Virus record (IMG/VR): IMGVR_UViG_3300036761_001135 | Location: 104,689 to 168,688 of that record | Strand: one strand, 5' to 3' | Length of the DNA: 64,000 bases | Source of the DNA: a virus | Shown: one piece after another, positions 1 through 64,000 of the stretch | How the letters are laid out: every line of letters starts with the position of its first letter | Position numbering within the stretch: the stretch's first letter is position 1 | Program-made: the position numbers and the translations under genes | The notes under the pieces: model-generated | Told to the model about the DNA's origin: nothing | The model's database searches: none | The model's input: the letters and a program-made list of their open reading frames with translations, nothing else

Positions 1-1
1 C

Positions 2-211
2 TTCAGTGGGAGCCACGAGGTTATGTACCAGATCGGTCTGACCGGGGGCGGCATCCCGCGCTATGATCCCAGCCTGAATCCTACATGGATTGATCGCAAT
101 CCATTCGGTTTCGAGGGGTTGACCGGCGCGTGGCACTGGAGGCTGACGAATCTAGGCGGGACGACGGTGACATTTCGCGTGACGGTGCGCTGTCACGGGA
201 CGAGGAGTTGA
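2..211 (+). CDS. C-terminal part of a virion-associated protein (5'-truncated by the window)
   Basis: Frame is open from position 2 to the stop at 211; sits directly upstream of the structural genes. Confidence 0.6.
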   Translation, partial: FSGSHEVMYQIGLTGGGIPRYDPSLNPTWIDRNPFGFEGLTGAWHWRLTNLGGTTVTFRVTVRCHGTRS

Positions 212-212
212 C

Positions 213-1250
213 ATGGCCGCACCGACAAGAACGAAAACGTGGGTGAAGCATTCGCATTACGTGGTAACGGCTGATGCTCCGACGCCACAGGCTGGGCAAA
301 CGGTAGACCGTAGCGCGGCACGGTACATCATGCACCTCATCAAGACGCAGTGGATCGCCATGGGGGGCACGGTGGCGCGCAGTTGCGGGTACTACGATGC
401 CGGAGGTGGTGCGGCATGGCATTACGGGGCAGCGGACCATTGGCCAGATGCGGCATCGGTGCGGTGGAAAGAGGGCGACGGAAAGTTCGGTTGGGTCGTG
501 TTGAAGAACACGAACATGCACAGCGGAGGTAACGGCTTCCAGGTACTTTTGGCTCTGACCAGAGATCGCACGCTTACATACTACATGACGATGGCGGTCT
601 CGTTGGAGGCGGGCTTCACGGATGGGACCGAGACGACGCGCCCGACAGCGACGGATGAGGTGATCGTTTACAACGATGAGGCGTGGTATTCGACTGCCGG
701 GGCGGGATACTCGCAGTGTCCGATGTCGCTGAATATCTGGTACGCTAACGATGGAACCAGTTTCCGTGTATTTGGTTGTGGAGTGGCGGCAGAAGAGACT
801 TATAGAACTTTAAATCCGTGGATGTTCGAGAAGTTGGTAGACGCGCCGACCTGGCTAGATAAGCCGGTTGCTTTTGGGGCCATGTGGTGGCGGAGAACCA
901 GCATGGTGGGTGATCCGCCCGCATCATTTAGGCGCATGTTTTTCTGCTGCGACGACTTGGTAGCGATTCAGGCGATGATGTCTGTCGAGGGCATTTATGG
1001 CCTTGGACCGCTGACACAGCATGCAGCCTGTCAGGTATCTGACATGGGTGGATCGTGGCCGGTGTTTCCGGTGTCTGTGATAAGTATATATCCGTCTGTT
1101 CCCGGGTACATAGGGAAACTGGTTGACTTCTGGGCCGTACCGGATGCGTTGGCCAGCGGGGACTACATGCCAGGGGATGGGTCGATGGCGATGGCGGTGG
1201 TGCAGGACGTGTTGCAGGGAAATGACGGGACAGCCGTCATGATATCGTAG
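213..1250 (+). CDS. Hypothetical virion protein, paralogue A
   Basis: 345 aa, GGAG RBS; shares GFTxG..RPTATDE and GGxWPVF..G..G...D.WA.P with the next ORF. Confidence 0.8.
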   Translation: MAAPTRTKTWVKHSHYVVTADAPTPQAGQTVDRSAARYIMHLIKTQWIAMGGTVARSCGYYDAGGGAAWHYGAADHWPDAASVRWKEGDGKFGWVVLKNTNMHSGGNGFQVLLALTRDRTLTYYMTMAVSLEAGFTDGTETTRPTATDEVIVYNDEAWYSTAGAGYSQCPMSLNIWYANDGTSFRVFGCGVAAEETYRTLNPWMFEKLVDAPTWLDKPVAFGAMWWRRTSMVGDPPASFRRMFFCCDDLVAIQAMMSVEGIYGLGPLTQHAACQVSDMGGSWPVFPVSVISIYPSVPGYIGKLVDFWAVPDALASGDYMPGDGSMAMAVVQDVLQGNDGTAVMIS

Positions 1251-1259
1251 GAGGTTCGC

Positions 1260-2240
1260 ATGAGTGGACTCAGTCGGATCAGGGCGTATGCGAACAAGCG
1301 CATGATAGTGTATGGGACACTAACTACAACTTATTATGACAATATGTTTTGGATGATCAAGGAGGCCATGCAGTACGGCACGAACGGGGTCAAAGTGGGG
1401 GGCATAGCGGCGTGGACGGTTGTGGGTAGTAGCAATAGCGTGAATTTCAATATGGCTGGCACGGATTTGTTAGTCGCACCGGCAAACATCGTGCAGGCTA
1501 CTGGAAATCACTCGTGGATCGTGTTGCAGCAGCCGTTGCAGGGGGCCGCACCGGGCTATCTTCAGGTCTGCTTTGATTGGAATAGTGCGTCAGGCGGGTC
1601 TATGTCGATGGCCTTTTCTGTATCCGCAGGATTTACAGTTGGAGCGATTAATGCTCGACCGACCGCGACAGATGAGGTCGTTATGTTCACGGCTGGGGCG
1701 GTTTTTGGAGGCACGACGAGTACGGGTAGTTGCGGTGTGAACTGCCTAAAGAGTACGGATGGAAAGTCTACGCGCATTGTTGTCACGCGGGACGGGGCAT
1801 TAGAGACGCGGGGGTTTTGGATGTTCGATGAGCTGATCGATATCGAGAGTTACTGGATCTCGAAGAGTATCGTTTGTGCTACGAGCTTGACTCACGCAAT
1901 GTTGAGTGGTGGGGCGAACATTTTCAACTATCAGGGTGGAAGCCATTCAGGTCGACTGACATGGGCGGGGATGACAAGTTACGTGTTGTCGGAGCAGTTT
2001 GCGGTTCCGACGATGCATCGCCCTAGTTATGGTGGAGAGTGGCCGGTGTTCAAGGTAGGCTTCTGTAACACGGTGGGCACCAACAAAGGGTGGCTAGGGT
2101 CGGTAGCGGATATGTGGGCGGCTCCATACACGATGCCAACAGGCCAGTATTTGGGGTCGTCTCTCGGGGGAGAATTTCAGTACGTCAACATTGGAGGCTT
2201 GGTGTTCCCCTGGACCGGGGAGCCCCTGGCGTTGCCATAA
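1260..2240 (+). CDS. Hypothetical virion protein, paralogue B
   Basis: 326 aa, GGAGG RBS; tandem paralogue of 213-1250. Confidence 0.8.
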   Translation: MSGLSRIRAYANKRMIVYGTLTTTYYDNMFWMIKEAMQYGTNGVKVGGIAAWTVVGSSNSVNFNMAGTDLLVAPANIVQATGNHSWIVLQQPLQGAAPGYLQVCFDWNSASGGSMSMAFSVSAGFTVGAINARPTATDEVVMFTAGAVFGGTTSTGSCGVNCLKSTDGKSTRIVVTRDGALETRGFWMFDELIDIESYWISKSIVCATSLTHAMLSGGANIFNYQGGSHSGRLTWAGMTSYVLSEQFAVPTMHRPSYGGEWPVFKVGFCNTVGTNKGWLGSVADMWAAPYTMPTGQYLGSSLGGEFQYVNIGGLVFPWTGEPLALP

Positions 2241-2413
2241 TGGCGAACCTGACTGGGACATTGGGTTCTGGCGAGATCGATATGCCGAGTAGCGAACTCG
2301 ATGGCATAGATGGCGACGGGGAGATCGATCTCGTCAGTTGGGGTGGCAGTCCGCCTGAGTCTCCGTGTGAGCCCGTGCGGTCTATTCCGCGTCTCGTCCG
2401 CACGGATCCGTAG
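2240..2413 (+). CDS. Small acidic hypothetical protein
   Basis: TAATG stop/start coupling with the upstream gene; 57 aa starting MANLTGTLGSGEID. Confidence 0.5.
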   Translation: MANLTGTLGSGEIDMPSSELDGIDGDGEIDLVSWGGSPPESPCEPVRSIPRLVRTDP

Positions 2414-2499
2414 GCGCGTGGGAAGTGGAGGTCGTGATATCGTCCAGATGGTGCAACCGGCGTCTCGATCCGGTATTCTATCCGGGTTAGGAGAACAGC

Positions 2500-4056
2500 A
2501 TGGCGCAGGCGAGTAATACAGGACATTTTCAGTGGCCGATTCCGAATTGGAACGCCGACTGGCAGAAGTGGCAGCAGATGTTCGGGACGTTTGCCCACGG
2601 GGTGGACGCCTGCGTCTTTGGCATCCTAGAGCACATCACAGTGCTCGCCAAGACGCTCCCGAGCGCGGTGATCATCGACCCGGGGACGCATGTGTTTTCG
2701 CAGAACGCGGCGGCGGTCTTCGTCTCGCGGACGCTTCAGACACAGATCTACGTGGGGCCGACCCCGTTGACGTTGATTCCGGGGGCGCTGGTGTGCGCGT
2801 CTCTTCAGCCGGGAGCGGTTGGTCCACAGGTTGTGGATTGGGAGTTGCGGGATGGAAGCACTCCGGTCGATCCGGCATTGGTCGTGTTTGGAGTGGTGGC
2901 GGACGACTATGCGATCCGCTGGTACAACGGGGCGCGGTTGCCGCTGGGCACGGCTATGGTGTTGTTCGAATTTCCAGGCGGGAGTGGGCCGGGCGGTGGA
3001 TTAGATCCAGCGCCGTTCCTGACGCTTTCGGCGAACACGGTGCTGACCGAATCTCAAAACGGGCAGTATTTCGAGACGAATAATGTTGGGGGCACGGTAA
3101 CAGTGACGCTGCCGACCGACCCGACGGACGGCATGCAGTACACGGTGGTTGCTGGGAAGGGCACTACGACCGTCGTGGAGGCAGGTGGGACGAACGGCAT
3201 ACTCTGGCCGCAGTCCACGGTGAGCGTGCCCCTGGTGCCTGATTTGCGGGCGGCTCCGACGACGTTGGCACCTGTTCGATTGACGATCACGGCGAAGGAT
3301 CTCACGGCGTTTGGGATCTCGGAGATCGCGTGGATAGCGACGTCGGCGACGGGGTTGTGGACAGACGCGGTGAGTGGCAAGGCGTTTGACTTCAATTTCC
3401 CGGTGACGGTGAGTAGCGGGTTGCTCATCGACGATCCTTTGGTTGGGACCAAGTCGGTGGCGGGTGCGCCTGCGTTGGTAAGTGACGCAGCGGCGGTGAC
3501 ACCGTTCCGGCTGAAGTGCGAGTCGGACACCCATTTGCGCAGCGTGGACATGACGGTGACGCGAACCCAGGTTCGTGCCTTACTGGAGAGCTACCACGGG
3601 TCGGCCTCGGTGGTCCCGGTTGCGTTTACGGTGAACACCACGGTGTTTGCAGCGGTGGCAGACGACGGGTGGGTGGCCACGTTCAAGGTCGGAGCGAACA
3701 CGTCGGGTGCAGCGGTTCCAATCGTTGTGCAGAACGAGGGCGTGGTGACCGAGATTTCCATTGGAGACGCGCCATTTGTCCACAGCATTACCTGCTCGCA
3801 GCTTGGGGCGAGTATCATCCTGCGGCACACGGGAAATCCGCTGGGGTCGCGTGGCCGGTTCCAAGTCATAGCGGGGTCTGGCACATGGACGGACAATCTT
3901 GGTGGCGTGCATGTTTTCGATAGTTTGGGCGCGCTGGACGGGGCTGCGAATCCCAATGGGATCGTGACCGGGGTTCTTGGGCAGTCGTACTATCAGACAG
4001 GGGTGGGCGTATTTTGGATCAATATAGACGGCAGCACGGAATGGATCGTACAGTAG
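2500..4056 (+). CDS. Tail-fibre-like structural protein
   Basis: 518 aa, AGGAG RBS; VTVTLP..P.DG.QY motif; C-terminal NPNG.VTG.LG motif shared with the next ORF. Confidence 0.7.
   Translation: MAQASNTGHFQWPIPNWNADWQKWQQMFGTFAHGVDACVFGILEHITVLAKTLPSAVIIDPGTHVFSQNAAAVFVSRTLQTQIYVGPTPLTLIPGALVCASLQPGAVGPQVVDWELRDGSTPVDPALVVFGVVADDYAIRWYNGARLPLGTAMVLFEFPGGSGPGGGLDPAPFLTLSANTVLTESQNGQYFETNNVGGTVTVTLPTDPTDGMQYTVVAGKGTTTVVEAGGTNGILWPQSTVSVPLVPDLRAAPTTLAPVRLTITAKDLTAFGISEIAWIATSATGLWTDAVSGKAFDFNFPVTVSSGLLIDDPLVGTKSVAGAPALVSDAAAVTPFRLKCESDTHLRSVDMTVTRTQVRALLESYHGSASVVPVAFTVNTTVFAAVADDGWVATFKVGANTSGAAVPIVVQNEGVVTEISIGDAPFVHSITCSQLGASIILRHTGNPLGSRGRFQVIAGSGTWTDNLGGVHVFDSLGALDGAANPNGIVTGVLGQSYYQTGVGVFWINIDGSTEWIVQ
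3562..3575. repeat. Dispersed palindrome copy 1 (intragenic)
   Basis: CGAACCCAGGTTCG. Confidence 0.85.
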
Positions 4057-4109
4057 CGTAAAGTTACACGGTTCTCGGCAATATCGCCGGGTCACAAAGG
4101 AGTTCACCA

Positions 4110-5261
4110 ATGGCAGGGTTCACCAGTCCGTATCGCTACCACAACTTCATCGGCAATCACGCAAACAAAGCAGCGGCCAAGACGTTCTTCGAGACCACCC
4201 TGGGCTGGGGCACGATGGGCGCGAGCGTCGGCCTTGGCGTCTCCTACTGGGACGACACAGCCGTGTTGATCAAGGTCTGGAACGGCTCGGATTTTGTAGC
4301 CCTAACTGCCGCGACTCCGGCACTGAGCGCAGTGCTCGCGGTTGGCGCGGACGCGAACTCTGTCGTCATCACGAACCTCGGAGCGCCGAACAATGCAGGC
4401 GATGCGGCGACCAAGGGATACGTGGACAGCGTGGCCACGGGCCTCATGTGGAAGCCCCCGGTCCTCGTGATCAACATGGTGAGCAACGCTGACCAAAGCG
4501 GAGCCGACCCGACCGGCATGGTCAAGGGCGACTGCTACGTCGTGAACAACTGGCTCACCACGGATTGGGACGATGGCGACATCGTGGAGTACAGCGGCAC
4601 GGCGTGGGTACGTATCCAAGCCGCGACGACTGGCGAGCCTGCCGATGGCACACGCGTTATCGTGAAGGCGACTGGCGCGGCGGGATCGTTCGTGGGCCAG
4701 GCCAACAAGGTCTCCACCTACAACGCCACGACAGACGCCTGGGCACATGCGGCTCCGGCAGACGGTTGGGCGGCGCTGGTCATCGGTAACGGCGGCATCT
4801 GGAGCGACACCGGCTGGACCTACACCGGATCGGCGTGGGTACAGTTCACTGGCGCTGGCCAGATCAACGCTGGTTCCGGTCTCACCAAGGACGGAAACAC
4901 TCTGAACGTCGGTAAGGGCGACGGCATCGCGGTCGGTAACGACACCGTGGGCATCGACCTGACCTCCAGCAACCCCGGCTTAGAGCTGACTGGCACCAGC
5001 CCGAACAAGACCCTGCAAGTCATGGCGGACGGAGCCCACGGTATCGTGCGCGGCGCGTCCGGCGTCGAGATCGAGCTGGCGGCCACGGCGGCCAAGGGCG
5101 GTCTGGTCGTCGACTCCGATGGCGTGCGCTCGATGCAGTTCAACGCTGGCAACCCCAACAGCGTCGTGACCGGCGTGCTGGGCGAGTTCTGCCTGGATAC
5201 CACGAGCAAGGTGCTCTACGTCTGCACGACGGCGGGCAGCGCCAACTGGAACGTGGTCTGA
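4110..5261 (+). CDS. Tail/head fibre-like protein
   Basis: DAATKGYVD motif, WVQFTGAGQI.AG.GLTK.GNTLNV fibre motif, AGGAG RBS. Confidence 0.75.
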   Translation: MAGFTSPYRYHNFIGNHANKAAAKTFFETTLGWGTMGASVGLGVSYWDDTAVLIKVWNGSDFVALTAATPALSAVLAVGADANSVVITNLGAPNNAGDAATKGYVDSVATGLMWKPPVLVINMVSNADQSGADPTGMVKGDCYVVNNWLTTDWDDGDIVEYSGTAWVRIQAATTGEPADGTRVIVKATGAAGSFVGQANKVSTYNATTDAWAHAAPADGWAALVIGNGGIWSDTGWTYTGSAWVQFTGAGQINAGSGLTKDGNTLNVGKGDGIAVGNDTVGIDLTSSNPGLELTGTSPNKTLQVMADGAHGIVRGASGVEIELAATAAKGGLVVDSDGVRSMQFNAGNPNSVVTGVLGEFCLDTTSKVLYVCTTAGSANWNVV

Positions 5262-5275
5262 CGATCTCGGGATCT

Positions 5276-5338
5276 GTGGGGTCGGGTAGACGGTCTCTTG
5301 TGCTTTTCTCCTCTGGCTACCCGGCCCCGCCTTTTTTT
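5276..5338 (+). terminator. Putative intrinsic terminator
   Basis: GTGGGGTCGGGTAG / CTACCCGGCCCCGC stem (long loop) followed by T7, just after the stop at 5261. Confidence 0.55.
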
Positions 5339-5361
5339 GAGTTGCGCGATGAGGTGCCTGC

Positions 5362-5560
5362 TTGACATCCTCCGCCCGTTAAAGAAGGCGGATTCCTGAA
5401 GGAAGAATGCTAGGCATTGTTTACAACAGGTTGGTTCACAGTTCGACGACCGCTGCGTGTCTTGGCGAGTGCCTTGCTACGTCTTCTGCGGTCTCCCTGT
5501 GCGTTTATTCTGTCAGTCTGTCCGACCGCCAGTATATTCAGCGCGGCGTTGTGGTCCCGG
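5362..5560 (-). ncRNA. Putative omega/reRNA scaffold of TnpB
   Basis: TnpB reRNAs derive from the right end and overlap the 3' end of tnpB; right-end hairpin and TCAA terminus are present. 5' boundary is a guess. Confidence 0.55.
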
Positions 5561-6606
5561 TCGTGGACGACGCCGCATATCGGGCACGCCCATTCACGAA
5601 TCGACAACGGCAGCGCACTAACAACGTGGCCACAATCGTGACACCGTTTGCTGGATGGGAAGAAGCGGTCAATCTTGACCATCTCCTTGCCGTACCAGGC
5701 GCACTTGTACTCAAGCAGGCCCACGAATTTGCTCATCGAGGCATCGCTGAGCGCCTGGGCCAGGCAGTGGTTGCGGACCATGCCACGCACGTTCAGGTCT
5801 TCGACGCAAATCACGTCGAAGCGGCGCACAAGGTTGGTAGTGACCTTCTGCATGTGGTCGATGCGGGTATCCGCAATGCGGGAGTGGATGCGGGCAACTT
5901 TGAGACGTTGACGCTCGCGGCGGTGACTGCCTTTCTGTTTGCGGGCCAGGGATTTTTGCGCCTTGGCCAGTTTGCGGAGCTTTTGTTTGAGCAGGCGAGG
6001 GTTAACGATGTGCTCGCCGTTCGAGAGCGTGGCGAGTCGGTTGATGCCCATGTCTATCCCGATGACATCGCCAGTTTTGGGCAGCGGTTGGATGGTCTCG
6101 TCGAGCACCAGGGTCACGAAGTACCGGCCATCCATGTGCTTGGCTATCGTCACAGTGGTGGGGGTACTGGTGAATGGGCGCGACCAGCGAACATCCAAGC
6201 GGCCAAGCTTAGCGATGGTCAGGTGGAGATGGGTAGCGTTCCAGTCAAAGGCACTAGCGGTGTATTCCGCAGATTGATGACCACGTTTTTTCTTAAAGGA
6301 CGGGTACGACGTGCGCTTCTCGAAGAAGTTCACGAAAGCGGTTTGCAGGTGTCGCAATGTTTGCTGCGTGGGCACGGACGAGATTTCGTAGAGCCACGCG
6401 GTCTCGGGTTGCTTCTTGAGTTTGGTCAGTGCATTCGACGATGCCTCATATGTCATCCGAGAACCGTTGTGGTAGGCGTCGGTGCGGGCGCGAAGAGCCC
6501 AGTTATAGACGAAGCGACAAGCGCCAAAGGTGCGTGCGAGGATGCGTTGTTGGTCCTCCGTTGGGTACACGCGAAATTGATAACGCATCTTCACAGAAAA
6601 CGGCAT
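5410..6606 (-). CDS. tnpB: RNA-guided endonuclease TnpB
   Basis: HTH RYQFRVYPT..FGACRFVYN; RuvC GIDMG / VEDL / DRDHNAALNI; Zn ribbon CHDCG..CPICG. Start is uncertain (6591, 6606 or 6630). Confidence 0.96.
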   Translation of the reverse strand: MPFSVKMRYQFRVYPTEDQQRILARTFGACRFVYNWALRARTDAYHNGSRMTYEASSNALTKLKKQPETAWLYEISSVPTQQTLRHLQTAFVNFFEKRTSYPSFKKKRGHQSAEYTASAFDWNATHLHLTIAKLGRLDVRWSRPFTSTPTTVTIAKHMDGRYFVTLVLDETIQPLPKTGDVIGIDMGINRLATLSNGEHIVNPRLLKQKLRKLAKAQKSLARKQKGSHRRERQRLKVARIHSRIADTRIDHMQKVTTNLVRRFDVICVEDLNVRGMVRNHCLAQALSDASMSKFVGLLEYKCAWYGKEMVKIDRFFPSSKRCHDCGHVVSALPLSIREWACPICGVVHDRDHNAALNILAVGQTDRINAQGDRRRRSKALAKTRSGRRTVNQPVVNNA

Positions 6607-6692
6607 AATCCTGTAAATGCAGTCTGTCAACGAGGAAAGGAATGGCGCTTTTGCTGTCGTCTGAACGTGACGGTCTGAGCGCCTAAAATAAG

Positions 6693-9464
6693 ATGAGTTT
6701 GACGATGCCTTACGGGCAGAACCACTACATGGGCGAGTGCGCCACCGAGTCGGCGGCGCTGGTGTGGATTCGTGACAATAAGTGGGACAGCGCGGGGAAC
6801 GGCACTGGCAATCCGAAGGCTGGCATGGCGTTCTTCGATACGGGGGCGACCAAGCTCAAGGTGCATGACGGCAGCGCGTGGGTTGGACTAGGTAGCGCGA
6901 GTGCGGCAGGATCGACGGGCTACGTCCAGTTCAATACTGGCGGGGTATTTGATGCCGAGGCCGCTCTCTTTTGGGATAAGTCGAATGACCGACTGGGCGT
7001 AGGGTGTTCGAATCCATCATATGGGATTGAGGCTTCCAAGGATGGAGCACAGTCCGTCTGTATTTCAAGTTTTGGCACTGGCGTTTCGCCAAGCGTCATC
7101 ATGCAACGCGGTCGCGGGTCGCGGGCGAGTTATTCAGCCATCAGCAGTGGAGACCTATTGGGGTCGGTTCGATTTGCAGGTTTTTACGACACTTCATCGG
7201 TCAGTTATGCCTCTGGGCAGATCCAGGTGGTGGCGACGGAGAATTGGAGCGGTAGTGCGTTTGGTGCGGAGATGCAGTTCCATACAGCTCCAAACGGTTC
7301 TGCTGGCATTACGCAGCGCATGGTGATCACACAGGACGGCAGGTTTGGCTTTGGAGTAGCAGCGCCAGCGACGTTTATGCACTTACAGGCCGAGGCGAGC
7401 ACGACGATCACGGCAGCGACCTATAGCAGCAGTGCGAGTGCGGCGCTGAACTTATTTCGAGCGCGGAACACGGTGGCTGTTCCACAGAATGTTCAGTTGG
7501 GCGACTATCTGGGGACTATCGCTTTTCGCGGGTACGTTGGAGGTGGGGCTACAGCGGGTCAGATTCAAGCAGTAGCGACGGAGAACTGGTCGGCCAGCTC
7601 GGGGACTGCGTTGACGTTTTGGACCTACCCGAACACCACGGGAGCGCTGACCGAGCGCGTGCGGATCGATCAGTCTGGGTACGTTGGCGTTGGAACGACG
7701 GCACCGACTTGGCAGGTCCATGCGTCTAGGGCAGGGGATGCGACGATAGGATCGACAGCGTATGGCACGGGCTATCGAGGCTATCTCCTCATGGCACATG
7801 CCAATGGGACGGAGGGAACGCCGACTACGCTTGGAAGTTATGACTATATCGGCCAGATCAGCTTTCTAGGGCACACGGGGACAGCGTTTCGTGGGGGAAC
7901 GGCGATTCGTTCTATGACGTCGGAGGCGTGGACTGAGTCAAACCGTGGTTGCCAGATTGAGATTTTTACAACGGCGAGTACAACGAGCACGGTTCGTCAG
8001 ATTGCGACGTTTGGGCAAGACGGATCTCTGACCATGGGAGTGGTTGGTACGTTGGGTGGCAAGATCGTGATGTCCGGTTTGACATCGGGAACATGTACGA
8101 TTCAGGTGGCGGCGGCGGCGGGCACGGTCACGTTTCAGTTGCCGTCGACCAATGGCACGAACGGGTATTTTCTCAGGACGGACGGGGCAGGCGTGACGAG
8201 TTGGGCTGTCGCAACAGCGATTCCAGCGGGCAGCACAACACAAGTCCAATACAATAATGCTGGAGCATTTGGCGCAGATAGTGGTTTCACTTTTGATAGC
8301 ACGAATAAAATAATCGATCTTGCTGGAAGTGCGGTGAATTCAGGGTTACGTGTCACGGTGGCAGGCACTTCAGCTTTCCCATTTTTAACGTTCAGACGCT
8401 ACAGGAATACCATTGCATCGCCACAGGCGGTTCAAAGTGGAGATGTGATTGGACAGATTGCTTTTGTTGGCTATGGAACCACAGGAAATTATACGGGTTC
8501 AAATTTTGTTGGGTATGCAGATGCTACATGGACGGATTCGTCATCTCCGGCTTACATACTTTTCAGGACTACTCCTGCTGCATCTACGATTCCTGTCGAG
8601 CGACTGCGCATCACGAGTACAGGACAGATCGCGACGGGAGCAGAGTCCGCACCAGATGTCGATCCAGGTGGACTCTGCATCCACCATGGAGCCAACGATG
8701 GGTATCCGTTGACGTTCAAGAACAGCGACGTCAACCATCCGTTCACGGCGATCTGCGAAGCGGACACGTATCTCCGTACCAACAAGACGGACTCCGCCGC
8801 AGGCGGCGCGAATTTCATCGGATTTGGCACAGGATCGGTCGGCATTGGCCTCTTGCTGGGAGGGGCCAACTCGAACCCCGTGAGTGGCACGTCCGATGGA
8901 TGCGTGGCCATCGTGGCATACAAGAGCAACGGGACGACGGGGTTTGCGGCGTTGGCCGCGACAGAGAATTTGGCGGCCTTCCGCAGCTATCAGACGACGC
9001 AGGTGATCATCAAGGGGTCGGGCGACATTCACACCGTGGCCGGGTTGAAGATCGGGGCCTATGGCCAGACGGCGGCGGCGGGGGCCATCGAATGGAACGG
9101 CACCAACTTCCGAGGGTACACGGGGAGCGTGTGGAAGAACTTGGACGCGAGTGGCGGGACCACGGTGGACGCGGGCACGGCCCAGGGCCAGGTCTTGTTC
9201 TGGAACAACGCGGGCAGCGCGTGGACCTACGCGGAGACTTCGGAGTGGATCTGGGATGACACCAACAAGCGGGTGGGCATCAATGAGGCAGCGCCCAGCT
9301 CGCGCCTGGACGTGGGCGGGGACGTGGAGATCGCCAGCAACGGCTGGCACTACTACGGCGACCCGAGCACGGACGGGTCATGGCGCACGGGGCGGGTGAG
9401 TGCGGATCTGGTGGTGCAGAAGCGGGAGAGCGGCACCTGGAATACGAAGCACACGTTCTCGTGA
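6693..9464 (+). CDS. Long tail fibre protein with four internal repeat modules
   Basis: 923 aa, Gly/Ser/Thr-rich; repeated R.RG..ASP.AV.SGD.LG.I.F.G..ER.RI..G module; N-terminus resembles that of 4110-5261. Confidence 0.8.
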   Translation: MSLTMPYGQNHYMGECATESAALVWIRDNKWDSAGNGTGNPKAGMAFFDTGATKLKVHDGSAWVGLGSASAAGSTGYVQFNTGGVFDAEAALFWDKSNDRLGVGCSNPSYGIEASKDGAQSVCISSFGTGVSPSVIMQRGRGSRASYSAISSGDLLGSVRFAGFYDTSSVSYASGQIQVVATENWSGSAFGAEMQFHTAPNGSAGITQRMVITQDGRFGFGVAAPATFMHLQAEASTTITAATYSSSASAALNLFRARNTVAVPQNVQLGDYLGTIAFRGYVGGGATAGQIQAVATENWSASSGTALTFWTYPNTTGALTERVRIDQSGYVGVGTTAPTWQVHASRAGDATIGSTAYGTGYRGYLLMAHANGTEGTPTTLGSYDYIGQISFLGHTGTAFRGGTAIRSMTSEAWTESNRGCQIEIFTTASTTSTVRQIATFGQDGSLTMGVVGTLGGKIVMSGLTSGTCTIQVAAAAGTVTFQLPSTNGTNGYFLRTDGAGVTSWAVATAIPAGSTTQVQYNNAGAFGADSGFTFDSTNKIIDLAGSAVNSGLRVTVAGTSAFPFLTFRRYRNTIASPQAVQSGDVIGQIAFVGYGTTGNYTGSNFVGYADATWTDSSSPAYILFRTTPAASTIPVERLRITSTGQIATGAESAPDVDPGGLCIHHGANDGYPLTFKNSDVNHPFTAICEADTYLRTNKTDSAAGGANFIGFGTGSVGIGLLLGGANSNPVSGTSDGCVAIVAYKSNGTTGFAALAATENLAAFRSYQTTQVIIKGSGDIHTVAGLKIGAYGQTAAAGAIEWNGTNFRGYTGSVWKNLDASGGTTVDAGTAQGQVLFWNNAGSAWTYAETSEWIWDDTNKRVGINEAAPSSRLDVGGDVEIASNGWHYYGDPSTDGSWRTGRVSADLVVQKRESGTWNTKHTFS

Positions 9465-9469
9465 GGACG

Positions 9470-9483
9470 CGAACCCAGGTTCG
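9470..9483. repeat. Dispersed palindrome copy 2
   Basis: CGAACCCAGGTTCG between the two fibre genes. Confidence 0.9.
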
Positions 9484-9500
9484 CCTGGTGAGGAGTACCG

Positions 9501-12500
9501 ATGGGCATTCAGTACGATAGCGCGAACAATCAGGTGGTCTTCAGCGGGGATGCCTACGTCAAGCGGGAGGCGGCGGGCGCGATCCGGTTGGGCAACGCCA
9601 GCACGGGCCTGGTGGCATCCGACCACGCGCTGTTCGCGGCGATCAGCACGCCGACAACGCCCGGATCGGGGCTGGGCCGCCTGTTTGCGAATGGGGCCGG
9701 GGCGAGTGACATCTACTGGCTGAACAGCGGTGGGGTGGCGGTCTCGCTCACGCAGTCGCAGACGTTCTCGACGCTACAAGGCGAGCCAACGGGCTTGCCG
9801 AATCGCACGGACTCGACGCTGTCGTTCAACAACACCACGCGGGAGTTCACGATTGCTCCAGCGGTGACGAGTTTCGACGTCTATTCGAAGGGCACCAAGT
9901 ACACCAAGAGTAGCGCCCAGACGGTGACGCTGACGGACGTGACAGGGCTGCACTATGTCTACTTCGACGCGAGCGGCGTGCTCCAGAAGGCGACCTCGAC
10001 GTGGGATCTCGGCGCGGGGATCTCGCCCGTGGCGACGGTGTACTGGAACACCGATCTGGACCAGGGGCGTATCGGCGAGGAGCGGCACGGCCTGGTCATG
10101 GACTGGGCCACCCATGACTACATGCACGAGACGCTGGGGTCTCGCTATGTGAACGGGCTCGGCGGTAGTTTCACGAACACCACGTTCACGATCACGGACG
10201 GCGTGTATCGAGACGAGGACATCCGTCATGTGCCCGGTCAGCAGACGCAGTGTCGGGTGTTTCGGCGCGATGGGAGTGGGAACTGGACCTGGGGTAGCAA
10301 GGGCACGCTGTACTACGTGGTTCAGAACACGCACCTGACCTACGACAACGGCGGCACGCTGACCGAGACGAACAGCAACGACTACGTGGCGGTTTGGTTC
10401 TTCGTGACGAACGATCCCGAGACGCCGATCTACGTGATCATGGGGCAGCGCAAGGACGGCAACATCGCCGATGCGCGCAACAACAACACCTACGACCAGT
10501 TGAGCCTGACCAATCTCCCAGCCAAGGAGTTCAAGGTGCTGTATCGCGTCATACTGCGGGACGACGCGAGTCCCTACGAGGAGGCGCAGGATCTGCGCAG
10601 CCTGGCGGTGGTGTCCTCGGGGACGTATGTGGCGACAGACCACAACAGCCTCACGAATCGCACCGTGCTGGGGTCGCATCCGGCGAGCGCGATCACGGTG
10701 GATGTGGGAGCGTTCACGGGCTTCTTGACGGGGACCACCAGCGGGCAGACCGCGTTTGCGACGTTGGACACGCACACGCATGCGCCGCCCACGGGCGATA
10801 CCAAGGTAATCTACAACGACGGCGGGGCGTGGGCCGCAGCGAACGTCTACTACACCAAGGCCAATGGGTATCTCGGTGTGGGCCAGGCCACGCCGGGCGA
10901 GCGCCTGCACCTCAAGGACGGGTCGGATAACGGCGCGGTAGTGCTCGGGGCGCACCAGAACGCGACGGCCATCGCAGGCACCGTGGAGTGGACGGGGACG
11001 GCGCTGCGCTGGTACGACGGGTCGACTTGGAAGAGTGCGGGCATCGAGCTGACCGATCCGTTGCTGTACAAGGGGGCCATCGACTGCTCGACGAATCCCA
11101 ACTATCCGGCAGCGGACGCGGGGTTCACCTACCGCATCAGCGTGGCGGGCAAGATCGGCGGGGCCAGCGGGCCGAACGTCGAGGCGGGCGACATGCTGGT
11201 CTGCCATGTGGATGGGTCCGCAGCGGGCACCCACGCTGTTGTGGGGGCCAACTGGGACATCCTCCAGATCAATTTGGACGGGTCGGTGATCGGCCCGACG
11301 AGCGCGACGGATTCGGCAGTAGCGCTGTTCGATTCGACGACGGGGAAGTTGATCAAGAACTCGTTGGTCACGATTGACGGGAGCGGGTCGGTCAACATTC
11401 CCAGCGGGCAGAGCTACAAGATCAATGGGACCGCGTTGACGGCGGCGAACGTGGGGGCGGAACCGACGTTGCCGTTGAGTACGCGAGGGGATCTGCTCTA
11501 CCGCAACGCGAGCAACGTGACGGCGCGGTTAGCTGTGGGGACGAACGAGCAGGTGATCACGACGAACGGGACCGACGCCTCTTGGGGGGCGGTGCCAGGG
11601 CGGCACGATGCCGTGACGTTGGCGACGTCAGCAACGACGGGTGGGCTTGGCCTGTCTACGCAGGAGATCAGCTTCCAGGCGGCGTCAGGGTCCACGAACG
11701 GGTATCTGACGAGCACCAACTGGACCACGTTCAACAGTAAGGTGAGCGGGGCGGCGGGTAGCAACACTGAAATTCAGTACAACAGTAGCGGCGCGTTCGC
11801 GGCGAGTTCCAATCTGGTGTGGGACAACGGGAATGTGCGGCTAGGCATCGGTGGGGCGCCGCAGGCGACGTTGGACGTGCAGGCGGCCTCGGCGTGGATT
11901 CGGGCCATGGGATCGACGAACCCGTACATTTCAGCCCAGGACACGACCAACAGTTGCGTGGCGAAGATCCAGGCGTTGGATACAGCCGTTTCCGTGGGCG
12001 CACAGAGCGACCATGAGGTGCGCTTCATCGTGAACAACGCGGCGAAGATGTACCTCACGACGACGGGCCGGTTAGGGATCAACGTCGCCGCGCCCTCGTA
12101 CATCCTGCACACGTCGGTCGATGGGCGTGGCGACGTCCAGTTCGACGCGCACAGCGCCTCGGACGATGGGACGTTCTTGTGGTTGCGGCGGAGCGGCGGC
12201 ACGCAGGCGAGTCCGGCAGCGGTGCCATCGGGGCATCGGCTGGGGAACATCGCCTTCGCAGGGTACTATGATGCGTCCAATTCGAGCTGGGGTGCCGTGA
12301 TCCAGTCCATGGCCTACGGGCTGTGGTCGGCTACGAATCGCGGAGCCTGCCTGCAATTCTACACGACGACGACGGGCACGACCGCGCTGACCGAGCGCAT
12401 GCGGATCATCGACAGCGGGTACGTGGGGATCGGAGCCACCGCGCCTGACGCGAAGTTGCAGGTTGGAACTTGGATCGAGAACAACACCGTTGGCAATACG

Positions 12501-14225
12501 CCGACCGTTTTGTTTTGGGGAAATTCTCCTATGTCCGCGACCTCGGAGACGGTGTTGCGCTTGCAGCGTCCTGTGGCGTCTGGCGTGACCTATGGAGGCG
12601 GTGCGGATTTCAATATTTACAGGTACACCACTGGAACGACAGCTCCATACACGCAGATGGATATCGCGCTGAAGGATGCCGTCTCGTACACGCAGACGGC
12701 CACGGTCAACGTGATCTCCATGCGAGATACCGGGGCAGTAGGCATCGGCAACATTACGCCAGACACGTTGCTCACTTTGGGCACGGCGGGCACGAAGGCG
12801 GGCGTGATCAAGATCGCGGGCGGGACCAGTGGGGCGTGTACGGTGCGTGTCGCAGCGGCGGCGGGAAGCGGCACGATCTTCGAGTTACCCGCGACCAATG
12901 GCACCAACGGATATTTCCTCAAGACGGACGGAACGGGCGTGACCAGTTGGGCGGCGGCGGGGAGCGGGGGAACGCCAGGTGGTAGTGACACCTATGTGCA
13001 GTTCAACAACTCCAGTGCCTTTGGCGGTGACTCGAATTTCATCTGGGATAACACCAATAAGCGTGTGGGCGTGGGCGTGGCAACCACGCTGAATTATGAA
13101 ATCCAGATCACGAAGGATTCGGCTGCGGCATCTTTTGCGGCATACGCTTTTGGTTCGACAGCGACTTATGTTCCAGAGATAAGGATGTTTCGGGCGCGTG
13201 GATCGTATGCGAGTCCGAGTGCTGTCTCTACCGGAGATGTACTTGGTCATTGGGGAGCATCAGGTTATGGAACTTCGTATTATATTCATACAGGGTCAAT
13301 AGAGTTCATTGCTCGTGGTACGTATTCGTCTTCGTCTGGTTCTACCACTTTGCGTTTTATGAAGTCGCTAAGTGGTGCTGCTAGTGAATCATCTTATTTG
13401 CTCCACAACGTGGATAATCAGGCATTGTATACTTTAGAGGCGTATACATCTTATGACAGTTTCACTTTGAGCATGTCTTCGACTGAGTTTTTGCGTCCCA
13501 CAGTAGTAGCACAACGTACATGGGGTGGTACTACTAGTGCGGCGCGGGATGCAGCACTGATTGCGGTACATGGGTCGTCTTCGACAGCGAATGAGGGTGG
13601 ATGGTTTTGGGCGATGCGATCTAGCGGGTTGACCTCGCGCAGTATCGTCACCAATGGCGATTCAGTGGGTGGTATCCAGGGGATCGCCTATTCGGGCAAT
13701 TCGACGTATCCATGGGTTCGCGTGGGTTCAATTGCGTTTGAGATGGACGGAACGTTGAGCACGACTGCGATGCCAAGTCGGATTACGTTCTGGACGGTGG
13801 CGTCGGGTGGAATTGTGTTGTCGGAGCGCATTCGAATAGACAACGCGGGTAAGTTATATTCATATCAGATGTATAGTGGGTACACGATTGGTGGAACCAA
13901 CAAGGCGGTGTACGTCGATTCGACAGGGATGGTTGGCGTCCTTTCATCTTCTCTTCGGACCAAACAGGACGTCGTGGACATGGAGGACGTTGAGTGGATA
14001 GACCGGCTGCATCCGGTGAATTTCTGCTATCGGTCGACGCCTGGGGTGAAGCAGTATGGCCTGATCGCGGAAGAGGTCGAGGGCGTGAACCGGGACATCG
14101 TCGGGTACGACTGGGAGGGGCTACCGGATAGCGTGAATTACGACAGGCTCGTTCCGGTGCTGCTCAAGGCAGTCAAGGATCTTCGGGGCGAGGTGCAACG
14201 ATTACGGGCAGAACTGTTGCCATAG
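9501..14225 (+). CDS. Tail fibre protein with C-terminal intramolecular chaperone (Peptidase_S74)
   Basis: 1574 aa; C-terminal SSLRTKQD..LHPVNF..GLIAEEV..VNYDRLVPVLLKAVKDL. Confidence 0.9.
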   Translation: MGIQYDSANNQVVFSGDAYVKREAAGAIRLGNASTGLVASDHALFAAISTPTTPGSGLGRLFANGAGASDIYWLNSGGVAVSLTQSQTFSTLQGEPTGLPNRTDSTLSFNNTTREFTIAPAVTSFDVYSKGTKYTKSSAQTVTLTDVTGLHYVYFDASGVLQKATSTWDLGAGISPVATVYWNTDLDQGRIGEERHGLVMDWATHDYMHETLGSRYVNGLGGSFTNTTFTITDGVYRDEDIRHVPGQQTQCRVFRRDGSGNWTWGSKGTLYYVVQNTHLTYDNGGTLTETNSNDYVAVWFFVTNDPETPIYVIMGQRKDGNIADARNNNTYDQLSLTNLPAKEFKVLYRVILRDDASPYEEAQDLRSLAVVSSGTYVATDHNSLTNRTVLGSHPASAITVDVGAFTGFLTGTTSGQTAFATLDTHTHAPPTGDTKVIYNDGGAWAAANVYYTKANGYLGVGQATPGERLHLKDGSDNGAVVLGAHQNATAIAGTVEWTGTALRWYDGSTWKSAGIELTDPLLYKGAIDCSTNPNYPAADAGFTYRISVAGKIGGASGPNVEAGDMLVCHVDGSAAGTHAVVGANWDILQINLDGSVIGPTSATDSAVALFDSTTGKLIKNSLVTIDGSGSVNIPSGQSYKINGTALTAANVGAEPTLPLSTRGDLLYRNASNVTARLAVGTNEQVITTNGTDASWGAVPGRHDAVTLATSATTGGLGLSTQEISFQAASGSTNGYLTSTNWTTFNSKVSGAAGSNTEIQYNSSGAFAASSNLVWDNGNVRLGIGGAPQATLDVQAASAWIRAMGSTNPYISAQDTTNSCVAKIQALDTAVSVGAQSDHEVRFIVNNAAKMYLTTTGRLGINVAAPSYILHTSVDGRGDVQFDAHSASDDGTFLWLRRSGGTQASPAAVPSGHRLGNIAFAGYYDASNSSWGAVIQSMAYGLWSATNRGACLQFYTTTTGTTALTERMRIIDSGYVGIGATAPDAKLQVGTWIENNTVGNTPTVLFWGNSPMSATSETVLRLQRPVASGVTYGGGADFNIYRYTTGTTAPYTQMDIALKDAVSYTQTATVNVISMRDTGAVGIGNITPDTLLTLGTAGTKAGVIKIAGGTSGACTVRVAAAAGSGTIFELPATNGTNGYFLKTDGTGVTSWAAAGSGGTPGGSDTYVQFNNSSAFGGDSNFIWDNTNKRVGVGVATTLNYEIQITKDSAAASFAAYAFGSTATYVPEIRMFRARGSYASPSAVSTGDVLGHWGASGYGTSYYIHTGSIEFIARGTYSSSSGSTTLRFMKSLSGAASESSYLLHNVDNQALYTLEAYTSYDSFTLSMSSTEFLRPTVVAQRTWGGTTSAARDAALIAVHGSSSTANEGGWFWAMRSSGLTSRSIVTNGDSVGGIQGIAYSGNSTYPWVRVGSIAFEMDGTLSTTAMPSRITFWTVASGGIVLSERIRIDNAGKLYSYQMYSGYTIGGTNKAVYVDSTGMVGVLSSSLRTKQDVVDMEDVEWIDRLHPVNFCYRSTPGVKQYGLIAEEVEGVNRDIVGYDWEGLPDSVNYDRLVPVLLKAVKDLRGEVQRLRAELLP

Positions 14226-14304
14226 CAGGAGAGACACTGGTCTATTGAAAACGTGGCGCAATAGAATGGCTGCGTGATAACGTGGCGCAAGATGTCGGAG
14301 GTGT

Positions 14305-14562
14305 GTGATGAGTTGGAGCGCAAGCGAGAAGAAGTGGGCCGAGGAGATGCTGCGTGGTTTTTACAGCGGCATGTCGAGTCAACCGGTGACGGCGCAGGAC
14401 ATCGACACGTTGGTGTTTGGGGCCGTCGAGGTGGATCGCAAGGCTGTGGCGACGGCCTACGCGCAGACCGTCATCAAGCCGCGCCTAGAGAACAGCCTGA
14501 CGGCGTTGGACGATCAGGCGGCGGTGGTAGAGGTAGAGATTGCGGAGATCCCGTCCTCTTGA
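14305..14562 (+). CDS. Hypothetical protein
   Basis: GGAGG RBS, 85 aa. Confidence 0.6.
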   Translation: MMSWSASEKKWAEEMLRGFYSGMSSQPVTAQDIDTLVFGAVEVDRKAVATAYAQTVIKPRLENSLTALDDQAAVVEVEIAEIPSS

Positions 14563-14608
14563 AATGGGGGGTCGGACGTTGGTGCAAGATGCACGTTGAA
14601 AGGGTGAG

Positions 14609-15106
14609 TTGATGAAGTTGAAGAACGAGTTGTGTTTCGAGGGTGACGCGGTGATGGCAAAGGTCGAGAAGGTGAAGAACGTGCCAGTGGCCTGGGCCAT
14701 GGCTCGAAACAGGGAGAAGTTGGAGAAGCCGTTGGCGGACGTGCGCAAGATGCTAGAGAGCACGGCGGCGATGAAGGCGTTGAATGAGGCGATCCAGAAG
14801 GCGGCGGAGGCGCACGCGGAGAAGAACGCGGACGGCAAGCCGAAGACCGAGATCGCGGATGATCGTGTGATGATGCGGTTGGCGGACACGGCGGGGTACA
14901 CGGCGGCGGTGGAGGCCCTGCGGGCGTCTGAGGAGCACGCACAGGCCCTCGTGGACGAGAAGGAACTGAAGGAAAAAGAAACGGCCCTGCTGGCCGAGAC
15001 TATCGACTGGGAGCCGTACAAGCTCAAGGTGGAGCGTTTGAAGGACGGCGACATGGACGGCGCGCAGATGCGCGTGCTGTTCAAGATGGGCATTTTGGAG
15101 GAGTAG
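14609..15106 (+). CDS. Hypothetical charged helical protein (possible fibre assembly factor)
   Basis: 165 aa, Lys/Glu-rich, strong GC3 bias, follows the fibre genes. Confidence 0.75.
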   Translation: MMKLKNELCFEGDAVMAKVEKVKNVPVAWAMARNREKLEKPLADVRKMLESTAAMKALNEAIQKAAEAHAEKNADGKPKTEIADDRVMMRLADTAGYTAAVEALRASEEHAQALVDEKELKEKETALLAETIDWEPYKLKVERLKDGDMDGAQMRVLFKMGILEE

Positions 15107-15131
15107 CGCAAACCACAAAGGAGGCGACGCC

Positions 15132-15455
15132 ATGGATCTAGTGAGCATCCTGATTACGCCACAGGTGTTGGCCATTGCGGCGGCGACGGTAGCGTTGATC
15201 TATTTCCTTGGCCAGATTCCGTTTCGGCGTAGCAAGTTAGTCAATGCTCGTTGGTGGCGTCGTCTCCTTCCACTTTTGCCGTTGGCCATGGGCGTTGGGA
15301 TGGCGTTTTTGCCGGGGGTGTTACCGGCGGACGTGGCGCTGTCCAAGGGCTGGGGAACCAACGTCCTTGTGGGGCTATGGTCGGGCCTGGTAGCATCGCA
15401 GGGGCGCGCTGTATTCAAGCGTCTTGTTGTGGATAAGCTCGAACCCAAGGAGTAG
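15132..15455 (+). CDS. Putative holin-like membrane protein
   Basis: 107 aa, about 3 hydrophobic segments, charged C-terminus, AGGAGG RBS. Confidence 0.55.
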   Translation: MDLVSILITPQVLAIAAATVALIYFLGQIPFRRSKLVNARWWRRLLPLLPLAMGVGMAFLPGVLPADVALSKGWGTNVLVGLWSGLVASQGRAVFKRLVVDKLEPKE

Positions 15456-15497
15456 TCCTGGGGTCGATTACCCTGTACGCGGAAGGAATAGGGACAC

Positions 15498-17561
15498 ATG
15501 ACGACCCTCAAGGAAATCTCCATTCCAGAGAATCAACTGAAGCTGCGGTGGCGCGAGCCCTATGTGACGGACGGCACCAACAAGGCGTTGGCGGTGTTGG
15601 ATCCGGGGGCGTACAGGGGCGGGTACGCACGGGAGACGGACCCGATCAGCACGTCGTTCCGCATTACGGCGGAGGGCGAGCAGGACAATTCTTTCTTGTG
15701 GGTGGACAAGGCCACGGGGACGGCGTTGTCGATACTGTACGGCACGGACGTGCTGGTCGATATGGCACCGCAGTTCTCCGGGCCTGGAGGCACGTTGCCG
15801 AGCGCGCAGACTTGGTACGTCTGGTTGGATTGTTCTTACAGCGTGGGTGTGGCGACCACGGGCAAGTTCTACGTGACGACTACGGCTCCGACCAGCGCGA
15901 ATGCGGTGAAGATCGCTCGCATCAACATGCCGAGCGGGGTGATGAGCATTTTGACCAGCTACATCGACTGGTCCACCTCGTACCGCACGGTGGCGCATGT
16001 GGATCGGCCGCTATTGATCGCGAAGGCCGTGACGAAGTCGGTCTCCACCAACAAGTTCCAACTCTCGGGCAAGGTGTACCTGCCTGCTGGCACGGCCAAC
16101 TGGGCGACGCGGGATTTCTATATCAATCTGCTGGGCGGATTGGGTCTGACCCGTTGGGCCTATGCAGGGGACGACGGGGCGCTGATCTGGGTTAAGAACG
16201 TGTGGGCGGACAGCGGCCTATCGGTGGCGGTTGGATCCGATTCCGAGGGGTTTATTGAAGATCCTTGGATCGAGCTGGACGTCTCGCAGACGACGGATCC
16301 AACTCCTCCGATGTGTTATGTGCGGTACTGGACGCGAGGGACGATGCGCGACCTCGTGTTGGACGATCAGATCAAGTCGGACTGGTTGCCGCACGATCAT
16401 GCGCTTTTGGTATCGACGCGGGCGAAGGCTGGGTATCCGACTTCTCTCACGGCGGGGTCTGCACAGTCGCAGATCGAGGCGTTGCTGACGGCGGTTAATG
16501 AGCGGATTAGCGCGAAAGCACCAGAGTCGGCACCTGCCAGTCCGGTGTTGCTGTGGCGGTCGCACAACATCGCCAGCGACGCTCTGGTGACGGGCACGAC
16601 GATCAGCATCTACTGGGGCACCAACCTGGGCTTTGCGGTCATCGTGGGCGGGTACATCTCAGGGGGCAACGCGGTGCGGGCGCTGGTCAGCCCGGGGGAC
16701 ACGATGGTCCTGCTGCGCCTGCATGGGAACCTGGGGGCGGGGCCGGAGCTGCTGTCGAGTCCGGCGGCGGCGGGGGCCACGAGAGCTTGGAACATCGTGA
16801 CCGACTGGACGGCGGGGCTGTACACGACAGATTTCTTCGGGGCTCCGCTGTTCAAGATGCCTGCGTTGATTGCGGAGATCCTCTTTGTGACCATGGGGAT
16901 TACCCTGGACAGCTCGACGCTGTTGCTCACCAATCATGAGAGCTACATCTCTGGAAATCAGCCGGGCGTTGGTGGTCTGGACACCTACTGCAAGTTGTTC
17001 GAGTCTGCTGGGCTCGTGGTCAAGATGCGTTTGTACTACGGAAGTGGATATTTTTATATCACGTACAACGCGGAGTGGGTGCAGTCATCGGGAGGGTGGT
17101 ATGAAGACGATGATGGCGTAAATGCGATGGCGGTAGGCGTTAGCCTATACGATGGTGGTCCAGCACTGAAGGTCAGGACGAAGCGCAAGGTAAACTTTGG
17201 AGCTGGGTGGACGGATTGGGATTCTGATTTGATGTATGGTGGAGATGTAGATGGATATTGTCGTGTGGCTCCAGTTGTGTCTGGAAATTACAAGGACATA
17301 TGCAAGTGGTGTTTGTCGATTGCACCTGTTGCTGGAGCTGATGGAGTTTCTGCGCTCACGGCAGTTACTTATCATGCTGCGATCCCGACAATTCCAAACC
17401 TTTCCTCTGTAGACGTCATAGATTCATATGGAACATGGGGATTAACACCGACGATTCTTCCAGATAGCATAGATGAGTATGGTCTTATGATTTATGGAAC
17501 TGGAACGAGGCGTGCTGATGTAACGATTTGGTCGCATGGAAACGTGCGTATATTCGAATGA
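15498..17561 (+). CDS. Virion (baseplate/fibre-associated) protein
   Basis: 687 aa of beta-rich composition, between the fibre and baseplate genes. Confidence 0.7.
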   Translation: MTTLKEISIPENQLKLRWREPYVTDGTNKALAVLDPGAYRGGYARETDPISTSFRITAEGEQDNSFLWVDKATGTALSILYGTDVLVDMAPQFSGPGGTLPSAQTWYVWLDCSYSVGVATTGKFYVTTTAPTSANAVKIARINMPSGVMSILTSYIDWSTSYRTVAHVDRPLLIAKAVTKSVSTNKFQLSGKVYLPAGTANWATRDFYINLLGGLGLTRWAYAGDDGALIWVKNVWADSGLSVAVGSDSEGFIEDPWIELDVSQTTDPTPPMCYVRYWTRGTMRDLVLDDQIKSDWLPHDHALLVSTRAKAGYPTSLTAGSAQSQIEALLTAVNERISAKAPESAPASPVLLWRSHNIASDALVTGTTISIYWGTNLGFAVIVGGYISGGNAVRALVSPGDTMVLLRLHGNLGAGPELLSSPAAAGATRAWNIVTDWTAGLYTTDFFGAPLFKMPALIAEILFVTMGITLDSSTLLLTNHESYISGNQPGVGGLDTYCKLFESAGLVVKMRLYYGSGYFYITYNAEWVQSSGGWYEDDDGVNAMAVGVSLYDGGPALKVRTKRKVNFGAGWTDWDSDLMYGGDVDGYCRVAPVVSGNYKDICKWCLSIAPVAGADGVSALTAVTYHAAIPTIPNLSSVDVIDSYGTWGLTPTILPDSIDEYGLMIYGTGTRRADVTIWSHGNVRIFE

Positions 17562-17571
17562 GAGGTGATCC

Positions 17572-17937
17572 ATGTTCATGAGCAGATTAACTGCAAATAG
17601 TATTACTGCGAAGTGCATGGCGTGTGAAACGTGGAGCGATTATGCACTATCGGATCTGAAGGCGGCAAATCGGTCGGTGTCGTTTCCAACCTGTCCGTCG
17701 TGTCAGAAGTCTACGATGCAGGTGAATGTCATCCCTGGTCCGATCACAAAATCCGGCGATCCGGCGCTATCTCAGTCGTGGATCAAGGCGTTGCACCGAC
17801 AGCTCATCGTTGCGGGTCATACGGCAGATATCTACAGCGCGGAGAAGGTGGCCTTAAACGCCCATGAGGGTGCTGTCGAATGGCCGACTGGCGATGCTGT
17901 GGTGGATTTCGTCGTGACGCCAGTGAGCGAGCCATAG
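17572..17937 (+). CDS. Small Zn-ribbon protein
   Basis: CMAC...CPSC; GAGGTG RBS. Confidence 0.65.
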   Translation: MFMSRLTANSITAKCMACETWSDYALSDLKAANRSVSFPTCPSCQKSTMQVNVIPGPITKSGDPALSQSWIKALHRQLIVAGHTADIYSAEKVALNAHEGAVEWPTGDAVVDFVVTPVSEP

Positions 17938-17940
17938 AGG

Positions 17941-17954
17941 CGAACCCGGGTTCG
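17941..17954. repeat. Dispersed palindrome copy 3
   Basis: CGAACCCGGGTTCG, intergenic. Confidence 0.9.
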
Positions 17955-17968
17955 CGTGCAGGTGCAGA

Positions 17969-20389
17969 ATGACGGACGATCCAGGAAGCGGATTCTTTGG
18001 CAAGGGATATTGGGGGCGGCGTGTGCTGTGGGAGAACGTCCCTGTGCAGCATCGCAACCTCGACGTAGACGGATACCTTCAGCGGCTTTTGCAGGCGTAT
18101 GGGGACACATTGGAGTCGTTCATCGCGCAGATCGCGGCGCTCCCGTTTCAGCGAGATCCATTTGATGCCAGGGCGGAAGAAAACCAAGAAGAGTGGTTTT
18201 ACGTCACGGCCGCAGAGCGCTACACGGACCCGGTGCGAGGGGCGGTGACGCGTTTGATTGGAGAGCGAGATCCGTCGGAGAGTCCGGGCGCGGAGAATCC
18301 TTCCATGCCGGGACCGTCGGAGCGATATCCGTGGGATCCATACGAGCCGATACAGCGGATTGCCAGATGGTGGAAGTCCATCATTCCGACTGTGGACGAG
18401 GCGACTGGGACAGAGGATCCGACCGAGTACGCGGTGGCGATGGTGCGGGCTCGCAACTTCGACGCTGGAGATCTGTACGACGTAGATCGGTCCATTGGGA
18501 ACGAGGTATGGGTGGAGGGTGGCGACCTGACGTTGCCGATGTCCTTGCCCGCTGGCTGGCTCGTGTATGGCCCAACGATGCCGGGTGTGCCTGTGGGGTT
18601 AGGGGACGGAACTGGGACGCCATCTGTGGCCATCCCTGGGCTTCACACGCGGTTTGAGCATGGGGACGGCACGGTGGCTGGCGCGTGTGTAGTGCTGGAC
18701 GTGCCGACTCCGACTGTTTTGAGGCTGTACGACAAGCCTGATGCGCCTGCGACGCTTGAGACCGGGGTGTTGTACCGCGAGGATCCGTTGGTTCCTGGAT
18801 CGCTGGATCTTGTGAATCCGCTTGGTACGGTGGACTACTTCGGCGGCACGGTGGCCATTGATTTGTCGTCTCTTGTTTTGGCGTCGCACATACAGGGTGT
18901 CATTCGGGCGTTCTGGCAGGCGCGAGGGGTTTACTTGAGGTTTCTTCCTCCTCGCGTGTTGGACGTGCTTGCCAAGGACTACGGCTTTGAGAACGACCGG
19001 AACGATCCCGAGGACAGGCAGCGGGTGGCGATTGCGCATTTGCACCAATATTACGGTGTGAAAGGCGCGCAAGAAGCGTATCGAATTCGTGGAGAAATCA
19101 GCCTGTTCAAGGTCGAGGTGCAATCCTTGTGGCGCGTCTGCGATGCCGACTTGATCCTGGCGCTGCCAGAGGAGCACAGGTTTGAGTATGGCGGTCTGTT
19201 TTATTCGGATTTGACCCCGGTCATGCTGACCTTTGACGACATCGTGGCGGACGAGGAATACTACGATCCTGACGCGGCGGATTGGGTGACACTGCTGGAC
19301 CGCGCGTTGCTGTATCAGTCCGATTCTTTCACGAGTGGCATGTCGCCGGCGTTGGCCTATGCAGTGGACGTGACGCAGGGGTATGAAGGGCCTGTGTCGT
19401 CTACGAATCCGGCTTTACGTGGCGCGGCCACGGTGGATAGCAGTACGCCATTGACGGCGGCCGAGGCGTTGGCGATGGGATTGCCAGGTGGCCATCGCGT
19501 GGTTGTTAGGATGTTGCGCTGCCAGGCGGACGCCTTCAACTTTCGCAAGACGGCCTTCGGGCTGACGGAATATGACGCGTCGGAGTCTGAGCCACCGCTG
19601 TTGTCGGACCCAGTTTTTTGGATCGACCGAGAGGAGATTCCGTGGACGTTTGACGTGGCGGGATCGACACCGGAAGAGGACATCGGCCTTTGGACGATCA
19701 TCATCGGCGTTGGGCTGGACGGGTCTGGGGATCCGCTTCCTGGTCCCGTGGTAGGCGGTGACGTGGCGGTGCGCTACGCGCCTGGAATGTCGATTAGTTG
19801 TTGTTGGTGCCCGAGCTATCGAGTGCGCGTGAGAATCGAGCCGTGGGAGGCACCAGACGGGACGTTCCCGGCCTACGCGCATTACGAGACGGACGCGGCG
19901 ATGCAGGCGGCGGTAGATCGTCTCAAGGGAAAGATTCTCGACCAGCTTTTGCCGATCCATGTGCGCGTGGCCGAGTGGGTTGTCACCACTGAGTGGTCGG
20001 TGTTCATGGGTGGAATTCATGGCGGTGTGACGAGAACGTGGGACATCGTTGGCGAGTTTGCTGGGATGTCTGCTCGTGACGTGGTGCGTGTGACGTTGGA
20101 GCAGCGTGGGGATTTGTTGGCGGTTGGAAAGACGCAGGAGATCTGGGCGCATATGTTACCGGCTGACGTGGCGTTGGTTCCTGCCGTGAATACTGGTTCT
20201 GTGCAGAGTGGGTACGCCGATCCAGACACTTGGTATCCGGTGGCAGGCTGGGAAGATGTGGATGTCACGGATTCGGTGGCTAGCTCGCCTGCGGATCATG
20301 ATTTGCGGTTGAAGGCGAGCGCGGATGGGAGCGTAACCTACGGTGACGTTCGGTGGACATTCCGAGTGACACATAGCACGCTGGGTTAG
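17969..20389 (+). CDS. Baseplate wedge / P2 gpI-like tail protein (expanded)
   Basis: LDVLAKDYGF..QRVAI..YYGVKG and C-terminal LLPIHV motifs typical of gpI-like proteins. Confidence 0.6.
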   Translation: MTDDPGSGFFGKGYWGRRVLWENVPVQHRNLDVDGYLQRLLQAYGDTLESFIAQIAALPFQRDPFDARAEENQEEWFYVTAAERYTDPVRGAVTRLIGERDPSESPGAENPSMPGPSERYPWDPYEPIQRIARWWKSIIPTVDEATGTEDPTEYAVAMVRARNFDAGDLYDVDRSIGNEVWVEGGDLTLPMSLPAGWLVYGPTMPGVPVGLGDGTGTPSVAIPGLHTRFEHGDGTVAGACVVLDVPTPTVLRLYDKPDAPATLETGVLYREDPLVPGSLDLVNPLGTVDYFGGTVAIDLSSLVLASHIQGVIRAFWQARGVYLRFLPPRVLDVLAKDYGFENDRNDPEDRQRVAIAHLHQYYGVKGAQEAYRIRGEISLFKVEVQSLWRVCDADLILALPEEHRFEYGGLFYSDLTPVMLTFDDIVADEEYYDPDAADWVTLLDRALLYQSDSFTSGMSPALAYAVDVTQGYEGPVSSTNPALRGAATVDSSTPLTAAEALAMGLPGGHRVVVRMLRCQADAFNFRKTAFGLTEYDASESEPPLLSDPVFWIDREEIPWTFDVAGSTPEEDIGLWTIIIGVGLDGSGDPLPGPVVGGDVAVRYAPGMSISCCWCPSYRVRVRIEPWEAPDGTFPAYAHYETDAAMQAAVDRLKGKILDQLLPIHVRVAEWVVTTEWSVFMGGIHGGVTRTWDIVGEFAGMSARDVVRVTLEQRGDLLAVGKTQEIWAHMLPADVALVPAVNTGSVQSGYADPDTWYPVAGWEDVDVTDSVASSPADHDLRLKASADGSVTYGDVRWTFRVTHSTLG

Positions 20390-20404
20390 ATAGAGGAGGT
20401 TGGC

Positions 20405-21235
20405 ATGGCGTTCGGGTTCATCGGCAAGCTCACTGAAGCAATCATGAACGGGCCGGAGGGCGCGGACAGCGCGAGCATGTCGATCTTGGGGATCGATTCG
20501 ACTGACCCAAAGGGCAGCACGGTGATTTTGCCGGAGCGGACGTTTCAGTTCTGGCCGGAGAGCATCCAAGACAGCATCGAGATCGGGTGGCAGTTCAAGG
20601 ACATTCCGGGCGGCTCGCATGCTCTGGCGCAATGGGGAAGTAACAACGGTCGCACGATCAGCTTTGAGGTACGGTTGCACCGTTTCATGAAGCCGGTGGA
20701 CGACCGCACCATCTTTGAGAAGATTATGGACCCGATTGGGCTGACGACGCCTGGCCAGCAGTATCTGAAGGACATGCGTCCGCACAACGTGGATATCGAA
20801 TCTGAAATCCGCTACCTGAGAGCGTTCTGCTACCCGAGCTACGCTGTGGACAATGTGTCCGGTAGCACGGTTTCGTATTCACCTCCGGTGGCTATGCTGT
20901 GCGTGCCTGGAGTTGGTCTGAACGAGTTGGGAAGCCACACCATCATGGCCGTGATGACGGGCTGTGATGTTACCTACAATCTGTTGTTTCCAAATGGGAA
21001 GCCGCGCAACGCTACGGTAGCGCTCACGTTCAAGCAGATCGTCCAGAAGGCTGATGTTGGCGTGATGTGGAGGGGGATTGGCAAGGACGCGGCCATCAAT
21101 GGGTACAAGCACCGCATTCCAGACATCGGCTACAATGTAAATGCCTACACGGCGGGCAATGCCAAGAGTGCCAAGGAGCCCTGGACGGGCGCTGGAGGCG
21201 TGCTCAACAAGATTGACACGAAGGGGACGACCTGA
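20405..21235 (+). CDS. Contractile-tail tube-related (CIS_tube-like) protein
   Basis: FQFWPESI..PGGSH..QW..GRTISF..PP..L..VT..VTY..F.NG.PR.ATV.LTF. Confidence 0.7.
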   Translation: MAFGFIGKLTEAIMNGPEGADSASMSILGIDSTDPKGSTVILPERTFQFWPESIQDSIEIGWQFKDIPGGSHALAQWGSNNGRTISFEVRLHRFMKPVDDRTIFEKIMDPIGLTTPGQQYLKDMRPHNVDIESEIRYLRAFCYPSYAVDNVSGSTVSYSPPVAMLCVPGVGLNELGSHTIMAVMTGCDVTYNLLFPNGKPRNATVALTFKQIVQKADVGVMWRGIGKDAAINGYKHRIPDIGYNVNAYTAGNAKSAKEPWTGAGGVLNKIDTKGTT

Positions 21236-21480
21236 TGGGCATCAAGGCACAGCCGACGCAGTCTACCCACGCGAACTCGGGTTCGTCTATGCCTCCAATA
21301 TCGCCGGACGCGCATGCGCTCACGATGGAGGACGCGCTGGTCATGGTGATCTTCCCGCAGGCGACGTGGGATGCTGTTTTGCAGTTGGCGAAGGAGTTGA
21401 ACGTCGCGCCGGCCGAGGCGTTAGGTGCGGCGATCAAGCTGCTTCGGGCGCGTGTAGACGAGGAGACGAGTCACGGATGA
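21235..21480 (+). CDS. Small hypothetical protein
   Basis: TGATG coupling; the true start may be downstream. Confidence 0.55.
   Translation: MGIKAQPTQSTHANSGSSMPPISPDAHALTMEDALVMVIFPQATWDAVLQLAKELNVAPAEALGAAIKLLRARVDEETSHG
21272..21285. repeat. Dispersed palindrome copy 4
   Basis: CGAACTCGGGTTCG. Confidence 0.8.
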
Positions 21481-21537
21481 TGGTGACGCACCGCTGGACC
21501 GTGACCAGGCGTCGCGGTCGGGCAGGAAGAGGGCCGC

Positions 21538-21957
21538 GTGGTTGCAGTTGCTCGCTTTGGGTTTGGCGCTAGCTCCGAGACCGTTCATGTGGCGTGTCTC
21601 TCGACCGACGCTGTGGGGGACGTGGTGGCGCTACGGGACACGGCGACGGTGACGGGGCGCTGGCGTGTGCAGCGGGCGGATCCGATGGACAACAATCGCA
21701 TGCCGGGGATCGGCGTGCTTCTGCGCAAGGTGACGCCTACGACGGGGATCATGCAAAGGGTGGGTCATATTCGGGGTATCTATTCGGGGCTGGTCGCGCC
21801 GCGTCCGGTCTGGGTGGGGGTCGATGGGAGACCGACACAGACGATTCCGGCACCGACAGGGGGGCCTGTGATCATCCAGCGTTTGGGCCTGCCCGTGGAC
21901 GGAGATGTGCTATTCTTGACGGGAGAAGTTGGGCAGTTGACGCAGAGGATTCCGTAG
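21538..21957 (+). CDS. Virion decoration/cement-like protein
   Basis: GDVV..RAD..P.IGV..G.IRG..GL..VWVG.DG pattern, similar to the C-terminus of 22632-24038. Confidence 0.55.
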   Translation: MVAVARFGFGASSETVHVACLSTDAVGDVVALRDTATVTGRWRVQRADPMDNNRMPGIGVLLRKVTPTTGIMQRVGHIRGIYSGLVAPRPVWVGVDGRPTQTIPAPTGGPVIIQRLGLPVDGDVLFLTGEVGQLTQRIP

Positions 21958-22058
21958 GTGGAGACAGGCGTGCAGGCGATGGTTTCAGTTCATTTGTCGC
22001 GTCGTTGTATATGTTGATTGGCACTGGACATGGCGGTATTATTAAACGCGGGTGTTGA

Positions 22059-22592
22059 GTGCTGAGTAAAAAGCTGATGGAGGAAGCGATGCAGAAGAAG
22101 GAAAAGTTAGCGAAGCTGAGCAAGCGGGTGAAGTTATTCCCGACGGTTGACCATGCGAAGACCGATGCGGATCTGGTCGGGCGGGTGAGTGATGTGCTGC
22201 CCGTGCTGGAGCCCACGTTGCCACCGGACGCGGCTGATTTCCCGCCGATAGCGGGTGGGATCGTGGACCATTTGCGTGTGTTGCGTCTGGCCTATGCCCA
22301 GATGGTCGTGGAGAAGTTGCAGTCGCAGCAGACCGCGTACACGCTTTCTTTTGACAGCCAGATCCGGGAGCTGACGCAGCGGAGGACGACGACTTTGATG
22401 CAGTTGATGCAGGAGTTGGCGCGGGCGAAAGAGACGTATCTGGGCGTCCAGCGTGAGATCGAGGGCTTCCATGGGATCGTGTTGGCCGAGTACACGTTCA
22501 ACCCCGATGTTGGGACGTTGAACAGGATCGTGGATCCGTCAAAGAACATGGACGGGGCGTCTGCGGTGACGCAGGCAGAGCACTCGTCGTAG
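22059..22592 (+). CDS. Hypothetical coiled-coil protein
   Basis: 177 aa helical ORF. Confidence 0.65.
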   Translation: MLSKKLMEEAMQKKEKLAKLSKRVKLFPTVDHAKTDADLVGRVSDVLPVLEPTLPPDAADFPPIAGGIVDHLRVLRLAYAQMVVEKLQSQQTAYTLSFDSQIRELTQRRTTTLMQLMQELARAKETYLGVQREIEGFHGIVLAEYTFNPDVGTLNRIVDPSKNMDGASAVTQAEHSS

Positions 22593-22631
22593 AGGCAGCG
22601 CGGCGCGTGTCGCCGTCGGAGGAGTCGCACC

Positions 22632-24038
22632 ATGGCAAACATTTACGTTCTGAAGTTGCACGCGGATGGCTACCCGGCAGAATTGGACCCCGCAGGGGTA
22701 GGGGCCGACATCCTACAACTGCCGAGCACCACGTTCGGTGGGGACATCGATCTGGGTGGCAACGAGGTCAAGAACATCTCGTATCCCACCGAGGGCGATT
22801 CGGCGGTCAACAAGAGCTATGTGGATGCGATTGCCTCGGGCCTCACGCCGCATGAGGCGGTCATCGTCAAGACACCTGCCATCCTGACGGATTACGTGTC
22901 GGGCGGCGGCACGGGCGTGGGGCACACCTTGACCGCGCCGGACTTCACCGTCGCGCACAACACCATCGACAGTTTCCTGCTGACCACGATTGGCCAGCGC
23001 GTGTTGGTGTCGATGCAGGGTGGCGACGATGCGACGGCGCACAAGGACAACGGCGTATACACCGTGTCGGCGTTGGCCAACGGCGTAGACGTGGCCTTCC
23101 AGTTGACCCGCGCCACGGACGCGGATCAGGCGGCGGCGGGCGAGATGGCGACTGGCCTGTACGTGTTCGTCACGGACGGCAGCACGCTGAAGAACACGGG
23201 CTGGACCCTCGTGACGCCAGAACCGATCACGATTGAGACCACCGCGCTGAAGTTCGCGCAGTTCAGCGGCGCACCGGGACTCACCTATGACAAGGGTCTC
23301 CATCGCTCGGTCAACAGCGTCTATGTCGAACTCGACGGCAACGCGGATGCGCAGGGCGCAGGTGCTCCCACGGCCTCACGCAAGTCGGGCTTGGAGTTCG
23401 ATGCGGATACGGCGGCGGGCAAGTTGCGGGTGGCCGTGGCGGCCGCCGGTGGTTTGGAGCGCTACCAGACATCGACCTACGGTCTTGCGATCCTCGTGGA
23501 CAACACGGACAGCGATGCCACGTTGGGGCTCACCTCCGACGGTGTGAAGGTGTTGGGTCTGCCCGCCTCGTTCACCATCGACGGGACAGGCGTAGATCCG
23601 TTGGTCACGGCGGACAACCTGACCGAGTTGGTGGACGGCAGCTCGACCACGCTGCATAGCCATCCGGGCGCGGGCGAGTCCGAGCGCGTGGAGTACGACT
23701 TCGTCGCAGATGGGGCCATCGCCCTGGGAGATCCGGTCTACTTGACCTCCGCTGGCAAGGTGTCCAAGGCGCGGGCCGATACCGATGCCAAGGCGTTCGC
23801 GTGCGGCATTGCGCATCTCGGCGGAGCAGATGGGTTTACCTGTCCCGTCGTGATCGATGGCGTGGCAGCGGCGGTGTTCGGCTCGGATCAGACGATGGGC
23901 GACCGCTGGTACGTCGCGGCCACAGGCGGCTTGACCAAGGTCGTGCCGGGCGCTGGCAAGCACGTCATGCAGATGGGCTTCACCTGTGCGGTGCGCAGTC
24001 TACTTTTGCAGAAGCAATACATCGGCAAGAAGGTATGA
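22632..24038 (+). CDS. Fibre/decoration protein
   Basis: AVNKSYVD, GQRVLV..Q..NGVY, LTRATDAD and FAQFSG fibre motifs; C-terminal GDPVYL..KARAD domain. Confidence 0.75.
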   Translation: MANIYVLKLHADGYPAELDPAGVGADILQLPSTTFGGDIDLGGNEVKNISYPTEGDSAVNKSYVDAIASGLTPHEAVIVKTPAILTDYVSGGGTGVGHTLTAPDFTVAHNTIDSFLLTTIGQRVLVSMQGGDDATAHKDNGVYTVSALANGVDVAFQLTRATDADQAAAGEMATGLYVFVTDGSTLKNTGWTLVTPEPITIETTALKFAQFSGAPGLTYDKGLHRSVNSVYVELDGNADAQGAGAPTASRKSGLEFDADTAAGKLRVAVAAAGGLERYQTSTYGLAILVDNTDSDATLGLTSDGVKVLGLPASFTIDGTGVDPLVTADNLTELVDGSSTTLHSHPGAGESERVEYDFVADGAIALGDPVYLTSAGKVSKARADTDAKAFACGIAHLGGADGFTCPVVIDGVAAAVFGSDQTMGDRWYVAATGGLTKVVPGAGKHVMQMGFTCAVRSLLLQKQYIGKKV

Positions 24039-24054
24039 TTCAGCATAGTTACGC

Positions 24055-24206
24055 ATGACAGGAAAGCGTAACCAACTCAGTACATCCGCACGTTGATGGC
24101 GCAGGGCACGCATTCCGCGAGCGACCTGGCAAAGATATTCTGTGTCTCGCCGATGACTGTGTATAATGTCCTCCAGCGGCGAACGCATGCGCACGTCACC
24201 GACTAG
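24055..24206 (+). pseudogene. Frameshifted HTH remnant (resembles the C-terminal HTH of HNH homing endonucleases)
   Basis: 24078-24206 reads QYIRTLMAQGTHSASDLAKIFCVSPMTVYNVLQRRTHAHVTD; an in-frame TAA lies upstream and the ATG at 24055 is in another frame. Confidence 0.5.
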
Positions 24207-24214
24207 GAGGCATC

Positions 24215-24556
24215 GTGGCCAAGGATCGCGTCCAGCCTCTCAAGCTTGAAGATCCCGAAACCGGGGGCGTCGAGACGGACTTTGGGCCGACCTCGACGGA
24301 CCCGAGCGAGGATTACCTTGACGCGCACGGGCTCACCATCCAGAGCACGACGTCCGACGATGAGGACGTGTGGATAGGGCGGGACGACGCGACCGACGAC
24401 ATGGTTTTCACGGACAAGGTGGCGGGGGGACCGTACACGCTGACCCAGTTGTTGGAGGGGGAGAACACGTTTGATCCGGGCATCTTGATCATTACGACAT
24501 GGGGCGGACTGGTGTACAACAATCAAGGCCGGTTCATCGTGAAGAAGGAGCCATAA
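24215..24556 (+). CDS. Acidic virion-associated hypothetical protein
   Basis: AGGAGG RBS, GTG start, 113 aa. Confidence 0.75.
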   Translation: MAKDRVQPLKLEDPETGGVETDFGPTSTDPSEDYLDAHGLTIQSTTSDDEDVWIGRDDATDDMVFTDKVAGGPYTLTQLLEGENTFDPGILIITTWGGLVYNNQGRFIVKKEP

Positions 24557-25077
24557 TGCCCAGCACCTCGCTCCATAAAGACCTCATCCCAGAACAGATC
24601 CACGCGCCGTTGTCGTTTTCGTACACGGACTCGGCCACGCGGGAGGGTGCGACGGGCCTGTTGCCGATAGACGTGGGGAAATTCGCTCGCCAGCTCGATG
24701 ACAACTCGGTGTGGATGCTGGTGGACGACAGCCCGGTGACGTGGGCGACGGTAAGTGGCCAGGGGATCACGACGGACCAGCACAAGGCGTTGAGGCACCT
24801 GATACATTTTATCGATCATGGCCCAGCCGACGGCTTCGCCAGCGGGGCATACCGAGAGATGACGGGGACGGTGTTTCCGACGGCGATCATTTGGTATGAT
24901 CAGGCCGGGGTGGGGAAGAAGAAAATCGTCGAGAAGCTGACAACGTGGACCGGGGTGAACCCGACGACGATCACCTGGAAGATGTACGATGCCAGCGAGA
25001 CCTTGTTGGTGACCTTGACAGACACGGTTGTCTACAGCGGTGTGTTCGAGACCTCTCGAACTCGCGCCATCAGTTGA
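24556..25077 (+). CDS. Virion-associated hypothetical protein
   Basis: TAATG coupling, AAGGAG RBS. Confidence 0.75.
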   Translation: MPSTSLHKDLIPEQIHAPLSFSYTDSATREGATGLLPIDVGKFARQLDDNSVWMLVDDSPVTWATVSGQGITTDQHKALRHLIHFIDHGPADGFASGAYREMTGTVFPTAIIWYDQAGVGKKKIVEKLTTWTGVNPTTITWKMYDASETLLVTLTDTVVYSGVFETSRTRAIS

Positions 25078-25087
25078 GAGGGAGAAC

Positions 25088-26428
25088 ATGGGCGACTCAC
25101 CAGCTTCCATTTTACACAACACGTCGGGAACCGAGATTGCAACGGCGTCCAATCCCGTGCGCGTGGACCCGACCGGGACCACGACGCAGCCGGTATCGGC
25201 CACGGCGCTGCCCTTGCCCACTGGAGCCTCGACTTCGGCGAAGCAGCCCGCGTTGGGGACGGCGGGATCGCCTTCGGCAGATGTGATTTCGGTCCAGGGC
25301 GTGTCTGGTGGGACGCCACAGCCGGTGTCCGATGGAGGGAGTTCGATCACCGTCGATGGGACCGTGACGGCGAACGCAGGCACGGGGCCGTTCCCGGTGA
25401 GCGACAACGGCGGGAGTCTCACGATTGATGGATCGGTGACGGCGAACATCGGCACGTCAGGATCGCTCGCGCTTGATGCCACGCTCACGGGCGGCACGCA
25501 GAAGGCTATCGTGCGGGGCGGGGCCAAGGGGGCAACGTCGGCAGCGGACGTGACCTCGACGGCGGAGGGCACCGACCACCAGGCGTTGGATGTGCAGATC
25601 ATGCACGGGGGCGCGGCGAAAGATCCCACGCAGATCCGGGCGCTCACGGCGTCGGACATCGTGACAGCGGCGCAGGGGACGGCGGCGGCATCGTCTGGAG
25701 CCTGGCCTGCCAAGGTCACTGATGGCACCAACGTGGCAGCGGTCAAGGCGGCTTCGACGGCGGCGGTGGCGGCGGACCCCGCGTTGGTCGTAGCCATCTC
25801 GCCGAACAATACCCCGGTGTTGCCGAGTGGGGCCGCGACGTCGGCGCTTCAGACGACGGGCAACACGTCGGTGGGGAACATTGATACGAAGACGCCAACG
25901 TTGGGGCAGAAAGCCATGGCGGGGTCGACTCCGGTCGTGTTGGCGTCGGATCAGAGTGCGGTGCCAGTGGCGGATGGCGGGGGGTCGTTGACCATCGACG
26001 CTACAGCGTTGCCCCTCCCGACGGGCGCGTCTACTGAGACGACGCTCTCTGCGGTGTCTACGAAGCTGCCTGCGACGTTGGGGCAGAAGGCCATGGCGGC
26101 GAGTCTCGCGGTGACGTTGGCCTCGGACCAGAGCGTGATCGCCATGCGGGATGCTCCAGCGACGGCGGCGACGGTGGCGAGCGTAGCGGCGGCGGTGGCC
26201 GATACGACGTTGCTGGCTGCGAATGCGTCGCGCATGGGCGCGTCCGTGTTCAACGCGAGCACGGCCATCCTGTACCTAAAGTTGGGTACAGGGGCGAGCG
26301 CGGCCTCCTACACGGTGCGCATGACGCCCAACGCCTATTACGAGATTCCTTTCGGGTACAGCGGGCAGATCAACGGGTACTGGGCAGCGGCGAACGGGGC
26401 GGCACTGGTGACGCAGGTGACGCAGTAG
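25088..26428 (+). CDS. Ala/Thr/Gly-rich fibre-like protein with internal repeats
   Basis: Repeats of PVSDGGGSLTID, LPLPTGAST and LGQKAMA.S..V.LASDQS. Confidence 0.75.
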   Translation: MGDSPASILHNTSGTEIATASNPVRVDPTGTTTQPVSATALPLPTGASTSAKQPALGTAGSPSADVISVQGVSGGTPQPVSDGGSSITVDGTVTANAGTGPFPVSDNGGSLTIDGSVTANIGTSGSLALDATLTGGTQKAIVRGGAKGATSAADVTSTAEGTDHQALDVQIMHGGAAKDPTQIRALTASDIVTAAQGTAAASSGAWPAKVTDGTNVAAVKAASTAAVAADPALVVAISPNNTPVLPSGAATSALQTTGNTSVGNIDTKTPTLGQKAMAGSTPVVLASDQSAVPVADGGGSLTIDATALPLPTGASTETTLSAVSTKLPATLGQKAMAASLAVTLASDQSVIAMRDAPATAATVASVAAAVADTTLLAANASRMGASVFNASTAILYLKLGTGASAASYTVRMTPNAYYEIPFGYSGQINGYWAAANGAALVTQVTQ

Positions 26429-26863
26429 ATGGGGCTGTATCTCCCATATCCCGAGGTTGGCGGGATCATACAGACGGCCTCGGCGCGGTTGACGGCGAAC
26501 ACCACGACGACCTCCATCACCTATGTGGATCTGTTGACCTGTGCGATCACGACGGGGGGCAGCTCGCGGTTGGAGGTGTACGCGAGTTTTGCGACGAGCA
26601 ATGCGGTGGACCGTGCCGGGACGGAGCAGGACTACTTCCAGATCACGGTGGATGGGACGGTGTTGGCCCAGGGCGGGAGCGAGCAGTGGACGGTGACGGA
26701 GAGCGGGGCATTGTTCGCGGTGTCCGGTGTGTTGGCGGCGGGGGCCAAGACGGTGCGGCTCCAGTGGCGGACCACGACAGGGGGGACGTTGCGCTGTGCG
26801 GGTGGCACCATACTGACCCAGCCCGAACATGCGTCGCTCGTGGTCATCGAGACGAAGGGTTGA
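26429..26863 (+). CDS. Beta-sandwich virion protein, paralogue 1 of 3
   Basis: Shared VDG.V..G.E..SG..L.AG..TV..W..G.TLRC..ET pattern. Confidence 0.75.
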   Translation: MGLYLPYPEVGGIIQTASARLTANTTTTSITYVDLLTCAITTGGSSRLEVYASFATSNAVDRAGTEQDYFQITVDGTVLAQGGSEQWTVTESGALFAVSGVLAAGAKTVRLQWRTTTGGTLRCAGGTILTQPEHASLVVIETKG

Positions 26864-26868
26864 TGTAG

Positions 26869-27279
26869 ATGCCACTCTTCCCAGACCTTCCGGTATTGAT
26901 CACGAAGACGGCGTTTACGGCGTTGGAGGTGGATCGAACGACCACGGCGACCAGTTACGAGAACCTGTTGACGCAGGAGATCCTGACGCAGGAGGGCAGC
27001 TTTCTGGTGATTCGCGCCTCGTTCTCGACCTCGGACAGCGCGTCGTTGTCTTCGCAAAACTCTTTCCGCGTTACGGTAGACGGAAACACGGTCGCTCTTG
27101 GGGGGGCTGAGATATTTACGTGCATCCAGTCGGGGTCGATTTGCACGCTAGTGGGTCCGTTGACGGCGGGACCGCATACCGTGAATCTGGACTGGCAGAC
27201 GGCGGCGGGGAACACGTTACGGTGTCGCCCGGTGACGCAGGATGAGCAGGCGTCGTTGCTGACGACTGAGGAGACGTGA
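26869..27279 (+). CDS. Beta-sandwich virion protein, paralogue 2 of 3
   Basis: Same pattern as 26429-26863. Confidence 0.75.
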   Translation: MPLFPDLPVLITKTAFTALEVDRTTTATSYENLLTQEILTQEGSFLVIRASFSTSDSASLSSQNSFRVTVDGNTVALGGAEIFTCIQSGSICTLVGPLTAGPHTVNLDWQTAAGNTLRCRPVTQDEQASLLTTEET

Positions 27280-27280
27280 G

Positions 27281-27706
27281 ATGCCGCTGACCAATGCGAA
27301 GGTGGTAGATCCCAACGTGGTGCAGACGGTGAGTGCCGTGTTGGATGTCGATAAGACCATCGCCTCGACCACGTATGGGGTGGTGCTCTCGCTGAGCGTG
27401 ACGACGTTGGCCAGTTCGAACCTGTTGATCTGGGTGAGTTACTGCATGACGTTCACGCCGAGCGTGACCAACGAGTACCGCTTGCAGTTGCGGGTGGACG
27501 GGACGGTGGTGTTGTTCTCCGGGGAAGAAGAGTTCGGCATTGCGCAGACCGGGTCCATGGTGCATCGGGCGGTCGCGCTGACAGCCGGAGCGCATACCGT
27601 GGACGTGCGGTGGCGCATTGGGGCGGCGGGGGAGGGCACGTTGCGGTGTCGCCCGTCGGTGCCGCCCGAGGGGATTTCCATCATTGCCATGGAGACGCTA
27701 GTCTAG
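27281..27706 (+). CDS. Beta-sandwich virion protein, paralogue 3 of 3
   Basis: Same pattern; GAGGAG RBS. Confidence 0.75.
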   Translation: MPLTNAKVVDPNVVQTVSAVLDVDKTIASTTYGVVLSLSVTTLASSNLLIWVSYCMTFTPSVTNEYRLQLRVDGTVVLFSGEEEFGIAQTGSMVHRAVALTAGAHTVDVRWRIGAAGEGTLRCRPSVPPEGISIIAMETLV

Positions 27707-27717
27707 GAGGAGTACCG

Positions 27718-28665
27718 ATGACCAGTTATGTGTTTTCCATTCACGACGATTTTCCGAACCACGCCTTAGCCTCCGACCGGCTCACCATCGAGATTGGGGA
27801 GAGCGCCATTGTCACCGCGCTGGACGGCATCAGCACGTCCGGGGACGTCTGCGACATCGTGTTCAAGGCGGCGCTCTCCGAGGGGGACGAGGCGCTGCTG
27901 GAGGGGCTGGTAGCCGCGCACAGCGGGTTGCCGCTGCCCCAAGTGACCGAGGTGCGCACGACGGACGGGAAGTTGTACGTGTCGCCCGACATGTGGCCGC
28001 TAGGGACGCTGACCAACTTCACGGGAGCCGCCGACGATGTGACCAACGGCGTCGTGGGCACGGATCTGCTGGCGTTTTCCTCGACAGCCGTGGAGGACAA
28101 CGTCAAGGCGTTTCAGTTCATCCTGCCCAGCTACCTGGCCGGGGGGCATCTCCAGTACCAGGGGGCGGTGTTTGGCGACTGGATCGACTTCACGAGCGTC
28201 GTACCAGCGACGGCAGGCGTGTCGAATCCGGGGGCAGGAAATTTCAATAAGGTGCAGGTGGGCGCAGGGGCAAACGTCTTTGTGCCTTCGGTGCCAGGGT
28301 CGGGAAATTGGGATCTCGATCTTACCGCCAAGGAGAACGCCAACGTCACCTTTACCAAGGTCAGGCCGGTTCCCGCGCCCGGCATGAACGGATACTTCGA
28401 CCACAGCATCGAGACTGGAGCGGTGGTTCTCAACGCGACTGGGCATGGAGGGTATCACCTGTGCGATTACGAGGTGACGCTGGCTCGGTTCATTACGCGG
28501 GTGTCGATCATGGGGAGCGACCACTTCCCGTTGACGGTGCCAGCGGTGCGCCCGATCCTGATCCTGCCGCACTGGTTGCACCGCGTGACCGTGCATAATT
28601 CGACGACCAAGACGCTGCATCTGGTCGCCATGCTCTACCGAGGGTTGGTCAATCCGTTGAGGTGA
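27718..28665 (+). CDS. Virion-associated hypothetical protein
   Basis: AGGAGG RBS before ATG 27718. Confidence 0.75.
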   Translation: MTSYVFSIHDDFPNHALASDRLTIEIGESAIVTALDGISTSGDVCDIVFKAALSEGDEALLEGLVAAHSGLPLPQVTEVRTTDGKLYVSPDMWPLGTLTNFTGAADDVTNGVVGTDLLAFSSTAVEDNVKAFQFILPSYLAGGHLQYQGAVFGDWIDFTSVVPATAGVSNPGAGNFNKVQVGAGANVFVPSVPGSGNWDLDLTAKENANVTFTKVRPVPAPGMNGYFDHSIETGAVVLNATGHGGYHLCDYEVTLARFITRVSIMGSDHFPLTVPAVRPILILPHWLHRVTVHNSTTKTLHLVAMLYRGLVNPLR

Positions 28666-29198
28666 GCATGGACGACGTGCGCATCATTTTGTCGGCCTCC
28701 AGAACGCCTCTTGGATCATTGATCCGGTGGTGTACTAAGAGCCAGGTCTCGCACTGCATGGTGGAGTTCCCGGTCTGGGGACGGAGCATGGTAGCCGAGT
28801 CTCGGGTGGGTGGAGTGCGGATTGTGCCATCGACGAAAGCGCGGCATCATGTGGTGGTTGAATATCGCTGTTGCTTTCCCTCTCGTACCGGGCTGGCGGC
28901 GATCTCGGACGAGGCTGGGGAGAAGTACGACTACGGCGGGTTGTTCGTGATCGGTTGGGCGATCATTGCTGCGAAATGGCTGCGGATTTCTGTGAAGCGG
29001 TGGCGTTGGAAGTCGGAATCAATCAAGTGCTCGGAGCTGGTCGTGATCTTCTTGCGGGCGTCGGGTGTGAAAGGGGCGGAGTTGCTTCCCATGGAGCTGA
29101 CGACCCCGGAGGACATCCGTAGTTTTTGCCAAGAACAGAAGGCGTATTTCGAGGAGGTCATCAAGGGGAACGCTGCCAAATCCGGGCTCATACCCTGA
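28662..29198 (+). CDS. Permuted papain-like (NlpC/P60, YiiX-type) amidase
   Basis: SH near the N-terminus, YDY in the middle, CSELV near the C-terminus (His-before-Cys order). Confidence 0.75.
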   Translation: MSMDDVRIILSASRTPLGSLIRWCTKSQVSHCMVEFPVWGRSMVAESRVGGVRIVPSTKARHHVVVEYRCCFPSRTGLAAISDEAGEKYDYGGLFVIGWAIIAAKWLRISVKRWRWKSESIKCSELVVIFLRASGVKGAELLPMELTTPEDIRSFCQEQKAYFEEVIKGNAAKSGLIP

Positions 29199-29200
29199 CG

Positions 29201-29214
29201 CGAACCTGGGTTCG
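29201..29214. repeat. Dispersed palindrome copy 5
   Basis: CGAACCTGGGTTCG just after a stop codon. Confidence 0.9.
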
Positions 29215-29622
29215 CCTGGTATCGCTGAAGCCTCGAAAACGGAATAGTTATTGGATATTCGTCTGGCATTATTCAAAATCTCGGGGTCAAAAAAAACAGC
29301 CTGGATATATATGCGAAATCATAAGTCCGCGCAAAGCGTGTCATAAAGTGCATAACTTATGCGTGCGGTTTGCACGGGATCGCGGGTGTGATAGAAGGGG
29401 ATTAGCCCACGCTGCCATCGTCTTGACCCTCCCCGTTTGGTTGGTGGCAGCGTGGGGTGTCATCCTTGCCGCTCTAGATCTGGCGTGATACCATCAAAAC
29501 CATGGTAGATTGCGTCCATGCCATCTCGCGGGAGTGCGCCGATTTTGGCATGGCGATGATCGATCCTGCGGGAAAGACCACATGGAGCCGGTATTTTGTG
29601 GACGTATACCGCGAACCAGATC

Positions 29623-30189
29623 ATGAGATCTGAGAATCCCGTTCCATATCTGCGCTGGCCGGATGTGCGCATTGTTTTTGTGAGTACGTCGGGGGTTTTC
29701 GCGTCGATAACGCGATGGGCAGCGAGTAGCCCGGTAAACCATGTCTATCTGGAGGTGCCTGTTTGGGGGCGGCGCATGGTATGCGATGCGACGATGAGGC
29801 ATGGCGTGCGGTTGCTTCCACATGCCCCGTTGGGAGTACGTGTCGTTGCCACATATCGCTGTCATTTTGATACCACCCCTGGAATCTACCTATTGATGGA
29901 TCAATTGGGGCGTCCTTACGAAAACTGCGGCAGGTTTGGAACCGCGTGGATGCGTTTGGCATGGAGGTGGCTCAGGCTAAAGATGAAGAACTGGCGTTGG
30001 AATACGAGTGCGATTAAGAGTTCCGAATTGTCGGTGTTATTCATCAAGGCATGTGATGTTCGATCCACGAGTCTCGTTCCAGATCGCACGGATTTAGTGG
30101 ATATGTTAGGTTGGTGTCAGGCTCGGCCTGGATGGTTCGAGCGGGTTCAGGGAGCGCCGCCCCATTTGGCGCAGCGGGAGCGACGATGA
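29623..30189 (+). CDS. Permuted papain-like paralogue with catalytic Cys replaced by Ser
   Basis: Aligns to 28662-29198 (E.PVWGR.MV, WRW...IK.SEL) but has SSELS instead of CSELV; start is uncertain. Confidence 0.7.
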   Translation: MRSENPVPYLRWPDVRIVFVSTSGVFASITRWAASSPVNHVYLEVPVWGRRMVCDATMRHGVRLLPHAPLGVRVVATYRCHFDTTPGIYLLMDQLGRPYENCGRFGTAWMRLAWRWLRLKMKNWRWNTSAIKSSELSVLFIKACDVRSTSLVPDRTDLVDMLGWCQARPGWFERVQGAPPHLAQRERR

Positions 30190-38941: not shown

Positions 38942-39538
38942 ATGAATGTATCGACCGACTTCGTGGGGCGACACCTGATCGTGGACGCCTCGACCTACAA
39001 CCGGCGAAACCTGACGTCCACGGACACCATCTTCTCGCTGTTCGAGTCGTTGGCCCGCAACCTGGACATGACCCTGATCATCCCGCCCATCGTATGTCGG
39101 TATCCGTTTGCGAACAGCGAGCTTGAGAACTTCTGCCACAGCGTGGAGCGCGATCTTGAGAAGCAGGTGCCGCAGCCGGACCTGGCCTCTATCCGCACCA
39201 TGCGGCAGTTTTTAGCGCGGCGGCAGGTGGAGGAGAGCGGTGTCACGGGAATCAGCGTTTGGGCGGAGTCGCATTGCGCGATCCATACCTGGGACGCGGA
39301 CAACTATTTCGCGTTCGACGCCTTCTCGTGCAAGGACTACGCGCCCAAGGACGCCCTGCGGCTGCTGCTGAACCACTTCGACGTGGAGATGCTGAACTGC
39401 ATCAACCTGATCCGGCACCAGCGGAGCGTGCCGACGCTGACGAACTTCCAGGTCAACACGAACTGGGACGTGCTGGTGGCGGGGGTCAAGATCGGTGAAC
39501 TCGACACAGTGGACTTTGACAGGATGGTGGCACAATGA
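38942..39538 (+). CDS. speD: S-adenosylmethionine decarboxylase proenzyme
   Basis: GRHLIVD..GVTGISVWAESHCAIHTW..FDAFSCK; ESH self-cleavage/pyruvoyl site. Confidence 0.92.
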   Translation: MNVSTDFVGRHLIVDASTYNRRNLTSTDTIFSLFESLARNLDMTLIIPPIVCRYPFANSELENFCHSVERDLEKQVPQPDLASIRTMRQFLARRQVEESGVTGISVWAESHCAIHTWDADNYFAFDAFSCKDYAPKDALRLLLNHFDVEMLNCINLIRHQRSVPTLTNFQVNTNWDVLVAGVKIGELDTVDFDRMVAQ

Positions 39539-40047
39539 AGACAATGAGATCGATTTTTGAGGCGGCAGAGACGAGCCAGGCAAGGCTGACGGACAAGTTG
39601 GTCGCGCAGTTCTGCGTGGGGACCAGCGGGGTTGCGGAGCGTATGGCCAGGACGGGGCAGCAGGTCGAGGGTAAGGAATTCGCGTTCCTCCAGAAGCAGA
39701 ATGTTCGGAATGTATCGAAATACTGGACCGTGACCCGACTGCCAGACGGGATCGAAGTGTTGGCGAAAGGGATCGAGGTGTCGGAGAAACTGACGCGGGG
39801 GAGCGATTTGAATCAGGGCTTACGCAACGATGACTACTGGACCGTGAAGGTGGTGTTGACCGCTGCGCGCAACGGGGTGGCGTTCAATGCGGAGTACGCA
39901 AGGGAAATGGACGAGGGGGGGAAGAAGCATATCGAGACCCTTCCGTGGCGGAATGTGCTGAGCGCCGATTCGGGGGATCTCGCGTATTATGTCATCGACG
40001 CGATTGACTGGATCTGGGACGAGATCCGCGACTACGTGAAGCCGTAG
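39535..40047 (+). CDS. Hypothetical protein with variant leader MKTMRSIFEAAE
   Basis: ATGA coupling. Confidence 0.75.
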   Translation: MKTMRSIFEAAETSQARLTDKLVAQFCVGTSGVAERMARTGQQVEGKEFAFLQKQNVRNVSKYWTVTRLPDGIEVLAKGIEVSEKLTRGSDLNQGLRNDDYWTVKVVLTAARNGVAFNAEYAREMDEGGKKHIETLPWRNVLSADSGDLAYYVIDAIDWIWDEIRDYVKP

Positions 40048-40063
40048 GGTAATTTACCGTGAG

Positions 40064-40924
40064 GTGACCATGCGATCTTTGATCCGACAGTTGGAAGAAG
40101 CGTCTGGGGCGCGCATCACAATCGACACTGGTCCATACGAGAAACAAATCCGAGAGAGATTGCAGGATCTGTTCGATTACGTCATGGACAAATACAATGA
40201 CGAGCAGGCGGGGAGGCGGCAACCGCATCCTCGCATGGGTCCGACGGAGAAGCCAGACTGGGACGTTGACAAAGAGGTTGCGAGGATTATTGAGGAGTCC
40301 CGCAAGGAAATTCAGACGCTGGTGCGACAGGTGGAAGCGGCGCTCGGTCGGTTGGAGAGTTGGGACAGCGGGATGCCGATTGTGATCCGTCCGATGCCTG
40401 GCATGGACGAAGTGTTTCACGATCAGATCTCTATAGATCCAGCAAAGAACATCGCGGTGGAGATGGGGACGGGGAGGGACAAACCTGGGTTTACGTTGTT
40501 CTTCGATGGCACCATTGACGACGTTCTGGACGCCGGAGACCGTGACTTTTTCCGCGATCCGGCGGTGGAGACGGACTACTTCAACATTGTAAGTGAAATC
40601 GAAAAGCCGGGCAGTACGAAGCGGGCTGCGGGTAAGGTTGTCACAGTTTACACGGCGCGGCCGATTCGGGACAGAGCACAATATGAGCGTGCGACGACGA
40701 TTCCGCATGCGGTGTTCCTGACCAATGATCTCGATACGGCGGTAGGCTATGCGCATGACCTGAGTGGTAGTGGTGGTCGAGACATCTACCGCATTCGGAT
40801 CGACGAGCGGCATCTGCGGGTGACATTGCAGAGTGGGCGCGTTCGTGAGTACCAAGTGATTGGCACGACAGGGAAGGTGCCCGTGGTAGAGATCGAACTG
40901 GTTGATATGATTTCAGCTCGGTAA
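40064..40924 (+). CDS. Tagged protein with ADP-ribosyltransferase-like C-terminal domain
   Basis: MRSLIRQLEEA leader; VTVYTAR..VFLTNDLDTAVGYA..IYRIRI..REY. Confidence 0.55.
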   Translation: MTMRSLIRQLEEASGARITIDTGPYEKQIRERLQDLFDYVMDKYNDEQAGRRQPHPRMGPTEKPDWDVDKEVARIIEESRKEIQTLVRQVEAALGRLESWDSGMPIVIRPMPGMDEVFHDQISIDPAKNIAVEMGTGRDKPGFTLFFDGTIDDVLDAGDRDFFRDPAVETDYFNIVSEIEKPGSTKRAAGKVVTVYTARPIRDRAQYERATTIPHAVFLTNDLDTAVGYAHDLSGSGGRDIYRIRIDERHLRVTLQSGRVREYQVIGTTGKVPVVEIELVDMISAR

Positions 40925-40960
40925 AATAGCGCGTACTGCTATCAAGGAGCTTTTGAACCA

Positions 40961-41332
40961 ATGAGACATCTTCTGCGACGGCTAGAAGAGGCCACGGACG
41001 CGCCTTTGGCGACGATCACGGTGCGGGTGGTGGACGGCGCGCAGGCGCGGGCGCAGGACCAGTCGTTCGCGGTAGGCGGGCACCACGAGGTGTACCCGTG
41101 GATTCCACAGGACGAGGTCTGGATCGAGCGTGGGTCGGATGGGCCGGACCGCACGGCGATCCTTGTCCACGAGCTGGTGGAGTGGGCGCTCATGCGGTGG
41201 GATGGGCTGGCCTACGACCGGGCGCACCAATTAGCCAACGCGGCGGAGGAGGCGGTGCGGTTGCGGGTCGGGGTGAAGGACGGGGAGACGCGATCTGCTC
41301 CGGCGGGCCTGCCGGTGGGAGAGGGCAAGTGA
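40961..41332 (+). CDS. Tagged small metal-binding protein (HExxE..H)
   Basis: MRHLLRRLEEA; GGHH..Y..IP.DEVWIE..LVHELVE..AH. Confidence 0.7.
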   Translation: MRHLLRRLEEATDAPLATITVRVVDGAQARAQDQSFAVGGHHEVYPWIPQDEVWIERGSDGPDRTAILVHELVEWALMRWDGLAYDRAHQLANAAEEAVRLRVGVKDGETRSAPAGLPVGEGK

Positions 41333-42624
41333 TGCGACAGCTCATTCGACGCTTGGAAGAGGCGGCTCCGGCTCCTGGATCCAAGGAGTGGCTGGCAGGG
41401 GTCAAGAAGTGGTGGGGGCAGTGGGTTGAAGACGCTGATCGGATTTCAAAAATTCGAGATCAACAGGATCGTCGGCAGGTTCGGGCGTGGTTTGTCGATG
41501 GTGAGAAGCGTTTGAACATGCTTGTGGACGTTTTAGTACGTCGGGCGAATCTCGTAACAGCGCCAGCCCTGGCGAGTATTACGACGGGGGACGACAACCG
41601 AGAGTACAAAGATGGAGTGGGGCGTTTGAAGGTGCCGCGCTCATATAGTGTGCTTGGATTCAAGGTTAAGCCTGAGCCAGGGGATTTAGTGCATTCGCAC
41701 TTGCAGGCGGCTTTGGATTCATTGGGCAATGTGCAGGATCATGAGCAGGATCGCTGGGTAGACATGCAAAGACGCCCGGATGAGAGGGACTGGGGAACGA
41801 CGGGCGATTTAGACGAGTGGCAAGCTTACTTGGAGATTATGCCGCATAACATTTCTGGAGTTGATGCGGACGTGCAGGCGGCGATGCGTAAGTTTGCAAT
41901 GCAAATGAAGTCGGAACCTAATCGGGAGAGCGTCATAAACGACGCAATTCCGTTGGATTATGATTTGGGTGGCATGAAAGTGCTTACCAACCCTGGGTCA
42001 TTGAGTAGTCTGTATTCTGCTGTCACTGGGGATGAGCAGGACGATATGGAAAATGCGATGGTGGATGCTGCCACGTCGAAGGAGGTTCGTGCCGGGTTGA
42101 TGCTGGCACAGAGAGCATTGGAACAGCGTGGTTTTGGTAAGGTTTGGCATGGAAAAATCTATGTGTTGCCACCTCGTCTGGCGGCTACTTTTACGAAAGC
42201 TAAGACCAGGCAGTCATTCTTGTCTGGCGGTCATTACGATCACAGCAAAGATATTGTTGTTATAAATCCAAGGCATAACTGGAAGGCAACGACCATCTCC
42301 GAGATCGTGGTACACGAACTAGGGCATCGCTACTGGTACAGATTCATGAAGGCGGGCGCGCGGGCGCGATTTGCGGCATGGTTCGACCCACGCACCAAGG
42401 CGGAACAAGATCGAGCTGGAGCGAAGTCCGAGTATGTGCCAGCGCCGACGGCGTATGGATCAGAGAGTCCGGTCGAGGAGTTTGCAGAGACCTTCGCAGC
42501 CTACGTGCTGGGAAAATACGAGGGCATAACGCTGACGGGGCCACAGAAGGCACGGTTCGAGGCGTTGGCCCTTGGTAGGGCAGCACAGAGCGAAGACGTG
42601 GAAGAGGCGCTGGGCAAAGACTAG
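41332..42624 (+). CDS. Tagged zincin-like metallopeptidase
   Basis: MRQLIRRLEEA; VVHELGH (HExxH) plus downstream PTAYG..EEFAE.F. Confidence 0.8.
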   Translation: MRQLIRRLEEAAPAPGSKEWLAGVKKWWGQWVEDADRISKIRDQQDRRQVRAWFVDGEKRLNMLVDVLVRRANLVTAPALASITTGDDNREYKDGVGRLKVPRSYSVLGFKVKPEPGDLVHSHLQAALDSLGNVQDHEQDRWVDMQRRPDERDWGTTGDLDEWQAYLEIMPHNISGVDADVQAAMRKFAMQMKSEPNRESVINDAIPLDYDLGGMKVLTNPGSLSSLYSAVTGDEQDDMENAMVDAATSKEVRAGLMLAQRALEQRGFGKVWHGKIYVLPPRLAATFTKAKTRQSFLSGGHYDHSKDIVVINPRHNWKATTISEIVVHELGHRYWYRFMKAGARARFAAWFDPRTKAEQDRAGAKSEYVPAPTAYGSESPVEEFAETFAAYVLGKYEGITLTGPQKARFEALALGRAAQSEDVEEALGKD

Positions 42625-42706
42625 CCATGACGTCCTCGACGCGGCATACTGGCTGCCTGATGGTGTTGTCACCCCGCTGTGAGGCGGTCGAGCAAGGAGT
42701 ATCCCC

Positions 42707-43087
42707 ATGACCGAGCAGTACAAGGCGTTGAACTATGCGGACGGCATGCGCGGGCTGCTGCGGTCCCTGGAGGAAGCCCTCACGGGGCGCTACACGTTCG
42801 TGTTCAAGCCGGTGAAGGAGCGCGTGGGGGCGACAGGCCCGGACAAGACGCTGATCGCGCACCCCACCAAGAAGGTGAGCGTAGAGATCTATTACTACGA
42901 GAAGCCGGATCGGTGGAGCGCGACGATCTTCGATGGGGATGCCGAGGAGGAGTTCACACCGGACTACATCGTGGGCGGCCAGGCGTTCGCCAAGGGGCTC
43001 ACGCAGTCCGAGGCGGAAGAGGCGGCGATTGAGATCACGTTGAAGTACCTGGGGGACAAACGACGCAAGGGCTGGCGGGAGCCGTAG
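42707..43087 (+). CDS. Tagged hypothetical protein (MRGLLRSLEEA at residue 14)
   Basis: AAGGAG RBS. Confidence 0.75.
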   Translation: MTEQYKALNYADGMRGLLRSLEEALTGRYTFVFKPVKERVGATGPDKTLIAHPTKKVSVEIYYYEKPDRWSATIFDGDAEEEFTPDYIVGGQAFAKGLTQSEAEEAAIEITLKYLGDKRRKGWREP

Positions 43088-43115
43088 GGGCGGAGAGCGT
43101 TCGACGGCGATCCGA

Positions 43116-43271
43116 TCACAAGCGCAGGTGTCCCAGATTCCCCGTGAGCAGTAGGATGAGCAGGATGAGCATGATGATGCCCAGGGGGGACCAGCCGAGG
43201 GGATGGCCTTGTATCCCGCCGAAGAGGGCCACGACGATCAGGACGATGACCAGGATGACCAGTATCGACAT
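43116..43271 (-). CDS. Small two-TM membrane protein, DUF3309-like
   Basis: MSILVILVIVLIVVALFGGIQGHPLGWSPLGIIMLILLILLLTGNLGHLRL; GAAAGGAG RBS; not in the ORF track (51 aa). Confidence 0.75.
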   Translation of the reverse strand: MSILVILVIVLIVVALFGGIQGHPLGWSPLGIIMLILLILLLTGNLGHLRL

Positions 43272-43300
43272 GCCGTACTCCTTTCAGCTCGCCTGGTAAC

Positions 43301-43309
43301 AGTGTAGCA
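43301..43309 (-). promoter_or_regulatory. Extended -10 promoter for the DUF3309-like gene
   Basis: TG-C-TACACT on the minus strand, adjacent to the palindrome copy at 43312. Confidence 0.5.
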
Positions 43310-43311
43310 CG

Positions 43312-43325
43312 CGAACCTGGGTTCG
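43312..43325. repeat. Dispersed palindrome copy 9
   Basis: CGAACCTGGGTTCG in a divergent intergenic region. Confidence 0.9.
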
Positions 43326-43396
43326 TGTGGTTCTCACCAATCGGCAGCGGTGGCATGTCCGGGGTGGCAAACGATATTTTGTGATAAACTTGGGGG

Positions 43397-43774
43397 ATGA
43401 AAACGTTGACCTTGAAGACGCGACCACCCAAGAGCCCACCGGAGAATTGCGGAAGCGGAAGCGGAGAGTGTACCGACTTCTTTCTACGCATTACTGAGAC
43501 GATGGAGGCGATCCGTGAGGAACAGCGGACTCTACGTCGAAGTGTACTGGCCATGGAGGGGAGGTTGGCGACCTTGGAGGTACAGGGCCAAAAGCTGGGA
43601 CATCAAATCCGGCAGTCGGACATGGTCTCTCGCCAGTTGCCTGTGATGCAGGAACGTGCGGTAGAGAAGTTGCCCCAACGGTCGGGTGCGCCGTTCATCG
43701 GAATTGTGATAGGGGTTGCGATAGTGGTTGTTATCGTGCTTGCTGCTTGGATCGGGCTGTTCAATGGGTTCTAA
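43397..43774 (+). CDS. Coiled-coil protein with C-terminal TM anchor
   Basis: 125 aa, hydrophobic C-terminus. Confidence 0.7.
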   Translation: MKTLTLKTRPPKSPPENCGSGSGECTDFFLRITETMEAIREEQRTLRRSVLAMEGRLATLEVQGQKLGHQIRQSDMVSRQLPVMQERAVEKLPQRSGAPFIGIVIGVAIVVVIVLAAWIGLFNGF

Positions 43775-43786
43775 AAAACATGGAAG

Positions 43787-43815
43787 TTGACGAACCATTT
43801 GCTATCGGTTAGATT
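43787..43815 (+). promoter_or_regulatory. sigma70-type promoter
   Basis: TTGACG-17-TAGATT. Confidence 0.7.
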
Positions 43816-43871
43816 TGGCGAGCGATGCCTGGCATGATGTTGGGCTGATACACAAGGAATTGGGTGAATCC

Positions 43872-44096
43872 ATGAGTGACGAGAGCACGGGAGAGAAGGC
43901 GGCTAAGGCTGCGGCGGCGGGTGCGGCGGGCGCAGCGGCTGGGTACGGCGTGGTTGCGGCTACGGGAATGACAGCGGTGGGCATGATGGGTGGTGGCGCG
44001 GGTATTGGTGCGGCGGCCGGGCCGGTGGGCGCGGCAGCCGGAGCCTTGTTTGGCCTGGCAAGCTACGGTCTCTATCGGTTGTTCGACAGCGATTGA
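43872..44096 (+). CDS. Glycine-zipper small membrane protein
   Basis: GAAGAAAG..GAGIGAAAGPVGAAAGALFG. Confidence 0.7.
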   Translation: MSDESTGEKAAKAAAAGAAGAAAGYGVVAATGMTAVGMMGGGAGIGAAAGPVGAAAGALFGLASYGLYRLFDSD

Positions 44097-44106
44097 GAGG
44101 TCACGG

Positions 44107-44850
44107 ATGGCGCGACGTTTGAAATATGTGCAGACAGATCAGTTGGACATCTTTGCACCTGCACCGCCTCTTCCAAAGCCGATTGTGACGGTGCCGCAGG
44201 AAGTTGTGCAGGAGCCACCTACACCTGAACCACCGTTGGTCAAGGCACTTGTAAATGGCGAGACAGTGTTGACAGGGGAGGGATGGAAGCCGATTGAGAG
44301 TACCATGATTGGAGATCGTGTTGCTGGGGCTGACGGGGCGCTCCATGTCGTGACAGGAATCTATCCACCCATCTGTGCGGCGTTGCCAGAGTCGATGTTG
44401 AACGTGGCGGTTGAGGTTGTCGTTCCAGATGTGATAATCGAGCCACATGTTGAGACAGTTGCAGATGTGGATTCTGTAGCGAGTAGTGCTGAAGCCGTGA
44501 TAGCGATGGCTATCGCACGGTGGGAGACCTTAGTTCACTTGTGGGAAGGTGGAACGCCAGAGGTGTGTGCTCCCTACGTTGGGAATGCGGAAGGAAATCG
44601 CCCGTGGAAGGCGCGTTGGATGTCTACTGCCGATGCCGAGCGCGTGCTTGCGATGGCTCAGTACACATTGCATTGCCATCACGAGGGGCCGTTTCCGGGA
44701 GGTGGAGGACCACGTCGTGCGAAGGTTTGGAGGCGTGCCGACTCGGACAAGAGGACGTTTGCGGCTCCACTGGCAGTGGTTGCTGTTGAGTTGGGCGTGC
44801 CAGAGCTGTTGGATTCCATCGCCGTGGCCCGTCGGAATCCTGTTCCTTGA
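44107..44850 (+). CDS. Hypothetical protein containing an N-terminal intein (Hint) fragment
   Basis: GAGG RBS; QLDIF; KALVNGETVLTGEGWKPIE..IGDRVAGADG..VTGIYP. Confidence 0.65.
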   Translation: MARRLKYVQTDQLDIFAPAPPLPKPIVTVPQEVVQEPPTPEPPLVKALVNGETVLTGEGWKPIESTMIGDRVAGADGALHVVTGIYPPICAALPESMLNVAVEVVVPDVIIEPHVETVADVDSVASSAEAVIAMAIARWETLVHLWEGGTPEVCAPYVGNAEGNRPWKARWMSTADAERVLAMAQYTLHCHHEGPFPGGGGPRRAKVWRRADSDKRTFAAPLAVVAVELGVPELLDSIAVARRNPVP

Positions 44851-44854
44851 CACG

Positions 44855-44882
44855 TTGACGAACACACGCCAGCGGTTAAATT
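44855..44882 (+). promoter_or_regulatory. sigma70-type promoter
   Basis: TTGACG-16-TAAATT. Confidence 0.65.
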
Positions 44883-44934
44883 AAGGGCAGATTCCTGGCG
44901 TTGATGCCAGGTGAGGTGGACCAAGGAGAAGCAC

Positions 44935-45240
44935 ATGGAAATCAGGAACGAGGCAGAGGCGCGGGCCTGGGTGCGCGCGTGGCAGCAGGACGGCGGACTT
45001 CGGATCGGCATCCTGAAGGCGGCGATGGACGGGATGCGGACGTGCGTGGGGCTGACCTACAAGACGCCGGACACGCAGGCGGCGTACCAGGCGGCGCTGA
45101 CCTACCTGGACGGGGTGCTGGCCGAGCTGGAGATCCAGCGGGAGCAGGCGGCGCGCGATTACGAGCGCATGGAAGAGGCGAGACAGGACTTGGCGGAGGC
45201 CCGGACGGACCGGATCTCGAACGGGTATCGAAACTGGTAA
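44935..45240 (+). CDS. Hypothetical helical protein
   Basis: AAGGAG RBS. Confidence 0.75.
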   Translation: MEIRNEAEARAWVRAWQQDGGLRIGILKAAMDGMRTCVGLTYKTPDTQAAYQAALTYLDGVLAELEIQREQAARDYERMEEARQDLAEARTDRISNGYRNW

Positions 45241-45250
45241 AGGAGAAGTT

Positions 45251-45580
45251 ATGAGCGACGAAAATGAAGCTGAAATGAATCCAAATGAAGTAGTAGAGGC
45301 ATTTGCTGTTCTATGCCCAGAGTGCCTAAAGATGGGAAGACGTAGTGAATACAATACGTCTGCTGTGCTATATGTACACTACACAGAAGAGTGGATACAT
45401 AGCCTTGTAATAGATTGTGATGACACTTCTGATCATGTAGTGAAGATTGAAGGGGCTTGGACCAATCCGATAGTCAAAGATGTATTGGCGCGGTTTGGTC
45501 TAACGAAGCGCAAGATCATGGCAGAGCATGCAAAACGAATGGCGAAGAAGGAGGTGCCCCATTTGCAAGCTGTTCACTGA
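45251..45580 (+). CDS. Hypothetical protein (low GC)
   Basis: AAGGAG RBS; CPEC. Confidence 0.7.
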   Translation: MSDENEAEMNPNEVVEAFAVLCPECLKMGRRSEYNTSAVLYVHYTEEWIHSLVIDCDDTSDHVVKIEGAWTNPIVKDVLARFGLTKRKIMAEHAKRMAKKEVPHLQAVH

Positions 45581-46685
45581 AATCAATCCTGGGCAGTCGG
45601 GATGGTACTGGCACGAGGGCCGCGTGATCGAGGTGGTGCGGCACGCGGACGGGACGTTGTGGGTGTTCTGGCGGGTCGAGGGGAAGGATCCCCGGTTGGA
45701 CTTCCCGACAGGCCCACGGTGCTCGTCGCCCGAGGAGGACAATGCACTGTATCAACGGTTGCTGGCGACGGATGATCGGCTTAGGACGACGGCACAAGTG
45801 CTCATCGAAGCTGTTGGAGCCGAGGGACCGTGCGATGCGGAAGACGCGGCGGCTCGTGCCGTTGAGCATCTCGAAAAGATGACGGAAGCGCGGGATGCGT
45901 TGGCGGCCAAGGCCAGTCGGTGGCAGGAGGAGTACGATCATCTCAAGGTGCTGTGGAATGAGGCGGCTGCCGTAGCCAGGAAGAATTGCCCGACTGCGCT
46001 TGGCGAGGACTATCTCATACATGGCGTGCCTCGGCTGGCGTCGCTACTGAAGGATGCGCAGATCGAGAACGAGCGGTTGCGTGGGGTGCTCCAACAGGAG
46101 AAGGCAGATCGTGAGAGGGCGTGGATTGCCAACTGGCGCTTCACGATCTCGGTCGAGTCCAGCGAGCCCCAGCGGCCGGGTCCGTACAACCGCGTCACTG
46201 CGATCATTGCGGACATCGGGCACGCGGATCGCGGCGTGATCCTGGATCCCGAGGTGCCGTTGGTGCCCGCCAGCGATGTGGTCGCGTTGAAGGCCGAGGT
46301 CGAGCGGCTCCAGGGGGCGCTAGATGCGGAGAAGGCTTACTACGCCTGCCTCCAGGGGGAGTTTAATCGGGCGGTGGCGTTGGCGCAGGAGCACTGTCCC
46401 AAGCCGGAGTTGGGGCAGTCCTGGTTGATGGCGGGCATCCCCTTGTTGGCCCAGCGGGCGGCGGCGCTAGAGGTTGAGGTAGCGCGGCTCCAGGGGGAGC
46501 TAAGTGACGAGGAGTGCGATGCTGCCTACTGGCGGGAACAGGCTGCCAAGGCAGCCGCACGGGAGCGGGCGGCGATTGTGGCGTGGCTAAGAAGAGACGA
46601 AAATGAACTTAGACTTTTAGGAATGAGAACACTGACCTACAGAATTGAGCTGGGCGAGCACTGGCCCACGGAGGAGAAGCCATGA
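45528..46685 (+). CDS. Coiled-coil mosaic phage protein
   Basis: Repeated EVERL/ENERL coils; duplicated N.A.A.A..CP..LG..L..G.P.LA module; start is uncertain. Confidence 0.7.
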   Translation: MQNEWRRRRCPICKLFTEINPGQSGWYWHEGRVIEVVRHADGTLWVFWRVEGKDPRLDFPTGPRCSSPEEDNALYQRLLATDDRLRTTAQVLIEAVGAEGPCDAEDAAARAVEHLEKMTEARDALAAKASRWQEEYDHLKVLWNEAAAVARKNCPTALGEDYLIHGVPRLASLLKDAQIENERLRGVLQQEKADRERAWIANWRFTISVESSEPQRPGPYNRVTAIIADIGHADRGVILDPEVPLVPASDVVALKAEVERLQGALDAEKAYYACLQGEFNRAVALAQEHCPKPELGQSWLMAGIPLLAQRAAALEVEVARLQGELSDEECDAAYWREQAAKAAARERAAIVAWLRRDENELRLLGMRTLTYRIELGEHWPTEEKP

Positions 46686-47023
46686 AACAAGTACCATTGC
46701 TACCGATGATGTTGGTGGTGTTCGTGCTCGGCAGCGTGATTCTTGGCGCGGTATGTGGAAAGTGGGTACAGGCTGCGGACGATGAGGTTGCGGCGTTAAA
46801 GGAGAGTGTGTCCGATCTAGAGCAAGACCTAGTGGATTGTCAGATTCAGTTGCGGGGTGCGATGCTGGAATCGGACAAGCGCAAACAGGGTGCTCTCGGA
46901 GCAGCTAACATGGTGAAGGGTGAAGATGTGTATCTCAGATGTCCCGATGGAGAGCGATGCAGTCGCATCTTTCTGGATGCGGAGAACCGCGTGCAGATCG
47001 AGCCATATTTGGAGGAACCATGA
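46682..47023 (+). CDS. Membrane-anchored coiled-coil protein
   Basis: N-terminal TM; ATGA coupling. Confidence 0.7.
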   Translation: MKQVPLLPMMLVVFVLGSVILGAVCGKWVQAADDEVAALKESVSDLEQDLVDCQIQLRGAMLESDKRKQGALGAANMVKGEDVYLRCPDGERCSRIFLDAENRVQIEPYLEEP

Positions 47024-47526
47024 GCGAATGTGAGATCGAAAAAGACGGGGAGTATGTCGGGCGGTATGAGTGCGCGACGCATGGCGTTTGGTATTGCGAC
47101 TCGGACACAAAGCCCAAGGAGTCGTGTCCCGTCGGCGAGGCCGAAGAGGGATTGCGGCGCGAGGTAGAGCGGCTCACCAAGATGCTGGAGGTGTGTTCCG
47201 TTACGCATAGCCATAACGTGGAACTCAAGACCGAGGTCGAGCGGCTCAAGATCGAGACCTATTGCGGGGACCGTGGATGCGGTTTCCGTTTGGACGCGCC
47301 GGACGCGACGACGCAGATCGGGGCGCACATCGGGACGTGTTCCAAACATCCGATGCGAGTTGTGGAAGCGGAGAGAGATGATCTGAAGCGCGAGGTGGCG
47401 CAGTTGCATGCCGAGATCTTCGGGTTGAAGCCGTATGTGTATCAGGCTGAGGAGTTGCAAGCCGAGCTGAGGAAGATTCGGGAGGCGGTCGCCGAAGGAG
47501 CGCCCTTCTTGTTCTTGCCGGAGTAG
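47020..47526 (+). CDS. Cys/His-rich coiled-coil protein
   Basis: GGAGG RBS; C..H, C...CG, HI..C..HP. Confidence 0.7.
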   Translation: MSECEIEKDGEYVGRYECATHGVWYCDSDTKPKESCPVGEAEEGLRREVERLTKMLEVCSVTHSHNVELKTEVERLKIETYCGDRGCGFRLDAPDATTQIGAHIGTCSKHPMRVVEAERDDLKREVAQLHAEIFGLKPYVYQAEELQAELRKIREAVAEGAPFLFLPE

Positions 47527-47528
47527 CC

Positions 47529-47753
47529 ATGAGCACGTCTATCGCAGACTACTTTAAGCTGTTGACCGATCACGACTGGACCTATCAGCACGCAGACGAA
47601 TTCCGCGCATGGGTGAAGGGTGCGGAGGAGCGCCGCCGCCTGGAGTATCTAGCTTTGGGTAGTGAACAACGAGCGTCCCTCTACATAGCGTTCCGGGACT
47701 TCCACGCGGGGCTCAAGACGCAGCTCCCTACCTGCCCAGAGGAGGAGACATGA
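47529..47753 (+). CDS. Small phage protein (HDW.Y..AD motif)
   Basis: GGAG RBS. Confidence 0.7.
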   Translation: MSTSIADYFKLLTDHDWTYQHADEFRAWVKGAEERRRLEYLALGSEQRASLYIAFRDFHAGLKTQLPTCPEEET

Positions 47754-47992
47754 CGACGGAAGAACAGGCGTGTACGCGATCTAGCCTGCTGGCTGCGGTG
47801 ACCAAGGTGGTGGACGTCCTGCACCTGACAGATCCATACGCGATCCCGCCCATTGCGGTGGAGGCCGTGTACTTTCGTTTGGGGGACGTAGTGCAGTGGC
47901 CTCCAAGCCAAGGAGAAGTGCGTCACGCCATAGCGCTACGGATCGCGGAGATCCACCCGAGTAATCCAGTTGCGGAACACCTGCCGTTTTAG
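47750..47992 (+). CDS. Hypothetical protein
   Basis: GGAGG RBS, ATGA coupling. Confidence 0.65.
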   Translation: MTTEEQACTRSSLLAAVTKVVDVLHLTDPYAIPPIAVEAVYFRLGDVVQWPPSQGEVRHAIALRIAEIHPSNPVAEHLPF

Positions 47993-48011
47993 TTGTGAGG
48001 ATGGGGGAAAT

Positions 48012-48071
48012 AAAAAAAGCGACGCGCCAAGCTCAGTGTGGGGGGGACACCGGGGGTGCTCGGCGCATCGC
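48012..48071 (-). terminator. Minus-strand intrinsic terminator
   Basis: 14-bp stem whose two G-U pairs form only on the minus strand, followed by T7. Confidence 0.6.
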
Positions 48072-48123
48072 AGGGGAAAAAGCTATCATCGCTTTTATCG
48101 AAAATCAAATTGAATTTGCGACG

Positions 48124-48137
48124 CGAACCCGGGTTCG
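48124..48137. repeat. Dispersed palindrome copy 10
   Basis: CGAACCCGGGTTCG with extended arms (CGACG / TGTCG). Confidence 0.9.
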
Positions 48138-48553
48138 TGTCGATTTTACCATGTGCAACGTCTTCGATATTTTATATGTGGTATTTAGCAACAGGTGATG
48201 TCTTTTGTAATTTCATGGAGTTACAGTACGATGTCGCTATTTGCTTGACACGACATTTGGATCAGGGCACATGGGGGGAGGCGAGCGCAGCGAGACGGGG
48301 GGCAGGCGCGGATCCGAAGCTCTGAACGAAGCCGTCACCAACCCCGAATCCCCACATGCTTTTTTGATGTCTGAATCTTCAGAGCTGCGATTCACCGCCC
48401 CCCGGAAGGGGGGACGGCGCTGACCGCAGGGAAGCGCCGGGGGGGATCGATGGTTCTTGGGTTTAAGTAGAGATCCATTCAAAAAAACAGGTATCGGAAA
48501 AAACCAACAAAAGTCCACTGGTTAGGTACACATTTAAATAGGCACAGATAACA

Positions 48554-48584
48554 GTTTGTCAACAGTTGAGTTTTGTTGACAAAC
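48554..48584. promoter_or_regulatory. Back-to-back TTGACAAAC elements (divergent -35 boxes)
   Basis: GTTTGTCAACA-9-TGTTGACAAAC inverted repeat; a third copy at 48620. Confidence 0.55.
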
Positions 48585-48669
48585 GACATGCGTTTTTCGG
48601 TTTGGCGCGTTTTGATCGGTTGACAAACGTGCATGAGCAGATCAACGTGTGGCTGGTTTTTGTGGCAGG

Positions 48670-48683
48670 CGAACCTGGGTTCG
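48670..48683. repeat. Dispersed palindrome copy 11
   Basis: CGAACCTGGGTTCG upstream of the BRO gene. Confidence 0.9.
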
Positions 48684-48759
48684 TGTCTGTGGGTATTTGG
48701 AGTTGATGCGGTTCGTGGTGAGCCGCGTGGATTGATGGCTGAACAGATGGAGGTGATCG

Positions 48760-49635
48760 ATGGAAGAGAGTCAGTTGGTACAGGCGTTTGAGTTTGATGG
48801 TCATCGGGTGCGTGTGCAGATGTTCGATGGGGAGCCCTGGTGGGTGGCTTCTAACGTGTTGGTGGCGCTTGGGCATAATGACAACGTCGATGTTCTGAGT
48901 GCCTTGGCGGAGGTGCCATACGAGTGGAAGGGTAATAAGCCGTTTGCGCTTCTTTTCGGAGTGGATGAACTTCCAGCGCTTTCCGAGCATGGTCTTTACG
49001 TCCTTTTGGCTCGGAGCATTATGCCGGCGGCTATCCCGTTTCATAAGTGGATTGCCAGTGAAGTGTTGCCACAGATTCGGAAGACGGGTCGGTACAGTGA
49101 TTCGAAGACCCCGGTCGAGTCTCTTTTGGACGCTGTGCAGAACCTCGTGGATCACGAGCGTCGTATGCGGGAGCTGGAAGCCGAGCACTTTCGGGTTAGG
49201 TCTGCCCAGCAGGTCATTGCGAAGCGAGTAGGTGACTTGGCACGTCGTGCGGCAGAGGGTGCTGCGATGATCCTAGCGCCACCGGAGCAGGCTGAGGAGC
49301 TGGCAGTGGAGCCTGTCAAGGAGCCGGTAGTGGATCCTCCCGTGCTTGGTGTGTGTGAGGTGCCATTGAGGGAGCGTATTAATCAGATTGTCCAGAGGTA
49401 CATTGATGCTCGCGGGCTCAGCAATGAGGAAGCAGGGATGGTCTGGAGTAAATTGTATAGTGAGTTTCGAACGCGGCATGGAATCGATCTAGTTCGAAGG
49501 GCTAAGAACCGAGGACACAAGGTTTCTGGGTTAGATATCGTCGAGGAATTAGACAGAGTGAAATATCCGGGATCTTTTTCGGATCTTTACATTGTGTCTC
49601 GTGATTTGTACGGATTTCGTGCAGATTCCAAGTAA
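48760..49635 (+). CDS. BRO-N domain protein (antirepressor-like)
   Basis: FEFDGHRVRV..GEPWWVA..LSEHGLY..RS..A..F.KWI..EVLPQIRKTGRY. Confidence 0.9.
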   Translation: MEESQLVQAFEFDGHRVRVQMFDGEPWWVASNVLVALGHNDNVDVLSALAEVPYEWKGNKPFALLFGVDELPALSEHGLYVLLARSIMPAAIPFHKWIASEVLPQIRKTGRYSDSKTPVESLLDAVQNLVDHERRMRELEAEHFRVRSAQQVIAKRVGDLARRAAEGAAMILAPPEQAEELAVEPVKEPVVDPPVLGVCEVPLRERINQIVQRYIDARGLSNEEAGMVWSKLYSEFRTRHGIDLVRRAKNRGHKVSGLDIVEELDRVKYPGSFSDLYIVSRDLYGFRADSK

Positions 49636-49797
49636 TCAGCAGCGGATTTTCGTATGTGCGTTTGATACTGGTGAATCTCCATGTGGCGGATTGTGATTCG
49701 TGAGGATTTCTTGCTGATTTTAACGAATTAGCAACGGATTTCTATATGTGATTTTGCTGTTGTGGTAGGGTTCTAAATCGGTCGGTTACCCAACGGT

Positions 49798-49833
49798 GCC
49801 TCGGCGCAATGGTGCGCCGGGGCTTTTTATTTT
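49798..49833 (+). terminator. Intrinsic terminator
   Basis: GCCTCGGCGCA-ATGG-TGCGCCGGGGC followed by TTTTTATTTT. Confidence 0.75.
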
Positions 49834-49914
49834 ACGGGGTAGTTTCGTGGCATTAGACGAAGGGGAATTGATCGGTTGAACAACCTTGTTGGCAGGTGAT
49901 ATAGAAGCGTGGGC

Positions 49915-49953
49915 AAAAAAAAAGGCCGTCCAGTGAGGCAAACCGGACGGCCT
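49915..49953 (-). terminator. Minus-strand intrinsic terminator
   Basis: AGGCCGTCC / GGACGGCCT stem with a 5' A-run on the plus strand. Confidence 0.65.
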
Positions 49954-49975
49954 AAAACGAAAGGACGTGACGTGC

Positions 49976-51427
49976 ATGGATAGCAATGGAACCAGTTTGA
50001 GGCAAGAGGGAACGAACAAGGGCAGTGCGAAACTGGCGGAGCGGATCGTCGATACGTTGAATCTGGGACAGTACGGCGTCACGTACCGTGTGGAGGACGG
50101 CCAGCGGTGGTGGAATTTACGGGAGATGTTGCGACACCTCGGATACACGCTCGATTACAATCCTCCGCATGTGGAGGTGGTCCACAAGCGGTTCTTTACC
50201 ATCGAGACAAGCAGGGGCCAGCAGTCCCGTGTTTACCTGTCTGATTCCGGCATGATCCGGTTCCTGGTGCGGTCAGACAAGAAGAGTGCCCAGTCATTCC
50301 GCTACCAGATCGCGGAAGCCCAGGTGGTCGTCCCGCAGGTACCAGTCGAGCCAGCTCCGCAGGCACAGCCGAGATCCGTCCCACAGGAGCCCGCTGCACC
50401 AGCAGCGCCACGGGTAGCCGAATCTGAGAGGGTACTCGATCCCGTCGATTTCCATGGGCAGAGACTGACCCTCGTGGATCGGAGGGGCGAACCCTACGTG
50501 GCGATGCGGCCGATTGTCGAGGGTATGGGGTTGGACTGGAAGGGCCAGCATGCGAAATTGACCAGTGAAACGAGTCGTTTCTGCGTGGAGATGATCACCA
50601 TGCAGCTTTTTGGGGATTCGCAAGTGCGCGAATTTACTTGTATCCCATTGCAAAAGCTGGCTGGGTGGTTGATGACCTTGCAACCGTCGCGGATGGATAT
50701 GTTCATGGCCGACAAGGTGCGCATGTACCAGAATGAGTGCGACACCGCCCTTTGGAACTACTGGACGAGGGGGGCGGCTGTGAATCCGCGTGCGCAGGTC
50801 TCGGATGACCCGACGAAGATGGGGTTGCCGGACTTTCGCGATCCGCGTGCGGCTGCCGTGGGGTGGATCGAGCAATACGACCGGGCGGTGGCGGCAGAGC
50901 TGGAGGCGCGAGCGGCCAAGGAGCGAGCGCACCTCCTCGCGGCCAAGATGGCGGAGGACGCCCCATTGGTGGACTTCGCGGAGCGCGTGGAAGCCTCCCC
51001 GACGACGCATCTGGTGGGGGCCGTGGCCAAGATGATCCAGCAGGGCACGGGGCTGTCGATGGGGCAGAACCGGCTGTTCGAGTGGTTGCGCGAGAACCGC
51101 TACCTGCATCAGACGGGGAGCCGCACGAATCAGCCGACCCAGCGCAGCCTGGACCAGGGCTGGTTCATGTTGCAGGTGAGAAACGTGGACATCGGGCACG
51201 AGACCCGCGTGAAGTACACGACTCGCGTCACGGGCAAGGGGCTCATGCACTTCTACGAGCAGTTCTACCGGACGGCCATCGAGCTGGGGCTCAAGCCGCG
51301 AGTGCGACCGGAGCTGGTTACGTCGGCGGAGGTGTTGCGCCAACTGCCACTTTGGGCCGACGAGGACAGCGACCGAGTGGACGAGGATCTGATCAAGGAG
51401 GCCAAGCGGCTGGATCCGAAGCCCTAG
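49976..51427 (+). CDS. Multidomain antirepressor: BRO-like + P22_AR_N + ANT/KilAC
   Basis: VDFHGQ.L..EPYVAMRPIVEGMGLDW..YQNECD.ALW.YW; P.VDFA..MGQNRLFEWLR..PTQ..VTGKG; GAAAGGA RBS favours ATG 49976. Confidence 0.9.
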   Translation: MDSNGTSLRQEGTNKGSAKLAERIVDTLNLGQYGVTYRVEDGQRWWNLREMLRHLGYTLDYNPPHVEVVHKRFFTIETSRGQQSRVYLSDSGMIRFLVRSDKKSAQSFRYQIAEAQVVVPQVPVEPAPQAQPRSVPQEPAAPAAPRVAESERVLDPVDFHGQRLTLVDRRGEPYVAMRPIVEGMGLDWKGQHAKLTSETSRFCVEMITMQLFGDSQVREFTCIPLQKLAGWLMTLQPSRMDMFMADKVRMYQNECDTALWNYWTRGAAVNPRAQVSDDPTKMGLPDFRDPRAAAVGWIEQYDRAVAAELEARAAKERAHLLAAKMAEDAPLVDFAERVEASPTTHLVGAVAKMIQQGTGLSMGQNRLFEWLRENRYLHQTGSRTNQPTQRSLDQGWFMLQVRNVDIGHETRVKYTTRVTGKGLMHFYEQFYRTAIELGLKPRVRPELVTSAEVLRQLPLWADEDSDRVDEDLIKEAKRLDPKP

Positions 51428-51464
51428 CAGACGTCTGGAAGTCTGGAAGTCTGTGGTCGGAACG

Positions 51465-51478
51465 CGAACCCGGGTTCG
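51465..51478. repeat. Dispersed palindrome copy 12
   Basis: CGAACCCGGGTTCG next to a -35 box. Confidence 0.9.
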
Positions 51479-51482
51479 TTTG

Positions 51483-51511
51483 TTGACAAACGCGGATCGG
51501 GTGGCTAGATT
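51483..51511 (+). promoter_or_regulatory. sigma70-type promoter
   Basis: TTGACA-17-TAGATT, 4 bp after a palindrome copy. Confidence 0.8.
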
Positions 51512-51547
51512 GAGAGGCAAGATGGCGGGCGCGATGCTCGCCGGGAG

Positions 51548-51838
51548 GTGTCCATGGAAATCAAGAAGCTCAACCGCGTTGATGACGAACCTTTGCGCCA
51601 AGCGATCCTAGACGAGATCATGCAGGCGATCACGGTCCGCGTGGTCGCTGGGGTGGTCCATCTTGAGTCCCTGCGTGGTCTGGCCACGGTGGCGACTGCT
51701 GGCAGCATCGTGACCATAGAGTACCGGGGCAAGGCGTCGGGGGTGGCGTACCAGTTTTGGATGGACAAGGAACATGCTTCCGTTCGGGCGCTCGGGGCGC
51801 AGTTGCGTCGCCTCCGGGACGCGCAGCGGGCGGCGTAG
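51548..51838 (+). CDS. Hypothetical protein
   Basis: GGAGG RBS; start at 51548 or 51554. Confidence 0.7.
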   Translation: MSMEIKKLNRVDDEPLRQAILDEIMQAITVRVVAGVVHLESLRGLATVATAGSIVTIEYRGKASGVAYQFWMDKEHASVRALGAQLRRLRDAQRAA

Positions 51839-51848
51839 AAAGGCAACT

Positions 51849-52136
51849 ATGATGAACCCAAACAATTTGAAGGGACCGCTTGTTCACCTCAACGGAACGA
51901 GCGCGGGTGAGCTGGATGAGCAGATGCGTGCGTGCCGTGACACGCTGCGGGCTGCTTTGTTCGCATTGCACCTCGCCGCGCCCAACGCGAGGGACTACTA
52001 TCCTCTTGGCGACAATGCGTTCGCGGAGGCGCAGGCCCGTCATGCGAGCCGAATCATGGCGATGAGGGCCGTTTACAATGAATGCTGTGCGATTTTTATA
52101 GAGATCGTCGAACAGAAAGAATCTAGGGCGCGGTGA
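51849..52136 (+). CDS. Small phage protein (HLNGTS..PNARDYY motif)
   Basis: AAAGG RBS. Confidence 0.75.
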   Translation: MMNPNNLKGPLVHLNGTSAGELDEQMRACRDTLRAALFALHLAAPNARDYYPLGDNAFAEAQARHASRIMAMRAVYNECCAIFIEIVEQKESRAR

Positions 52137-52184
52137 AGGATGGCGTTACACTGTACTGGGGAGGGGGTGTAGGAAGGATAGGAG

Positions 52185-52379
52185 ATGGAGACGGGGAAGG
52201 GTGGCCGCGAGCTAGAAACCTGTGAGATGAATTTACTTTGGTTTCGCCTACGGGGTCGGAAGGTGCTCAACCATTACGACGTGCAGATGTGCGTGCGCCA
52301 GGCAGAGCGCGCACGGATGGACCAGAACAGCTTGGCTTTTTGGGATGAGATCAGCGGCATAGAATTGACAGACGGTTGA
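52185..52379 (+). CDS. Hypothetical protein
   Basis: AAGGA RBS. Confidence 0.5.
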   Translation: METGKGGRELETCEMNLLWFRLRGRKVLNHYDVQMCVRQAERARMDQNSLAFWDEISGIELTDG

Positions 52380-52405
52380 CAAACGCTTGAATGGCTGGGA
52401 ATACT
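52376..52405 (+). promoter_or_regulatory. sigma70-type promoter
   Basis: TTGACA-18-AATACT. Confidence 0.55.
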
Positions 52406-52421
52406 CTCCGCAGGAGGGACT

Positions 52422-53039
52422 TTGGAAAATTCAGATGTTTTTTGTACCCCGGGCGTAGGCGTTTTCACTGTCAATGCGAATGACGTAGTAGACGAGGCCC
52501 GCCTGCGGCAGGAATGGCAAACTCCGCGCGTGTTCTTGGCGGCTCTAGCGCGTGAGTTCTGCATCGACATTGATGTCGCGTCGAGTGACGACAACGCCGT
52601 GGTTCCTCGCCATATCACCTGGGAACAAGATGGGCTGGTACAGTCGTGGTTTGCACAGGCACCAGAGGACGTTCGTGGTCGCCCTCGCGTGGCATGGTGC
52701 AACCCTGGCTTCAAGGATCTTGGCGCGTGGATGTCGAAGGCCGTGCGTGAGGTGGACGCTCATCCGGGGTGCGTAGCGCTTGTCATGGGCACGGCAGCAC
52801 CATCTACGGCCTGGTGGGCGCGAGCGATTGCGGCGGGTGCAGAGATCCGTCTGCTTGCTCCGCGTGTGCAGTTCATGGCCCCTCCGGGTATCAAGCAGTC
52901 GAGCAATGCGCGAGAGAACGCGCTGGTCATCATTCGGAGCCAAGTGGGCGGCAACTCGATCCTTCGAGAGCGTCGTTCTCATATTTGGACATGGCGGTGG
53001 GATGCAGAGGCAGTTCTCACCAATGGAGAAGAGTCATGA
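52422..53039 (+). CDS. Phage DNA N6-adenine methyltransferase (Dam-like)
   Basis: EWQTP..F.ID.DVA....NA..DGL..SW..WCNPGF..W..KA. Confidence 0.85.
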   Translation: MENSDVFCTPGVGVFTVNANDVVDEARLRQEWQTPRVFLAALAREFCIDIDVASSDDNAVVPRHITWEQDGLVQSWFAQAPEDVRGRPRVAWCNPGFKDLGAWMSKAVREVDAHPGCVALVMGTAAPSTAWWARAIAAGAEIRLLAPRVQFMAPPGIKQSSNARENALVIIRSQVGGNSILRERRSHIWTWRWDAEAVLTNGEES

Positions 53040-53395
53040 AAGAGTTGATCATCAGCGGTGGAAGTGACGACCTGATCGAAATCGGTGGGTGCATCTCGGA
53101 CGAATTCGCAGCCAACGTCGGATCGCAGGAGGAGCTTGGCGAGGTGATCGACATGTACGTTGGATGCAAGCAGGTGGCCTGCGTCCACTGCTTCTACGAC
53201 GGCTGCTGGTTTTTCGGGTTCGTCGGGACGGACGACACCGAGGACGGTGACCGCGTGACCATGCCGGAGGGTTGGAAAGTTGAGGTGCGTGCGTGTGGCG
53301 ACCGAGAGGGTGGCATCGCTCCGTACTCCATGAGCGTTCACATCTTCATGCCAGACGACTGCGATGTCAGCGTGGTGCAGCGCCAGGCAGATTAG
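53036..53395 (+). CDS. Acidic phage protein (G.SDDLIE motif)
   Basis: ATGA coupling. Confidence 0.75.
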   Translation: MKELIISGGSDDLIEIGGCISDEFAANVGSQEELGEVIDMYVGCKQVACVHCFYDGCWFFGFVGTDDTEDGDRVTMPEGWKVEVRACGDREGGIAPYSMSVHIFMPDDCDVSVVQRQAD

Positions 53396-53396
53396 G

Positions 53397-53660
53397 ATGC
53401 CCGAGCACCATCGTATGGCTCGCCTGTCGGCAGTGAAGCGCAACGAGCGCGACCGACTGGTTCAGCAGATCTTGGATGCGTCGAAGGCGCTGTACGAATA
53501 CAAGCTGCTTCGCAATTGCGATCTTGTCGTGGACCAAGACGACCTCGGACCAACGGAAGCGCGCACTGGAAACCCGACTGACAATATGTTCTATTCGAAT
53601 AATCGGAGCTGCGACGTGCGCGTTAGTGTCACATTGGTGGTGCGCGCCATAGATCGCTGA
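53397..53660 (+). CDS. Hypothetical protein
   Basis: Fills the gap in the operon. Confidence 0.55.
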   Translation: MPEHHRMARLSAVKRNERDRLVQQILDASKALYEYKLLRNCDLVVDQDDLGPTEARTGNPTDNMFYSNNRSCDVRVSVTLVVRAIDR

Positions 53661-53665
53661 ACACC

Positions 53666-54040
53666 ATGGACGAAGACAACATCATCACGTTGAGAGACAT
53701 CAAGGACCAAATCCGGGCGCGAGAAGAGGAGCTGGAGAAACTTCATGGGGAACTAGATGCGCAGCATGTTGCAGGAAGAATCCAGGCTCGTGAGGAGGCG
53801 CTCGAACGGCTGTGCATAGCGCTCCAATATTTGCAAAACTCGATGGCCGAGGTGAAGGCCACGCGGGCTCGATTGGATATGGAGCGGGGGATTATGATGC
53901 GCGAGTTGCGGGAGTCCCGTGCGCGAGCTGAAGAGCTGGACGCAGAGCTGCGGAGCGTGCGGTTGGCCCACCGAGAAGTTGAACGACAGATGGAATCCGA
54001 TGACGACGACACTGACCCAACGCCTTCGGGCGCTCGCTGA
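53666..54040 (+). CDS. Coiled-coil protein
   Basis: 124 aa, heptad-rich. Confidence 0.7.
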   Translation: MDEDNIITLRDIKDQIRAREEELEKLHGELDAQHVAGRIQAREEALERLCIALQYLQNSMAEVKATRARLDMERGIMMRELRESRARAEELDAELRSVRLAHREVERQMESDDDDTDPTPSGAR

Positions 54041-54452
54041 ACACCCCTCCACCCCGCCCGAGGAGCGCGACAATGCCATGCGGCGATTGGCAGAGCTGGG
54101 GGCCAAGTCGCCACCACCGTCGCCGGCTGCACCAACAGTGCGCGAGAAGCTGGGACGTGTCCGGGCGAGGCCCGTGGTCCGAGTGCTTCCAGTGCGCTGG
54201 CCCTTCGGCTGGGAAGGTCCGCGACTTCCTGTGGAGCGCGAGATCGGAAGCGATGGGCGCGGCGGGATCGCCGTGGGCTGGAAGTGCCCGGCTTGCGGTG
54301 GACAAGTCGAGCGGCGTCTGTCGCGTGCGGATCTCACTCGCATGTCGCCACCTGGACGAAAGAGCAGTGTTGAGTCGCAGATCACTCACATGGTAGATGG
54401 GACGATGAACCAGCTCTGCATGACGTGCTGGGATCGTTGGGAAGCGCTCTGA
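54000..54452 (+). CDS. DUF2786-like N-terminus plus Zn finger
   Basis: LRALAEHPSTPPEERDNA..L; CPAC..CMTC. Confidence 0.6.
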   Translation: MTTTLTQRLRALAEHPSTPPEERDNAMRRLAELGAKSPPPSPAAPTVREKLGRVRARPVVRVLPVRWPFGWEGPRLPVEREIGSDGRGGIAVGWKCPACGGQVERRLSRADLTRMSPPGRKSSVESQITHMVDGTMNQLCMTCWDRWEAL

Positions 54453-54454
54453 CA

Positions 54455-54468
54455 CGAACCTGGGTTCG
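54455..54468. repeat. Dispersed palindrome copy 13
   Basis: CGAACCTGGGTTCG 15 bp upstream of a -35 box. Confidence 0.9.
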
Positions 54469-54483
54469 CGTGTCGATTCACGG

Positions 54484-54511
54484 TTGACAAACGCGACAGG
54501 CTGGTTAAATT
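54484..54511 (+). promoter_or_regulatory. sigma70-type promoter
   Basis: TTGACA-16-TAAATT. Confidence 0.75.
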
Positions 54512-54565
54512 CATAGGCGAGGGCGAGATGCCTGGCAACGGATGCCGGGTGCCCAAGGAGGAACC

Positions 54566-54988
54566 ATGTACCTTCATTCCTGCAAGCCGAACTCGAAGCG
54601 CGATGCCAGCAAGGACCGCAACGGCCAGAGCAATATCGTGGCACTCTTCCGCCGCACGCGGAAGGGCCAGAAGCAGATCGCTTCCGGCCAAGAGCTTGGC
54701 GTGGAAGGCGTGAACGGATCGGACTACTACGAGATCCGCATCGGAGTAGACGGAGTGCTCTACTGCTCGTGCCCGGATTACAAGTTTCGGGGTCACCGCT
54801 GGAACCGAGAGCACGCGAGCCACTACGCGTGCAAGCACATCGTCGTGGCGCTCGAACACTTCGCCACGATGGCCCAGCGCGGCGTGGCCATGGACAGCGA
54901 GATGATCGTCTATCGTCCCGAAGTGCTTGTCGCCGAGGCCGCTCGCCTCTCCGCCGCCGCCGCCGCCGCTTCAGAGAGGACCGCATGA
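54566..54988 (+). CDS. SWIM zinc-finger protein
   Basis: YEI..YCSCPDY.FR..CKHI; AAGGAGG RBS. Confidence 0.85.
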   Translation: MYLHSCKPNSKRDASKDRNGQSNIVALFRRTRKGQKQIASGQELGVEGVNGSDYYEIRIGVDGVLYCSCPDYKFRGHRWNREHASHYACKHIVVALEHFATMAQRGVAMDSEMIVYRPEVLVAEAARLSAAAAAASERTA

Positions 54989-55140
54989 AAAAGCGCGGAG
55001 ATGCGGAGCGGGCCGCCAAACCCGCGCCTGTGACACGGCTGCCACGTCGCACGAGCCCTCGCCAACTGGCATCGCAGGCAGCTCGCCAGACGGCTGCCTT
55101 GGAGGCTGCCAGGGCGCTGCTTGAGGAGGTCAACCGATGA
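54985..55140 (+). CDS. Small basic protein
   Basis: ATGA coupling on both sides. Confidence 0.55.
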   Translation: MKKRGDAERAAKPAPVTRLPRRTSPRQLASQAARQTAALEAARALLEEVNR

Positions 55141-55559
55141 CCGGGCCAGAGCGCTGCCCCATTTGCGGGGATGCCCTTGAGGCGGGTAGGACCGTGGGGA
55201 TCGGGGGCTGGAAGGTCTGTACCCATCATTGGGTACGGATCATGCCCAGCAAGTACGCCTCGCGCTGCCATGAGTGCCTCGGTCCAATCCTGCCCGGCGA
55301 GGAGATCGTGTTGTCGAAGGACAATAAGGACTCGCGGTGGGTGGTGTTCCACCGGAAGGACCGCTGCGATGGTGCTATGCAGGTGGCTCCGAACGCGCCG
55401 AGTGGACCGTGGGCTGTCCTGTACCTCGTGCCAGGGGCTCCGCCCGAGGTCATCAAGGCTGTGTACCGGGCGCTCTCCCAGAAGTACCACCCTGATCGCG
55501 GCGGGGACGTGGTGAAGATGCAGGAACTCAACGCGGCGATGGCCGCGCTGATCAAGTAG
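55137..55559 (+). CDS. Zn-finger + J-domain protein
   Basis: PWAVL..A..IKAVYRAL..KYHPDRGG..MQELNAA. Confidence 0.9.
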   Translation: MTGPERCPICGDALEAGRTVGIGGWKVCTHHWVRIMPSKYASRCHECLGPILPGEEIVLSKDNKDSRWVVFHRKDRCDGAMQVAPNAPSGPWAVLYLVPGAPPEVIKAVYRALSQKYHPDRGGDVVKMQELNAAMAALIK

Positions 55560-55568
55560 GAGGCGAGG

Positions 55569-55814
55569 ATGAAGTGGACAACAGCGATGCCAAAAGAGGA
55601 GGGATGGTACTACTTGCGAAGCACGGAAAGCAAGGCTGTACCTGCCTTCCCGGCGCTGTGCAAGCGTGAAAAAGATGGGAGTTTTGCGTTGTATGTGGCT
55701 GGGGCGAAGGAGCCTTTTCGAACGGTCTTCTGTCTGCCCTATACGACGATGATCCCTGCCTTCCTTGTAGGAGAACGGATGGAAGACCATTTGAAAAGCG
55801 TCGTGGAGGTGTGA
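55569..55814 (+). CDS. Hypothetical protein
   Basis: MKWT..P.EEGWY motif; AGGAGG RBS. Confidence 0.7.
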   Translation: MKWTTAMPKEEGWYYLRSTESKAVPAFPALCKREKDGSFALYVAGAKEPFRTVFCLPYTTMIPAFLVGERMEDHLKSVVEV

Positions 55815-55816
55815 CA

Positions 55817-55954
55817 ATGGCGACGATGGAACATTTTTGCTCGAAGTGCGGCTGGTCAACCTGCAACAACAGCAGCGGGCCGTTCGTGTGCCCCAAGTGC
55901 GGGGAGGAGCTGGGTCACGCCAGCGATGATGATTATGAAGATGACGACGAATGA
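55817..55954 (+). CDS. Mini Zn-ribbon protein with acidic tail
   Basis: 45 aa, CSKCG..CPKCG..DDDYEDDDE; GGAGG RBS. Confidence 0.65.
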   Translation: MATMEHFCSKCGWSTCNNSSGPFVCPKCGEELGHASDDDYEDDDE

Positions 55955-55962
55955 GATGACAC

Positions 55963-56169
55963 ATGACGGATAGATACGCTATTGGTCATATGGTGAGACG
56001 GTGCGGTGACGGTGTCTATCGAGAGCTGGACCTGGACGACCGGAGCCTGGCCCCCATGTGTCGGCTGCGCGTGTGCGAGCAATGCGGGACTGAGTTTCGG
56101 GCGCGCACTCGCAATGGTCAGCGTTGCCCCCTGTGTGAGGATGTTGCGTCCATTTCCAGAGCGGGATAG
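55963..56169 (+). CDS. Small Zn-ribbon protein
   Basis: CEQCG.EF..RCPLC. Confidence 0.6.
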   Translation: MTDRYAIGHMVRRCGDGVYRELDLDDRSLAPMCRLRVCEQCGTEFRARTRNGQRCPLCEDVASISRAG

Positions 56170-56178
56170 CATTAGGAT

Positions 56179-56547
56179 ATGCCGAAGAAGCTTCCACCCA
56201 ACCCAGACGAACTTCCAGCCCTGCAACATGTGAAAAGCTCGAACGTCTTTGCTATTGGGTACAGCATTCGTGATCGCAAGCTGTTCGTGCAATTCCGTGC
56301 GGCCGGATCGGAGCGACCAGTACCAGGCGCAATCTACCGTTACGATGACGTCCCGATCACGGTGTGGAGGCGGTTCAAGGATGCCAAAAGCAAGGGGCAC
56401 TTCCTGGCCGCGCACATCAAGGGCACCTACTGGTACATGCGCTGGACGGGACGCACCTGGCGTCCTGAGACCGCCCTGCGGTTCGACTCGAAGAAGAAAA
56501 AGAGGCTGAAGCAATTAGCGAAAAAGCTGCGCGACGCGACAAGTTGA
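56179..56547 (+). CDS. KTSC domain protein
   Basis: VKSSNV.AIGY..L.VQF..Y.Y.DVP..F..A.SKG.F..HIK. Confidence 0.9.
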   Translation: MPKKLPPNPDELPALQHVKSSNVFAIGYSIRDRKLFVQFRAAGSERPVPGAIYRYDDVPITVWRRFKDAKSKGHFLAAHIKGTYWYMRWTGRTWRPETALRFDSKKKKRLKQLAKKLRDATS

Positions 56548-56571
56548 CAAACGGCTCCTAATGGGTAGGAT
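56544..56571 (+). promoter_or_regulatory. sigma70-type promoter
   Basis: TTGACA-16-TAGGAT, immediately followed by a palindrome copy. Confidence 0.75.
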
Positions 56572-56572
56572 G

Positions 56573-56586
56573 CGAACCTGAGTTCG
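56573..56586. repeat. Dispersed palindrome copy 14
   Basis: CGAACCTGAGTTCG over a predicted transcription start. Confidence 0.85.
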
Positions 56587-56598
56587 CGTGGAGACATT

Positions 56599-56817
56599 AT
56601 GGACATCTGGATCGTGACATCGGCGGCGACGGAGGAAGACAAGTACGGTAAGATCTTGTCGGTGCAGGCTCGGTGTTTCGGGGTGTTCACGACGCTTGAA
56701 GAGGCGGACGGGGTGGCGGCTCGGCACCATGGGCACGTTACACCAATGGTCACAGACCAGGACGAGATGGTGCGCCTGGAGCGCTGGGTAAATCCTGGTT
56801 TTGCTACGCAAGGCTAA
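56599..56817 (+). CDS. Hypothetical protein
   Basis: GGAG RBS. Confidence 0.7.
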   Translation: MDIWIVTSAATEEDKYGKILSVQARCFGVFTTLEEADGVAARHHGHVTPMVTDQDEMVRLERWVNPGFATQG

Positions 56818-56822
56818 AGGCG

Positions 56823-57029
56823 GTGCGACCCATGGGACTCCTAGAAGCCTTTGGATTGGCGGAGGAAGTCGGGTCGCGGGCGTTGACGTTTGACGATCTG
56901 TTGTTTATGGCGGACGCACGCAAGCGCAAGGGCTGCAAGACGGTCCAGCGCCAGTTGAAGGCAGAAGAGATCCAGCGCGTGCTGGAGTTGGGCCGCAAGT
57001 GCGCGGCGTATAAGGAGATGACTCGATGA
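56823..57029 (+). CDS. Hypothetical protein
   Basis: Fills the operon; ATGA coupling to groES. Confidence 0.6.
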   Translation: MRPMGLLEAFGLAEEVGSRALTFDDLLFMADARKRKGCKTVQRQLKAEEIQRVLELGRKCAAYKEMTR

Positions 57030-57295
57030 AACCAGTTGCTATGCTCGGTTCCTACATCTTGACCCAGAGGGACAAGCCCGAGGAGAAGCGCAGTCCAGGA
57101 GGGATCGTCATGCCTGCGCAGGCGTCGGCCAACCCGACTTGGGCGAACGTCTTGGCGGTTGGTGACGCGGTAGGAACCAAGGTCATGGTCGGAGACCGAA
57201 TCCTAGTGAGCAAGTTTGCGGGTGCGGACGTCATGGTTGGCGAGGAGCAGTGCTTCGTCGTGCGCCTGGACGATGTGTACGGAGTCCAACGCTAG
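57026..57295 (+). CDS. groS: Co-chaperonin GroES (Cpn10)
   Basis: EEK.SPGGIVMP..VLAVG..V.VGDRILVSKFAG.DV..DDV.G. Confidence 0.9.
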   Translation: MKPVAMLGSYILTQRDKPEEKRSPGGIVMPAQASANPTWANVLAVGDAVGTKVMVGDRILVSKFAGADVMVGEEQCFVVRLDDVYGVQR

Positions 57296-57300
57296 GCTGA

Positions 57301-57328
57301 TTGACAAATTTACTGTAGGCATTAAATT
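57301..57328 (+). promoter_or_regulatory. sigma70-type promoter
   Basis: TTGACA-16-TAAATT. Confidence 0.75.
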
Positions 57329-57370
57329 TGCCAGTGATGCCGGACGAGGATGTTCGGCGGGAGTGAGAAA

Positions 57371-57670
57371 ATGATCGACTACATGCACATCATCAATGGT
57401 TTCAAGGCGTCGCTCGCGTTGGAGTTCGAGCGGTTTGAGGATCAACAGCACCTCGATGGCTCTGACTTGGATCGCATGGCGGTCGTGAGCGCACAGATCA
57501 CGATTCTCAACAGCGTCCACTCGGCGATGCTCCATGCGGAGAACGTCGAGTTGGATCGTCAGTACCTCGCGCATCGGTCAGGGATCGCAGTTGCCGAAGC
57601 AATTCGGAGATTTGACGGCGAGGATGAGTCTGTCACTCAACCCATGGAAAGAGGTGGCGATCATGCGTAG
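57371..57670 (+). CDS. Hypothetical protein
   Basis: GGAG RBS. Confidence 0.7.
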   Translation: MIDYMHIINGFKASLALEFERFEDQQHLDGSDLDRMAVVSAQITILNSVHSAMLHAENVELDRQYLAHRSGIAVAEAIRRFDGEDESVTQPMERGGDHA

Positions 57671-58340
57671 GATTTTTTGGGCACTGGTGTTGATGGCTGG
57701 GTGCTCTGATCCGACAAGGGCATTCTCGGACGATCCCGACGAGTCGGCGACTGTGACCGTTTCGGAAAAGGAGACTGAAGCGACCCAGGATGAGACGGAC
57801 GAGACTGTTTCTGAGACGGCGGGGTCTGCTTCTGAGACGGGCTCTGGCTCGGGTAGCGCCACCGTCGATACGGGGTCGGCGACGGCGGAGACGGGGAGTG
57901 GAACAGTGGATTCGGATACGGTTCCTGACTGCTGGCTTTCGTGCATGTCGTTGAAGAGCGAGTGCCAGCTTGGGTCGGTGGTCATTGGTCGCTGCCCAAA
58001 TGCGGCATGGTGTTGCGAGCCAAAGGCTGTGGACACTGGGACAGTGTCAACGGACACGTCGCCTCCATGCTCTGGAACATGTTCCAACTGGAGCGGATGC
58101 GCGGGGGATTGGCACAAAATCCCTGGTTCCTGTCCTAACGGGAAGGCTTGCTGCGAAGAGGATTCCGATACGGGCAGCGCGACGGTAGACACGGATACGA
58201 ATCCTGAGCCATGCCCGCAGGGAGATCCAAAGTACATTTGTGAGCGGCGTGGCCTATGTACTACCTCGTATGGATACGAGGACACAGACTACTATTGTAC
58301 AGATCCTGTTAATTGGGCATGTTGTCGTAAACTCTACTGA
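57663..58340 (+). CDS. Lipoprotein with Ser/Thr/Asp linkers and three 6-Cys repeats
   Basis: MRRIFWALVLMAG-C lipobox; GAGGTG RBS; three C..C..C..C..CC units. Confidence 0.8.
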   Translation: MRRIFWALVLMAGCSDPTRAFSDDPDESATVTVSEKETEATQDETDETVSETAGSASETGSGSGSATVDTGSATAETGSGTVDSDTVPDCWLSCMSLKSECQLGSVVIGRCPNAAWCCEPKAVDTGTVSTDTSPPCSGTCSNWSGCAGDWHKIPGSCPNGKACCEEDSDTGSATVDTDTNPEPCPQGDPKYICERRGLCTTSYGYEDTDYYCTDPVNWACCRKLY

Positions 58341-58368
58341 TTCCGAATGCGATGTTCGGGAGGTTGCC

Positions 58369-58491
58369 ATGTTGAAGACGCAAGAAGACGAACGATTGGA
58401 GAGAGAATCAGCGATTGCATATCGCCTATCCTGGGCTGCATCCTTTGGGATGATTTTGATAGCAATATTTGCAAGGTGTTGCGAGGCATAG
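58369..58491 (+). CDS. Small membrane peptide
   Basis: GGAGG RBS; 40 aa with a TM segment. Confidence 0.45.
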   Translation: MLKTQEDERLERESAIAYRLSWAASFGMILIAIFARCCEA

Positions 58492-58492
58492 C

Positions 58493-58834
58493 ATGGGAAA
58501 AAAATTGACCAAGGACGAGTACCTTCAGAAGCGGGTATTCCCGCTGTTGGAGCGGGCGCATCAGCTCTGCGTTGAGCGTGAGATCGCGCTGTTCTTTACG
58601 GCGCGATGCAGCTCGGAAGGTGGGGTTGTAGGTATCGTGGCGTCGAACGAGGAGGGGGAAACGATTCCATTTGCGCGGGAGATGATTGCGTTGCGCCAGC
58701 ATCACGAGGTGGCATCCAGCGGCATCATGGATGCCATCCATGACGTGATCTTCAAGAAGATAAAAGAGGATCGTGAGGATTGCACGGGGGACTGCGCTGC
58801 GTGCGTAGCAGGGAAATCGGAGGTTGAGGCATGA
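58493..58834 (+). CDS. Hypothetical protein
   Basis: GAGG RBS; C-terminal C.GDC..C. Confidence 0.7.
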   Translation: MGKKLTKDEYLQKRVFPLLERAHQLCVEREIALFFTARCSSEGGVVGIVASNEEGETIPFAREMIALRQHHEVASSGIMDAIHDVIFKKIKEDREDCTGDCAACVAGKSEVEA

Positions 58835-59265
58835 GCCGTGAGTACCGGATCTGGGTGCGGGCCGATGTGGTGAACCGTGAGGATGCCCTGGACATCGAGG
58901 AGGCAGTTGGGGAGATTTGGCCGATGCAGGATGACCATGGCGACGATGGGATGCCTCCGAGGGGCACAGTGTATCGGGTGAGCTTATGTGGGGACGGTGC
59001 TCTGACTGGAGGTTTGACGCTTGATATGCTAGCCAGGCAGATCCAGAGGAAGATCTGGACGCGCGTTCAGAAGTACGTCGATGTGTCTGTGTCTGGTGTG
59101 TGCTTGGAGCCTGACGAGTATGTTGAGAGTTGTGTGTTGGATTTCGAGAGAGACCGGGATGCCAAGCTGTTGGACATGGAATGCTGTGATTGTGGGGATT
59201 GCGTCCCGTTTGGGTCTGAGGGAATACGGTGTGCGATATGCGAACTAGGAGGAATAGATGGATGA
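58831..59265 (+). CDS. Hypothetical protein
   Basis: ATGA coupling; C-terminal Cys cluster. Confidence 0.7.
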   Translation: MSREYRIWVRADVVNREDALDIEEAVGEIWPMQDDHGDDGMPPRGTVYRVSLCGDGALTGGLTLDMLARQIQRKIWTRVQKYVDVSVSGVCLEPDEYVESCVLDFERDRDAKLLDMECCDCGDCVPFGSEGIRCAICELGGIDG

Positions 59266-59563
59266 TCATGCGGCATATGGGAAGTGTTCGGGGTGTAGGA
59301 AATGGGTGCTGCGGGATGAGGTTCTGAGCATCCATACAGATATTTACGATGCGAGCAATCGAAGGCGGGTGATCCGGCAGAGGTACTGCCTGCCATGTTT
59401 CGAGTCGGAGGTGAAGCGGTTGGAAGGCAGAGAGTGGGACCACATGGTCGTTGGAGGGCATATCTTGGCTCCTATGCCAGATGGATCTATGCCTTCGGAT
59501 GAAGAGATACGGGATCGCATGCGTGCCGGTGGAGCGGTTGACAAACGATCTGGTAACGAATAG
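59258..59563 (+). CDS. Zn-finger hypothetical protein
   Basis: CSGC..CLPC; AGGAGG RBS. Confidence 0.7.
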   Translation: MDDHAAYGKCSGCRKWVLRDEVLSIHTDIYDASNRRRVIRQRYCLPCFESEVKRLEGREWDHMVVGGHILAPMPDGSMPSDEEIRDRMRAGGAVDKRSGNE

Positions 59564-59566
59564 GGT
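59538..59566 (+). promoter_or_regulatory. sigma70-type promoter
   Basis: TTGACA-17-TAGGGT. Confidence 0.6.
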
Positions 59567-59612
59567 GCGGTGTTCAAGATCGTTCGCAAGATGCGAGCGC
59601 AAGGAGGGAGAG

Positions 59613-59999
59613 ATGAGGCAGCCAAAGGTGACTGGTTACGACGGAAGGCACGACAAGTTTATACCCGACGACCATGGCGGCGGCACGGTAGAGTGGCAGC
59701 CGGGGGACGGCACGCGTTACCTGATTGTGGCCAAGGTGCTGGACGAGGCTGAAGCGCGGATACACGGGGCGATTCCTGGGTCTAGGATCGTGTCTGTGGG
59801 TCCGGGCGGGGCCTGGTGGCTGACGATGATCGTGATCCCTTGGGCGTGCCATCACATAAGCTATGTGGCGGAGTATGCCCGTGATCGGAAGATGAGCGAC
59901 TACACGCTGTTGGCATGTACGGCGTTGATGAACCTTGCATTGGGTGACGAGGCGTATGGTATCGAATTGTTTGAGGAGATGATAAAGGGGAGGGGATAA
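59613..59999 (+). CDS. Hypothetical protein (QPGDGTRY motif)
   Basis: AAGGAGG RBS. Confidence 0.75.
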   Translation: MRQPKVTGYDGRHDKFIPDDHGGGTVEWQPGDGTRYLIVAKVLDEAEARIHGAIPGSRIVSVGPGGAWWLTMIVIPWACHHISYVAEYARDRKMSDYTLLACTALMNLALGDEAYGIELFEEMIKGRG

Positions 60000-60008
60000 C
60001 GGAGGTAT

Positions 60009-60398
60009 GTGCGGATGAGTGCAAGTCTGCGTGAGATCCAGGCGTGTCCAGCAACGCGGCGCAGGGCGAGGTTCAAGGTGCAGTCCACGTCGAGTGCTGG
60101 AACGGAATACACGGTTGAGGTGTCGCTGACGGCTGGGCAGGTGACGTGTGATTGTCCTGGGTTTCGATTTCGGGGGACGTGCCATCACACGGAGTTCACC
60201 GAGGACAAGTGCGGCTGGGTGGAGGGTGGTGAAGGGGCTGAGGTTCAGACCAAGGAACAATGTTCTGGGTGTATTTGTCCACGGTGTGGGAGTTCAACAA
60301 TCCTCATTGCTGGGGCTTCCTGCATAGAAGACGATAGCGAGGCCGCGTTGCGGTCGCGTGGAGTGCGGGTGCCCCCCCCACCTCGGTCTAATCGCTGA
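60009..60398 (+). CDS. SWIM zinc-finger protein
   Basis: Y.V..VTCDCPGF.FRG.C.H; CPRCG. Confidence 0.8.
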   Translation: MRMSASLREIQACPATRRRARFKVQSTSSAGTEYTVEVSLTAGQVTCDCPGFRFRGTCHHTEFTEDKCGWVEGGEGAEVQTKEQCSGCICPRCGSSTILIAGASCIEDDSEAALRSRGVRVPPPPRSNR

Positions 60399-60428
60399 TG
60401 TGATATAGTCCGGTTGAAGGAGGAAAAA

Positions 60429-61238
60429 ATGCTGAAGACGATGTGTGTTTTGTTGATTGTGTCATTGGTGCCGATGTCGGTGTGGCCTACGAATGCGGTA
60501 ACGAATGTTGTGGTTGACGTGTCGGTCCAGGAGCAGGCGAGAGTGGAGTCGCAAGCAGATGTGGATGAGGCTGGGGATTTGGCAAAAATGGCTGAGGAGG
60601 ACGGTCTCATTGATGACGTGTCGAGGGGTATTGTGCGTGTGATCGAGGCGGAGAAATGTGCGTGGTACGAGTGCGGCACCATGACGCCTCCAGAGGAGTA
60701 CATGGAGCGCGCTAGACGCATCGCTCAGGCGACTAGGACGGCCTTGTTAGAGAACGGGCTGAGCCATGCCTACTATCTTTGGGGAGCTGTTGGGATTATC
60801 ATGCAGGAGTCGCGTGGGAACCCGTGCCCATTCGGACCGTATTCGCGTCAGTGGGCCATTGATAAGAAGCTGGTGAAGAGCAAGCACATGGTCTATTGGA
60901 ACACGGACGATGCCTTGCGTGTGATGCATTCCATGTTGTCGGGAAAGACCAAGCGGCGCGGGGTTGACTCTGGTGTCGGGCAGACGATTTGGCCGCGAAA
61001 TTCAAAGATTCGAGAGGAAACAGGCCAGGTGCGCACAGCGACGCCGGAGGAGATGGTGACGGTGGAGGGCGGCGCGCGGGCGTTAGCGTATCACATGCAG
61101 CAGAATGCGCAGTTGAGTCCGACTCGTCCGTGGGCGTACTGGCCTGGGGCGAAGGACGAATTGTATGGAGCGAAGATCGAGTGGTGGGTGCAGCGGATGC
61201 GTGGACCCAAGCTTGGATCGAAGGCGCATTGGCAATGA
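60429..61238 (+). CDS. Secreted lytic-transglycosylase (SLT)-like protein
   Basis: Signal peptide; GIIMQESRGNP (catalytic ES) and DSGVGQ motifs. Confidence 0.55.
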   Translation: MLKTMCVLLIVSLVPMSVWPTNAVTNVVVDVSVQEQARVESQADVDEAGDLAKMAEEDGLIDDVSRGIVRVIEAEKCAWYECGTMTPPEEYMERARRIAQATRTALLENGLSHAYYLWGAVGIIMQESRGNPCPFGPYSRQWAIDKKLVKSKHMVYWNTDDALRVMHSMLSGKTKRRGVDSGVGQTIWPRNSKIREETGQVRTATPEEMVTVEGGARALAYHMQQNAQLSPTRPWAYWPGAKDELYGAKIEWWVQRMRGPKLGSKAHWQ

Positions 61239-61750
61239 TGGATTTGAGGCGACAGATCGATTTCGATGTGGGTGTCATGGGGATGTACGGGTTTACGTGC
61301 AAATTCGGGATTGCAGGGCAGGACATTTACATGAAGGTGGCCTTGCACCAATCGGAACGTCGCCCGGAGCCCATGCTTTCCTACGTCGATGTGACCTTGT
61401 CGTCTCCGAAGGCGAAGGATGAAATTTTGGTTTCGCATCGCCAGACGCGAATCGAGACGTCGAAGACGGATGATGCGCGTGCGATGATCGAGCTGCTATG
61501 CCGACAGGCGAACGTGCTGTTGCAGAGCGGGACGTGGGATTGGGACGACCTGTGTGACTCATGGAGCGGGACTCGGTTTGATCCCTGTGGTCCGTGCGAA
61601 TTTCCAGATACATGTTCCATTGGGGGTACTATCGTGTCGTCTCCGCTGGACGCGGTAGCGCGTGTTTTGCGAGATCGGTTTCCTGTTTGGGGATCGAGAA
61701 TGATGCGTGTCGATATTGCGACCACCTCACCGGTCTTGGAAGACAGATGA
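61235..61750 (+). CDS. Stand-alone TSCPD-like domain (C-terminus of class II RNR)
   Basis: KFGIAG..IY..V..LLQSG..GTRFDP.G..SSPLD.VAR.L. Confidence 0.6.
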   Translation: MMDLRRQIDFDVGVMGMYGFTCKFGIAGQDIYMKVALHQSERRPEPMLSYVDVTLSSPKAKDEILVSHRQTRIETSKTDDARAMIELLCRQANVLLQSGTWDWDDLCDSWSGTRFDPCGPCEFPDTCSIGGTIVSSPLDAVARVLRDRFPVWGSRMMRVDIATTSPVLEDR

Positions 61751-61923
61751 TTGCGGTAGCGACATGGGTTATTGGGGTGTTTGTTGGGTGTTTTGTTGGC
61801 ATGTGGGTGCGCAGGGTGGATGTGCGGCAGTGGAAAGTCCGGGCGGTTGAGATGGCGAAAATCAACAACGCTCTAATGGATCGTGTTGAATTGCTGGAAA
61901 TAGAGATGCAAAAGGAGTCGTAG
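61747..61923 (+). CDS. Small membrane protein
   Basis: ATGA coupling; N-terminal TM. Confidence 0.6.
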   Translation: MIAVATWVIGVFVGCFVGMWVRRVDVRQWKVRAVEMAKINNALMDRVELLEIEMQKES

Positions 61924-62271
61924 ATGGAAGAGGAGAATGCTGTTTCGTTGTCTAGTGTCGTCGGTTCTGAAATTGAGTACACGCCGTTGTCCACCGATGC
62001 GGATCGGGTGTTGCAGTTGCCGGCGCGGATCGTCTGGGAGATCAGCACCATCCCGCATGTTGTGGAAGATCCGTTGCCGCTGTTTGTGGCTGTTAGCGAT
62101 TGGGCGCTTCTGTATCGTGTAGGAGAGTACCTTGCGGTGCGTGGGTTTTCAGACAAGGACCAGTTGTCTGAATTCTTGGCAGACATCTATCGCACGGCGG
62201 ATATCATCGCGGTGCTGTGCAAGGGCAGGCCGGTGAGATTCAATATGCGCGTGAGCGCGAGGATAGGGTGA
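61924..62271 (+). CDS. Hypothetical protein
   Basis: AAGGAG RBS. Confidence 0.65.
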   Translation: MEEENAVSLSSVVGSEIEYTPLSTDADRVLQLPARIVWEISTIPHVVEDPLPLFVAVSDWALLYRVGEYLAVRGFSDKDQLSEFLADIYRTADIIAVLCKGRPVRFNMRVSARIG

Positions 62272-62275
62272 TGAT

Positions 62276-63193
62276 ATGAGCAAGAACGGAAAGATCATAC
62301 AGTTCGACCGGAACAAGGCGGCGGGTCCGTGGCAACCTTTGATTCAGATTCCCCTCTCGGAGGAGGCGGTGCAGTCTGGTGTTGCGTCAGCCTTCCAGAA
62401 CCACAGGTTTCGGGTGTTTGTGAAGCAGACGGCCAGCTCGGGATTCATGATGCAGGGGCCGGATGGGCAGTCGCATCCGATGCCGATCCTGCACCTTATC
62501 ATCGCCGGGGTGAACGGGCGCAAGCCGGACTACGCTGAGATCCAGCGCATTAAGGCCGAGTTGGTCCACGAGGAAGCGGACGCGGTGGAGTTGTTCCCGG
62601 GCAAAGGGCGCGAGATCGATTCGCCGCAGACGCATATCTGGTGCTTGCCGCCTGGGTACGTCATGCCGGTGGGCCTTATCAAGGCTGCACCGCCAGATCC
62701 AAACGCGGAGTTGATCCCTGGGTCTTCTATCAAGCGGGAAGATTTGCTGTTCTACATCGTGGCGACGCAGGCGGAAGGCGCGGATCAGGTTGTCGAGGTG
62801 TTCGCCAGCGAGGATGACGCCAAGGCGTGCTACGACGTGGCTGGGAGCGAGTTCCTGCCTGGGCAATACGCCATGTACGGGCGGGTGCCGACAGAGGACG
62901 AGGGAGCGGCGTGGAGCCCTTCGGCGGTCGAGCGGCGGAACACCATCCAGGCGCGCATCGAGGCAGCGGGTGCGGCCATGGCGGAGCGGCACAGGGCTGG
63001 GAAGACACCGACAGAAGAGGAGATGCGTGCTGGGTTCGAGCGTAAGGGTATCGAAAGGTTGGAGGCCATTTCCGAGGCAGAGCGCATCGCGGACGAGGAT
63101 GGGGACGATGCTGCAAAGGCGTCATTGGCTGAATTGAGGGAGGAGCTAGTCCGGCGTGGGCGCATTGGAAAATCGGATGGAGAAGCTGAGTAA
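62276..63193 (+). CDS. Phage protein with HL.I..Q.IK.EL..AVE.FP..HIW domain
   Basis: Recurrent phage domain of unknown function; 305 aa. Confidence 0.75.
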   Translation: MSKNGKIIQFDRNKAAGPWQPLIQIPLSEEAVQSGVASAFQNHRFRVFVKQTASSGFMMQGPDGQSHPMPILHLIIAGVNGRKPDYAEIQRIKAELVHEEADAVELFPGKGREIDSPQTHIWCLPPGYVMPVGLIKAAPPDPNAELIPGSSIKREDLLFYIVATQAEGADQVVEVFASEDDAKACYDVAGSEFLPGQYAMYGRVPTEDEGAAWSPSAVERRNTIQARIEAAGAAMAERHRAGKTPTEEEMRAGFERKGIERLEAISEAERIADEDGDDAAKASLAELREELVRRGRIGKSDGEAE

Positions 63194-63578
63194 AGCCGAT
63201 CTGGCGTCCATCGATCTGTGGACTGCCTGTCCGATGACGTTCCATGCGGGGATGGGGGAGTTCATTATCATCCCGCGCTACACTCCATGTCACAAGCCTA
63301 AATATACTGAGAAGATGCGCAGTGAACTGAACGCTTTGACGCGTGGTCAGGCGTATCCGCTGGACGAGGGTGATTTCCTGGTGTTCGTCGATCTTGTGGG
63401 TCTGCGGCGCACCATTCGTCGGTCGAATCTCTACACGAGGAGCCAATACGATGATTCCAGGGAGAAAGATCGCGCTGCCTTGGGAGTATTGCGAGCGAAG
63501 TCCCGGAGGGCTGTGGGTGAAGGCGGAGAGGAGGTTGGATGCGATAGCCCTGTGGTGGCAGCCGAGGACGGTGACTAG
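63177..63578 (+). CDS. Hypothetical protein
   Basis: Overlaps the upstream stop. Confidence 0.6.
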   Translation: MEKLSKADLASIDLWTACPMTFHAGMGEFIIIPRYTPCHKPKYTEKMRSELNALTRGQAYPLDEGDFLVFVDLVGLRRTIRRSNLYTRSQYDDSREKDRAALGVLRAKSRRAVGEGGEEVGCDSPVVAAEDGD

Positions 63579-64000
63579 CGCGGGCAGGGTGCAGACGCTC
63601 GATGCCGATGGCAGGGTGACGTCGGATGTTCCGTTAGCCCGGGTGAAGTGGGCCGATCCGTGGGTGTCGGCGGGCGAGGTGCCACTGGACGACGCCTTTG
63701 TAGAGTGGACAGGTGTTCAGCGCTTTGATGCGTGTGTTTATGGCACCATGCGCCATCTGTCTGGTCTCTTGGCGTGTGGCTTTGGAGACACTCCAGAGGA
63801 GGTCGTCGGGTGGTTTGGAGACATGGGTGCGTTGCAGTGGATCGTTGAAGGCGTGTTGTACAGAATTGAAGGAGGCGATGAGTTCGATGGGATCGATGGG
63901 TCTGTTGGAAAGATGGAATTCGATGAGGATAATGTACCTGTTTTAAATGTTGGAGTGGGGTCCGTAACGTATCCAATACGACTAGACACAGGCGACCTAC
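63571..64000 (+). CDS. Hypothetical protein, 3'-truncated by the window
   Basis: GAGG RBS, GTG at 63571, frame open to the end of the window. Confidence 0.6.
   Translation, partial: MTSAGRVQTLDADGRVTSDVPLARVKWADPWVSAGEVPLDDAFVEWTGVQRFDACVYGTMRHLSGLLACGFGDTPEEVVGWFGDMGALQWIVEGVLYRIEGGDEFDGIDGSVGKMEFDEDNVPVLNVGVGSVTYPIRLDTGDL

Follow-up and report, generated by a model that had tools for sequence, protein, structure and literature searches.

Evenly spaced palindromes at conserved addresses and in changing spellings in an uncultured T4-type phage and its relatives

The 168.7-kb genome of an uncultured T4-type phage carries 33 near-identical copies of a palindrome, with approximately none expected; they occupy fixed addresses, roughly one for every 5 kb. 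As differently spelled versions occupy the same places in related phages, each copy most likely serves as the binding place of a putative dimer rather than as a host LexA box or an RNA hairpin. We consider it probable that the sites are docking places on double-stranded DNA for a sequence-specific, symmetric dimer or oligomer, most likely encoded by the phage and co-evolving with them. The window is the whole 64,000-nucleotide stretch that was analysed (positions 104,689 to 168,688 of IMG/VR record IMGVR_UViG_3300036761_001135); its copies are listed in Table 1.

All 14 window copies of CGAAC-YYRR-GTTCG given in the initial annotation, which was made from the letters alone, were recovered at their coordinates, with 0.01-0.08 expected by chance. 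In 100 dinucleotide shuffles the motif occurred 0.01 times on average and once at most, and a looser search with CGAAC-N4-GTTCG returned the same 14 copies and nothing extra (0.08 expected); the genome-wide count proposed there gave the 33 copies. The complete site is a dyad of approximately 20 bp, A-S-G-CGAACC-YR-GGTTCG-Y-S-T, with a core of 14 bp. All 12 arm bases are perfect in 30 of the 33 copies, degenerate copies are almost absent, copies with two mismatches occur no more often than in shuffled controls, and positions 6 and 9 and ±3, which lie outside the LexA consensus, are as strictly conserved as the rest. The ACG extension described for one side of the core is real but symmetric, with A at -3 in 30/33 and T at +3 in 27/33 copies genome-wide. 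At ±2, C or G stands on either side without pairing (complementary in 7/33 copies versus 13.9 expected); at ±1, read on the coding strand, G:C occurs in 17, G:T in 13 and A:C in 2 copies of this genome, a G:U-like bias that is reversed in the related genomes G006-G008. The central dinucleotide is limited to TG, CA and CG in this genome, with CC or GG prevailing in G006, and asymmetric centres point in either direction about equally often (15 TG versus 12 CA on the coding strand; similar in G006-G008). Such all-or-none conservation is unusual for the sites of an ordinary regulator and would also suit an enzyme recognition site.

Genes were called with a home-made, self-trained gene caller. About 75% of the sites in this genome fall in the approximately 10% of DNA that is intergenic, as do 70-85% of sites across six genomes having 6-12% intergenic DNA. 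The window copies are mostly intergenic, as annotated, although the count of 12 out of 14 becomes 13 out of 14, with only 3562 clearly intragenic. The described squeezing between a stop codon and the next gene was likewise observed, the copies at 9470, 17941, 33856, 34676, 38363 and 56573 lying 2-26 nt past a stop and 12-19 nt ahead of the next start. Genes are nearly all on one strand, and 15 copies are located within the structural region (50-134 kb). Spacing is more even than chance in this genome (CV 0.56, P about 1e-4); in the six genomes the CV is 0.56-0.84, and in five of them random placements as even are rare (P 0-0.03).

Table 1. Palindrome copies and one adjoining promoter, in window positions; G004, G005, G008 and G011 denote genomes used for comparison.
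Feature	Positions	Strand	Context
Palindrome copy CGAACCCAGGTTCG	3562..3575		within 518-aa gene (window 2500-4056); retained in G005 and G004
Palindrome copy	9470..9483		5 nt past stop of 923-aa tail-fibre-like gene, 17 nt ahead of 1574-aa gene start; retained in G005 and G004
Palindrome copy, centre CG	17941..17954		3 nt past stop, 14 nt ahead of 806-aa gene; centre TG in G005; orthologue has upstream site in G008 and G011
Variant copy CGAACTCGGGTTCG	21272..21285		36 nt past stop; canonical CGAACCCAGGTTCG here in G005
Palindrome copy	29201..29214		2 nt past stop of last gene of structural block
Palindrome copy	33856..33869		left border of one-gene cassette 33885-34649
Palindrome copy	34676..34689		right border of cassette 33885-34649; 19 nt ahead of next start
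Palindrome copy	38363..38376		17 nt past stop, 13 nt ahead of start
Palindrome copy	43312..43325		293-bp spacer at end of tagged-cargo gene array; centre CG in G005
Palindrome copy, centre CG	48124..48137		767-bp spacer
Palindrome copy	48670..48683		in 767-bp spacer with 48124; 50 bp past early-type promoter word TTGACAAAC at 48620
Palindrome copy	51465..51478		ends 4 bp before -35 of early promoter 51483..51511
Early-type promoter TTGACA-17-TAGATT	51483..51511	+	adjoins copy 51465; context, not repeat
Palindrome copy	54455..54468		2 nt past stop; 15 bp before -35 of early promoter 54484-54511
Variant copy CGAACCTGAGTTCG	56573..56586		starts 1 nt past -10 of promoter 56544-56571; operator-like position; 12 nt ahead of 72-aa gene

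An early-type promoter is found no more than 70 bp away for approximately 7 of the 33 genome sites; the remainder are located between or inside structural and other genes. Two promoter contexts in the initial annotation were borne out, that of 51465, placed before a -35 (4 bp from TTGACA-17-TAGATT), and that of 56573, placed over a start site (1 nt past the -10 of TTGACA-16-TAGGAT); a TTGACA promoter likewise begins 15 bp downstream of 54455. Only 56573 overlaps a promoter start site, 51465 and 54455 being upstream of the -35. The "extended -10" read downstream of 43312 was not convincing, as it amounts to a weak TGTGATAAA about 55 nt away. No T-run follows any copy, in agreement with the annotated absence of U-tracts, and none of the copies was among the matches of a scan for terminator-like hairpins with a U-tract; a canonical hairpin-plus-U terminator is located elsewhere in the window, at 49798-49823.

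Related phages showed the positional conservation that the annotation had predicted, and the palindromes are under selection at their addresses. In close relatives, whose flanks are just 69-86% identical, 51/54 orthologous sites keep every arm base, with the central dinucleotide (TG, CA, CG) as the sole change. Other spellings at orthologous places in related phages are CGAACT, CGMACA, CGCATG, CCGCAAAC and GTGCAAT, and a site upstream of a gene here is associated with one upstream of its orthologue (Fisher p 2e-5 to 2e-4 in G006, G007, G008 and G011). In the head-module gene g093, 41 out of 47 orthologues (22-77% identical) carry, at the same codons and spelled as in their own lineage, a palindrome that is perfect over arms of 6 bp or more, while the peptide at this intragenic site varies (RTQVR, RTRVR, RMRMR, RKRLR, CNQLH). 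The junction at 56573 also holds a site in G008 and G011, and in G005 one of canonical spelling; cassette 33885-34649 is absent from G005, where the junction holds a single copy. Gene order and one-directional gene orientation are conserved across lineages. Relative to a 93%-identical phage, 6/80 mosaic breakpoints fall within 30 bp of a site versus 7.4 expected from gene junctions, i.e. without enrichment.

Half-sites CGAACA and CGCACA are used interchangeably in G011, where position 3 and its mirror are A/T in 11, C/G in 11, C/T in 12 and A/G in 10 sites (22/44 paired, 22/44 mismatched). With half-sites that vary independently of each other, and with one half of the sites folding no better than random RNA, this lineage shows that selection acts on the double-stranded sequence and not on a hairpin. 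In G012 the half-site variants co-occur beyond independence (T/A 18, C/G 8, mixed 7), a pattern that base pairing would also give. The evidence fits the earlier proposal of a dimeric protein on a dyad site in both early and late regions. Each subunit would read one half-site, [C/T]G[A/C/T]A[A/C/T]N (in this genome ASG-CGAACC), a symmetric dimer or higher oligomer would bind the double-stranded site, and co-evolution of this putative protein with its sites would give each lineage its own spelling. The sites keep to fixed addresses approximately 5 kb apart, using gaps between genes wherever these are available and otherwise falling within a gene, which suggests that the bound protein would act locally and over a limited range. 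It may insulate or punctuate one-directional transcription units, switch nearby promoters, or anchor or load something that organises the phage chromosome.

The annotation had proposed a search of the genome for a LexA/CI-like or ParB-like gene, and neither a LexA nor a ParB fold was detected by Pfam: the LexA DNA-binding domain (LexA_DNA_bind) gave no match in the phage, and the ParB N-terminal domain (PF02195) none at E<=1 in six frames, where a very divergent member could escape detection. HTH repressor families were absent from a Pfam scan of 120 non-structural proteins. Among clear dimeric DNA binders, only an Arc-like ribbon-helix-helix gene follows the sites in its presence and absence, a profile that depends on a single site-free genome (G014). 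As a reader of the palindrome it is disfavoured, its promoter having its own, different and lineage-invariant inverted repeat and its DNA-reading strand being constant despite the changes in palindrome spelling.

Recognition by a DNA-acting enzyme (a site-specific nickase or nuclease, a topoisomerase, or a recombinase cutting around the central two base pairs), whose regularly spaced action could create loading points, remove supercoils or promote recombination, appears unlikely. It would account for conservation of the all-or-none kind known from restriction sites or phage promoters, for the 6-2-6 layout with its special central dinucleotide, for the even spacing, and for a gene cassette between two copies where a relative has one; moreover, a Cas4-like PD-(D/E)XK nuclease with four cysteines (g068) occurs in every site-bearing genome, after the ASCH-fold protein g067 and downstream of a conserved site. 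However, the sites show no enrichment of mosaic breakpoints, the gene order and orientation kept across lineages give no sign of inversion between copies in opposite orientation, sequence specificity is not known for Cas4-family nucleases, and double-strand cuts at 33 places in the phage's own genome would be costly. The LexA (SOS, Cheo) box of Gram-positive bacteria is CGAAC-N4-GTTCG, a dyad read by a dimer, and the initial annotation had matched the palindrome to it. We regard it as very unlikely that the sites are host-LexA boxes that put phage genes under DNA-damage control or titrate LexA, and the match proved to be one of letters only. All copies (14/14 in the window, 33/33 in the genome) and the CGAACT lineages fit this consensus exactly, although it may not be the host's; two window copies hold operator-like positions at sigma-70-type promoters, and one related contig is binned with a Dehalococcoidales genome, binning being weak evidence and the bins of related contigs disagreeing. 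Yet most sites lie off promoters, many of them between late structural genes or within genes, and as a set they are not placed as SOS operators of damage-inducible genes would be, over the -35, -10 or start site; conservation is strict also beyond the consensus (positions 6, 9 and ±3) and shows no graded degeneracy, and no lexA-like gene was detected in the phage by Pfam. LexA specificity is stable at the phylum level, so that a constant motif is expected among close relatives, whose same addresses carry CGMACA (including CGCACA), CGCATG, CCGCAAAC or GTGCAAT arms, which are not LexA boxes; G011 swaps CGAACA and CGCACA half-sites freely, and a sponge needs neither fixed addresses nor even spacing. 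The stoperators of Cluster A mycobacteriophages, to which the sites had also been compared, do resemble them in that one site recurs many times across early and late genes, frequently where two genes meet, but they are asymmetric, follow the direction of transcription and bind the prophage repressor of a temperate phage (in part PMC4351075), whereas the sites here are symmetric and orientation-free (15:12, balanced in relatives) and neither a repressor gene nor an integrase was seen in the phage.

A transcript hairpin is highly improbable, whether as a signal for processing or stabilisation, as a terminator without a U-tract, or as the target that an RNA-binding protein (e.g. the conserved KH-domain protein) would recognise. 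Agreeing with it are the sites' positions just past stop codons and just ahead of ribosome-binding sites, the placement of nearly all genes on one strand, the folding of 24-nt site windows (-9.1 kcal/mol versus -3.8 for random windows), the excess of G:T over A:C at ±1 on the coding strand of this genome, some co-variation in G012, and the KH-domain gene conserved in site-bearing genomes. The processing hairpin offered as an alternative in the annotation is, however, contradicted by the independent variation of half-sites: half of the 41-44 G011 sites have an A.G or C.U mid-stem mismatch and fold at -5.7 kcal/mol versus -5.1 for random 24-mers, and the compensatory change expected of a structured RNA was absent from G011, the co-occurrence in G012 making this result not unanimous. 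Furthermore, the ±2 positions avoid pairing, positions 6 and 9 are complementary across lineages though a pair between them could enclose a loop of just 2 nt, G006-G008 show the opposite ±1 bias, the loop would differ by orientation while both orientations are equally common, and the U-tract is missing while a normal terminator exists nearby; no Rfam family matches the palindrome copies. We give hardly any credence to a functionless, small mobile or recombination-spread element (REP-like or PeSL-like), homogenised per genome and spread through gene gaps. Copies within a genome are indeed identical, in either orientation and mostly in intergenic gaps, some are paired with an early promoter, resembling the T4-type terminator-promoter cassettes (PMC4122927), and one cassette is flanked by two copies. 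Against this, addresses are conserved across differently spelled lineages, including an intragenic one at 22-77% protein identity, which REP/RAYT-type copies would not be between diverged genomes; the Y1 (REP-associated) transposase (PF01797) had no match, mosaic breakpoints are not enriched, most copies are in conserved structural modules and not in variable regions, and their flanks are without target-site duplications.

The proposed docking sites share with ParB-family sites (KorB operators, Noc sites, parS) the form of a perfect 13-16-bp palindrome dispersed over the whole replicon, some copies being at promoters and some far away. Plasmid RK2 has 12 KorB operators, each a 13-bp palindrome, over 60 kb, approximately one per 5 kb; the ParB-family dimer can act at a distance, and its specificity diversifies between family members. 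The phage differs in that Pfam detected no ParB N-terminal domain in it, and it has no partition function that such sites could serve. The promoter-early stem-loops (PeSLs) of T4-type phages, members of the same superfamily, are described as composite terminator-promoter units, confined to hyperplastic regions, that act through homologous recombination (Arbiol et al. 2010, PMC2839356; Comeau et al. 2014, PMC4122927). As with PeSLs, a cassette indel is bounded by two copies here, and the copies at 51465 and 54455, plus 1501 and 5685 outside the window, lie just upstream of a conserved early promoter word. Unlike PeSLs, most copies have no promoter and are in core structural modules, only 3/14 window and approximately 7/33 genome copies being near the early promoter word, and end points of indels or replacements between close relatives are not enriched at them, cassette 33885-34649 alone fitting.

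The closest published analogue is the dyad TGTTCGG-N3-CCGAACA, a 17-bp repeat in Corndog and its relatives (Cluster O mycobacteriophages), for which a dimeric binding protein has been predicted (Cresawn et al. 2015, PMC4351075). It differs in belonging to a Mycobacterium siphovirus, the phage studied here being a T4-type myovirus, and in its 7-3-7 layout with arms in the opposite order; even spacing, respelled conserved addresses and intragenic retention at the peptide's cost are not described there (PMC4351075). Both repeats have approximately 30 or more copies per genome (at least 30 here), invariant arms with very few one-mismatch copies, and a variable, asymmetric centre without orientation bias relative to transcription. 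Both are distributed genome-wide, mostly but not only between genes (about a third intragenic), in phages that are not obviously temperate, and in both a gene flanked by two copies in one phage is absent from relatives, which have a single copy.

The phage record G000 (168,688 bp, 58.8% G+C), of which bases 104689-168688 form the window, was rated 91% complete by CheckV. Both ends of this 168.7-kb 'linear' record adjoin in a 93%-identical relative (G005), so that it represents a complete, circularly permuted genome. Its genes are those of a T4-type phage, including a Gp23-family major capsid protein, a contractile sheath, gp19-like tube proteins and baseplate genes, with a replication module of DnaB/DnaC type and a UvsX-like recombinase; 234 of the 239 genes predicted with a self-trained gene caller lie on one strand. 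No near-identical phage was found among GenBank phage records, and the genome bins of related contigs gave mutually conflicting hosts (Dehalococcoidales, Phycisphaerae and an archaeon). Host-like helper genes are clustered in window 55137-57295.

The pattern CGAAC-YYRR-GTTCG occurs in the window 14 times, at exactly the coordinates listed in the initial annotation, against 0.01 copies in dinucleotide shuffles; the looser CGAAC-N4-GTTCG returned the same 14 copies against 0.08 expected. Counted genome-wide, there are 33 copies, and none of the reversed control pattern. On alignment of the 33 copies, the arms are CGAACC and GGTTCG, with all 12 arm bases perfect in 30, and the centre dinucleotide is TG (15), CA (12) or CG (6) and never TA (Fisher 5e-5 vs independence). 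Position -1 is G in 30 copies, opposite C or T at +1, positions -2 and +2 are C or G, and A at position -3 (30/33) stands opposite T at +3 (27/33); this symmetry beyond the arms points to a functional unit of ~20 bp. The family is all-or-none: one-mismatch copies number four, three of them already among the 33, and the five two-mismatch copies are not commoner than in shuffled sequence (5-9).

Some 25 of the 33 copies fall between genes, in a genome with ~10% intergenic sequence, and the mostly intergenic placement first described for the window was borne out with 13 of 14 copies instead of 12. Ten copies start 1-5 nt from a stop codon and 14 end 1-25 nt, mostly 12-19 nt, ahead of the next start codon, the order in such gaps being stop, palindrome, Shine-Dalgarno sequence, start. 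The copies are evenly spaced, with a coefficient of variation (CV) of 0.56 against ~1.0 for random placement, whether over the entire genome or restricted to existing gaps (P = 1.5e-4 for both), and a largest gap of 11.2 kb.

Coordinates of palindrome copies and other features of the phage genome
Feature	Position	Strand	Remarks
Palindrome copies in the window	window 3562, 9470, 17941, 21272, 29201, 33856, 34676, 38363, 43312, 48124, 48670, 51465, 54455, 56573		
Palindrome copy inside head-module gene just after portal gene	genome 58691		neighbouring genes abut or overlap
Early-promoter word GTTGACAAAC(G)	window 48576, 48620, 51483, 52376, 54484, 56544, 57301, 59538		~13 more in genome
Hairpin-plus-U terminator, textbook	window 49798-49823	+	faces 49953-49923
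Hairpin-plus-U terminator, strong	window 49953-49923	-	faces 49798-49823
One-gene cassette (254 aa)	window 33885-34649		part of tagged cargo array; flanked by two palindrome copies
DnaJ-domain protein	window 55137-55559		helper-gene cluster
KTSC-domain protein	window 56179-56547		helper-gene cluster
GroES/Cpn10 homologue	window 57026-57295		helper-gene cluster
Small SWIM zinc-finger proteins (g221, g234)	window 54566-54988 and 60015-60398		60015-60398 also with C4 zinc ribbon, conserved in all six site-bearing genomes
KH-domain gene g003 (KhpA-like)	G000 1912-2244 = L006:1912-2244		outside window
g067-g068 operon	G000 33569-34915 = L007:14569-15915		outside window
Arc-like ribbon-helix-helix (RHH) gene (64 aa)	G000 92264-92458 = L010:16264-16458		outside window; heads baseplate-hub operon; dimeric DNA binder

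Only one other intergenic word recurs strongly, the early-promoter word GTTGACAAAC(G), which is followed by a -10 like TAAATT and has ~21 intergenic copies in G000, ~7 of them with a palindrome within 70 bp; most palindrome copies have no promoter nearby. Of the promoter contacts proposed earlier, two were borne out, the copy at 51465 ending 4 bp ahead of a -35 and that at 56573 beginning 1 nt past a -10; the one at 43312 was not convincing. The copy at 54455 also ends 15 bp ahead of a -35. The promoter word is conserved in relatives of 35% to 70% G+C, with 16-45 coding-strand copies of the core TTGACAA per genome. G000 lacks the T4-type late promoter TATAAATA, and no late-promoter word was found alongside the sites. 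As noted at the outset, no T-run follows any copy, so the palindromes are not U-tract terminators, and no Rfam family matches them. Ordinary terminators do appear to be in use elsewhere in the phage, as the facing pair in the spacer ahead of an Ant/Bro-like gene shows.

For comparison, 80 related loci were fetched by capsid-protein alignment, followed by whole records. Five related IMG/VR records carry the same arm sequence, or spelling, at one copy per 5-7 kb. The other lineages have spellings of their own: CGAACT-NN-AGTTCG in G006-G010 (17-30 copies each), CG[A/C]ACA-CG-TGT[T/G]CG in G011 (41-44 copies), CGCAYG-CG-CRTGCG in G012 and G013, TGCAC-N4-GTGCA in G015 (7 copies), and, in more distant loci, GTGCAAT-NN-ATTGCAC and the arm pairs CCGCAAAC/GTTTGCGG and GCGAAATC/GATTTCGC. 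The phage group uses at least 8 spellings, with an overall half-site of [C/T]G[A/C/T]A[A/C/T]N, in which positions 2 (G) and 4 (A) are invariant. The six whole genomes compared contain 22-41 sites each, of which 70-85% are intergenic against 6-12% intergenic DNA, with a spacing CV of 0.56-0.84; for five of these genomes, such evenness is rare among random placements (P 0-0.03). No palindrome family was found in G014 (complete, 186 kb, capsid 40% identical), which has a similar promoter word, the variant CTTGACAGACGC. Relatives whose major capsid protein is 44-99% identical carry sites, and those of the ~40% clade do not. In G011 (IMGVR_UViG_3300029288_000082; loci L191-L199), CGAACA and CGCACA half-sites are combined in each of the four possible ways equally often, as if specificity were relaxed on the way between the CGAAC and CGCA spellings.

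At orthologous sites in close relatives, all 12 arm bases are kept in 51 of 54 cases, within flanks that are only 69-86% identical, and the centre switches between TG, CA and CG. The genomic places of the sites (their addresses) are also conserved, as expected under the initial annotation: genes with an upstream site tend to have one upstream of their orthologue (Fisher p 2e-5 to 2e-4 for G006, G007, G008 and G011; not significant in G012). The most telling copy is that at 58691, within a coding sequence: in 41 of the gene's 47 orthologues (22-77% identical) the same codons contain a perfect palindrome, with arms of 6 bp or more and spelled as in the orthologue's own lineage, and the encoded peptide tracks the DNA (RTQVR, RTRVR, RMRMR, RTRMR, RKRLR, CNQLH; CTRVH in G015). 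Here the gene holds its address at the cost of protein sequence. Because the spacing is even, the addresses outlast the spellings and the in-gene address is held at the protein's cost, the sites must be under strong selection on the DNA itself.

The initial annotation had offered either a dimeric binder or an RNA-processing hairpin, and the two differ in what they ask of the arms, as a hairpin predicts compensatory changes. In the G011 sites, the base at arm position 3 and the one mirroring it are A/T 11, C/G 11, C/T 12 and A/G 10 times, as expected of independent half-sites, and the mismatched sites fold at -5.7 kcal/mol, about like random 24-mers of that genome (-5.1). In G000, 7 of 33 sites have complementary bases at positions -2 and +2 (13.9 expected), the asymmetric centre occurs equally often in either orientation, and G006-G008 show the opposite of the apparent G:U preference at positions -1 and +1 of the coding strand. 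Positions 6 and 9 are complementary across lineages (C:G, T:A, A:T), yet in a hairpin could close only a two-base loop. The over-representation of symmetric half-site combinations in G012 (18 and 8, vs 7 mixed) speaks for the hairpin. On balance, the selected feature is a double-stranded sequence that is read symmetrically, the signature of a dimeric protein, so that the first of the two proposals is favoured over the hairpin.

As to the identity of such a protein, the letters of the palindrome fit the Gram-positive SOS box, and host LexA had been one of the binders considered at first; the other defining features of such boxes fail. Most copies are not operators, positions beyond the LexA consensus are under equal constraint, there is no gradient of weaker boxes, and phages as close as 76% in capsid identity have, at unchanged addresses, arms that should not be bound by a LexA recognising CGAAC. 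Neither even spacing nor fixed addresses would be required of a simple LexA sponge, and the search for a LexA-like or ParB-like gene elsewhere in the phage genome gave no Pfam match in six frames. Host LexA retains a small probability in our view; as a caution, even letter-perfect agreement with a famous motif is no evidence of membership. Among other roles considered, no REP-type transposase was found, break points are not enriched at the sites as they would be at a recombination hot spot, and the AT content of the site flanks does not exceed that of control junctions, which does not suggest replication origins.

The conserved addresses would imply local action of the bound protein, and the even spacing, together with a site forced into coding sequence where there is no gap, a limited range; the positions lie at unit boundaries in a one-directionally transcribed genome, sometimes directly upstream of or on early promoters. 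Because addresses are conserved, spacing is even and sites lie at unit boundaries, we favour a protein that would punctuate or insulate transcription units and switch nearby promoters. Within the same model, it might alternatively anchor or load a factor that travels a few kilobases.

No candidate for this reader protein can be nominated with confidence. Thirty-three genes are common to most or all site-bearing genomes (matches in at least 4 of 5 relatives compared) and have no match in the site-free G014. Among 120 non-structural proteins, Pfam and PHROGs pointed to RHH, MerR-like HTH, Bro-N, SWIM and Top1-type zinc ribbon proteins as possible DNA binders, the MerR-like HTH match being weak and also present in G014. 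The Arc-like RHH gene is translationally coupled to the hub gene and syntenic in all six site-bearing genomes, and is absent at that place in G014. An inverted repeat, GAGTA-N5-TACTC, surrounds its -10 and is the same in G006-G008, which suggests that the protein may regulate its own promoter. It was rejected as reader, as this repeat differs from the palindrome and is lineage-invariant in G006-G008, and its N-terminal strand (R-x-N-x-E) is identical in genomes with different palindromes.

All palindrome-bearing genomes examined have the g067-g068 operon, with a conserved palindrome directly upstream, and G014 lacks it. The first product of the operon has a predicted ASCH/PUA-like fold (pLDDT 87.6; best structural match YqfB, E 7e-6) and is not an obvious reader of DNA palindromes; the second shows D..ExK, QxxxY and four-cysteine motifs in an alignment and looks like a Cas4-type PD-(D/E)XK nuclease, a family not known to be sequence-specific. 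The small gene g002, just downstream of a conserved site, encodes a helical protein with a conserved C-terminal DLGF, for which no informative fold match or Atlas neighbour was found; none of g002, g067 and g234 had a significant match among solved structures by profile search. The KH-domain gene lies behind a conserved palindrome-plus-promoter junction. Its product is conserved in G006, G007, G008, G011 and G012, with a tblastn match in G015 and none in G014 or the partial G009 contig; KH domains bind single-stranded nucleic acid.

More broadly, and tentatively, a large clade of uncultured T4-like phages might share a genome-wide 'address code', a possibility we consider rather doubtful. A phage protein would bind evenly spaced private palindromes (~1 per 5 kb), at addresses older than their spelling, and organise or gate the whole one-directional chromosome (e.g. 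through insulators or roadblocks that separate transcription units, or loading points for a limited-range factor), its specificity drifting through promiscuous intermediates, of which G011, with its tolerance of A and C alike at arm position 3, would be one. If so, the array would be a natural record of a protein and some 30 sites changing specificity together, and would perhaps keep co-infecting relatives off each other's machinery. The phage group itself supplies dozens of natural specificity variants, with which the reader should be traceable by co-variation or simple binding assays. Should the protein organise the transcription or chromosome of this 170-kb phage, it would represent a new layer of phage genome control; otherwise, the system would still serve as a clean model for how a factor and its many sites co-evolve.

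Dispersed, invariant palindromes of lytic phages have been on record, without an explanation, since 2015, and the nearest described case is the 17-bp dyad repeat of Cluster O mycobacteriophages (PMC4351075). The two are alike in copy number, invariant arms, a free centre, the lack of orientation and a cassette between two copies; the new points here are another group of phages, copies at even intervals, addresses that persist as the spelling changes, and the copy within a coding sequence. As to the cassette of G000, the 93%-identical relative lacks it and has a single palindrome copy at the junction, which looks like gain or loss via recombination between the 20-bp repeats.
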